From Trichoplax sp. H2 (Eukaryota): 64,000 nucleotides of DNA. Of the stretch, positions 1-64,000 are shown piece by piece. The stretch spans positions 558,001 through 622,000 of the forward strand of contig NOWV01000010.1 of NCBI GenBank assembly GCA_003344405.1. The letters run 5' to 3'. How positions within the stretch are numbered: position 1 is the first letter of the stretch; each line of letters starts with the position of its first letter. Position numbers and translations under genes: made by a program. A model generated the notes under the pieces. The model searched no databases, had not been told where the DNA came from, and was given only the letters and a program-made list of their open reading frames with translations.

Positions 1-1511
1 ACAATGCACAATTGTTAGTCGGAATTCGAGAGTCTACGTGGATAGTAAAGGCAATCAAATGCATTACGCCGATAATAAGCCGATAATAAGTCGATAACAA
101 GATCAATTCATGATATAACAACGATCTACTTGAGTACGGCAAAGACGTAAAAGCGTAGAAAGCCTGCTGCTTAATCATTTTCGGTTAATACCGCCATAAC
201 AGAATACAATAGGATGCTAATTCGTGAAACAATTAGCGAGATTGACAGAACCATCAAGAAATACATAATCCCACATTTGACCATAAAAAACATCAGGACA
301 AAGCCATGCAAAGACTGATGATGCAATTTAGATCAAGCTTATTATTATACTATGTATTGTACTTGTAAGAATAGCGAATAGAAAAAAATCACCGCCAATT
401 ACGACGCCGTGATGATCAATAGCTGATTTTGCTGAGTAAGCATTAAATAGTTAGAATAGTTTTCCCGCAAACATTTGTATCACAGTCAATACACGATTTT
501 AAACTTTAATATGTGAAATTATCAATCCTTGGATGCTCTCTCTATTACATCTTGGCTAATGTATTGTATCTCTGTATATATACATTGACCAGTAACATTG
601 GTTAAAGTATGCAATGATATACTCTTGCACAGTTCTGCTGATGATTTACCTACTCGTATCGCTCTGAATACTCTAAATTCTGGCTGTCTTCTTAAATTCT
701 TTAACTTATCAGGCTATTGCTACTTCCTTGAGCCTAATGTATTGCACTCTCAGTAGTAAAATTTAAAATTTATTTTATATGCTGACAGTAGTGAGCATGA
801 AGCAGATTAAAAATGCTGATATCTTTAAAAGAAGTCACTCGTAAATCAGTGCTCTTCTTTTCCTGAAGTATATCTGCCGTAGATACACGTACATATTAAA
901 ATCACGATTGCTAGAAAAGAAGGCCACTACAAATAGACTACCAGAAAAAGACCATTCTCTATTAGTCTATATTAACACTTATATGACAAAATAGTATGCG
1001 AATACAAGAGAATCCAAGAAATTATACAATCTACTCGTATACTCGCACAATTGCTACTATATTTGTATATAGACAAAATAATTACCTATTTGTTATCAAC
1101 CCCGTAATGAATAATTACACATTGCAGGGTTGATAATAAAGAGGTACTAATAGGATTAGCAAGACCGTAATATCCTATGTAATAGACAGGAATTTCAATT
1201 CAGCAAAGTTCACTCTTTTGACTGCCGGTACTTTTCGACGAAAAGCCAAGAAGCAATTTCTTGCTAAAATTACGACTATCGTGGCTATCAATATCGCCAT
1301 TTATTACTTGATTCTTTCAATACTAAATCATGATAAATCACTACATGAATAGTCAGTCGTTAATTTAATTTCATTGCGGTAATTATTGTTTGTATGGGCA
1401 CACCTACATCCCTATACAGGTCTGTCAAGATCTACAGTTGTGCCGAGATTTCATCAAAATCATTACAACTTATATCTGTAATGTCTAAGCTTTTATTAAA
1501 CAACGATTTAA

Positions 1512-1633
1512 CTAGTACAATCTTAATGATAGCTTATTATTAAATAGTTCCTACCACGCTAACTTAAACAACAATTTATCTAGTACAATCTTAATGATAG
1601 CTTATTATTAAATAGTTCCTACGGCGCTAACTT
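1512..1633. repeat. 68-bp-period tandem duplication
   Basis: CTAGTACAATCTTAATGATAGCTTATTATTAAATAGTTCCTAC at 1512 and 1580. Confidence 0.9.
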
Positions 1634-2050
1634 CCTATTCCACTAAGCAGTGAATGTGAATACCTGGTAGTAATTACTGCGGACACGTACAGGTTTATGC
1701 AATAAAGATTATTAATTAACAATCTACACCTAAAATCCTAATGTTAATTATAAGGTATCTTTTTCCTTGAAGTATATTCTGTTATTACATAAAAATGGTA
1801 ACAAATTCAATGTCATAGTGATGTCAACTTGCAGCTATAGTAAGCAGTACTACCAATCACCTTAGATGCCATATTACCCCTACCTTGTAACATGTTAACT
1901 GATAAAATTAATATATTGATTTAATTACCGGTCTCACCACCTGTCCAAAAATAATAATTGATTTTACTACACTATTACTAAAAACAGTCGATTCTTAGAG
2001 AGCAAAATCTAACTTCTCTATTACTGTAAATATGATCAATAATTTAGATC

Positions 2051-5000
2051 TTATGGGTATTCCGCCGATTGAGGATTTTCTTTGGTGTTAAGAACGCATA
2101 GCTTCTCTCGCTTGGCTTCCAAGGTAATACAAATTCTCCTCTAGTGATTGTCATAAATTAAAAATGGGAATTGAATGACGTTGAGAATATATTAATCAGA
2201 CTAAACTACCAGAGATAACTTTGCAAGCCACGTGGCAATCTTAGAAATAGATATTTCGTCTACCTTAAGCTTAGCCTTGGTAGCTGGAGCAATCGGTTTC
2301 ACTCGATGCACTTTCAAGTTACTCCCAATTACAAAGGAATAAATATCCCATCTACAATAATAAAATATCTTAATTAACTTTATCTTAATACTATTTGTTG
2401 CTAACCTATCGCTGATACAAGGTCGTTACCAAAAAAGCATCCAATTTTTAAAGTTGAGACCTAAATCATCATTGGCATAGCATACCATCATTGCATTAAC
2501 AATATCATCAAACTCACTGTATATCGGATCCGAGAAAGACCAGATTAGAGCTTTTATGTCGGTTAAACTCCATACTGCCCGACTTGAACGGTAATGTTTG
2601 TTGGAATTTCAGGTACAAATGAAAAGAATTCTCCAAACCGTAGGCCAGTCTTACATCAACTGCCGTGTATGTGTGTATCCGACAGTCCAGTCTATGATCA
2701 ATTTTTCAAATTTAATATAAATTCCATACTTATCAGTTGTCCCTGTTATCAGCGTCCATTTTTGAATCGAAACCTTTTTATAGAACTGTCCGCTAACCCT
2801 TGAAACTAATCTCACATTCTTAGCAATTATAATTACATGAAGAAAAGTTGATAACTTACAACGTTGTAACAACGAGTTTTTCTTCTTTTACGCGTATTTC
2901 GCCCTTTCTACTTATTACCACATCACCTCTAGATACATGATAAACCCCTCCGCCTTTGAAAAGTTTGGAAATATCCGACTTTGATGCTAACTGCCTATAT
3001 TCCATCATAGGCCCTTCCCCTATGATAGTTCGCTTCAACAATTCACGCGAATCATACCAATCCATCTCGAGGCAACCTGGGCAAAGTTTCTCACATTCTC
3101 TCACAACAGCATCTCTTCTATGGCTTTCACAGCCTTGCGAAGTTGTGCAATTTTTAATGACCTCCAATTGTACAACTCTAAATAAGATTTTGAATATGGC
3201 GATAATATCATTAGTATTATAAGTTTGTAGAGACTAAATAAGGATGTCTCATAAGGGAGAAGTACGGTACATAGAAGTAGAAAGACAATGTGTTTAAAAT
3301 TAGTATAGCATTATTCTATCATTGACTAGTAAATAATAAAATCCTCTACGATAGATATCTGTAAATATTTATGTACGCGTTATGTTTATTAGCTGAACCC
3401 ACGCTAGTGCAGTACATATCGCATCTAGTTAGAAAGATATGATATCCCCCTGTAGTACGATACTTACGTTGTCCTTAATTCATTTGATCTCTTTCGATCA
3501 AGGTAATCGTAGGCTACTTTACAATTATAGCTAAAGCCATACTTTATTGCTCTCGAAGAGGCACAATATTTCTTCCAGTATTAAAAATTCATGTTTGATT
3601 AATTTATTTTACAAATTAGCCACATTACCGTGTCATTAGTTCTTAAAACGAAAACAGATCACTTATAGCGGTTAAGTTTAGTTAGAAAATAGTTAATCTC
3701 TTACACTTAGGGCCGGAAAGTCACCCACGGTAAATTTCGAGCATTGCATTAGACCAAGTAGTAAAAATTTTCCCAAAAATTCTGGCAATGTTCCTTCATA
3801 GAGTTTGGCAAGGTAGGTCCTGAGAATCACTGGAGATTCACAGGATTGCTTAGCTAATGCAACACTTATGATCGCGATACCTCTAAAAGAGCATTTTTAA
3901 TTATATACCATATATAATAAGATATGGCCATATATTAATAGTTGTTTAACTCTACTATATAATTGAATTTATACTCCAATATTTATGGATAAACATCAAA
4001 AAGACATACCGTTTGAAACCGAAGAAAATTTTCTCAACGTCTGCTAATTGTGGTACAGTCAATGTATTAAAACTTTCAGTCATGTTGTTAACTTCGTTGC
4101 GAAACTTTCCTAATATATGCCTATCTTTTTGCCGGATTGTATTCTAATATATTAAATTAATAGAAAATCATTGAATACTGGATGATGTTCATGCAGATTA
4201 GATTTAATCTTCAAAGCAAATTCTAAACTGTCAGAATTCATTCTATATATTATAATGCATACGTTCTCTTCAGCAGAGTCTTGATCTTCGATCTTTTCAT
4301 AAGATTTCATAATCGTCTAAAGGATTAAATTCAATTAGTACGATAATTTGTAAAGTTAATGCATTAATAACTATATGTATACTACAATGTCATATAATTT
4401 TATCAATTTCCGGATTGATTTACTGCGATAGGGTTTCAATTTAGAACGACTATATATGTGTATTAACTGCTATCATCAAAGTGGAGAATAATAAGAAGGA
4501 ATAACAGTTAAGTTTGGATGTACTTTCTAAGATCTAGTGTGTAAATACCGTTAAGATACAGATGATGCTAAACGGCGTCATTGAAGTACCATGCTTGACT
4601 TCGATAATTTAAAAGCAAAACCTTAAACTCTTCCTACTTAGCGATGGAAGGCCTCATATCACTCTGAGTAAATTTATGCACCCTCAATAGTACAAATAAT
4701 ATCTAAAGATATAATGCTATATGGTGTGATTGAAGTAGCAAACTTAACGTTGACAATTTAAAGTAAATTCTTAAGTACTCTCTTCTTAATTGAAATACTA
4801 GCTATGATTAAATTGATACACTCTCAATACTACAAATAATATTGACTATGTAGTTGTTATCCATTATGATATTTAATATTCTTATTAATTCTATAATAGG
4901 CGAATTATGTACAAAAAAAGTCAGCTAATAAATTAATCTACCAATATAGCGATTTTTATCACATTATGAATTATACAGCAAACAATAACCGAACCTACAT

Positions 5001-6393
5001 TGTCTATAATTTGGCTTCTTCGATAATATTCTTCCTTAAATACTAATTTATCAGCATCTACTGCTTGGGAGAAAGAATCAGCTATTTTTCGGATGTACAG
5101 TATTTTGTAAAGGTATTGACAGGTTAGAATGACAAATATGTAGATATATTTTAAGAATATAGTAGGAGCATGAGTATACCTGATTCTGGGCCAAAATTAC
5201 AAGAGCCCGGTGTTTGTTCTTTATATTTTATAGTCCGGCTAAAATGGAGACGATCATGCTATGTCAGTATTAGGATGTAGTTATCTTGTCTAATAACCTT
5301 TCTTATAGTACAAATATCAATAGAATTTTCCTAATCCTGATACTTCAGATTTACTTTAACACTAAAAGCATCATTTCAAATAATAATTTTATACGCATTG
5401 TTAATGTTGTATCTAAACCCTTATACAATGTGGCCACACTTCAATAAATACCTTAAATTAATATCCTGTTGCACTCCGCTACTATTGGAATGCACTTCAC
5501 TATTTTGAGTTGCTATACTTATAGTTAGCACTCGTCCACGACTTTGATGTGGAATTTTACGAGCAGCAATCGTTGTTGCAAAGGTTTGAGTAATCTAGTA
5601 CGAAATTATTTGAAAGCTTAACATTGACAACTCCATACATAATAGGAGTGCTATTCTTGGTCGCATTATTCAAAAAAGAAATTGAATTACAATATGGAAA
5701 TGTACAATTTAAGGTAATTTTACCGAAGGAGGATTTAGGTTACGGTAATAAAATACAGTGCTCAATATTTAAAAAGTAGGAATCACTTCAACATCAATAT
5801 ACGCAGCCACGAAATAACTTTTGTTGACCTATGATAGTTCGTAAATGTACAGCAACTATAAGTATTCCTACCTCATTGCTAGTCATTCCATTACAACTTG
5901 CAGGCTGTTGGTAGCAGTTTCCTGGAAAGTATTCCCCAAACAAGCTATTACTGTCCTTCTTTCCAAGGCACTTGTCTTCAACTAGGCATTTGCCAAAGGG
6001 AAGACTCTATTGTCCAAAATAGATAGGATTTTATGCTCTAGATTTTGTTTAATGAAATATTAAATAAACCTGACAATATCATATTTTTTGAATTATTAGG
6101 CTTGTATTATTGCACTAAAAGCTAGGTTTGCTTAGTTCCAAATTTGATGATGCTCGTACTGCTATAATTATTTTGACATCACTTACCTGCAACCTGCACT
6201 CTGGTTTAACAGCCTCCGAACAATTAAACTGAAGCTGAGGGAGTTCATAGTAAATCTTAAACTCGTTCAATTTTATTAATTGTGACCACCCGTCTTCAGA
6301 CTTTGAAAAATAAACTTCTTTATCCTGCATTTTCTTACTCTCTTTATATTTGAATTGAAATCTGAAGGATTTATAATCCTCATCAGATTCCAT
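2051..6393 (-). CDS. Unrecognised multi-exon protein (~614-620 codons) with an in-frame UGA at the exon 13/14 junction
   Basis: Phase-consistent GT-AG exons: 6393-6187, 6006-5872, 5594-5452, 5238-5180, 5081-4999, 4316-4263, 4143-4010, 3882-3725 (or 3707), 3641-3629 (13 nt), 3530-3468, 3177-2860, 2798-2655, 2582-2430, 2351-2264, 2140-2051. Reads MESDEDYKSFRFQFKY...RRICITLEAKREKLCVLNTKENPQSAEYP*. An acceptor at 6402 implies at least one upstream exon. I recognise no family. Confidence 0.7.
4562..4842. repeat. Diverged ~150-bp tandem duplication in an intron of the orphan gene
   Basis: ATGCTA...ATTGAAGTA...AATTTAAA...CTCAATASTACAAATAATAT occurs twice. Confidence 0.7.
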
Positions 6394-6723
6394 GGAAGCA
6401 AGCTAATTTATAATAAAAATAGATCATTAATCCAAGAAAGCCAAATTTTCGATAGAAATTTATATGATTTAATTAGTATACCAAGAAGAGACTATCTATT
6501 AACTTAACGCAATTAGACCTTGATAGGTTTATTTCTTGATTGACCCACGTTTATGTTAATCTGGGATTTACCTCTCTAGATTATGAATATGGAAAACACG
6601 TAACTTAACAATGATATCCTTAATTTTGTTTTTGTAACAGCTAATATATCAGTAATATACTTCATGAAATAATTTCTATATGTGCATAAAGTAGTATTTT
6701 ATATTTTTTGCATAATGCATAAT

Positions 6724-6800
6724 TATCTTAGACTTATTTAGTTACATAACTATCTTAGGCTTATTTAGTTATATGACTATTTTAGGCTTATTTAGTTATA
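6724..6800. repeat. 27-bp minisatellite, ~3 copies
   Basis: TATYTTAGRCTTATTTAGTTAYATRAC repeated. Confidence 0.85.
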
Positions 6801-9800
6801 ATCTACATCGCTATACTTTAAGAAATCGCATACTGAATCCATAGGTGAAGTTCTGTGTCAATACGCGTATTAGCTTCTGAATGAATAACTAAATATAATC
6901 AAAGAAGCTACATATCATAAAGTTACTTTTATGTAGTGATACAGACAAGGCTATAAAAAAATAGTTACAGGTAAAATTAGTTTATCTTACGATATATGAT
7001 TGAAACGAAATTCATTGTGAGTTTCGGCTTGCTAAGTAGTTATGGTATGAGCTTTTGATTAATACACTCATACCCGTACATGATACAAAATCTAGAGCTC
7101 AACTTCATCAAGATTATGATTTAGGACAATTATCAAAAACATCTTTTACATCTAAATTTTCTGTAATTATCATATTGCAAAAATTGTATAAATTTTACGG
7201 CAAACCGTTAAAATAAGGTACCAAAACAGTGCATGAATTTATATACGTATGCCTAGTTATCATAACTACTAAATGTTTAGCATGATTAATACGGAAGCAA
7301 TTTACGTGACCGACAAAGAACAATTCTCAGGATCATATGATCTGTTGCATTCATAACTGATAAGTCGGGAAATTTTAATATTTTTCTTTTAAGTTATTGT
7401 GTTCGGTACATATTAGAGTGATAGCGTACTACAGAATTTATATAGCTTAATTTAACAGGTTGTCTCACAATTTTCAATAAGCTTTTATGAAGTTGTGGTT
7501 CAAGAATGAATAAATACTAGATGATGATATTAATAGCAATAATACTTAAATAGTTTTATTAATGCAATTTTAAGCTGACTATAATCTCAATTTTAATATG
7601 CGTAGCTGACCTGATGATATCTAAGCATTCGAAATAAATTATAGTTACTAGTTAAACTACTGACTACTAACAGTTGACTGGATCCTATTTATTTAATTCA
7701 TTACGGTACTATACTAACTGTCGCCCATTTAGAACTTCCTTTAGTACTGTACGTACGATGGTAATTCTCATGTGCAATTCGTAGACGACGTAAATCGTCG
7801 ATTAAAATTAGTGTAATCGTTAGCTTTTACGTATTAAGCTAACTACATTATGTAGTATAGCTATAAAAAATTATAGTATCTAAGTAGTTTTACCATGAAA
7901 GTCATCATAAAATGTTTGTAATCCACTGAGCTTTTGTAAACGCGATAGTTCATAAAAACAGGGTAGTTTTCTATGACTTTCATTGAATGTGCAGAGTTCT
8001 CCAGTACGTTGGTAACGACGAAATGATAGCATCGTTCCTTATACAGATTTCCTAATCGATTAGTAAATTTCAGATTTATTTCGTAAGCTTTTCATTTTTT
8101 CTAAATGGCCATGCAATCAAGTACAGAATTATTCTATGCATCTGCTATCTATAATTTAGGTCATATTTAAATTTTAACTATTTACAGCTAATTCCTGAAT
8201 TTTCTCGATTAATTGATTTAATAGCAGATACAATATTTCACATCAGGCTACAGTATATGCTAGTAATAACTCTAGGGGTATTCCATATCCGACAGTACTA
8301 TACTTATCTAAACGAATTGCAGGTACTCAACAAGAGACTTGCTTACTAACTCAACTATTTAATCATTATGCTACTTTTTGTCCTCCGTATTTCATTTATA
8401 TCATATCGTTAATAGCCGTTATCTACCGAAATATGTTACATTTAATGGATAAAGTAATTAAAAAACAATTTCTAGCTTCAATCATAATTAAACATTTTCT
8501 CAGTAGGCTAACTACAGTACAAAGATTAGGATAAACAAATAGTACCATGTCTAGGCCATCTAACAGATAATCAAATGACATCTAGTCATCTATTAATTAA
8601 TAACAATAATAATTAATCGAGTACAAGAATGCATGTTTACAATTTGAGCCCACTTACGATATGGAGCATCTCATGTAATTTAAAATAATTGTTACAGTTT
8701 AAATATATTGTGACGTATACTAATGCATTGTTCTTCTTTCAATAACATACCGGTACTTAATACGTTTGATAGCGGCAATTGCATAGAGAAACCTATAGCA
8801 ATGCTAATCATTATGATCAATGCTTTTTCCTGTAGCATTATCACGGTAGCGGTAATTCTTTTATGTCAACAGTTGAAGTTCTAGAAAAATAGATAAAGTA
8901 AATTTTCTTTTTAATGTATTATTGTCAAATAATTATAAATAGAACGAAAAAGGGAATAATTACTATATGTCGATTGTACTATAGAATAAAGGTTATTACA
9001 AAATCTTGTCTTGTCTGCACTTTTTTATCTATGCGCTCGTATTGTACATTATTATGGTCTGTAGTCTATGTTTCTATAAAAATTTTAAAAAGAGCCAGAC
9101 TAACGTGGTTTAATAATTGTAAACAAACCATATCACCGCTACTCTGCATTTTTTCGGGTACTCCTTATCAATAAGACTTAAAAATGGATTCATTTTTATC
9201 ATACTTATCTATTTAACCTACATATTTTGAAATTTCATTATGTATTGATCAAGTTATAGGTGAAGGCTTTTATATTTTAATTTAACGTTGAAAAGCATTA
9301 AAGTTGCAAGAGGGTTACCGCTGAATCTCTTACGATTATGGATCAATAGTTGGTTAAATTTAGTACTATCGATACTACATCGGACACTGTTCAGTATATC
9401 TGTTTGCAATGTTAGGAAAATTGCAAAAAAGGGTACCGGTATTTTAAAAAAAACTAAGCAGACTGCAGAAAATTAGGACTTTCAGAAGCAAGTATGAATA
9501 GTAACAACCACAATAAAATCTACTTGCAGTAGCTATGTTTGGAGGTAGATCCATATCAATGCACCAGTAATATTTGAAAAAGATTTACTAATTAACGAGG
9601 CTATAGCTAGATGGCATTATAGCTTATTATTTATAATTATCTTACTTAGAGGTGTAGGCTTGAAAATGAAGATACAAGTAAGGGAAAATGATTCTATTGC
9701 AATCTTAGTTTGCTAAAATGTAAACAACAAAAAATAAAATCATAGGGTTATCTAGCTAGTCAATTAACATTGAGAAATTGAGTGATCGTATCTTATAGCG

Positions 9801-12800
9801 ATACGTTAGAAATAAATAAAATTTTGAAGGTAAGAAGTAAACTTATAACTGTAAGCAACTGACCTGATAATGAAATTGATGCTGGTAGATCTTCGTAGCA
9901 ATAATGAGTAAATGTATGCATAAGCTACGTCTTTTATAGGCTCGGACTTGGTAATCTGAAAAGAGAGTAAAGAATATAAAAAGCAACATTCTTTGGTAAT
10001 ACATTGCTACGCATTAATTATATCCTAGAAATGCGCATGTAGCTCCACTATACTTTGATTGTTAAACCAAATTCTATGACAGGACACGTGAAAGCTGGCC
10101 AATAATCAATTAGATTCCGTCGAAGTTATCGTTGATTGCTGAGACATTGTCTATGCTATTCTAGCCGCAATTGTTTTTGAGTCTTAATATCACAGAATAC
10201 TATGACAACATTATTTTCATGACTTCATCATGGAAATTACCTTTATTTTAATTCTGTCGACTCTGGCCGTGAGATCCGTATCGTACCATCTAGATGTAAT
10301 CTTAATTGAGTCGTTACTGCCACGTAATCATAAAGGCGAAATAGCTACTTTCCATATCTAATTACACCGTACATTGACTGTTGAGAAAATTGGCAAGTGC
10401 AGTCAATTATTGCCGTTAATCCTTTCGAACTGTAATTATAACTTTCGTTAACTCCTTCATGAGGCCATTAAACGCCATCATCCTGGATTAATTGGCTAAT
10501 GAAGAGCATACATGATCAGAGATGAAGCTAATATGGAACTCGAAAACTGCATTAACGGCCGGCAAAAGCGTATCTATTCATGCATACTTGTAAACAATGA
10601 CATCATATATTTGTTTTGCATGAGGGAAACTATTTCAGCGAGTATGATACCTTGTTACTGTATTTGCTGTATCGGGCAATACGGTAACAATAATCCCTAG
10701 CTAATTAGACTTGGCTGCACTTTGCGAAAATGCCGTGAAAGCTTTGCAACTCTTATGCGCATTATAAACAAATGCTAGCAAGGCACGTAATAATACAATG
10801 CTGTGATCAACGTGGGATAATAGCGACTTCAAGGACAATTAGTAAAATTCCTCTTTACCGTTGTATTATATTTTAGCCTACAATACAGTATTACCGAATA
10901 CGCCGTAGCGTAATAAATAGCGTAATCGGACCTGAATGTTATTGTTGTAATAGAGCTCTACCAGCATATGTAATTTATGTTTATGTTATTTACAGGACAT
11001 GATTCCTGAATTTCAAAATGAATCGTCAACCTTTTCAATACATTCTTGAAACAATGTACGAATAGTATGTGGTGCTTTCATTCATTCTATCCTAGAGAAG
11101 GTTAATTATTTAGTCATGTACCGACAAAATCGTAAGTAGAAAGCCAACAATAGTTTAAATTCTTGAATGGTAGACAAGTTATTATGAGCAGAAGTAAGAT
11201 CGCAATAATAGATCCTATAAAGAATTGGACAAGCAGAACAAAAAAACTGATTTCATCGTATTACTGTAATGGATACAGCGTTATTACGGTTAAATTTCGA
11301 ATGATTTCAATTATGATTTATAAATAAGGTAGGTTCATTCAATACCCTGCAATGACTATTGCAGTTTACATGGAGTATAAATATATTTAAGAATAGCCTA
11401 CAAATAGCGGTGGAAAAGAAAACATTACTTTTTACTGCCTACTTTAGTTTCGCTTATAAATTCACAGACGTACTGTCTTATTGCCTTTTAAAAATATATA
11501 AGTTCAATAGAAATCGGCTTCCGGTCAAAGCTCCTTCATACGTAAGAGGCCAGCCTTATGAATATGATAAGGCGACAGAATGAAGAGGTTATATTTTGAC
11601 CCAGCTCTAACTGTATTCATTTTTATTGTGAAATTCCATTTCCTGATGAAAATTCAGGAAAAATAATCAATTAATTTTGACAGTAGTTCATTCAATCGCT
11701 CATACAGAATACAAAAGTTATAAGAATTTCTAGCTATATATCTGGTAATAGGATACACATATTTTAATTTAATAATCCGTTTAACTGCCCTATTATGCAA
11801 TATACTGTATTTATGAAAGTATAAACTTTAAAATATTTATTATTCCATAACAGCAAAATATAATCATAATTGTGATTATATCAATTATAATAATTATGTA
11901 ACCAAGCTATTTACGTCCAAGAAATTCGAGACCATATTGACTATTATAAACAATAGATACCCATTATAATTATCAGTCCAAATTAAACAGCGCAATTAAC
12001 GCTTAAGCTCTCTAAATATATAGGGATAAAGGCAAATCTAAACGCATTTAACTACATGTATATTTCGCACCTCTTATTTGTAAATAATTAAACATTACTA
12101 TTCGAATCGAAGTGATAACTAATTGATCATCTTTGCCTTTAAAACAGCAGTTGGAACACTTTCCATTGATAAATTTAGTTTTAGTTATATGCCATTAGAC
12201 GTTTGACTTAAAGATTTCAAAATGTACAAAAAGTGAGCGTATATTAGTAAGATCAAGCTGCCAATTTATCATACAGTTCATTTTAAAGTGTGTACGTATT
12301 AAAGCTCTTAAAGGTCTAATAACTAAAGGTCTTTACTTGACGTCGAGTGACATTCTTGAAGTGCTATATAAGTAATTTCAGCTCGATCACAAATACATGT
12401 GGACAATAAGCTATTTGAGAGAGTTTCAGAAATGAACTATAAAAATGCATTCTCATTATTACTGTTAAATAGAACAGCTAATAAACGTTCGTTATCTTTC
12501 CGCTCTCGATATTTTATACGAGTATATAAAAATTTATAAACACTTCTATTGTTATTCTTATCACGGTAAGTCAAACGAACTAGTTGCCAGCTTGTATAAT
12601 AAAGGTTATAAAAACAGGAAACAATCAGGGCAATTTTTGTCCGATTATCTATCAATAAACCAATTAAATAAATTTTATGTATTTTATGTCATTCAGAAGG
12701 CATTGTTAGATATCTCGTTCTCAGTATCCTACAAAATTGTTCTAAAGAAGTACTCTAAAATTATTGCTAATCCTTAAGAACTTGAAACGGTACAGTATAT

Positions 12801-13430
12801 TCGCTAAAATATTGTATTTCAAAACAGATATTAGATCTTTGGTTAATTTTTTCCATTTTTCTTTCTATTTGTATATTAACGCAGATCATATAAAATCGTG
12901 ATTGCATGAAACTAATTTATTACATGACTGATGTATTAGACTCATTGTGACACATGATTACGATCACCATATCATACGAGTTTTGACACCTAGAACATAC
13001 GTCTGTAAAGGCCATAACTGACAAAATGATGAAATGTTGATGTTATTATGCAAGATAGGGATTTCCTGCCGGCATGTAATCAGGCAGCGGCTGGTATTTG
13101 ATCGCTGTTGTCTGTAGTTTGGTTGACATTTCCCCGCATTATTAAATGTTTTATAATCCGCTAGGATAACAAGTGCAATGCAAATACATGCGAAAAAAGT
13201 ATTAACGATATAAAGACAGAATCAATCACTGACTTTAGTATAACATCCGGGATTGATTGCACAATGTAAATTAATATGAGTTCACACAATGTAATAAAAT
13301 TAATTAATCCGTGGATCTTACGCAATAAGATCTGATATCTGCACAATAGCCTAATATTTAGGATCACAAAGTAAGTATAATAACATTTCTAATATCCCAT
13401 ACATATTTAATCTAAACTTAATCCACGTAT

Positions 13431-16400
13431 CTATATTATCGACGTTTTCGCTGACGACTTTTCCAATATTTCTTTTCTATCCAGGTATTTAGCATAAACA
13501 TACATCAGGCTTCCAAAAACACTTAAGTAATAAGAAAAAATATATACTAATCAATTGAAAACAGCTTTTGTATATCCAAGTTGTGGTCATCATATAGATA
13601 AGATCATTAAGGATTATCGCTTTGAATATATTAAATTTTATTTATTGTACAGTACCTTATATTAATTCCCCAAAAATTGGCTAAAGTGAAGTGATATTCA
13701 CCCCCGTATGACATGCCATAATATGTTACAAAAGTATTCTAATATATCATCCCGCCCACAAATACAGCCAGAAATCAGTTTACAAGAATGCATAATTTAA
13801 TAATGGTATGCAATTTAAAATCGAAGACCTTCTCCTTACCTTTAAACACCCTATAATTGAAGTTGCTAGGGCAGTGTTATATTTTGTACATAACATTGTC
13901 GAATATACAAGGACGATTCTATTTTACGAATTGCAGAAAATTAATTTGAAGAAAGCATAATCACCAGCATATAAAGTGTTAAGAATATCGATTTTATCTG
14001 TGTTAGTTATGCAAGTAGACTAACCCTAAAACACATGATGCCATAAAGCACATAGTAGAATAGTAATCACTCCACCCGCTATAGTTTAGAGCCTGTAAAG
14101 AACATAAGTACACAAATTGTGTAAGACAGTTGCTAGAGATATAAACTTTTACTGTTACGAATTACATTGTTGAAATCCCCTTGGTAAGATGTTAGAAGGA
14201 TTGCCGGTATAGTCATTACTAATGCGTTATAAAACATGAGGCCAAAAATGCCGAGTTCCTAGATTGTTACGTGAAAATAATTTTATAAGCATATAAGATT
14301 CTAATGGTTTATAAATCATGTAATAACAATAAAAAACGAATAACCTTAGTCTCGATTTTTTTCTTCGTGTAAACCCCTGTAATGTTTTGTATATTTGATT
14401 AGCGTCAACGCGAATAAAAAATGAATTCGCAATTAATTCATATAACAATACTAACTTTAGGGCGATTTAACGAGCGTATTAACGTTTAACATATTTTGAA
14501 CTGTGTTCGTTATACTTTTGTGTATACAAGATAGGCTACTAAGTGATTTTATGCTCAATTAAGCTTCCTATCTTCTTAAATTTTATATTACTGATAAATT
14601 AGAAATTTGTCAGATATTTTCGTCAATATTAAAGACTGTAAAGACTTAAATTACAACATTTCTAATAAATATGTTGTTCGTGTTGATTGTTATTATCTTG
14701 AAAGGTATTGTACTTGGTTTTTAGTGTCGAACATTTTAGAGTTATTTAAAGCATGACTGCAAAACAATTTACTTATAAATCTGAATAGCTGATGAATATT
14801 ATAATGTCACACACTAAGATACGACATTATGAGTATATACGGTAGTAAGTTAAGTAGGTTACTAACCATTTAAAGCACTTGATAGGTTATTAATTAGTAC
14901 GGCAAAGTAGCCAATAAAATTAAAGGTGAAGTCGTTTCTGCATTATACAAGTTATCCATGGTAAGGGTTAATATGAATGAGATAATTTATGAACAAAAAT
15001 TATTAATACTTAGTTGATGTCCAATGATATAGACTTACATTGCAGCAATTACTGCTCCTAATATCATAACAGAAACAGAAATTTGGACCATGACATGTAT
15101 TCGCTTAGTTAGTATTATACTTTCCAGAATCATCGTGAATAATATAGTATATCTTCGTAATACAGTAAACATAGGCAAGCTGGGAAACAGAGGTGCGATT
15201 TAAGTAGTTAGTATATTGATTGGATTACTGGCTTGCAACTTAACATACTTTAGCGATCCAGTTCCTAGTAAGCCCAAGGATAGATTGGTAAAATAAAAGA
15301 GCGGTAGTGGCCAGATCTTTGTCGTAAAGAAAATGAAGTATAGTTAAATCTAAAGAACATCTAACAAAGTTTTAACATGCAATTTATAAATTTAAATTAC
15401 TTTTTAGAAGATATAGCATCAATAAGCTGCATTCCATATAAAATTTTATCTAATTATGTATTAGTAAATTGTAATACTCTCTATCAAGTGATAAAGGAAG
15501 GTTTTTGCACATGTTAATCTAACATGAAGCAAATGATATCATAGACGTACCATCCTATGACAAAAATTAAAACGAAGGGAATGTACAATATAAAGCATAA
15601 GTTTATAACATCAGTGCTATACTATTCTCACTCTTCTTTGTAGTTAATAGACGTATGTATAATTCTTCGCAAACGAGCTACAAAACCATCGAATAAGTAG
15701 CAGAGGCTATTTCAGCAGTACTGTAGGTTAAATAAGTATTACATTTTGCAATATGTACTACGTAAGCTTTTGTACAAGTATCCAGTCCATCAAAAATATG
15801 TACCTGAGTTTTTACCAACAAGCAAAAGCTAATAACTTGGATATAACTAGATTATTGCATCGAAATAATAATTCATGGCCAAAGTTTCGAGTGTATTGCA
15901 ATAACATTAGCAGGTACAAGGATTCGGTTACTTACCGATTTTAATGTTTTCATCGAACAAGGAGGAATTTTAATAATAGAAAATAGTCTTGCGAAAAGTA
16001 TCACCAAAATCAGTGTTATCATCTGTAGAGACAATCAAAAAATTACTACATAAGTAAACATCAGATTACTAATCGCACTAAGATTTACAAGCTTTTAATT
16101 TACATTATTTAATCCAGTTAAGGATAATAAACGATAGTCTACGTAAAATTTGTACTAGCGTTGAAAATTAAAACATGATAGCACTTGTATCAAGCAGCAT
16201 AGGAGATAGTTACATTTAATAGAAAGAACTCGCGTTAAGATTATTGCAATCCTTACCTGTCCCAGACTGACAAAGAGTACCGATGGAAATCTATGTGGGC
16301 ATGGGACGTAGTGGACATATTCATAGATGAAAAATAATCGTGCATAAGAAAAGCAGATTGTAACACACAAGATATATATATTAGGTAGGACAATAATACG

Positions 16401-17772
16401 AATCTGCAGTGTCCAAAAATATGACGATACTATACGCGTAAATGGTTTGTAGCTTCTTCATTCATAACTCATCCATTCGAGTTACGAAGTAGTTCTGCGT
16501 ACACTGAGTCTTTGATATTAATAACTCGCTTATACTTATAATGTAGGGTGTAAGATGATAAAATTAAGCTGATCATCATTACAGTCTAATTCATTAATTG
16601 TTGGTAATAAGCGCAATATGAGCCTTAAATAATGAAGTAGGCATTAACCATCACTCGACATTTTGTTGAGTGCAATCATGATCATACTGTAACTCATTTT
16701 AGCGTTCTTTCTTGTCTTCTTCAATGCACAGGTATTGCTGTTATCGTAATTTTACGAAATTATTTCAAGACGACGTAAAATGATGAATGTAATGTACTGT
16801 ACAGTATGTACATCGCATAAGCAAATGCAACTACGTACAGTAGATATTGCGTTGATGCAATCATGACATCAATGCATCCCACGTAGGCCTGACCTTATGT
16901 ATAATTGACTATGTTATCTCAGCAATTTACTGGAACATTTTTGTAGCGATTTTTTAGTGGTGAAGGATAATTAAGTTAGTCAATATTATTCTAGTGTATT
17001 GGCACACAACGCTATCTCTAGACAAGGTATTCGTATTCCAGTAATGAGCGACGTTGAAGATTGGGTTCAAATCATCAGCAAAGCTACAAGTCATACTGTA
17101 CTGTACAGTTATTTACCATCAAAGGTGGGAATGTCCCCCAAAATAGCCATTACTAGTCAGTTATGAATTGAATTTCTACAGAGAAAGCTTACTACTTTAG
17201 GCAGAAAGTAAACTGAATACACCCGCTGTCAATTGTAATTACTTTTTGGATGGTTGTCTCGATCATTTAAGGTAATCTGAGGCCATATGAGACCTCGTTA
17301 TTATGACGATGAAAACGAAACGAATAATGAGGTACTGCCACTCCTAGGACGAAACAACTGGGAGTATATAATTGTTGTAGTCACATTTTATGCATGACGG
17401 CTAAAAAAGAAAAAAATTGAAATGTACCTTTACTAAAGAATAGTCCTAATGCAGTCATAGATAGGTATAATATATTGGCAAGTCATTGATGACATGGACG
17501 AAATAAATTGATCAAAGTTGGTTCAATAGAATGAATGAAATACTTCAAGTACTGGATTGGCTAACACGGTTATGATAGAGTTGAATAGATTGACATGGCT
17601 AGCGTATCGTTGTATTTCTTCATGAAAGGAAGATATTTAAATTATTTACTCACTCATATTGTGTCAACAAGGCTTTATTCACCAAGGTAAGCAACAAGGA
17701 AGCAACGGCATAAAATAGCGCGGATAATATTTGTTTAATAATTTTGCTTCGACCCCAACTTTCACAATTCAT
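13431..17772 (-). CDS. SLC35D1: UDP-sugar transporter of the SLC35D1/D2 (fringe connection/sqv-7) family, 321 aa, 12 coding exons
   Basis: Exons 17772-17654, 16290-16257, 16022-15936, 15316-15249, 15179-15039, 14937-14867, 14376-14345, 14258-14166, 14092-14025, 13918-13840, 13738-13656, 13521-13431 sum to 966 nt in frame. Family motifs: LFYAVASLLLTLVNKALLT, FPSVLFVSLGQ, IWPLPLFY, LPMFTVLRR, ELGIFGLMFYN, LCTKYNTALATSIIGCLKN. Confidence 0.93.
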
Positions 17773-18023
17773 CGATCATTCATTGGTCTATTATCATCTA
17801 GTGATTGGATAAAAGTTACCTACATGTACTCATTGAAGTATACTCAGTACATGGGATTGGCGATTACTCTTTGAATTATGCCACTCGTGCTGATTCCATC
17901 CTTCAAGATGACTACCATCGATCAGAATAAAAGTAGACTGAAGATTAAAGAAAAGAAAATGATGAGAAAATTGCAGCGACAGTGCTTGCCACTCATTTTC
18001 ACTTCTCCGTTACAATGCAATGC

Positions 18024-20285
18024 AGTACAGTGTTGAGATCCTGTACTGTACGCTGTACACTACTGTACGTTTGATACAGTAGTACAGAGTTGTACAGGAG
18101 TGTACAACTCTGCCGTTATACTGTACAGTATGAAAAAAGGAACCAAGGTCCTCTAGTACTGTATACCGTAGCTATCTCATCGATGTTGAGTAACTTTGCA
18201 GAACTTAGCGTACAATATACTGTAATGGTAGAACTTCCATTTGAGTCAAAAAATAGGTAGAGAATACTAGGAACAGTATCAAATTTAGTCTGCCGTTCGA
18301 TTGCACCCTAATAAGTAATTAGAGCTCAATCAACTTCATTTCCCCCCAAATTGACGTTGTTTCCTTTTATACAGAACCAAACCTTCGACAGGTGTAACTA
18401 CAGCACAGTACTGTAAGCAGGGACCGTATGGTACTGTGGTCAAAAGCGGGAGATGGTCGAATAGACGGTCAGCGTGTTTGTGTGACTGTGGGATTACCAC
18501 TCTCCCCGCCGCAGTGCAGTACAATACAATGTACGGTGGCTCACAAGGGTCAGCGCAATACAGTACAGTACGTCGTCAGAACTGCTGATACTGTACTAGT
18601 ACTGTACAGTTCTGTACAGTACTGTACATGCAGCATTGCAGCAAATGACTGTAACAACAGTGTACAGTACTGTACAGTACAGTACAGTACAGTACAGAGA
18701 AATGCGGAAAATTTTAAATACTGTACAGTAGTACAGTATATAGTACTGTAGGTAAGAGTAACATGGCTCACTAATGTGATACTGTACAGTGTACAGTAGG
18801 TTTCACAGACTGACAACAGCATTAATTATGCCGCCCGTGCCCACGACAACTGTTGACTATTCCCGCAACACTAAGTGCACCATGCCGTCCGTCATGCGTC
18901 TTTTCTCCAAAGTTTTCTCTTTGGAAAGGGAAAAATTTTGAAAGTGCTGTACAGTACTGTACTGTACGTGCTCACTGCTCTCAGTCGTCACTCAGTACAA
19001 TGGACTGTAGCAAGAAGAAGACCTATGCTAATCACTCTTGGACGGACAGACATCTCCGGCCTTATCTCTTCCAAATATTGTGTTAAACACTTCGTTATGA
19101 CACTACTTTAGTATGCAGATGGTCGATTTTGAATTGACTAATTTTTCTAATGAAGTAATATTACGCTCAATCTTATCATCTGTTCCCAAGTTTCACTTAG
19201 AGACAGTGATATCAGATCGTCGATGTTATTACAATTAGTACCGGTGATTTAGAAATCAGACGCCGAAGATTCATACCACTGTACAGAACTTTCTACTTAC
19301 TGTACAGTACAGTCCAGTACAGTATTTCTAGTACAGTTACTGTCCACCCCGTAGGGATTGCAATCTGTCCAAATTTGTTCAGCTGGCGACAATGGGCGCA
19401 ACGTCATCACTGTTGGTGTCTAAGTGTTACAAAGTTAACTTTTATCTGTGAAAAGTTTTTCAAGAGCAAAGTCTGCTGTTCTATACTGTACGTAACTCTC
19501 CGTACAGACAGTAGCGTCGCTTTGGCTAAATCAACGAGTACTAGAAGAAGACCAGACGAAAGCCTCCTTTCTCATTCTAATTATTAATTAATGAATGCAT
19601 TATACGGTTCGCCATCATGGATGGACTCTACGCGTCCTCACAGACTGCTGACGTCACATACTGTAGATATGGACCGTAACTGTCCAGTACAGTACAGTAC
19701 CAGTACACCACTACCAGCGTGTACAGTACGGTACAATGCACTATGATTCGACAGTACTGTACTGTACTGTACTACTGTATACTCAGTGGACTGCTCTGCT
19801 GGTAAAGCTGTGGTAGGCGAAGTCATTGCCGTAGTGAAGAATACTGTTTAAAGCATAGTAGGAACTTGATACAAAGTCGTCTTGATCATCAGGCGTCAAT
19901 GAAAAATATCAAGCCATTAATTAGTGCGCATAAATTGCATAATACAGTACACCGTCCAGTACAGTACCAGTACACCACTACCAGCGTGTACAGTGTACTG
20001 TATTGTACACTGTAGAGCACGGTACAATGTACTGTGGTTCGACAGTACTGTACTGTAGTGTACTATACTCAGTGGACTGCTCTGCTGGTAAAGCTGTGGT
20101 AGGCGAAGTCATTGCCGTAGTGAAGCTGAGAACACTGTTTAAAGCATAGTAGGAACTTGATACAAAGTCGTCTTAATCATCAGGCGTCGATGAAAAATAT
20201 CAAGCCATTAATTAGTGCACATAATACACCGTACCGTACAGTACAGTATGACGTTAGCGGGTACAACGTGCCACATTGTACAGTC
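18024..20285. repeat. Discontinuous TACAG/CTGTA (ACAGT) microsatellite island between divergent SLC35D and RER1
   Basis: Dense blocks near 18024-18175, 18550-18800, 18945-19000, 19275-19345, 19680-20060 and 20225-20285, in both orientations with TACTGTACAGTA palindromic junctions. Confidence 0.9.
19682..20224. repeat. ~270-bp tandem duplication, two copies
   Basis: 19682-19933 versus 19954-20224. Shared TACTCAGTGGACTGCTCTGCTGGTAAAGCTGTGGTAGGCGAAGTCATTGCCGTAGTGAAG and AAAGCATAGTAGGAACTTGATACAAAGTCGTCTT. Confidence 0.92.
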
Positions 20286-20340
20286 AAGATTTACTCATTG
20301 AAGAAGAACCCAACGAGAAGGGGCTACCAAGGGCTACTAG
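20281..20340 (+). other. Probable non-coding first exon (5' UTR) of RER1
   Basis: Begins where the TACAG island ends and ends at a strong donor CTAG|GTAAGC (20341). RER1 has an acceptor TTCTTTAG| at 24271, 17 nt before its ATG, so an upstream exon is needed. The pairing is inferred and the start is approximate. Confidence 0.5.
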
Positions 20341-23300
20341 GTAAGCGTATTTAGATAGAATAACTCCATTTTCGCTTGTTTTATCGTTAGTTTATTATCA
20401 GAAACAATCTTTTGATATCGCCATTACCATCATCTAATCTGGAGAGTATGATAGCTGCAAATGATCGTACTTGTATTCGATATTCATCAAAATACTTGAC
20501 TGTGCGAGCATAACATGTTGGTTATGAATTGATTGCCGACGAGGAGTAGCGATAGAATTACATCTGTTGCCTTCTTATTTGACCGTCGGTCATGATAATG
20601 CCAAATAGAATATCCACACACTAAGTGTTTTATTTGTACCTATCAGTAACAAAAGATTTCCGATGGATTGAAATAACAGGCTCCTCTATGAAGATTAGGG
20701 CAAAAAACTGCCTTTTAAATTAGCTCACCAATGCTAGTGATACTACAGTATTCGCCAATTACAGTATAAAGCGATGTTGATTACTGACCAACATCGACGA
20801 ATGCCACCATCAACGTTATTAAGGTATTGATTTAAAGTACGGTAATAGGATAATTATCAACAACAATTCACTCATAAGTTAGCCAGTAATATAACCCTGA
20901 TGATGATGAATTGTGTATACGCCATTAACTGTTGAATGCAGGGTAAATTGATTATTACTTGACGGTAAATAAGATGCGTTGAAAAAGATTACATGACTGT
21001 GAACTCGAGCTACCTTGCAATATACCAATCCAAGTATTGTATTACCGATATGGGCAAACTTGGCACTAAGATTGTCTTGACTACAGGATCAAAATCTGCT
21101 TTAGAAACCAGTTGTTATCATGTTGGGCATAGAAACTAGAGTCGCAGATGACATTCTCTGAATACGTACGTCATCAGAGTTCATAGGGCTTAAATTCATC
21201 AATTACCATTATCAATTCATAATGATAAGACACTCGGCATGAAACTATATATTGAGATCCTGTAGTGCAATATAAATGATAGACTGTACTGGACTTTCAT
21301 TCGTAGCTAACTAGCTTATAGAACTATTTCTACTAGTGTACAGTAGTATAGTGCAGCATGTCATAGTAAGATACGTATAACGATGTACCGTAAAAAGGAC
21401 TCGAACTTTTCCGATGATGATGACAAATTTCCATCAATGACTTGTTAACTCATTCCTTCAAATGATCTATAGTACATACAGGTATGCATGTATGTATATC
21501 TAAAAAGATACGTTAACATCTAAAAAGATCGAATGGTAGATACTCTACCTTTCGGCCTACGTCGACAGTACTACTACGTTTAGCAAGAAGGCTTTGATTA
21601 CACCGCTACCTGCTGCTAATAAATTTGCTCTTACGCGTATACAACTATTTTCAGTACATTGATAGATTATTAACAGGAGGAAGCCTTTTGTCCATGTGTA
21701 GTTCAGATCGATGATAGATAGACTCTGTTGATTCACGATAATATTGCCCTTAGTAGTGAATTCTGAAGATACAGCTATAATACCCGAAGCTATACAACGC
21801 TCACAATATTGCCAGATACAGTATGTTTACGCTTATACAAAATATGTATTATAAGAAATGCTTTCATCCAAGTCATTGAAGTAACCTTCATCACAACCAG
21901 AAAATATGTCAAGTGATTCGTACACGTATGTACACAACAGAAAAATAATTGTCTTGAATGTACTGTACTTATGTCCACGGATAAGTTTAGAGTTCTTTGC
22001 TATATTTCTACAATACTAGACAATATTCGAAAACAAGATTCATACATTCTAGTATAATCACGCTTGTATTTGACCCATCTACAGTACTGTTAATCGGAAA
22101 CAAATTTTAATCTTCACAATCGTCGATTCAATTCAACATTGAAATGAGTTTTGTAACAGTGTACGCGTGTATACGATAATGGTTGATGCATACAAGCATA
22201 CAATTACTTGTGATCAGAATCAAGGCTTAACAATTTGCGAGACTTGCTACAACATTTGGATAGTAATAGCATTGTTCTATTCATCTCATCATCGTAGGAT
22301 CTTTCATTTCTAGTCTAAGAATAAGTTATGCAGCCTTTCAATTATAAGTTGATAAATACAGGAATAATTATCATAAACGTAAATGCAACCTTCAGTTGTA
22401 ATTACCGCAAATGTCTCAACAAGTATACGCGTACTCTGAACTACACCAACTTGTATAATGAAACAAATACTGTACAGTCATTTACAAATTAGATAGCATG
22501 CAATAGAACGCTTTAAATATTCCACCGTTTCTGTTAATGTATTAAATTTATATATTATGTAAAGATGGTTACTACTGCATTTTGAAGATGATTCGGTCGG
22601 TAGTCGTTTGCGTTGAACGTTAGTGACTACATTTTAATAATGTATGCTGTATAGGTTACATGAATATACGGACGGGTATGCTACTATTTGCATCTAGGTC
22701 GTTTAATTACTACCAATGTATGCTGAGTCAATCCGTGAGACTTGCTTTTTTATATACAAATAATATAATCCATAGACTTCTAAATTACGCAATCAAATAC
22801 AAAGCATAGAATTGACGGACTCGAATGACCTAAATTCGATATTATGGATCTTCATATTTAGGGATTTCTTGTTCATGCTATCAAAAGTAGTCAATAGTCT
22901 TTTTTTTCCCCCTTAACTTAGTAATTAAACGTTATCTATGATTCATATCACTTTGAAGTTAGAACGTTGAAGATTTGATGTAAAATATGATAGCTTCATT
23001 GTATTCAAATTCCTACATCAATATTACGAGTCGAAACCGCCCTTTCCTCCAATAATGTAGAATATACTTCCATTTTATTGTCATAATTGTGTTCTACTCC
23101 TGACTAAAATTTAGAGATCAGTGCTAGGTCGTATGAGACATACGCATACATATATCATACACTTCCTTGATGCGTACGTTCACATATTTTTACAATCAAT
23201 CACCGTCATCTCAATGTAGTAATTTCCTACGGCCTGGATGGGGACCAGTATTTTATTTATATGTGAGAATTCACTGACTGCAAGCTTCAGATATGTAGTC

Positions 23301-23674
23301 TATTTAGTCTTTTTGTACTCGTATGCTACTGATAACGTACACTGTTTTACACTAGTCACAAGATGAATTCTAAATTAACTACGTACAACTATTCGTTCTA
23401 CATCGTATTAATTAATATCCGTTACTGAATATGTGTCTGAGCGAAACAATGGAGCTATTTCGTTTCACTATCGTTGAAATCCTAGCTTTTCATACTATTG
23501 CGTAATGTTAAATATCCGAGTTACATTGTCGGTCATGCTAAGACTGGATATGGACAAAAGAAAACTGATTATTTATTACCCATAAGATTAACGGAATTAA
23601 CATTTTATTTACCAAAAATCAATTCAATCATAAATTGATACTCTGATTCCGTCAATGTATGAATTTTTTCAAAA

Positions 23675-23896
23675 TCTACATTTGTAAAACCTCCAAACTA
23701 GATAATATATCATTTCATTTTCAAAAATTATAATAGCAGATTTCGAAATGTAGATGATAATGCATAGCATATATTACCGACAATACGGATGTTCTACATC
23801 TATAAAAATCTCCCAAACTAGACAATATACCCATTCGTTTTACAAATTGTAAAAGCGAATGCAAAATTTAGAAAATAACACTATAATGTTACTGAC
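23675..23896. repeat. Diverged ~120-bp tandem duplication
   Basis: TCTACAT...CCAAACTAGAYAATATA occurs twice, ~120 bp apart. Confidence 0.65.
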
Positions 23897-24288
23897 CACG
23901 CGAACATTAATGTCATTTCGAAATGGGTTTGTTGTATACTGACGATCGAATTAAACTTTTCTTGCTTAACTTAGGTAACCAGATTTATTGGTCTATAAGG
24001 AATGTATTTTTACTACGCTGAATAGCAAAGATAAAACAGAATCTGCTTGTAAATTTCCGATAAACTTTGAGCCTAATCGAGTAAGGATTGCCTTTTGGAT
24101 AAATTTTTACTTCTCTAATTTTATATAGCTACTAGTATTTTATAATTACAATTACACACGAGAGTTTTTTAGTGAACTATTACAGGATATCACTAGATTA
24201 AAATTGTAATCGGTGCTCTAAGTTCTAAATTGCTCTTTAACTTAAACTGTAGCATCGTTATCGTTCTTTAGGTAAATAAATTATCAAA

Positions 24289-25481
24289 ATGTCTTCAAAT
24301 GGTGATGAATTGGGAAGACCTTCTCCTTCCGTTATATCGCGTTTATCCACTAGCATATCACTTGTACGATCAACGTAGCTTAACTTTATTACTATCAACC
24401 TTTATATTTGTTTAGTTATTAATTTATTGTCCATTAAATATTAAAAGTATTATCAGAACTTTCTCGATCGTGCCACCCCGTATGTTATTGCTAGATGGAT
24501 TTCGACAATGGTATTATCAATTATCTATGGTCTAAGGATATATATAATCCAGGTATTATTGGATTAAAATCTTAGTTAAAGCTAGACTACAGGTTTCTTC
24601 ATACACTTGCTATACTATATATTTCTCTTTCTTGCCAAATTTTCGTTGTAAAGATAATGATTTTGTACTTATGGTAAAGGTATTTAGCAAGAAAATTCAT
24701 ATTATCAACTTCATTTTTTATGCCAAAAATTTAGGGATTCTACATAGTAACTTATGCTCTCGCCATCTTTTTATTGAACCAATTTATTGGTTTCCTAACT
24801 CCCCAAATGGATCCTGCAATGTCTATGGAAGAAGGTTTGAATAAAACTTTTCCTTAGATAATCAACTAATATGTCTACTACACGATTGCAATTTGATCAC
24901 ATCACTTTACGTAAAAAGACGAATTTTGATAACATGATTGACTATTACGAATAGAGGAAGATGGACCGACGTTACCTACCAGAAGAGATGAAGAATTCAA
25001 GCCGTTTATGAGAAGGCTCCCTGAATTTAAGTTTTGGTAATTAAATATTAGTCAATATGCAATTATATTGTCCTGGAAATATCTTTATCATGCAATAATC
25101 AAATTATTCGGCGCTTTCTGAAGCTTATTTTTAAAATTTTTATAGGACTTCTACTACTCGAGCTATTATAATTGCAACTTTCTGCACTTTCTTCCAAGTA
25201 TTTGATGTACCAGTATTTTGGCCAATATTGGTAATTTATTTTTTCTTATTGTTTTTCATGACAATGCGAAGACAAATCGAGGTTTGTACCATTTTACGCA
25301 AAGTGTGGTATAGTAGTAGTCTACATAGGACAACGGATGCATTTCTATTTATTAAATAACTAATGTAGAAATCTTACTTGTCCAATTGTAGCATATGATT
25401 AGGTACAGATATTTGCCATTTTCTCATGGAAAGAAAAAATATAAAGGGAAGGAAGATAGTGGAAAAGTTGTGGTATCTTAG
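24289..25481 (+). CDS. RER1: RER1, Golgi-to-ER retrieval receptor, 6 coding exons
   Basis: Exons 24289-24363, 24448-24552, 24735-24834, 24955-25036, 25146-25281, 25392-25481. Peptides [92 protein letters not shown]. Confidence 0.96.
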
Positions 25482-27834
25482 TATCATTGATTTGTAGCTG
25501 ATTACTAATATAAATTAAGTAATAAATTGTAACATCAATGAGTTCAGTTAGTCCCATTTTTAAAATATTAAAAACTCAACTGATAATAATAATTGCTGAA
25601 ATACTGCATCTAATAGCTGTTACTGAAATCGGTTAAGAGAATTTTATTGAATTTCTCGGTATTGGTACATCGGTATGAATCAGAAAATTTTTTGTCTTTA
25701 TATTATACTAATTATTGTTAGATAGCAATGCTTCGAAATCTTCGTAATATTGAGGTAGAGATATGCCGGTATGGATAATGATAATTTACAGTATTGTTCT
25801 CGGTCTACTCTTCTGTACAAATTGTTCGTGATTCACGTTATTTTAAATAAAGCCTTTCAGACTAATCAATCTTGAAGAAAGCTTAATATGGTTCATCCTG
25901 AATGCTGTTATTTTTTGTTCACATTCTTTGTAACTAGTGCAACTTTAATTTTTTTGTGCTCCATTTGTTCTATTCAAGTATTAATTCATATTGAGTAGTT
26001 GCTGGAAAGTTTGACATTTCGTACAGTATATCTGTTATGAACCAATTACTGTAAGCTAGTATCATCGCATGATGGATTATAGCCAATCCACGACGAAAGT
26101 ATGCTTGCTACAAGCTACAATGCAACCAACTGAATAGTGTATACTCGTATATATGTATATGTAGAGTGAATATGTATAAAATACGAATATGTAATGTACT
26201 ATTACTAGATATCATATTTTCATCTATAGAAATTAATAACCATACCAATCATATGACTATTGGCGACTGTGATAGGCATTTAATGCACATCCGTTACCAA
26301 TTAAAAATACGATTCGAAAGTATTACTAGATACCTAAAACTCGTTCTTGTCAATCGAAAAATCGTTGTGATTTAGCATAGTAGAATTATGTACAGTAGAA
26401 TAGTGAACACCCATTAATGAATAATATATTAATTAGTTTTTAAATTTGGTCTTTCAAGGAGAGGGAGTGTGCCACAACGTCAGTGTAGAGTGTACGAGTA
26501 CACACCTTAGGGTATTCACTTAAAGCGTTAAACTGTAAATGCTTTTGTGTCATCACAATCAAGATTGAATTCCAACAGATGCATTTAATGATGAAATAAC
26601 TATCTTGACAGTGATAATAACTTATTCTTGATGGATGATTCATTGATGGCTAAAGCATGACTAAAGTAGTAATTACGCTATTAACGTTTACTAGTTCGAC
26701 TGATGGATAAACAGAAGGCTAAAAATAGTTATGATAGGTAAGAGGACTCAAAATTGTTCACGCTACTTGTAGAAGGTGGCTACATTATAAGGTACAGATC
26801 GTCGAAATAAAATTGACTTTATTTTTTGAAGAAAAATATCTATCTTTCCCCGAGAATCGAGTCATGTTATGAGTCAAATGACGATATCCGTAACCTTAAC
26901 GGATAATAAATTAGGTTAGACTTTCAGTTTGGCTACGAGCTAATAGTTTAATCAATAGCGTACTGCTATCATAATGAGAAGTGTTGATACCAAGTGACTA
27001 TGAAAGAGCTATTTTATTGAATTACGAGATATATGAGTATATATTCTTATCAATTTATCCGATTACTATTGCTGTTAAGCATACAGTAATAATGCTAGAC
27101 TAACAATTGAATCCTGCTGGAGGTCCGGTCCAGGTCTAACTGATATACGTTCTGTACGAACTCGTACTGTATGCGTAAAATGAACTGTCATCTACTATGC
27201 ACGCATACTATCGTCTCCAGAGATTGACAGATTCTACACAGCTGTTACAGTTTCAGACTTTGAGTGAATTGTTGCTTTATATTCATTTATTGATATTACT
27301 GGGGCAAATTACTATTACGTAACAAGTCTTTTCTTCCAACTTGAAAGATCTTTTTATGAGCAGCTACAATACAGTATATGGCAGTGAGGAAGTCCGTAAC
27401 TCGCTCGTGATGCAGGAGGAAATTTATTTTACTGGAGCAAGTTAACATACTGTACGTGAGAATCTCTTCTTTTTTAAGCATAGCCGCAAAAAAGTATCGA
27501 AATTACATCAAAATAAGAACCATAATAGCAAAATCTGTATCGCATTTAGGGTTTCTCCATGACTAGCCATATTTACGTTCTAAAGCCCAATTTTGAGACA
27601 GACAGACAGACAAAGCAAGAAAAAAACCGACCCAAACTTGTTATACTTCCTCGGGCGGGTGGACCTTCATCGCCAAATGAGGCTTCTCAATGTCGAAAAA
27701 TGACTACTTAGTAAAGGGATCTTCCGTGTCTGTTTTTCTATATCGGTGGTACTAATTGAAATAACATTATAAAACTAAATTAAGCCATCCGATCAAGCGA
27801 GAGCCAGTATTGCTGACTGTTTTATTTATTTGTT

Positions 27835-28010
27835 CTACTGTACACTCTGTACAGTATACGACCCATCTAGACTTATCCAGCATGGGTTACTTTCTTTTTC
27901 CATAACAATAGTGTACAGTACAGTATACAGACAGTTACAGTATTACTACCGTACGACTTACTGTACTAAGTACAGTACAGTACGTACTGTACAGTATGTA
28001 CAGTATAGTA
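27835..28010. repeat. TACAG/CTGTA array ~250 bp upstream of the FKBP12 ATG
   Basis: For example AGTACAGTACAGTACGTACTGTACAGTATGTACAGTA. Confidence 0.88.
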
Positions 28011-28260
28011 TTCTTATATGGTGTGCAAATTGGTCTGTCACCCCCTTTCTCTCTGATATCTTCTGCTACTACATAAGAGAATGTCAATAGGGTGACAGCT
28101 CATTTTGCAACGCAGAGTACACTATCACATATTGGCGCACGAGTCAGCGAAGTTCAAACTCCACTTATAAAAGGTGAAAAGAAAGAAAGAGCTGCAAGCA
28201 GACTGCACATACGGCTGGACTCGAGTGGCTAAAACATTTCCTTCATTGAAATTGATCAAA

Positions 28261-31200
28261 ATGTCCGGAGAATTTCGTATTGAAACTATCGAACCCGGCG
28301 ACGGTATTGAATAAATATATGATAAATTAGTCACACTATGCCACCCTAAATATTTTGATAATCAACATCGTGTGAATTTGATATTCATCCCTTTTCTAGA
28401 AAATGGATGAGAATCTGGATAGACAGTAGTGCGCAGTTTAATTCTCTTCCAAGATTTGCATTAGAGCATGATTACGCTAGTTTACTCGTGAAATGGAAAG
28501 AATCAATCATCAGTAGAGTCATTATATTACTATTAGTGAACAGGATGAGAAGCCACTGTATTCGATAACAATTTAGATCCTTTTCATGCGATTGGTGTTC
28601 ATACTCAAAAACCGTTATTTTAACGTTTTTATCCTATCCAACTGATCTATTTAGGGGTTACTTTTCCTAAGAAAGGCCAAACCGCCGTTGTTCATTACAC
28701 TGGTAAGTCACTTAAAAGATTAGAATAAAATTGGTCATCATGGATAGAAGAGACCGTAAAACATGATAAAACTCTCCAACGTGAGAGCTCGACTATACAG
28801 TACTAGGAGGAAAGATCTCCTACACTTCTTGATCCGATCAATATCGAAAATGCACTGCGATAACTTACCAGTACTTCTTTAGCTTAGCCTAATTGCTCCT
28901 TACTGCTGGACACTTGCATAGTAAAATATATCATAAATCAATAGTTAGATCCATCTCAACACTTATCGATATGTAAATGAATTAATTATATTCAACAGTC
29001 ATACAGAATTCTAAAATATTAGTAAATAGACTACAGGATAAAGTAGAATATGCCCATACTTGTAAATGAGAAAGATGGACGGTACTAGACTGCTGTTCGC
29101 AGAAGGACGTCAGCCTGGTCATAGCCTACAGATAGTACAGTACAGTAGTGTATTACTGTACCACACATAATTGTGGCTAGAATAAAAATACTCGAGAATT
29201 CGCAACAACAGTTCAAAATGATCGATATGCCGCATTTGATTTTCACGCATGGAAACGAACCCATAATTATCTATTTCATAATGCCATACTTTTAATTAAA
29301 TTTGCATAAATACATTATTTCACTTATTAGGTACTATACGATTACATCGGTAATCTACGCGTTCGTACTACTGTACTTTTAAACTAATTAATTATAATTA
29401 ATTAGTATTCTTCAGTTATCGGCGACACCTATTATAATTATTATTATCGGTTACTGGCACAATTTTTAACTTGTCTGTAATGGACGAAATCATTGTATCG
29501 CTCTAAGATGACAACGGTATCTTAAATGCATGGTACGACATTTAGCTAATGCCTATCTAAAGAATCCCTCTATAGGAAAGGAATTGCTATCGCAGATTCG
29601 TTACATTTTGCTTGCACGTTTACTTACTACAGTTGGCTTCAGTTTAGAGAATAATAGTTTGCATGCATTTTGTTAACTTTATTTATTACATCCTACAGTA
29701 GCTATCACTTTCCAATTCTGACAGTGTTCGAGTAGGCCTATTATGTGGAAGTTTTGCCTCATTAATAGATTCATACTGTACCTTGTTCTAAGGCAGCTTA
29801 TTGTCGCCGTTTTCTTAGGTACCCTAACCAACGGGAAAAAATTTGATTCATCAAGAGATCGCAATAAGCCTTTCAAATTCCGTGTTGGCACTGGTAGTGT
29901 CATTCGAGGTATATCACACAATTACCTATAATTATTTAGAACATAAAATCTTAGTACAAATCCTGCTTGGAATACTACTCATTCTGTATCAGTGAGTCCT
30001 TAAGCAGCTATTGTAATCTTAATGTGCTTTTATTGGATAATTAATTCCTATATCAACTTAACCAGTATAAATTTTAAATAAATAAAATACGTAGATTGAT
30101 ATCTGCATGAATGTTAAAACTATAGTTTGGTGCAGTAAGTTCTGCTGTTTTGCTCTGTGTTTATATACTTTTCCGTAATTAGCTCGATTAAACAGCATAC
30201 GCTAGAATTTAAGGAATAGCCGTATATCACCTTTCGATTTGTAGGACATTTGTCATATACTCTTGGAGATAATAATTCTTTGGATTTAGAGTAAACTTTA
30301 TTACTAAATGGATTATCTTAGTGAGTGGTTTCTTAATTTCTTTCCTTTTGTTGCTTTTTGAATTTTTGATTATTGGTTATGATTACCATGATCTTTTTGT
30401 ACTCCGATGTTTGGTAATATGGCATAAAATAAATGTACAACTTGTTAGGATGGGATGAAGGAGTAGCGAAGGTAAGTTATCTGCATTTCAAGCATTTATT
30501 AATTAACGCACTATTATATCCTATAAGCCTGAATAAAGATGTAAGAATGAACCAGTTAGAATTAAGATACTGTATATTACAATCAAAATAATATCCTCCA
30601 GTTATTATCTTGGCCGTAGTGGGTTGAAGTAGGTAGATAATATTGTATACTCTATTTCTTGGCCCTCTTAAACTTTGGACCACGACGCAACTGCATTAGA
30701 TGATGAAATTCTTCGATAATGTTAATGTAATTTTATTAATATTATTGATCAATAATGTTGAACGCTGTTGGATCTCTAATTTTTAATAAGGTGTGATGTG
30801 CAGTATTTATATGTAAAAATCATTTTGTCTTTAATATGCACTTTTACAGATTTTTGACTTCGGTAGATTAATTAATCTTCTATGAATCATCAGATGTTCT
30901 GTAGTTACACTCTAATAAAAATAACCAATAAACTTTTTTTTATCATACAGATGAGTGTTGGCCAACGAGCAAAACTTATTTGTCCACCTGAGTATGCGTA
31001 TGGTTCTCAAGGCGTCCGCGGTGCATATCCTTTCAAATATAATTATCATACCGCCTCTATTTTCCATTCGTTACGATTTTTGCTTATACACGAAATTGAG
31101 TGCAGATAAAAAATTTAAATGATTTATAGAACACGAGCATATACCCGCTCATTGGAGCGGAAAAGGCCACATGAAAGCCAATATACTGTATATAGTAGTA

Positions 31201-31690
31201 GTAGAAATTACCATGCATTTGTGTATATATACTCGCATTACAATTTTCTTAATATATACAGTATAGTATGATGCAAGCCTAAGCAATGATTAGATATATT
31301 ACCCTTTAGATAGTGATAAAATGTACTACTAGTTACTATATGCAGAAATTCATTACTATGAAATAGAGCTTGCTAGCTACACCTTTTGTTATGGAATACT
31401 TGAATTTTAAACTAAATGTAATAATGAGAATTTATAAACGAATACGAACGATAATTTAAATTAATCGCAGGTACTCGAGCTTGTTGAGGTTACTTCAATC
31501 ACTTTGCCCGATTTTAGCTTGTAACGATTTAGACAAAGATGCTTCCTTTGAAAATGAAGAGTTTAGAATCATATACTAGCCTTCTTTTTTTCTATTCTCG
31601 ACGATATCTACGGTTTGTTTTCTTAGCTTGCTCACTATTCCGCCAAATGCAACTTTGAACTTCGATGTTCAACTTATTAGCTTGGAATAA
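28261..31690 (+). CDS. FKBP1A: FKBP12-type peptidyl-prolyl isomerase, 110 aa, 6 coding exons, last intron AT-AC
   Basis: Exons 28261-28303, 28655-28702, 29819-29908, 30449-30471 (23 nt), 30951-31024, 31636-31690 = 333 nt. [44 protein letters not shown]...[29 protein letters not shown]...[18 protein letters not shown]. Confidence 0.96.
31025..31635 (+). other. U12-type (minor spliceosome) AT-AC intron of FKBP12
   Basis: 5' end ATATCCTTT matches the U12 consensus. The 3' end is ...TTTTCTTAGCTTGCTCAC|, a branch-like TTCTTAGC about 10 nt from the terminal AC. Removing it restores GGT GC|T ATT CCG CCA AAT (GAIPPN). Confidence 0.92.
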
Positions 31691-32368
31691 GTACTATGCA
31701 GCCTTGCTACCCCCTTGTATCAAAAGTGTGGATTGGTTGAAAATTGTAGGAGTACAAGAATATTTCGGGATTTCCGAGAGCTTTAATAGATGTAACTTTT
31801 TACTGGTGCCAAGTCGTGCACCAAATGTAGTATCTTGTACTTTAGAATGTTTTACAGCTTTGGGTCAATGTTTTATTTCTTAAATTGTAACGAATTTTAG
31901 AATAGCTATCGGATCGGTAATGTTCCGGCATTCACTTTATAATTCATGTATCTCTGCACTGATGACAGTTAGCTAACCAAATGTGTCAAATATCATGTAA
32001 TGGTCATGATGCCACACTTGAAGTAGGTCAACAATCGCAATCTTATGAATTGCTCGCATTGATGCAAATGCGCTATTTTACAAATTATTTGCTGTTCCTT
32101 GTTTCTGCCTCTTTGTGTCTTCTGAAGCCATGGAGCATTGATTCAGTTGAATGTTTTGCCGTTGTAGATGTAGAGAATGAGTAGCGACCATTTCGAGATT
32201 TTATTTTAAGTCTTTATGTGAGCGATTACCATTCAAATTATGTTTGCATTGTATGCAAAATCTATGACACTATCGATGTTCCAATTCTAAATGTAGTGTA
32301 CGCGTACGATTAAGTGTTCGTCCGCGGAATAAAAATCCTTCCGATACTAAAAATAATATATTTATCGT

Positions 32369-33094
32369 TCTTTCATGATGTTTAGTCAACTCCTTATATA
32401 TAATACAGTGAAGACTTGGGAATGTTATCAAGTTATGCACAACCGTAAATACCCAGATGCAGTAGAGTACGTGTATTAATATTACTTAAATTGATGTAAT
32501 TGAGTAATGAATATGTTACGGCCATTCCTAAGAATGATTTTGCCCTTAAGATTGGCCGTGATCAATCTTAAGGACAAAATCATTCTTAGGAATGGCCGTA
32601 ACAAATATACACTGAAGCGACCGCGGTTTTTAAACAAGATTTGTGTTTCAGTTTAATTACCTTTATAGACGAATCTATCATTATTCTTCACAAATATGGT
32701 ATGCTAAGCTACGTATCAAGTTCAACACTGTGGAACGCAGTGCGATATTAGTTTTAAGAAATTTTGTANNNNNNNNNNNNNNNNNNNNTCTTTCATGATG
32801 TTTAGTCAACTCCTTATATATAATACAGTGAAGACTTGGGAATGTTATCAAGTTATGCTCAACCGTAAATACCCAGATGCAGTAGAGTACGTGTACTAAT
32901 ATTACTTAAATTGATGTAATTGAGTAATGAATATACACTGAAGCGACCGCGGTTTTTAAACAAGATTTGTGTTTCAGTTTAATTACCTTTATAGACGAAT
33001 CTATCATTATTCTTCACAAGTATGGTATGCTAAGCTACTTATCAAGTTCAACACTGTGGGACGCAGTGCGATATTAGTTTTAAGAAATTTTGTA
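32369..33094. repeat. Direct duplication across a 20-N gap (32769-32788), probably two uncollapsed haplotypes
   Basis: 32369-32768 (400 bp) versus 32789-33094 (306 bp). They differ by the 94-bp element plus TSD and by five substitutions. Confidence 0.85.
32514..32603. mobile_element. 90-bp fold-back MITE-like element (41-bp TIRs, TGT...ACA ends, AATA target-site duplication)
   Basis: TGTTACGGCCATTCCTAAGAATGATTTTGCCCTTAAGATTG, an 8-nt loop, then the reverse complement with one mismatch. Flanked by AATA at 32510-32513 and 32604-32607. The duplicate copy after the gap has a single AATA and no element. Confidence 0.88.
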
Positions 33095-33656
33095 ACGAAA
33101 AATATCCCGTTATGACTCGTATCCTTGTTACCTTGCATGATTTTAAATCCTATTGACTGCTAGAAGCTGTTATACCCTCGAACAACATGATACTGTATTC
33201 GTATTTTAAAATAAAAAACCGACTTACAGATCTGCACGTTGTACACACAACATTCCAGTAACGTAAAGTATGATGGTGTTACTAAATTGTAGACTATTAG
33301 CGAAAAGTTTACTAATTGAACGAGAATTATAGATTCTAGCCATCAGCACAGAATCCTATGACACAGAATATGCGTACAAGTATATGGATTAGTCATTACC
33401 TTACTAAACAAAGTAGATATAATTGTACACAAAGAATAATATACTGTACAACAAAAAATTTTTCAATTTGGTGCTTTATTTCACATTAATCGCTATAGCA
33501 GGCGCTATAATTTTGTCATTTAAGCATGACTCGTTATAAAATTCACTCCAATGAGTTCATACCGACTGATCTAACTTTACCAAATCAATAAATCTCATCA
33601 CGATAGCGTTATATTGCATAGGACGTTAAATTAAAGTAAGTCACTAATACTAATTC

Positions 33657-36600
33657 TCACTTTAACTTAATAAAACGATGCTGAAGCTCGTAGATACCAA
33701 CAGAGATATTCTTTTTTGAATCATAATCTGCCCAATCCTAGAATTACATATTTTGAATGGAAAAGATACAGAAAAGAGATTTGAGAATAGGAAGGCACCT
33801 AATACGTATACGTAATCTATAGCACCCGCGTATAAATTTTCTGAGCTTAAGAAAATTAAATCCATTGATACAACCACCTAACCAATTAGCAGTAGTGTAT
33901 ATATGTACCTCTTCCGATAAATTGATGTCCGTGAAAGCCGTGTTCGATTCGGAAGATACTGCTTGAAATCCAATCTGTCAATAAATTGGGTGACGTAATA
34001 AGATGACTATAAATTTAACTATTCCGTAGCTAACCATTCCGTTCGTATGATGGAATATTATTGCGAATCGACACTTAACCGTTATAGCTCTTACTAAAAC
34101 TATTACCGGTACACATTGAATGATTCAGCTAGATACAGCATAATGCCAGTAAGTTACAACTCTGTGATACTGTACTAGGTTTTTATATCATATCACTATC
34201 AATTGTTATCAATTATACTATAACTATGACTAAGATAGCGAGATAGCTTTTTAGTTATCGATAACAGATACATTGCTAAGGTAATAAACAGTAGCACAGT
34301 TACGTTACCGGTAATAAAGTTAAATATATCTAGCCTACCCTTGGTGAAAAATTTGTTGGCTCTATGCCTCGGCAATCGAAAGCTACAATGGTTTTGTATT
34401 TTCTGCTTTCGCTGTCTTCGATCTAAGTAGATAAATCATTTGTTTCAAAATATACCGCTCACATCAGGTAATTGATGCAAGAATGCAGGAAAAAGCCAAC
34501 ACAGTCGTCATGACGTATTATATTAATAAGTTTAAAAATTTATGAATCCTCTTACGTTATAAGGTCCTACACTTCCTTCTATGATATCTAGAATGAAAAA
34601 GTAAAACATTTACACATACAGAATCAGTGTTGCCATTTTAATTTATCTCTGACAACAATGATTTCAATTCAGTTATAGTTCTCTTTACCACATTATCAGC
34701 TGGTGTTTATAGCACATCGAATATCATATGCTCCTATTTCATACCTATGGAATTTTCGCGCGAACATAACTTGCATTTAATGACTAAATTGGCACTGCCG
34801 CGACCACCTTTCAACGGCGACTTATCCTAATTTATCCCAATATTTTGAAGAGTTAAATCAGGGTTAGTATGATCTAGTTAGATATTTTCTTCCATCATCA
34901 ACAAAATTAGCTCCATTTCGAGATAGACATGCACGATTGCATGTGTACTGAAGATAATGGAGGCAGAGATCTATCGAAACACTCGATTTAATATGAAATT
35001 TATTGATGTTAGTAATCTGTTGACAATTTGACGTTTTTACATAGTAAATAAATGTTATCCGTACATCACAGAAATGGTAACAAAAAAATTTTCCAACATG
35101 CAATCAATAATACGATCTAATTCAATATACTGTCAAGTGATTATGATCTTTAAAGGCTCAATGGATAAATGAAAAATCCGGAAACGTTAATCAAATAAGT
35201 GCTAATTTTTTAAAGCGTAAACATATCTAAGCATCTTTACTACTATACGAGCAAACGCTAATTGGCTATTTATTTTATACAGTACATGATGTAAAGATCG
35301 TACTAGCTACTACTTATTTCACTTACATCTTGACATACATACACCCATGATGTTTCATCGCCACAATTAAGGCATTTCAGCTGTGAAGTATTACGTTGAG
35401 GAAAAGTATTATTAACGGTAAGATATCAGCTATAGAGTCAGAATAAAGCTATAGGATTAGGTTATTATTATAAAATTTATTAGAACAGAGTACTTACGTA
35501 TAGAATGTACACAATATTAACTTTATTAAATTAAAAATATTGCATAATATTGCTACTATAACGAAACTCGAGCAACAGTTGTGAAACTTATTTTACGTCA
35601 AAAAATATTGAGCCCATGCTGAAATCAATAGGCTACAAGCTATTAACTTCGTAGTAGACGATGAGCTTTAATGTTGTCGTAATTAACGCAATCTAGACTA
35701 ATGCGTGGATAACTTGACTGCAATAGTTACTAGAATAAATGGTTATTTAATAATATCTATACGATAATTTAACTATTTCCAAGTAATTGGACTCTTTAAA
35801 TACTCCACTGTAATTACGATATAATTTTGTTATTAGGTTATAATTAGCAAGCCTAACAAATACGTGATTAATACTAATAGTATACTTTTAAATACCACCG
35901 AAAGTCTTCACCAGATGCTATCAAATTGGTTATATTCTCCAAATCAGCTTGTATTTGAAGGCCAACTTTCTATAATTTTAAATGTGGACTTTAGTGATGG
36001 AAAGCTCTAGGCATCCAAGATTGTTTATTTCCATGTATCTTATATCATACTTATATATACCGTATACATTTGTATATCAGCACTAGTTATTGTATCATTA
36101 TAATTATTAGGATTGGTATATATTACAGTAGTACAATACAACAGAAGATACAAGTGTATTACATGGTACTCCATAAGCATAATATTATGCAGTTTCCTTC
36201 GGTGATATTTATAAGTAAAAAACATTCATGATTCTGCTTTGGTTTGAAGTACCTGTAACCTTTGTATTATACCATGTTTAATTTATATAGCTGATGCATA
36301 ATTTTAGAGATAAATGGATTACTATCTATCTTGGTGGTATTAATGAACAGTAGTCTTTCTAATTTACCAGTAAATAAAGAGTATGACAAAATTATTATCA
36401 CCCATGATGATGCGATTGTTGATTCATGATTTGCACTAGTAACATTACACGAGAACATACCAATAAAATAAGTATCTTAGCTCAATATGCACAGTAATCA
36501 AAAGTGGTTACGGAATACCAATATTGATAATTCGTTCAAGATTGGAGAATTTCAAGACCTGTACTGTATGTGTAATTTATCCTAAAATTATCTATTTTAT

Positions 36601-37350
36601 TGACTTTACTGGTGACACCGGTTCATTGCAATTTCGATACTGGGAAATAAGAAATAGCAATGCTAGAATACGTACTATAGATTGCCTTCAATCAACTTGT
36701 TTCTAGTTTTGACAACGTAAGCAAAAGCAACTTTGTCCAGAGTTATGCTCTCTATAGCACAAAATTAATTTACTGCAATGAAACTACATCTCTTCTAATT
36801 ACCATAGCTGTTGCGTAAAAATACAGTAGGTGCATGCATACGTATTCTACTCACTATACGAGTACAGTAGGACAGTCAGGAAGATACTCGTATGATAGGT
36901 GTTAAAGTTATATTGTAATCGTCCAATTAGAACGTTAACAAAGAGCAAATCTGCAACACTAACTACAACTCTACCTAGCTGTCCGAATAATAAATTATAG
37001 AACATGCAGTCAAGAATAAGTCTCTCACCAACTTGGCTAGCGTAGAGTATAGCGCGAGTATTTAACTAAGTTAGTTACAGGAACTTGTGTAAGAATTCAT
37101 TGCTTAGTCATGGGTTAGCAGAGCTCAATATCCATGTCGCCTATAGCTAGTAAAACTGATTGTCAACATTGTTCCATAGTATGGACTGTTTATAATAGAG
37201 GACTGTGCCATCTCGTTAACTCCATTATATCAGTCAAGTATTTTAGACAATTGTCATCCATTGCTTATTTTTACGGACGATCAAATTTGTACGCGTTTTT
37301 TTGTACTCCGTATTCTCTTACAAGATCGGTTTGCCTAGACTTACCACCAT
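33657..37350 (-). CDS. CZIB: CXXC-motif zinc-binding protein (C1orf123/UPF0587/DUF866), 162 aa, 8 coding exons
   Basis: Exons 37350-37345 (ATGGTG), 35969-35886, 35380-35327, 34826-34745, 34587-34556, 34422-34339, 33974-33909, 33737-33657 = 489 nt. [18 protein letters not shown]...[15 protein letters not shown]...[23 protein letters not shown]...FDCRGIEP...DWADYD...SVGIYE. Confidence 0.95.
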
Positions 37351-37411
37351 TTTGAACAGGCTTTGGAAAGTTGGCCACAAATGAGATCAAGGCTCAAATC
37401 TCACCCGCCGC

Positions 37412-38075
37412 TATACAGTATACTATACTGTACAGTACAGTACGTACACTGCAGAAGGACGGATGGAAGAGGACAACACTGAGTTCAGTACAGTACTACA
37501 GTGCTGTACTAACAGGGAAAGAATCAGTGTACTGTACACTGTAGAAATGATGTTACAGTATCGAAAAGGCAAAACCGTACATTACCGTACTGAGTACTGT
37601 ATTCCCTTTGTGATACTGGTACAGTATGTACTGTACAGTACAGTACTGTAGCAGAAATTGAAAGCAGCGCATACTGTACAGTTGCTGTACTGTACTGTAT
37701 AGATGATGTACGGTACACTGTACACTACTGTACAGTACACTGTACTGTACACAGTCTACAGTACAGTGTACAGTACGGTGTACACAATCTCACCCGCCAT
37801 TGTACTGTACTCTACAGAAAAGACAGAAGGACAGTACTACAGTACTGTACGCTACAGTATAGATGGTATACTGTACACTGTGTACAGTACACAATCTCAC
37901 CCGCTGTTGTACCGTACAGTACTCTACAGAAAAGACAGAAGGACAATACTACAGTACTGTACAGTACTTACGCTACAGTGTAGGTGATATGCACTGTGAG
38001 CTGTACAGTACTTTACATCGTACAGTACAGTACAGTACACAGTCTACAGTGTACAGTACAGTACAGTGTACACAA
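37412..38075. repeat. TACAG/CTGTA array between divergent CZIB and UBE2W
   Basis: About 660 bp of degenerate pentamer, starting ~60 bp from the CZIB ATG and ending ~335 bp before the UBE2W ATG. Confidence 0.92.
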
Positions 38076-38410
38076 TGATTGTCAAGTCATAGTGAAGACA
38101 TCAACACGACAATCTAAATTAAAAAGAGGCTGAGCAAATTGCCATCGCTAAAAAGTAGAAGAACAGCCCTACCCAAGCCAATATAAGTTCACTGTCCAAT
38201 TAATCTATTCAACCTAACTGTAGATTCCTTATATTAATATACTGACATTCATTCAAGAAGATTTAGCTGCTAGCACTTGCTGTTAAAGGCAACTTTAGAC
38301 ATCGATCAATATCACAAAGAGTAACATACAATTTATCCATCCTATTGCAGATTGATTTGCTTGATTTTTTTTGAATACACCGGATAGGCAAAATTATTCA
38401 TTGGGTCAAG

Positions 38411-41075
<2,665 letters not shown>

Positions 41076-43618
41076 AGGAAGCTTTTATGAAATGTACTGC
41101 GAAAAGCATGATATTCTAATTCTGTGTCATATTGCAAGGGAACTTTAGCTGAAATATCAATTAGATATAGTCCTTGCTTGACATAGAAGTACCAATATTC
41201 ATACAATTATTTTTATGAATAGTTCTAAAAAGGTTCCGTTTATAAAGTATTCAATTCTTAGTTATACTTCAACGATGTTAATTAATTTTTAAGTGAAAGA
41301 AATGACATCAAATACGTATACTTATCTCAGAAATCTTGTACAGTTAATGATACCTTTCATTCTATAACACCTATTGCTTAATCTAGTAGTAACACCTTTA
41401 TCGATAACATCACCTGTTAGTCATCGTCTACAGAAAATACTCATCATTAACTTTCAGTTAGATGTTCATATCTCGAAAATTTCCAAACAGCTTGTATTAA
41501 TGGCGCGTCTGTGCTTTATGCAATTTATAAATGAACAGATTCAATAGAATAAAACTGCCTGACTTACTATATTACGTACATGACAATATACATCCTATTT
41601 TTTCCTTGTTAGGTATCATTATCAAATGCATAACCCTTATTGTTACACGCGTTACTTCTTTAACTAACAGATGACAGTCAATCATAGCAATTTTTCATTA
41701 TAGTTGCTATTCTTTTTCGCGAAGAGTATTACCGAAATGATGAAATAATGCTTATTACTAAGATTTCATTCGTGTAATACTGCTTCCTTAGGCAACAAGC
41801 AAAGTCTATGCACTGTAAGTTATAATTTCATGTATGCAACATGTATTCGTATAAATGCTAGATTAAACTTATTACCTATATTAAATTATCCAATATTTTT
41901 GGATTAACTACTTATATTAACTATCCTACCTGGCAAATAATATGAAATCGCTGGAGCTATTACGTGCCCTGTAAAAAAGGGTTATAAAACTTATAAAAGA
42001 TAGTATATTCATTTACTGCAATGACATGCCTATACATATAAGTTAAAATTAATTATCGATTATGCTGTTACAGCACATTAAAAGAAATGCCAATTTTCGT
42101 TTAAAATCAATGCCCTACGCCAGTTATTTGCTACAAAAACAGAAAATAGCATGACATATACCGCAATGTTATAAGATTCAGCCAGCACTAGAGTTCTCTA
42201 TTAATTCCTTATAACTAGTTATATTAGTACCGTACCAGCAAATGAAAAGATTAATTGAATGCATGAACGCTTAATTGGGATAAGCCATTATGTTATAGCT
42301 GACAAACATCGGATCATCAGAATCTTACAGATTGGATAAATACTGTAAATTTTTCAGTTATTTGTCTTATCTATAATCACCGTTAAATCCAGCTAATTAC
42401 AATAAATTTTAGGCACTCTATACTGATTGATATATCAAGATTATAAATTAAATTCTTTCAGTTAGTTGCATGCAGTATCTAGTCTATTAAGCACTAGCTA
42501 GCGGCAACCATTGCATTAGACCATGTTATAAAAGTGAATATTCAGACAATATGCCCACTCAATAGGTAAATTTCTTATCAAGACTTCAAATGAAAATTTT
42601 TTAATAACAACGATAAAATTCTTGTTATCAACCATAAAAAGAATAACCAAACAGATAATTTACTAACACGCTCGCTTATGTATCTAAGCCAGTAGATGTA
42701 CCTACTTAATTGAAGTGTAAGATATTACTATACCATATCGTTATATTACTGTGAATTATATCTCAAGAATGGCAAGTACACTAAAATCGAAGTATATAAT
42801 CAATATTTAATGGGAATTAAATAAGCACTTTCCGTTATAAATTATTACTTATGTATCATTTACAGTCATTTTGCTATTAAAATTTTCAGCTTACGTGTAC
42901 AGTAGAAAAATTTTCAACGGTAAAACTTATTCAATTTTATCAGCTCGAAGTGAAACCGTTATTATATTGCAAACATATCGAATTGCTATCTCAAACCTAG
43001 TCTTATAACTAGAGAAAAATACAAAAAGTTAAAAGTAGAATTGTAGAAAATAATTCTAATACCGATTTCTCAAAGGCAAACAGTTGATCAATAGACTCAC
43101 TTTTTAGACTAATACGTTGTAAATCTTATTTTTAGTAACGATACAATATTATAGGCACTGTTATTAGTGCTTTCTATTACTCAGTTAGTATTATAATTAT
43201 AATAAATTAATAATATTATTAAACATGAATACATTTAATTTACGAAATCCTAGAGTTGCCAAAATCAGGTCATAAATCCTATAAATCAGATGAGATCAAA
43301 GAATTAAGCAAGCATTTAAATCTGTAACTATAGATTATTGTTAGTTGCATGACGCGAAGCATCTGCTCTTTCTCGTTCCTGTTTCTGCTCAGTATTTCGG
43401 TAAAATCGATGCATACAATATCATAATGGCTGATTTTTGAAGCATGTACTAGTAATGTAGTCATAACAGACTATCATTTACTGAATCGTATACGTTAACG
43501 ATCAAGTCTAAGATTACATTCTTCAAGGAAATGACATCTATAGCACAAAAAAATTATGACAGTAAGATGGTTATTCATGTTCTGCTACGTGTATTTTAAA
43601 AGATAAAGCAAGTTAGAC

Positions 43619-46600
43619 CTATACAATAGTTTCTGGAACTTTCTGATCTTTGTTATTGATTTCAGCATGACCATCTGTAGTAGTATCATGTTCAAGTTGT
43701 TCCATAAGTTTAAACCGTATTTGATCGACATCATTATCATGATCAGTTATTTCTGCATTACCCTCATCCAATTCCGATATCGGACTAGTTTCTTCTTCTA
43801 ATTGATATATTTGAGCACCAGCAGATTTATCTTCGTACGAATCATATCCATTATTCTTATTAAGTGTATAAAAGGATTTATCATCGCCATTAAATGTTTC
43901 TTCATCAGAAGAGTCAGAAAACTGTTCACTCTCTTTCCTTTCCGGATCTTTCCTTTTAAACCAGAATGGCGTGGAGAAAAATTTCATTTCTTTTTTACGC
44001 TGTGTATATATCTCATTGAAGTTATTAAATATAATTGGTATTGGCAATGCCACTATTAAAACACCAGTAATACAACATAGGATGCCGATAATTTGTCCAG
44101 GTATCGTGGTAGGATGCGTGTCGCCATAGCCAACAGTGGTCATGGTTATATATCCCCACCAAAAAGTTCCCGGAATACTTTTAAATTGAGTACCATTAAC
44201 ATCCCTCTCGGCATAGTAAACAAATCCAGAGAATATGGTAACGCCAATAGTTAGAAATAAATTTAATAAAAATAATTCACGCCAACTTTTTTTCAAAGTC
44301 AATCCTAGAATCTGTAAACCTGATGAATGACGTGCCAATTTTAACACTCGTAAAACTCGTAGCATACGTATTAATAATAATGATTTAGCAATACCCTCGA
44401 TACCCTTAAAGTCCTCAGTACTATTAACATCAGTCTGCCTTCGTTCTATATTAATAGCGATTAAGTTAATATAAAATGGCAATATTGCTATTAAATCGAT
44501 TATATTTAACAGTCCTTTTAAAAATTGCCATTTATTCGGTGAGGATAAAAATCGAACAACATATTCGAATGTAAACCATACGATGCAAATCACTTCAATG
44601 ACTTCAATCGCTGAATTGTTCATGAAGTCGCTAATGGTGCTGATGCACATGACCACGGTAGAAAGAATGATAAAAGTAACGGAAACAATTGCCATAATCT
44701 ATAAATCAGAAAAGAAATAAGCGATTGAGAATTACTCATTCAATCTGGATGTTAGTTATTTTAACGAATGATTACAATTCAACTCGATCTCAATATAGTT
44801 CTCTAGCATCATATAGTTTGCTAGCACACATAAAGATGAGAGGGAAAGCATAGAATAATAAGTTTGAGTACATTTCATTTTGAAAATTTTACTCGCATAG
44901 AATTAAACTTATGGATAGTGTGTAGAAACAGACTGCACATTGATGTAAGCTAATAGAGTCATGGCAATTTAAAAATCTACGTATCCTTTTTGCAGCTTTG
45001 TACTCACGTAAACTTGAATTTGTAGATACATAAAACTGTTCACCACTCTCTACTAATGATTTAGAATTAGTTTTCAGATAGATTACTGCAGCATACCGTG
45101 ATACAAGTCAATTTAATATAATAACATATAAATTTACTCGAAATTTACACCACCATGTCGGACAGCACGTAGAATTAAGTATTGTCGACATAAGCTAATT
45201 CAATATTGGAATAGACTAAAAAAATAACTATATCCTGATTTTGTAACTAATTCGATCAGGAAGATTAGATAAGGTAACAATAATTAATTGATTCTATTCA
45301 CTTTTTGCAAAAAAAATATTAATGTTTTTAAAAATCATAATTATATCATAGTAACACGCGATTAAAGAAAATAATAAAAAAATAATTCATCATAACATTA
45401 ATATATCTTTGTGATATACAAATTATTCACTGAGCAGTTATAAGATAAGTTTACTTAGTCAATTTTATTGACATCAAAGTATTGAAACTATAATCTATTA
45501 CTAGAAAGGCAAAAAATGGAGCACAGAAGATCGTAGCGTAAATGTTAAAAAATTACTTGAAATAACAATACCCGCATACACTAATACTGCTTTAAAGTTT
45601 AGGCTGTAACTTTTTACGTTTTACTACATTTTGTCATTGCGTATTAACAAGCTCTGTCCATTAAGCTAAGGAAATTACTCCAACTGATGCGTATCAGAAG
45701 CAACAGTCAAATAACTATCACATCCGATATCTAATATTGAAACACCTTAGCGATATTGTTGACAACGAAATTTAAGACTATCGTCTGAATAGCTAATTGT
45801 GGACAGAAGATATTTATTGTCAATTGCACATTTGTGCAGTAGTTAATGTCACATATGCAATTAGATAATATCGACAATTCTGCAAATGATAAAAATTTAT
45901 ATATCAATTTTAATAGCTGCAATGCAAAGTCAAATTATTGACGATTCTATAAGAATAACCGTGAAATAGGTGTCTGTTATGGTAGTTTTAAATTTTATAC
46001 GCAATTTTAAAGTGCCTGAGCGTAATTATTCTAAAAATGTATAGTAAAGTAGAAAAAGTGGCAGTAATTATCTCGTCTTTCTTACTAACACAATTGTCAC
46101 AGTGTTCGAATTTATCAGAATAATGGCAATAAAATACTATTTTGTACTGTACTCCATACAACAAAGTACAGTAGAGCTGCTTCACGTTATACCTTACTGT
46201 CTTCTAGTAAATAGGTCTCACTAATCACGTATTATTATAAAGATCGTCATGGATGAAGCAGCCAAATAAAGAATTATTCATACAATCATAATATGTATGC
46301 TTCAGGTCTCTAGTAGAAGCAAGATATATATTTGCATAGCCTATCTATGATATAAATAATCTATATCGAATTCAATTCAATTTATCGCTACGGTACTCGT
46401 TATTTTCAATTATATCGGATAATCAAGCTTTGGATACTAATCCATGATTAAATAATTTCTTATTAGTATCAGTACAGTATCAAGATATTACAAGTATTAG
46501 TAATTAGTTTTACTTCTAAAATACAAATCACACTAGAAGTATTTGGACTTCGATATCAGTACATCTTCTGAATAATAATGTATAGTGAGTAAGATAAGCA

Positions 46601-48556
46601 ACGCAAGCTTATACAAATTGAATTATAACCGCTTACTTTAATTTTCATACGGAATCTTAATCATTAATAATGACAATATCAACTGTGGGTGCAGAAAAGC
46701 TTTTTAAAATTAATCAGTTTTGGAACGTCTCTATAGTGCTAGTTAAGTGCAAAAAAATAGATCAAATATGGCAAATTGATGGTTTTCTGAAAATACCTCT
46801 TGGACTAGTTGATAGCCAAATGTGTATATTTAATAAATCATATTCGAAGGCTCGTAGCAATTAAATTTAATGGATGTACGTGCAGACTACATACTGAATT
46901 TTTGCGCTATTAACAGCACAAACTACTATGTAGTGTCTGATATGACTTGATAATTACTGGAGGGTCCTGGTTACTAAAAACTTGCCAACTATCATTAAAC
47001 CTTTTACACGTATATCAAAGCTGCAGTAAAACATGATTCAGTGTCTGCTAATAGTTGTGTTAATAAATCAAAGAAGAGAAAATTAATAATTAGGTGAAGT
47101 CACTTGATTTATCGACTTAAATTAAATATTTTGATTTTTTTCAATTTTATGATAAGATTGAAAAAAGTGCAAGAAAACCTTAAAATTATACTTGAAGGTT
47201 GGCACTTTTTATGATCACATAGTATGGTAGAGCTTAAGATAAACTAGTATATTAAAATTGAAGCTAAATCAGGTATAAAAGATGTTTGTATACATCTCTG
47301 TAGTCAAGCATTCAGTCCTTTTTATATAATCAAATTTTACATCCTAGCTAAATTTTTAGGAATATTTACATGCCAGATTGTTAAAAGTATTGTAATGGCC
47401 AGGCTAAATAAAACAAATCCATCACAACTAATCGGTATTATTTTCTTAATGTTCATTTAATTTTGTTTCGATCGTTATAGAAATTGATGAAATTTTATAG
47501 AATGCAGAAAAATCAATAAAGCACCTCTCAGTTTTGACAATAGAGCAAGGGCATCTATTCATTTTTTGAAAATAAGTATTCTATTAAACAAATTACACAA
47601 GTCATGCCATTTATAACTGCATTTTATAGTATTGATGAGTGAATAAAAGATTAGTTTTTTCAAGTAAATATTCAAAAATGAAGATTTTAAAAGTCAAGCT
47701 TGAAATAAGATTTAGTACAGGACAATAAGTTAGAACTTCGCGAGTGATAATAAAATAAAAATATTGGAGGCAATTTCATTGCACTTACTCTTGCCATAGT
47801 TGAGGAATTCGGTTTTTCAAATAGAGTCCATATTTTGTTTTGATATCTTTTAAACCGATTTTTGATCTTATCCTGGCTATGATTACTTTCCGCCTCAACA
47901 TCCTCTTTTACTTCAAATCCTATCGTTAAAGACATTTTTTTCATTTTTTCATTATCCATCATTTCAGTAATCATAATACTTTCTTCTTTTTCTTGCTGAT
48001 AGCGATCACGACAACATGGTTCTAATTCCCATTCATCTATTTTCCAATAATTTAACTCCTCTTCTAATATTGCTGAACATCTTTCAGCTGGTAAATGTAA
48101 TTTTCCTGTCCTATAATAATCGAGTATACAGGAAAATGTATTTGGATTACGATCAAAATAGAACTCTCCTTTGACCAAATCGTAATCATCGCATAATTCG
48201 GCAATTTCATCATGAGATTTCGCTTTCATCAAATAGAATAATCGAGATGATGGAAATTTACGAATTGTTTTTCTTAATACTTCGTGCTCAATGCCACCAA
48301 CGTTAACATGAATACGTCGACGTTTTACTGTACCAGGAAAACTCGCGGTTGTTGTAAAGGGTATGTCTATTTGTCCAATGGGATCACTTTCGATACGAAG
48401 TGGACGTTTATTATATCGTATCATTTTTTTGTTGATATTACTTTTGATTTCATTTCTTAAAATATTACTAGGTAATGAATATTCCAATTTTCGGCTACGA
48501 TTTCGATCTCTTAAGTCATTTTGTTGACTTGAGGTATTAGCACTGCGTGTGTACAT
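43619..48556 (-). CDS. KCNB: Voltage-gated K+ channel, Shab/Kv2 subfamily, ~615 aa, two coding exons
   Basis: Exon 48556-47789 holds the T1 domain (HVNVGG, EFYFDRNP, ELEPCC) and ends SSTMAR|gtaagt. Exon 44698-43619 holds S1-S6, with S4 RMLRVLRVLKLARHSSGLQ, pore TMTTVGYGD and S6 ALPIPIIFNNF. The PIP hinge and single pre-S1 intron fit Kv2. Confidence 0.92.
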
Positions 48557-50953
48557 CTTGAAAGTAGAACTTTTTATTGTCTGGTTGGAGAATCTTTGCT
48601 GTGTAATGCAAAAAAATGAATAATAACTTTTACTATGCGTATATAGAACTCCCTAAATTACAGATCTTTTACCATTCAAATATTGAAGGTAATAAAAGCA
48701 GTATTAAGGAAAAATTTCCTTATTCCATTCAATTCTATTTGTGCAGGAAATATTTAATACTAATTTATAGCATGAGGACATTGTAAGTGACTATCATCAT
48801 TGCAATGGATCGAAGTAAATTGATGCGATGATAGTAATTTGTAAACTGTATTTTTCAAAATCAGTAAAGTGTGCTCTAGAGAAAATTGGCTATACCAGTA
48901 AATTGGATCACGCATCAAAGCTATAAAAGAAATTGTTACACTTCAATAAAAATTTTCATTTCTGCTTCAGTATTTCCTATCGAAGTATAACGGCATCGCG
49001 GAAACTGTCGTCTTGATTTATCTTAATCTATCTACTCCACACCGTGTGAACTAGGGTACAGTACATTAATCAACGAGAAAATGATTAAGGGGATAATTAT
49101 AGCAAACATGAAAATAAGATTTATTATACATTCTGACTTACGATAATTAAAAATCTTCTTCTAGATGTTCAACAACAATTCTCCAGGATAGATATAACTT
49201 CAAAATCGATTAATACCGTATTGCAGAAAGTGATATTTGATACGGGTAGTTATTGTAATCATCGATAGTAATACTTATTAACGGTCACTAATCGACCGTG
49301 CTATTACAAATGGAAAAGTAAGCTAACAACATCATCAACAAGACTGGATGATTTCCAAAAAAGAAAGTCGTTTATAGGATGGAAATAACGGTCTATAAAC
49401 AATGCGTTAAAGAACAGGTGTATTGTCTAGACTGATTACACTACTGTTGCTTTCTACCCGTTACGCAGTAATTTCTTTCTTTTATGATATCAATGGAAAA
49501 TAAAAGCGAAGAATAAGTCTATGACAACGTCAGCAAAAAGCTTTATAGAAGCAGTTGAGTATTGACTAAATCTCTAGATTTCCTATTCATGGTTCTATAG
49601 AGAGAGAGAGCATAGAAGACTACTTGAACAAGGGCCAATTCACTTGGAGTTGTATGTGTGTTTACGTTAGACTTTGATATCTATTAGTTTGTAGAGAAGC
49701 AACCAAGTAACGCATTCCAATAACTATATTAAATATCAAAAAATGATCTAATTTTTGAATCGATCAGCATGAAAATAACTCTGTTGTTAGTTTAGCTACA
49801 TGTATCAATATATTATTTTCCTCATACTCTCCATATCTCTCTTCTCAAGGATAGTCCTTCAGTTAAAGTAGTCAACTTAGCTTTTGTATGTTCGTTCCCT
49901 AAAATGATGATTTAATGTATAGCCAGACTGAAATTGTAAGCATGTAAGTAGCTAGTAAACACGCATATCATTGGTACGCGAGGACATTGAACTCAAGAGC
50001 ACTAGCTGCGCTTATAATCACGATATTCCGATATTCAGTTGATCTCTTTCCTATGATTCTGGATGCTGACCTAGCGTCATCTCAAAATTTTACAAACTGC
50101 CGTTTAGTCTGGCATCAGGCCATTTGCTGGTAAACCAATCTACTAGGTATCAAGTATTCCTTACTCAAATTTGAGCAGTAAAACAATATTACGTGTACAA
50201 GTAGGCTAAAACTTATAATATTATATCGATAGTTGAGCTTTCAGATCATCAGAAGTCACGAATATCCAGAGATTTTAAGCATTTCTCGTTGACCAACGGC
50301 TAAACAATAACATGAGAAACTTTGCTAACTGTAAGCATTTTCAAATTACAAATTGTCATTATAGCATTTTGTGATGTACAGTATTTGTATACATCATTTT
50401 AATTTCAGTTATATCAGGGAGAAATTATATCTGGATCTATCTGGAAATAATCATAATAAATCTAGTACCAGTAAGTCTATATATAGCAAGAAAAATGTTT
50501 GAACAATAACTCCATTATACACGCTCGTATAGTACTGTATGAATATTGTAATCGACAACGGCATCTGTATTCTACCTATTCTCGCATGCTATGATATCGG
50601 TTCGTTTTGAAATATTGTGTCACACATTGACTTGTAATGATTTCCTGTCTGTTGAAAGTAGTTTACTGTGCTGTATTTATAGCCCTACTACATTAAGAAG
50701 AATTCATTCATAATTATAATAATTAATAATCATCATCCTATCTATCTTTTAAAATAGCGAGTGTTGATACTATGGATCGTACTAAAATACAGTACAGGAC
50801 TGCTTGTCGCGGTCCGTAAATTACGAGACTAGACAAGCAAAATACAATTATACGTATTGTAGTGTACAGTAATAGTTCGGTCGGCGAAGGGTAGGACGTT
50901 TTAGCTAGTAATCATAATAATAGCTAGCTATAGCTACTACTCACAGAATTTTA

Positions 50954-51368
50954 TTGTAGTATATAGTATGTAGATCGTTATTGCGAATGTATCCATTTTG
51001 CTGTATCCATTAGCACTAAAACGCTATCCTGTACAGTATTACTGTTGTAGTATATAGTATGTAAATCGTTATGGCGAAGGTATCCATTTTACTGTATCCA
51101 TTAGCACTAAAACGCTATCCTGTACAATAGTATGGTGAATCATATTACTCGTGAATTGTACACTATGGCATAAGAAAACATGCAACTAAAAAGTACGTCA
51201 TAATTGTCAATATCATGGACTACTAGAAGGAGACCTTCCAGTAGTCCATGGTAAATCATATTACTCGTGAATTGTACACTATGGTATAAGAAAACAAGCA
51301 ACTAAAAGTACGTCATAATTGTCAATATCATGAAGTAGAAGGAGACCTTCCAGTAGTCCATGGTAAAT
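50954..51368. repeat. Two adjacent tandem duplications (period 91 bp and ~116 bp)
   Basis: 50954-51035 versus 51045-51126, then 51132-51247 versus 51248-51368. Confidence 0.9.
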
Positions 51369-51419
51369 AGCCGCAAGAAATGGCAATAAAGAAAATCCTC
51401 TACCAGTGTCTTCCACACA

Positions 51420-52360
51420 GCACAGTACTGTACATACTGTACTGTACACTGTACATACAGCACAGTACAGTACAGTACTGTACACTGTACTGTACTGTAC
51501 TGTACAGTATTTCAACTTAGCTCGGGGTACAGTACAAGTACCGTAGGATATTTCTGGAAGTTCATAGTGCAGTACTGTACTGTACTGTACAGTACTGCAC
51601 TGTATGGTTTCGTGGACGTGATAATGTTGCATAACTCCATCACAAATAAAGGAAAGATTGATTTTACTGGAATCGGACAGTGATCGGACAGATTCAATCC
51701 AATCGGACAGTCTACCGTATGGTTTCGATTGACGTGATAATACAGTACTGTATGGCGTCAACTTGTGCAGCTTTTGTTTGTACTGTACACTGTAAATTAC
51801 AGTACAATGTACAGTACTATATGTACAGTACTGTACGTACGTACAGTACACTGATCAGAATGTGACGTACAGTACTGTACTGTACAGTATCACACAGTCT
51901 ACCGTATGGTTTCGATTGACGTGATAATATGGCATCAACTTGTGCAGCTTTTGTTTTGTTTCCACCACAGTACTATACACTGTGTCCACAGTACAATGTA
52001 TAGTGGAATATGTACTGTACGCTGATCAGAGTGACGGATGGGCGGATAGTCTATCGTATGGTTTCGATTGACGTGATAATACAGTATGGCATCAACTTGT
52101 GCAGTAATGTGCAGCTTTTGTTTATACACTGTAAATTACAGTACAATATACAGTACTTTATGTACTGTACACTGGTCAGAATGTGACGTACAGTATTACA
52201 CAGTCTACCGTATGGTTTCGATTGACGTGATAATATGGCATCAACTTAGACCTGGCATCAACTTGTGCAGCTTTTGTTTCCATTACAGTACTGTACCGTA
52301 CAGTGTACAGTACTGTGCTGTACAGTGTACAGTACAGTGTTGTACAGTGTACTGTCACTG
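51420..52360. repeat. TACAG/CTGTA array with an embedded higher-order repeat, between divergent Kv2 and CABLES
   Basis: Pentamer runs separate four copies of AGTCTAYCGTATGGTTTCGATTGACGTGATAATA...TGGCRTCAACTT at about 51709, 51896, 52048 and 52202. Confidence 0.92.
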
Positions 52361-53602
52361 TGGTCGAAGTCTGAGAAATCTGGTGATGAGACACTGACGT
52401 TATCCTCCAGTCCAAAATAATTATTTATTCCCTAGCTGCAAATCCCAAAGCCATCAACTGATCAACTCGTTCAAAGTTATTATTTCAGTCATTCAACATT
52501 ACATCAGCGAGAGCGAACAAGTTTGGAACAATACTTTGGTCGAAATAACGCTATCCATGATAAGACTGCGTCGTCGTATGTTGCCTTATTACAGTGGTGT
52601 AATAATTCATTAATGACAGCAATCATTGAGACGAGAGTTCAGAGCAAAATCAACAGAGGGAAAAATAGGTTACAATTTTACAGCTAATATTGCCCAATTT
52701 TACATTAAACGAAGAAATCAATTGGCAAGCATTCATTTCTATCTTGGTCAATACTTTATACTTGGTATTGAGTAGTTGGACGACAACTTTTTCTTGTATT
52801 TCACAGTCAGAAAAAAGATAACATGATACCAATGATATCAACATTGAAATCCTATCGTATTGTAATTACCTGCCACTATTCGATAGGCAGCATTTTCATC
52901 CATTAATTAATACCATAAAGCGGTCATTTGCTCTTTAATTTCCCAACATTTTTCTTGTGTTAATCATCGTTCTTTACCTGAAAAAAAGATCGACATTTCA
53001 TCTTGGTTCGATTGCAACATTGTTATTGTGCTCACGGTACGAAGTGACGCTGGATCTTATTCAGTAGTCCAATATTATCGTTCAACTACTGATTCGATTT
53101 ATAATCACTCGTTAACCTATCAGCATTGAATTGAATCTATCTTGCAAATCATTTGCACTAACGCAGTCAAATATGCACTTGATCTAATCGGCTATTGCGA
53201 TTCTATTGAACTCAATTCTATATGAAAATGCAGTGATACAATCAAAATTGATGCCTTTCAACTCAGTTGTGTAGTTCAGAAGAAAAAGTAACGTTAACCA
53301 TTCATACTCGTATTCGTACCAGTGAAACAAATTGCACTCTTCCAATTCATCTTTCTTAATTAATCTTGTCCAGCGCATTTTATTTCCACTTTTGCTGCTG
53401 TTAACTGCCATAAATACTAATACTTATTATTTTTCTCAAAGCTTTACCCTTTACTTAAGCAAAACTATCAGAAAACCATTCATTGGCAAATAGCATACTA
53501 CGGTATTGCAATTAACTCGATCTAACCATATTTACAAGCATTGCTGTAAAGGCGAAGCCAACCTACTTTCCGTACCGATAGCTCAGCATTCAACACACTA
53601 TC

Positions 53603-55758
53603 ATGACATCAAGACATCAAGCTGCACTTTCTTTCTTGCACAATATCTCACTGGATGGCACTCGTAATGAATTTGATACACCAATCGTCGATGATGATGA
53701 TAACCAAAACGATCAAGATAATTCTTATGTTGACTCTGTTCAACCGAGTCACGAACTAACTACCAAGATTGAGCAAGTTAATCAACAATCAGACGAAAGA
53801 CAGATAAAACAGACCATGGATCAGAGTAAATTAAAGGACAAGCATCAATTGCGCCTAAGTTATCTAAACCCTATCGCTCTAAGCACTACAAAATGCCTAC
53901 CGTATGCTGTATTCTCTGTCATTCCATATTCTAAAGATAATGCATTGTACGCTATTTCTCATACTCTATTTTTTAGATATCAAAATGTTTGTCTTACACA
54001 CTATAGACTATCTCAATATACTCGTATAGTAGAGGTTATACTGTGCTAAAATGATAGGATGAATGAGTCACTTTGAGTAGCAAATAAATTCCCTTTAAAA
54101 TGAATCCTTTTTAATCAATTTAACAACATCGTCTTTCGGTATTGTGTTTTCGTCAATAGATTAGATACTTCTATAATCAGACATCGACAATCGATTACTA
54201 TGAGACGTTCCTTATCTGATGTTACTCAAAATCTAATTGAACGACCGGTAAGATTTGCATTGGTCATGTCTTTATACTGTGGACTTTGCTAATTTTTGAA
54301 CTACTGTATAAAACGTTCTATAAACTTGTTGAATAATTCTTAACTTGAGCTAAAGTTACCCCTTACTCACAATTAGATTACATGTATTCCATCTAATATT
54401 CTTACATAAACGCAAGAAATATGCACAATATAAACTGGATTTACTGTACATATCTTGACTTCTACAGGCAATTTCGTACAGGCTACTACTTACGCCAAAG
54501 GGTAAACAGCAAACATTTAAATCGTTAGAACTCAATTTATCAGCACGATTTAGTAAGTACTACTTCTTGATCTCATTATCCACATTTTTTAAAGCTATTG
54601 TTAATGCTAATGTAATTAAATCTAACGGTAGTATGAAAACAAATACGGAATGCCGATGTTTATATGTAGTTATTGCAGTAAACCTATATGGTACATGGTA
54701 ATGCTAAACAATTTCTATTAATTATAATATAATCAATTAAAACAGGTAATCAATGGTTTCAAGAAGTGCTGGAAGATTCTAACGGCAACATTCATTATCA
54801 TCCAAATCTTCTTGATGATCCAGAGCTTCGTACCGGAAAGCACAGAGTGACATTGCGATTACCATCTATGATGGTTAGTATATCAACGAAATATTACAAC
54901 CATTATGCACCAGTAATTATTAGTTGTTACCTTAACCATGCAAGATTTGACTATTTGTAAACTATTTTAAATATTAGTTATTAGGTCAAGGTAGTTTTAT
55001 TATTAATTAATAATAATTGAAGTAAATTGCAGTATCTTGACTTATATAACTTTTCTGTACGATGCCTTAACGAGACTTTATTACTATTTCCTTTATGGGT
55101 ACGACAGTTTTCTGTCTTAGAATATTCTAAAGCTTCCGATATCAAAAAAGATCTCAATGAACGATTCAAGGGAAGATTTCCTACTATAGATCTGACTTTA
55201 AGTAAATTGCGTAGTTTAAAAAGAGAGCTATATCATATTGCGGTGGATTTATGTTCATTAGAAGCAATCACTGTGGCATACGCTTACGTTTATTTTGAAA
55301 AACTAATATTGAAGGTGCGTATACCACTTATGAACGTTATATTATATTTGGTAAGTCTTATTCCATCTTCAACACTTTATTTCTTCAAGTACTTGTTAAT
55401 ATAATGAGATATAAAGTTAAAGAGGTATTTATAATATTATTTCTTAAATCGTTTTACACCTCTGCATTATTAATTATATGTAATTATTATTCTGTCAACT
55501 GTGTAGGGAAAAATTAACAAACCCAACAGAAAGTTAATTTCTGGTGCAACGTTATTACTAGCTATTAAAATGACAGCCGACATTAAGCAAACGGAGTTAA
55601 CAGAAGTTATTGATCAATTACAAGATAGCTTACGAATTAATCGTAAAGATTTAATTGTGTATGAATTTGATTGTTTAGTAGCTTTGGAATTTTCTTTGGC
55701 AGTCCCTCAATCTATCATTGCAGTACATTACCAGCGAATAATACATGAAAATTCATAG
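53603..55758 (+). CDS. CABLES: CDK5 and ABL1 enzyme substrate (CABLES) homolog with C-terminal cyclin-like box, 6 coding exons
   Basis: Exons 53603-53946, 54160-54247, 54468-54552, 54746-54873, 55108-55314, 55507-55758. AALSFLHNISLDG, PYAVFSVIPY, YHPNLLDDPELRTGKHR, LTLSKLRSLKREL, AYVYFEKLILKGKINKPNRKL, EFDCLVALEFSL. Confidence 0.94.
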
Positions 55759-57370
55759 CGTCATGTTTTCAGTCCTAGACAGTAAAAGTATTTGATATTA
55801 TCTATGAACACCAGTTTATAACGTACTGGAGTTTGATACTAATTGTATAGTTAACTCTCTATCGTAAAACGATCCAATGTAAATTACTGAAATATAAAAA
55901 TTATAAAACGATTTTATATAAAAGTATTATTGGTAATTAACCAGCCAATCGTACATTTTGATAGTTAATTATCAGCATCATCTTCGATTTTTTTCTACCA
56001 AATGTTTAATCAATAATAATTTCTTGTGAAGAACATTTCATTGCTAATAAACTTACACTGTGATGAGATTTCATTTTTACTTTCATATGAAATGAGAAAG
56101 CTATGATACTGTAGTCTTCTCATATAATAGACTACTGTAACTGAATGAGGTAAAATTAACTTTTGTCTGTTACAGTATAGATTTTCGCATTTTCGTAAAG
56201 GAATACTCTAGAATGAAAATGTATGTGTAGGATAATCAAAAAGGAAAATAAATGTAAACTACTAGCTACTACAATACTTTAATACCTACTGCATATACAT
56301 GTAGATTTTCTAATTGAAATTGTACATATCCTATATCTTACGCATCTAAACTACACAACGATCATCTTGCAAGGCGGCAATCTACAAATCAATACTTAGC
56401 TTCGGATTAAAGCTTGCTCTAATCATCGGGCAGTTTTAATATTAAAATCATACTCCGCTGTAATGGTAATATATGAGGTTTATAATAGATTCAAGAGTTC
56501 CTCCTTTACTTATATGTCTAATACTACGGTTAGGATTCCGCCACAAATCCCAGGTTGGCTACAAATAATGTTTATCAGTTTGAGGACTAATTTTGATCAG
56601 AATAATTTAATAATACTGCAGTTGCTAAGATCCAACTGATATTCTTTAAACAACATACGTTAATCTGCTTTCAACTTATAATCTAACATGAATCTTTACT
56701 AAATATTTACAATATTCAAGCAAGTTACAAATCCAATCGGACGGCATCATTATCACACAATTTATTATTTTATTAATAAAGTCATCAATAATTAAAATTT
56801 TCTACTAATAAGTTATTTACTGTTAATTCGAACCGTTAATACTTGGCATTATAGCTAACACTAAACACCGCTTTGGTACTTTTGCATGATAGTTCTGGAA
56901 TGATTAATGATTCTAATAATAGAAAATAGTCATATTAAACGAGCAGCTTTATACATCTGATTAAATAATTGTAGTATAACCAGTGATATCATTTACAGTT
57001 TTTAACAAGCAAGATTACGTAGATAACACAGTAACTATCTTATGTTGGTTGGGTTTAGAATGGTTTTTCATAAGTAGACTGTTACTTCAACTTGATTATA
57101 CATCTCGTAAAGCATTTTTAATAGGCACGTAACTGATAAAATAAGACTGTAATCCTTAATGACATATCTGAGAGGAAATAGACTCTACTTAGCACATACA
57201 GTACAGTAGAATAAGTATAGCACTAATTTAGTTTATACAGAAACTAGAGATCAAGTTTATTGGTAACTTTAATTTATTTGAAGAAATAAAGCTCGTTTAA
57301 TTGATTACCGGTACGCCTTGAGGGTATACGCGTCTATTTACAGTATATGGAATCAACTCAATCGTTCAAG

Positions 57371-58633
57371 CTATTGCACAGTTATTTCGAGTAATTTACC
57401 GTTTTCCGAACAATTATTATTAGTTTTACTAGCTACATCATGATTACAATTAATAGTTGAGTTCTGACTGCAACTGAGGTCACGATCATTCAATAGTGAA
57501 CTCTCGCTAAATGTATTGGAATCATCATCAAGATTGCCTACCACATCGAGATGATCATTTTCGAATAGAAAAACACCGGATCGTTTGGTGCCAAATTTCT
57601 TTCTAGCTTTCTGCCAGATATACCTACCCAAGATAACCGTATAATGCAAAAATGCACTTAAAAAACCATGCAGAAATACCCATAAACCACCGACGTAAGC
57701 AAAAACTGTAATAAAAGTTAATATACCAATGTTATAGTTAAATGTGCAGAATGCGCTCTTGTCGGCAATATCGGCTGATATTGGATGATAGCAGTGTAGC
57801 GCTATATTGGATGCATTATCAGCGCATCGTTTCAATTCTGCATCAACACATTGATCACATAAGTAGCATTGAACAGATGGAGTTACTTGGCATAAGAGTG
57901 AAATTTTCCACAAAGATTCAACGCATACCCAGGAAATATATAACCGACTAGTCCAAAAGATAAGACAAGTTGATGTAACCACAAATAATGCTACTAAATT
58001 CCAGATAACATGAGCATTGCTATAGGTATACAGGGGAAAATGTGCTTTAAATTTAAAAGGTAATCGTCGCCTTTTAGTGAGGAATGTTGTTAAAACTAGG
58101 GCCATAGTAAAAGAAATGGAATAGATTTGTACAAAAATACCATTGAAACGAGTTTTAAAATATTTCCAGTCGAAATCGTGCTGATTCCATAAATTAATAT
58201 ATAGATAGATGAGAGTAGTAAAAATTAATGAAATTGTCATTAACCAACTTGATCGACCAGTAAAGCGATTCCAAGAGCACACACCAAAGTAGAAGAAGAA
58301 AAAGAGCAATATTGGAGCGTCAGTAAATCGTCTAAATGTGTTGTCTGATTGTAGAAATTCTCGAACAAATATTCGCTCAGGTAATTCATGATTGGCTAAG
58401 GCATCAAAAAGTGGTCGGCGACGTATAAATTCAATCATACCAACAACAACAAAAGTAAGGGCTATGGATGCATGAAGGCATTGCGAAATAAATCGAATAC
58501 TTCTACAGTCCCGTAAAGATCGGACAGGATAACAGCAACCAAGTTGAGACCATAGGCTCGGACGATGTTGTTGATTTCGATCATCATTGATTGAATTGAT
58601 GCAGTCGGAGTCTGTGGTTAGCGTAACGGACAT
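57371..58633 (-). CDS. Intronless 420-aa multipass membrane protein of unknown family
   Basis: A 1263-nt ORF in AT-rich DNA. About six hydrophobic segments, an 8-Cys loop containing an NAS sequon before the last helix, then a basic stop-transfer (QKARKK) and an acidic tail. Confidence 0.85.
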   Translation of the reverse strand: MSVTLTTDSDCINSINDDRNQQHRPSLWSQLGCCYPVRSLRDCRSIRFISQCLHASIALTFVVVGMIEFIRRRPLFDALANHELPERIFVREFLQSDNTFRRFTDAPILLFFFFYFGVCSWNRFTGRSSWLMTISLIFTTLIYLYINLWNQHDFDWKYFKTRFNGIFVQIYSISFTMALVLTTFLTKRRRLPFKFKAHFPLYTYSNAHVIWNLVALFVVTSTCLIFWTSRLYISWVCVESLWKISLLCQVTPSVQCYLCDQCVDAELKRCADNASNIALHCYHPISADIADKSAFCTFNYNIGILTFITVFAYVGGLWVFLHGFLSAFLHYTVILGRYIWQKARKKFGTKRSGVFLFENDHLDVVGNLDDDSNTFSESSLLNDRDLSCSQNSTINCNHDVASKTNNNCSENGKLLEITVQ

Positions 58634-59364
58634 GATGAATGACTAACTACTAACAATGACGAAGCGTTAATCTTAATATAACAAGTACTACATATATTCC
58701 ATTCATTCATCGATGTCTACAAATAAGTTATGATTTTCAATGGAAAGCGCCATATCAGTCTCTCCAAGACGATGGTATGATTAGCAATGGTCAAAGCGAT
58801 TTTGGACTTGGAAAATTGTTCTAAATTGCGTAGATATCCTTAGCAAATCCACGATACGACAGTGTTGGATCGGTGTATCGTAGAATATACTTTTTCCTCG
58901 TTTAAACTCGCTTCAATTCTCAACAGCGAAGACTATCCTTGATTAAATCTGCCATCAAAATTTGATATCACTCAATCAGGCTCAATTATTCGGATCTTGG
59001 TTGAAGATGGGAAGCGATGAATGACATCATTCAGTAATTAAGTAATAAATAAACAAACAACTGGCTCCGGAAGAACAACAAGTTACCAATGCCATTCGTC
59101 GGTGGCATTCCGTCGTCGTTCTCATTAATCCGATAATTCCTCTATTAATCTACATTTATTAAACCCAAATAGAGGGTCTCTAAGTAACGGTATTCAGTAG
59201 AAGTTATTGCGTAATACACGACGCCGCAGCGCGGTACAGTACCGGTTCCCAATGTTTGTTACGTAAGCCAGAGGGGCGGACGGACGACCAGTGGCCATTG
59301 AGTGTAAATTAATGAGCAGGCTTACCATTTTCTGGTCATTCCACTATACGCTACCACTGAAACC

Positions 59365-59735
59365 ATACTGTATACCACACTGTACAAAACCAACTCAGCC
59401 GCTATACTGTACTGTGTACAGCATTTGGATGAAAATCGTGGACAGAATGTGGACAGTACAGTATACTGTACTGCACACTGTAATTAGGAGTACTGTACAC
59501 TTTGTCACGGACCACTGGAAGGAAATACTTGCAGCATGTAGTGTACACTGTACTGTACAGTACTGTACTGTACAGTGTACAGTACACTGTACTGTAACAG
59601 CTGAGCACCTTTGGGATCATACTGTACCGTACAGTACAGTACAGCACAGTAGAACTCTGTGCACTTTGTCACGGACCACTGGAAGGAAATACTCACAGCA
59701 GGTACAGCTGAGCACCTTTGGGATCATACTGTAGA
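59365..59735. repeat. TACAG/CTGTA array between the divergent orphan membrane gene and DDX31
   Basis: Pentamer runs plus duplicated CACTTTGTCACGGACCACTGGAAGGAAATACT (~59498, ~59662) and ACAGCTGAGCACCTTTGGGATCATACTGTA (~59597, ~59704). Ends ~70 bp before the inferred DDX31 ATG. Confidence 0.9.
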
Positions 59736-59802
59736 GTAGAGCTCCATCTGGATTGCACAGGAACCGCCAGTCAGTCTACAGTCAAGAAATCTGCAAATCG
59801 TC

Positions 59803-62800
59803 ATGGCCGAAGAAGGTGATTGCGCTAATTTATTACTCAATATCACCTGTAATCCATCACCAATGGTAACAACAGCTGATCCTACAAGAAAGAAAGACAA
59901 ATCCAAGGTGTAGTAGTTGGATGTATTAAGCTGTAGCTTTAAAGTAAGAGTGGCCATTGAATGAATCCACGTGAATTCATTCATGGCAATCTGCATTGAT
60001 ACAACTAGAATATCATAGACTAATTGAAATCATTCAATCAGTGAAAAAAAATCTCGAAGAATAGCATTATAATTAGAAATTTGATTAATTCTTACTCCAA
60101 GTCAATGCTATCAAGAATGCATTGATAGTAAGATAGAGTGGAAATTGAACAGTTCTATTCTGTTACTATGAATTATTAATTAATGAATTAATTTGTAGAC
60201 ACCGATCCACTGTCATCCACCAGTTGATTCATTCACTTGCATTGATACAACGGAGTGTACTTGGTTATGCCTATACCCATGTGGGTATTTTCTAGTAGTT
60301 TATGGTAGAATCTACCTTATCTACCTCCACAGTAGGCTTCAACGCACGCGGATACATCTATCAATTGCAATAATGTACTTGATCTACTCTTGAAAATAGC
60401 AGAATAATCTGAATAGAACGATGTACGGTATTCTTGATAATAAAGACACTGCACAACATAGCTTAGTCAGCAGTTCGTTCTTCATGCAATGCTTCAGATA
60501 TCCTGCCCTTTATGGCTCACGTAGACGATCAAATTCATATAGTAAGAAATTTGACTCAATGAAAGTCGATGCTATGAAGCCAAGAATAAATCATAGCCAA
60601 GTAGCTTAGATCTCCAATATAATGGATTATTTTATTTTAAGCCTAAAATTACTGTAATGCTTGAGTTGATTCATTCATACTTGAAAGCGTGTATAAACTT
60701 TAAAAAATACTATTCCTCTGGACAACCCTTTAGTTGATTCATTCATGCTTAGAGAATACTATTCCACTGTACAATCCTTTAGTTGATTCATTGGAGGCCA
60801 TACAATTGCAGTACGAGTATGTCATAGCTTCTGCTAGAGTTACGATGTAGCGCTATAATACAGTGCATTTAAGTTTAAAAATACTACAGCACTTCATCGT
60901 GCTATTCAATGCAGTAATTGATTCATTCTAGATCATACAGTTACGTCTATTATTTATAACTAACATTTGCCGTGCAGAGGTATGATACAGCTAATTCCAC
61001 TTTGAAATTCTTGTAATCATTACGTTGATTGATGCTAAGTTATGAATTGCAATATCTAGGCATTTCTAGTCAGATTTAACACATCAGCCACAGTCAATAT
61101 TTGATTATTTCCAAAGGATTATGATGGCTTAAACATTAGTATAGCTATATCACGCCAACACGTAGAAGCTATCAATAACTAGGAATTAAGTACACTCAGG
61201 CAGCTACAAATATACGTATGTCTTAACTATGCTAGGACGATTGATGTAATAATTGTAAAATTTATTAACGGCCGTAGTATTATGATGTCAGTCGATCAAG
61301 CAGAAGTCATTTAGGTTTATTATACTCATATTGTAAATAACAATACAGTAATGTATGCACTTGTAGATCGTAACAACATTTTTGATTGGATCTAGGACGA
61401 TTAATGGAATAAATCTGAAAGCCTATTAGTACTCAAGCTGGACAATTTTATCGGCGTAGATATTAATTTCAATTTCGTGTTCTGTGATTGATGAATAGGG
61501 TAGTAAAAGAGTTCGAACAAACAAAATGGTCACTAAACAACAAGACATAGCAAAAACACGAACGACCATAGACACATCCAATTTTAAAAGAAAATTAACA
61601 GACAATTCTTCTCGGGAAGATATGAACAAGGGAACTGTTCAATCCACTAAATGGGTAGGTCAATTACAGATTAACTTGGTCAATTCGTGGTAGAATATTG
61701 GTATAATTAACAGTCAGTATCAGATCTTGATATGATTAATCTATAATAACAATTTAGCCTAAGCATCGAGCGATTTCCTTGGTCTATAGATATTGTAATA
61801 GCAGCAGAATGATTGCTTGGTACTTGACACTATTCTTAGTTCGATATTTTAAGTGAACTAATATTACACCAAATAGAATTCAATCCATTAAATAATTTAT
61901 TAATTAAATGTATATACCAAAATGACATCAGATAAAATGATTACAATTAGTGCATAGATCACTAATTTCACTTATTTAATTCAATTTATAGATTTCTTCA
62001 CTATTTACCAATAATCCAGAAATACCTCAAGTACAACGGTAATTATAATACACCTCTACCTGTGTCCTCAGAAAATTGAATTAAAAATGGTTATTTATAT
62101 AATCTATGTTCTGTAAAATAATCATCAATAAATACGACCGTATACAGTCATTTCATCCTATCATTCTATCGTAGTTCGAAGAAGCTTAAAACTCATCATC
62201 AAGTCTTTACTGACGTCGAATTTACAAACGTCGCGCTATCACCCAGATTGGTAGGTAACGTATAACACAATCTTAAAATATACATGTTAAAATATTTAAC
62301 AGTAAATTACTAATGAGTTATATTTATTTACTAGCAATCATTTCTTGTTGTAATTAGATATATAACTAGTTATTTTACGATATACTTGAAAGCAGAAATT
62401 GCATATTACTGCGTTACTTACTGTAATAAACTATGTGCAAATTGTACTATGCATTTCGTAGACAATTTTTTTTCGTTACCCTGTAGGTATCACATTTAGA
62501 ACAACACTTCCATTATCAGAAAATGACATGGTAAAATTTGTGACGTTAATACCAGTGTTCAACACTGCCTCATACACAAACTTTGATACCTTATTATTAT
62601 AACAACTTACCTTAATAACTTAAAGTAATTAGCTACCGACCAATACCATTTGATATTCTTTTAGTGTACAAAGAAAAGCGATACCGTCAATACTAAATGG
62701 ACGTGATTGTCTTATTCAGTCACAGACTGGAACAGGTACAATTTCTTGACGAAATAAATGATATATTTGCTATCTATAAATTGACCTTATTGTTTGTTAG

Positions 62801-64000
62801 GAAAAACAATTGCATATGCTGTACCTATTGTCAACAAATTACAAGAACTTGAACCTAAAATTCAGGTACGAATACTTCTCTTAATCCTTCGTCACGGTTT
62901 AACTTTTACCCTGCCGCCTCAATCCCTACCATTAATAATTAATATGATGCAATTTATTCTAGAGATCTGATGGCCCATATGCTCTAATACTCTTACCAAC
63001 TCGTGAGGTTAATCATATACGAGTATATTTTTTCAAATTTGTGCATAAATGATTTTGTGGGATATCAGTTCTGGTACTGGTTTAATAACAATGTATTATA
63101 ATGATTGAATTAAAAACCATAAATTTTCCGAAACTAAAATTTTTTTTCTTTTTAATCCTTTCAATATAATATAGCTGGCTTTACAAACAATGACCATTTT
63201 TAATAAATTACTGAAGGTGTGAAACTATTCTAATATTTATGATAATTTACTATGTGCTTCTTACAAAATGAGCTTTCGTGAATTAGACATTTTGCTGGAT
63301 TGTACCTGGCTGTGTCACAGGCGGAGAAAAAAAAAAGTCTGAAAAAGCAAGGTAGGCACATTGACTATTTGAATGTAACATTAATTTTATGATATGGCTA
63401 TATGTAATGTATTTTTATTCTATTAAATATCGCTAATCGTTAAATTGCTTACACTCTAAGAATTCGTAAAGGTATCAATGTGCTGATTTCAACTCCAGGA
63501 AGGCTCATAGATCATATTAAGGTTTAAAATTAAAGATGAAAATATTTATATACATCAAAGTAATTTATCTATGTTGGCCGTAATAACACATATGCCTCAT
63601 AAACGTAGAATACGCAATGTCTACAACTTGATAACATAAAATGGTTGGTTTTAGACGAATGTGACAGGTTAATAACAAAAATTTGGCAGTTATTAGAGGC
63701 GAAATTGATACTCTTCTTTGTTTTTGCAAGAACATTTGGTAATTATTTTTCATTTTAAACTTATAATGCAGATTGTTAGATTTGGGCTTTAAAGAAGACA
63801 TAAACACCATGCTTACTGCTTTAAATGCAGGGAGTGGACAAAGACAAACAATCCTTGTTTCGGCTACCTTAACAGCAGGTAGAAGCCTTAGTATTTATAA
63901 ATGATTGTACCTTCAAGAAAGCAATACAAATCGGCAATATAATTTTTATCGGCCATAGTAAACAGTTAAATATATCTTGCAGGGGTGCAACAACTTGCTC
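59803..64000 (+). CDS. DDX31: DEAD-box RNA helicase DDX31/Dbp7 (5' part; truncated by the window end)
   Basis: Exons 59803-59907, 61499-61654 (these two less certain), 61992-62038, 62175-62250, 62487-62530, 62665-62735, 62801-62865, 62963-63007, 63175-63216, 63287-63351, 63461-63521, 63609-63667, 63772-63878, 63983-end. [93 protein letters not shown], SAT. Confidence 0.94.

Follow-up and report, generated by a model that had tools for sequence, protein, structure and literature searches.

One question raised by this locus is why clusters of a single pentanucleotide repeat should stand beside gene starts, and what, if anything, they do there. The window, meaning the whole stretch of 64,000 nucleotides analysed from Trichoplax sp. 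H2 (contig NOWV01000010.1), contains five large clusters, which the original prediction read as TACAG/CTGTA arrays acting as bidirectional promoter platforms. The gene-associated Trichoplax microsatellite that it mentioned has been traced to (ACAGT)n of Wang et al. 2010 (Biol Direct 5:18, PMC2871265). In the available passages of that paper (ACAGT)n is the dominant simple repeat of T. adhaerens and lies mostly upstream of genes, with 54% of the motifs at most 1 kb and 85% at most 5 kb upstream of a gene. ACAGT there accounts for 78% of pentanucleotide repeats and heads the pentanucleotide motifs of ESTs, and Wang et al. suggested that it is a site for transcription factors. The arrays of the window are clusters of this microsatellite, which they match in unit, in gene-upstream position and in the proposed transcription-factor role. 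The core finding is already in print and a mechanism is not. New here are (i) the reading of the unit as (GTACW)n, (ii) the excess of orientation flips, (iii) the contrast between classes of intergenic interval, and (iv) the patchwork architecture with its hairpin potential; the same passages of Wang et al. contain no A/T spacer mixing, GTAC-palindrome reading, head-to-head versus tail-to-tail contrast, GC-word patchwork or hairpins.

Anatomy of the arrays

Both TRF and 7-mer counts establish that the five predicted period-5 arrays are real. TRF reports period-5 arrays with the units TACAG, GTACA and CTGTA in all five regions, together with derived periods of 7, 10 and 12, and the 7-mers of (TACAG)n/(CTGTA)n number 736 in the window (410 + 326) against 54.2 +/- 10.9 expected from 20 order-1 Markov shuffles. 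These 7-mers are concentrated at 18.0-20.5, 27.5-28.0, 37.0-38.5, 51.0-52.5 and 59.0-60.0 kb, and the arrays themselves are as follows.

18024-20283, unstranded: array 1, 2.3 kb of short (GTACW)n runs in patchwork, flanked by the SLC35D-like gene (-) and RER1 (+)
27843-28010, unstranded: array 2, a small one, with the RER1 3' end on one side and FKBP on the other
37413-38072, unstranded: array 3, between the CZIB-like ATG at 37350 (-) and the UBE2W ATG at 38412 (+)
51417-52370, unstranded: array 4, inside the 5.0-kb Kv (-) / CABLES-like (+) head-to-head interval
59235-59733, unstranded: array 5, between the orphan gene TRIADDRAFT_57894 (-) and the DEAD-box gene (+)

The arrays are built of short runs (2-7 units) interspersed with GC-richer unique spacers, which carry GC-box-, ACGG- and CRE-like words, and of local duplications. 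Higher-order tandem duplications are present in four of the five: a 286-291-bp duplication at 19.7-20.2 kb in array 1, one of 112 bp (37802-37967) in array 3, a 152-187-bp composite unit repeated four times in array 4, with TGACGTGA in each copy, and one of 164 bp (59493-59704) in array 5. Among the words of the spacers and flanks, array 1 has two GC-box-like sequences (18505 and 18831), one ACGG-type word (18886) and the CRE TGACGTCA (19649); array 2 has a GC-box-like word on its upstream side (27653) and, on its downstream side, TATAAAAG (28166-28173) and then the FKBP ATG (28261); array 3 has the word CACCCGC three times (37402, 37791 and 37898); array 4 has a combined GC-box/ACGG-type word at 52034-52045; and array 5 has GGGGCGGACGGACG at 59274-59287. 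GC-box-like words are found at all five places where they had been predicted (18831, 27653, 37404, 52040 and 59274), and the expectation that a few occur elsewhere also holds, with seven of the ten distinct GC-box core sites of the window in or beside arrays and three away from them (13751, 23037 and 40887). ACGGAYG-type words occur at nine places, four in arrays (18886, 37459, 52034 and 59280) and five outside.

The (GTACW)n unit and strand mixing

The repeat is better written (GTACW)n, a 4-bp palindrome GTAC recurring at 5-bp intervals, the spacer base being A or T. GTAC occurs 493 times in the window against 195 expected, 104 of the 492 gaps between successive GTACs are of exactly 5 bp, and the spacer base at these in-phase gaps is A in 53, T in 43, C in 5 and G in 3. 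On the opposite strand ACAGT reads ACTGT, a change of the middle base alone, so that the orientation flips that had been predicted amount to in-register changes of the spacer, each of which creates a perfect palindrome of 10-12 bp. The flips are indeed frequent, TACTGTACAGTA occurring 14 times and TACAGTACTGTA 12 times in the window.

How unusual is this mixing for the repeat? A W-degenerate pattern retrieved 110 metagenome contigs that bear it, in which it forms both long and fragmentary arrays in other organisms. Flip decamers account for 38 of the 80 adjacent-unit decamers in the window (47.5%, near-random), in keeping with the strand symmetry that had been claimed, and for 90 of 2325 (3.9%) in the metagenome contigs, a difference of about ten times. 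Measured as switches against same-type steps, the ratio is 12/22 over all in-phase chains of the window and 24/531 over the chains of 3-5 GTACs in the metagenome contigs (Fisher p = 8.8e-8), and the minority orientation falls below 5% in 87 of the 110 contigs. Strand mixing of the kind seen here is therefore unusual for this repeat. Among the 20 longest blastn matches between the window and the 110 contigs there were only repeat-to-repeat alignments, at 66-69% identity, and no orthologous locus, and the ORFs flanking a fragmentary array in one of the contigs (L073) gave no gene context.

The mixing might be selected for. On this account (GTACW)n would be a placozoan-specific element of tandem GTAC-centred palindromes, suited to a dimeric factor or to initiation on two strands, that nucleates open, insulating, bidirectional promoters; we consider it unlikely. 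Somewhat better placed, if still doubtful, is an explanation that needs no function, in which a hairpin-prone microsatellite arises, grows, duplicates and rearranges preferentially where promoter DNA is open and divergently transcribed, and is lost from transcribed stretches by purging, the strands becoming mixed through lineage-specific mutation, such as A.A/T.T mismatch correction in GTAC hairpins, or through template switching. Several features of the arrays fit such a by-product. The hairpin potential is strong, with single-strand DNA folding giving -35.7 kcal/mol (z = -7.0) for 18589-18697 and -31.2 (z = -4.0) for 59537-59651 against -5.5 and -3.9 for two control stretches, and both the tandem duplications, present in every array but array 2, and the long and fragmentary arrays of other organisms are as it would have them. 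The runs are also short and degenerate, 42 of the 65 in-phase chains in the window having only two GTACs and the longest having seven. Periodicity fades within 2-3 units of any anchor, which counts against a promoter platform. Position-specific constraint beside the anchors does not discriminate (spacer A or T in 80-86 of 96, consensus at the other positions in 45-73 of 96). Against a mere by-product stands the flip frequency itself, at 47.5% here and 3.9% for the same repeat elsewhere.

Arrays, gene starts and RNA contigs

The relationship between the arrays and transcription depends upon where the flanking genes begin. The starts used here, together with one interval that serves as a counter-example, are given below.

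6394-14000, unstranded: counter-example interval, 5' of TRIADDRAFT_57886 (-, ATG 6393), with no array and a repeat coverage of 0.38%
17656-17772, minus: SLC35D-like first coding exon, read by eye, ATG 17772, name unconfirmed
20290-20337, plus: RER1 non-coding exon 1, its 3' portion, matched by a loose RNA-contig end spliced to 23972, with gtaag next and the start approximate
28166-28303, plus: FKBP first coding exon with ATG 28261, preceded by a TATA-like box at 28166-28173
37345-37350, minus: candidate CZIB-like start, an unconfirmed reading by eye in which gtaagt comes after ATGGTG
38412-38521, plus: UBE2W first coding exon (Pfam)
47690-48556, minus: Kv channel first coding exon, with the BTB_2/T1 domain
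53603-53947, plus: CABLES-like gene TRIADDRAFT_57893, the first coding exon in its annotation
57389-58633, minus: main exon of the orphan TRIADDRAFT_57894, placozoan-restricted
59804-59908, plus: DEAD-box (DDX31-like) gene, putative first coding exon, with its ATG at 59804 read by eye

Of the gene names that had been proposed, Pfam upholds RER1 (+), FKBP (+), UBE2W (+) and Kv (-), whereas "SLC35D" and "CZIB" found no confirming match. One SLC35D-like exon gave only sub-threshold matches to UAA/CRT-like transporters, and the DEAD-box gene (+) gave three weak, collinear DEAD matches. Pfam returned no match for the CZIB-like, CABLES-like, orphan or TRIADDRAFT_57886 exons or for the putative DDX first exon, a PDB sequence search with four ORFs returned none, and the ESM Atlas had no usable match for the CZIB-like exon. 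Proteins of the window are 93-100% identical to the T. adhaerens models TRIADDRAFT_57886, 57893 and 57894. RNA contigs carry GT..AG introns in RER1 and FKBP and CT..AC introns in the CZIB-like gene, which places the latter on the minus strand. RER1, FKBP, UBE2W and the DEAD-box helicase are genes of a housekeeping kind.

The arrays lie in 5' intergenic DNA. All five are in intergenic intervals that contain a gene 5' end, as had been predicted, and the six intervals of this type hold 1203 of the 1475 repeat-covered bp (82%). Repeat coverage is 6.09% in 5' intergenic DNA, 0.70% in gene bodies and 0.37% in 3'-3' intervals, an excess of 9-16 times. The claim that tail-to-tail intervals lack large arrays likewise holds for all three of them, the repeat covering 18 of their 4901 bp, and the short intronic patches that had been mentioned are present at 29135-29160, 39069-39084, 46144-46175, 57197-57209, 16795 and 17098. 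An interval-level test within this window, with all five arrays inside six of nine intervals, gives a weak p = 0.048. The explanation of the arrays as by-products would account for the coverage excess only on the further premise that the repeat has a biased origin or is purged, but it accommodates the small intronic patches, and also the one promoter without an array, that of TRIADDRAFT_57886, which is the exception among ten gene 5' ends (7.6 kb upstream examined).

Distances from array edge to ATG agree with those first estimated, at 63 bp for the CZIB-like gene, 71 for DDX, 252 for the SLC35D-like gene, 251 for FKBP and 340 for UBE2W, and seven gene starts in all (six ATGs and RER1 exon 1) are within about 350 bp of an array edge. 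Further off are the orphan TRIADDRAFT_57894, whose ATG (58633) is ~600 bp from array 5, and the genes beside array 4, for which the nearest ATGs are those of Kv (~48556) at 2.8 kb and of the annotated CABLES-like gene (53603) at 1.2 kb. From ATG to ATG the head-to-head pairs are separated by 1062 bp (CZIB-like/UBE2W), 1171 bp (orphan/DDX) and 5047 bp (Kv/CABLES-like), with ~2.5 kb between the SLC35D-like ATG and RER1 exon 1; array 3 takes up 660 of the 1061 bp that separate its two ATGs. Since a bidirectional promoter is defined by divergent TSSs separated by less than ~1 kb, the arrays between head-to-head genes are candidates for one.

Could the repeat itself be where transcription starts? 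If each unit offered a CA(+1)GT, the arrays would be dispersed core promoters on two strands, partly transcribed into 5' UTRs. The arthropod initiator TCAGT resembles this sequence, though its consensus is that of arthropods and may not be placozoan. The short distances of the CZIB-like and DDX ATGs (63 and 71 bp) are consistent with such initiation, as is RER1, whose exon 1 match at 20290-20337 adjoins array 1 and would put the transcription start at or within ~100 bp of the last repeat patch (20236-20283). A weak hint comes from an RNA contig of run X17 in which 38051, inside the array, is linked to 38202, on the 5' side of the UBE2W ATG; the UBE2W 5' UTR would then start within the array. 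The rank of ACAGT among EST motifs, in the available passages of Wang et al. (PMC2871265), points the same way. The sense strand of the flanking genes favours ACAGT by 82 to 57, but this polarity is not significant (pooled Mann-Whitney p = 0.07), with six of nine gene sides as expected. FKBP argues otherwise, since its TATAAAAG at 28166 is ~155 bp downstream of the array, which makes that array a sequence upstream of the core promoter rather than the core promoter itself. We regard initiation within the units as quite improbable.

The RNA evidence comes from four runs, all as Logan contigs, from which transcript starts and expression rank are not readable, and this too weighs against the case for initiation in the repeat. 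Of the placed contig sequence, 79% (X9) and 75% (X10) runs on into unlike sequence, and the contigs over the arrays are repeat-collapsed chimeras whose joints link different arrays (18798 to 37628; 37743 to 19754), so that contig depth over the arrays is uninformative. Between runs there are 5-bp indels at 36847 and 38051 and a 4-bp indel at 21520, a further point in favour of the arrays as by-products. With their 5-bp indels, local duplications and small intronic patches the arrays behave like ordinary unstable repeats.

A possible role in promoter chromatin

Overall the reading of the arrays as promoter platforms is partly supported. In the form proposed here they would be orientation-independent, promoter-proximal elements that open 5' DNA and act as a chromatin boundary, a proposal for which belief and doubt are about evenly balanced and in which protein binding, open chromatin and an effect on transcription are all inferred. 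A putative factor would recognise the numerous palindromic sites with a GTAC core, extrusion of hairpins or cruciforms possibly helping it to bind, and the occupied clusters would hold the intergenic DNA at gene 5' ends open and serve as a chromatin boundary. With core promoters at or just outside the array edges, one array could then serve the genes on both sides. In favour of this proposal are the 5-bp register of GTAC, the strand mixing, the position in 5' intergenic DNA and the hairpin potential; against it stand the array-free 5' end of TRIADDRAFT_57886, the distance of array 4 from its nearest ATGs, the weak interval-level test, the lack of significant polarity and the resemblance of the arrays to ordinary unstable repeats. 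The literature searched names no factor that binds this repeat, and we know of no animal factor with GTAC-repeat specificity. The literature matches listed for the decamers, 30 of 165, were only primers and unrelated papers; ACAGT appears in Eitel et al. 2018 only within a primer, and neither microsatellites nor tandem repeats come up in Najle et al. 2023.

A link to chromatin structure comes from Chimaera, a deep-learning approach for which, in the passages available, repeating ACAGT and ACGG motifs are important for predicting T. adhaerens Micro-C maps (NAR 2026, PMC12817080). According to these passages in-silico mutagenesis confirmed the effect of the motifs on the predictions, and the model shows insulation at gene starts. 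The motif is that of the arrays and is tied to features of the 3D map, which opposes the explanation of the arrays as by-products; what is reported is a model-derived importance score rather than a locus-level description. That the model was trained on correlations counts against the promoter-platform reading.

Might the arrays be derived from a transposon? They would then be foldback or Mutator-type remnants, with a preference for insertion in promoters and inverted ends built of the pentamer. Such a preference has a precedent in the available parts of Kim et al. 2025 (Nature, PMC12221973), where Mutator insertions are described in housekeeping "GP1" promoters with the loop-anchor motif in the TIR. 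The arrays here share with that motif the setting of housekeeping promoters, and ACGG-type words accompany four of the five. Pairs of T-type and A-type patches also fold back, for example 18599-18628 with 18661-18690 (93% complementary). The GP1 motif nevertheless appears to be a different sequence, repeating ACGG according to the Chimaera text. Among the inverted-repeat pairs inspected in the arrays (the five longest per region, of 13-67, and all four in the fifth region) all arms are pentamer-derived, with no TIR of unique sequence and no Mutator TIR structure. Five ACGG-type words lie outside the arrays and the available Chimaera text ties ACGG only, not ACAGT, to a transposable element (PMC12817080). 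A transposon origin is very improbable.

Returning to the arrays as promoter-proximal elements, the available parts of Kim et al. 2025 (PMC12221973) also report some promoter-enhancer contacts, place about one third of placozoan genes in promoter hubs and leave the architectural protein unknown. If the arrays are functional, a (GTACW)n probe would be a handle for finding that protein, and should the genome's commonest simple repeat have a part in promoters or boundaries, constitutive opening and insulation would here be lineage-specific and fast-evolving. If they are by-products only, they would still help to locate promoter DNA and illustrate how open chromatin shapes the evolution of a repeat.

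Two known systems invite comparison. The (GA)n promoters and boundaries of Drosophila, served by GAGA factor, also use a short tandem promoter-proximal motif, viewed as a protein-bound platform that opens chromatin. The likeness would be functional only. The (GTACW)n arrays differ in having a palindrome-based, strand-mixed unit and no known binding protein. Nucleosome depletion was also suggested originally; an intrinsic exclusion of nucleosomes gains nothing from the sequence, the longest A or T run per array being 4-6 bp and the composition (~42% GC) giving no pointer.

The bidirectional promoters of vertebrate CpG islands are likewise broad, strand-symmetric blocks between divergent housekeeping genes. 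The arrays differ from them in being repeats rather than a compositional domain, and the CpG-island likeness at first proposed fails on CpG itself, for which observed/expected falls from 0.97 outside the arrays to 0.69 within them. Were the mixing of strands indeed selected, the job of a CpG island would be done in a compact genome without CpG depletion, by a microsatellite that slippage can resize. The GC content of the arrays is ~0.42, compared to 0.32 in the rest of the window.

The arrays and the genes around them

The five predicted clusters of the pentamer TACAG/CTGTA, equivalent to (ACAGT)n or (GTACW)n, are indeed tandem arrays, in which Tandem Repeats Finder detects a period of 5 together with derived periods of 7, 10 and 12 and the units TACAG, GTACA and CTGTA. 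The 7-mers of (TACAG)n or (CTGTA)n number 736 in the window as against 54 ± 11 in order-1 Markov shuffles, and are concentrated at 18.0-20.5, 27.5-28.0, 37.0-38.5, 51.0-52.5 and 59.0-60.0 kb. The array limits were set by base-by-base reading.

Pentamer arrays, with flanking genes (strand) and locally duplicated units
18024-20283: array 1, between SLC35D-like (-) and RER1 (+); unit of 286-291 bp, 2 copies
27843-28010: array 2, between RER1 (+) and FKBP (+)
37413-38072: array 3, between CZIB-like (-) and UBE2W (+); unit of 112 bp, 2 copies
51417-52370: array 4, between Kv (-) and CABLES-like (+); unit of 152-187 bp, 4 copies
59235-59733: array 5, between an orphan (-) and a DEAD-box, DDX31-like gene (+); unit of 164 bp, 2 copies

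Three ORF queries match the Trichoplax adhaerens models TRIADDRAFT_57894 (the orphan), TRIADDRAFT_57886 (a gene without an array) and TRIADDRAFT_57893 (CABLES-like) at 93-100% identity, and these models were placed back on the window with tblastn. Pfam supports RER1 (+), FKBP (+), the UBC enzyme (+) and the Kv channel (-), introns in RNA-derived contigs read GT..AG for RER1 and FKBP and CT..AC for the CZIB-like gene, and three weak collinear DEAD matches indicate the DEAD-box gene on the plus strand from 59.8 kb. The names SLC35D and CZIB, taken from the original prediction, were confirmed by no search, and for these two genes the strands and starts alone enter the position analysis.

Gene features of the minus strand
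43622-44698, minus: Kv pore exon (Pfam)
44021-44134, minus: Rfam K_chan_RES (potassium-channel RNA editing signal, RF00485), inside the pore-domain exon
47690-48652, minus: Kv T1 domain exon (Pfam)
56839-58633, minus: orphan TRIADDRAFT_57894

The K_chan_RES match scores 56 bits against a gathering score of 51 (E = 1.5e-08), and conserved coding sequence may be its sole cause. The orphan has two other homologues only in a search of 5.8 billion proteins, at 69-70% identity, no match in Pfam or PDB, and is apparently confined to placozoans.

Repeat unit and strand mixing

Fundamental to the anatomy of the arrays is that only the middle base distinguishes ACAGT from its reverse complement ACTGT, such that an array consists of GTAC palindromes at 5-bp steps with one W base between them. 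This tetramer is found 493 times against 195 expected, with an exact 5-bp gap in 104 of 492 successive pairs, and the spacer of these in-phase copies is A in 53, T in 43, C in 5 and G in 3. The frequent flips of orientation that had been predicted are present, but since A and T spacers are mixed in register they represent spacer changes and not inversions. Every flip creates a perfect palindrome of 10-12 bp, with TACTGTACAGTA present 14 times and TACAGTACTGTA 12 times. The in-phase chains are short, with two GTACs in 42 of the 65 and seven in the longest, and the 5-bp periodicity is lost within two or three units from any anchor; between the repeat runs lie unique GC-richer spacers and the local higher-order duplications. 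Just to the left of array 4, at 50954-51307, there are two more tandem duplications, one of 91 bp (1.9 copies) and one of 116 bp (2 copies), that are not pentamer-based. Whole-unit differences between RNA runs, as assembled contigs, and the window fall in pentamer patches, where run X17 has an additional TACAG at 36847 and lacks 5 bp at 38051 and run X10 has an additional ACAG at 21520, consistent with slippage polymorphism between strains.

The same repeat was compared in at least 110 metagenome contigs matching a W-degenerate six-unit pattern, which were chosen for at least one long run. Flip decamers represent 38 of the 80 adjacent-unit decamers of the window (47.5%) as against 90 of 2325 (3.9%) in the 110 contigs listed, among which the per-contig flip fraction has a median of 0 and reaches 30% in 5, and the minority orientation stays below 5% in 87. 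Counted as switches versus same-type steps, the values are 12 and 22 for all in-phase chains of the window and 24 and 531 for chains of 3-5 GTACs in the contigs listed (Fisher p = 8.8e-8). Several metagenome contigs contain many short fragmentary runs, as the window does, yet keep a single orientation, and near-random strand mixing thus belongs to the Trichoplax arrays rather than to the repeat itself. As a consequence of this mixing the arrays are strongly self-complementary: in single-strand DNA folding, stretches of the arrays reach -26 to -36 kcal/mol, with z between -2.3 and -7.0 in four mixed ones, against -4 to -5.5 kcal/mol for two control stretches folded in the same way. Six of the contigs (L044, L047, L062, L073, L006 and L023) carry long fragmentary pentamer clusters with 20-35 in-phase chains each, in one orientation. 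Among the matches listed, metagenome clusters align with array 3 at 66-69% identity over ~500-700 bp, purely via the repeat.

Position relative to gene starts

The arrays had been placed at gene 5' ends, and all five do lie in intervals that hold one, with the predicted edge-to-ATG distances borne out (63, 71, 252, 251 and 340 bp). For array 4 the starts on either side are farther off, with the annotated CABLES-like ATG at 1.2 kb and the Kv ATG at 2.8 kb. TRIADDRAFT_57886, whose ATG is at 6393 on the minus strand, lacks an array across 7.6 kb upstream. Array 5 is about 600 bp from the orphan ATG. A 27-bp x 3 tandem repeat (6719-6800) lies ~330-400 bp upstream of the TRIADDRAFT_57886 ATG, and another repeat, of 68 bp x 2, occupies 1496-1633.

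Repeat coverage by DNA class (bases within (GTACW)n matches 9 bp or longer; window total 1475 bp; several gene 3' limits are approximate)
Six intergenic intervals with a gene 5' end: 1203 bp of 19.8 kb, 6.09%
Gene bodies (introns mostly): 254 bp of 36.5 kb, 0.70%
Three tail-to-tail intervals: 18 bp of 4.9 kb, 0.37%

The predicted lack of arrays in the three tail-to-tail intervals is therefore upheld. Taken singly, five of the six 5'-holding intervals have 3.7-25% coverage and one has 0.38%. The chance of all five arrays falling in six of nine intervals is p = 0.048, such that within this window alone the density contrast is clear and the interval test weak. Could the arrays be a neutral by-product of repeat instability within open promoter DNA? 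The 5-bp indel differences between runs, the duplications, the intronic pentamer patches and the one promoter without an array would all fit, but this explanation is opposed by the strand mixing and by a positional contrast of 9-16-fold, and we consider it somewhat unlikely. A 20-N gap (32769-32788) within the tail-to-tail interval of FKBP and the CZIB-like gene has direct repeats of 97-99% identity on either side (32369-32514 paired with 32789-32934, 32598-32768 paired with 32924-33094), and this region, 32369-33094, looks like an assembly duplication.

With RER1, a non-coding first exon adjoins array 1, where the end of a contig that splices to 23972 aligns at about 20307-20337, followed by gtaag. 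With FKBP, the TATA-like box TATAAAAG lies at 28166, ~155 bp downstream of array 2, which places this array upstream of the core promoter rather than as the core promoter itself. The FKBP box also opposes the idea of tandem initiator-like units, as does an ACAGT polarity that is not significant; the very short edge-to-ATG distances and one contig linking array 3 with the UBE2W leader speak for such units, which nonetheless appear improbable. Between array 2 and the FKBP box is a 20-nt inverted repeat (28024-28109, 85% complementary, 46-nt loop). Directly upstream of array 2, an X17 contig (depth 22) spans 27012-27596 of the RER1/FKBP intergenic DNA. It may represent an unannotated transcript or an extended 3' UTR of RER1, and were it transcribed from the minus strand, array 2 too would be head-to-head.

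Proposed role and the published record

The reading we favour, of the arrays as an orientation-independent promoter-proximal platform, is in our estimation evenly poised between right and wrong. In such a platform a putative factor would bind the clustered GTAC-core palindromes, perhaps with hairpin extrusion at the palindromes, and the arrays would keep the intergenic DNA at gene 5' ends open and form a boundary, with core promoters placed at array edges. What is shown is what the arrays are, how they are built, where they lie and how unusually their strands are mixed, while factor binding, open chromatin and an influence on transcription are inferred. The analogies to CpG islands and GAGA tracts in the original prediction could be functional at most, because CpG o/e is 0.69 inside the arrays, below the 0.97 outside them, and the five arrays contain no poly(dA:dT).

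The core of the array finding is already in print. The text of Wang et al. 2010 (PMC2871265) gives ACAGT as 78% of Trichoplax pentanucleotide repeats, with motifs upstream of genes (54% within 1 kb, 85% within 5 kb), an enrichment of translation and kinase genes and a suggested transcription-factor site. The text of Kim et al. 2025 (PMC12221973) describes promoter hubs of housekeeping genes with an associated motif within Mutator TIRs, and in the portion found mentions neither ACAGT nor microsatellites. This Mutator account, together with foldback patches, would favour transposon remnants as the origin of the arrays, but there is no unique-sequence TIR among the inverted-repeat pairs listed (the five longest per region, and all four in the fifth), and we regard such an origin as very improbable. 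A literature search of main texts found nothing further on a mechanism or binding factor. The in-register reading, the strand mixing relative to the same repeat elsewhere and the contrast between interval classes appear to be new details, which sharpen a hypothesis open to testing with public data.

The text of the Chimaera study (NAR 2026, PMC12817080, and preprint) reports repeating ACGG and ACAGT motifs from T. adhaerens Micro-C, attributing ACGG to a transposable element, and its model predicts insulation at gene starts. Here, ACGG-type words turn up in four of the arrays as well as at five positions outside them. GC-box-core words occur at all five predicted positions, with 7 of the 10 distinct sites of the window in or beside arrays, a CRE (TGACGTCA) is present at 19649, and TGACGTGA is found four times in the array-4 units.
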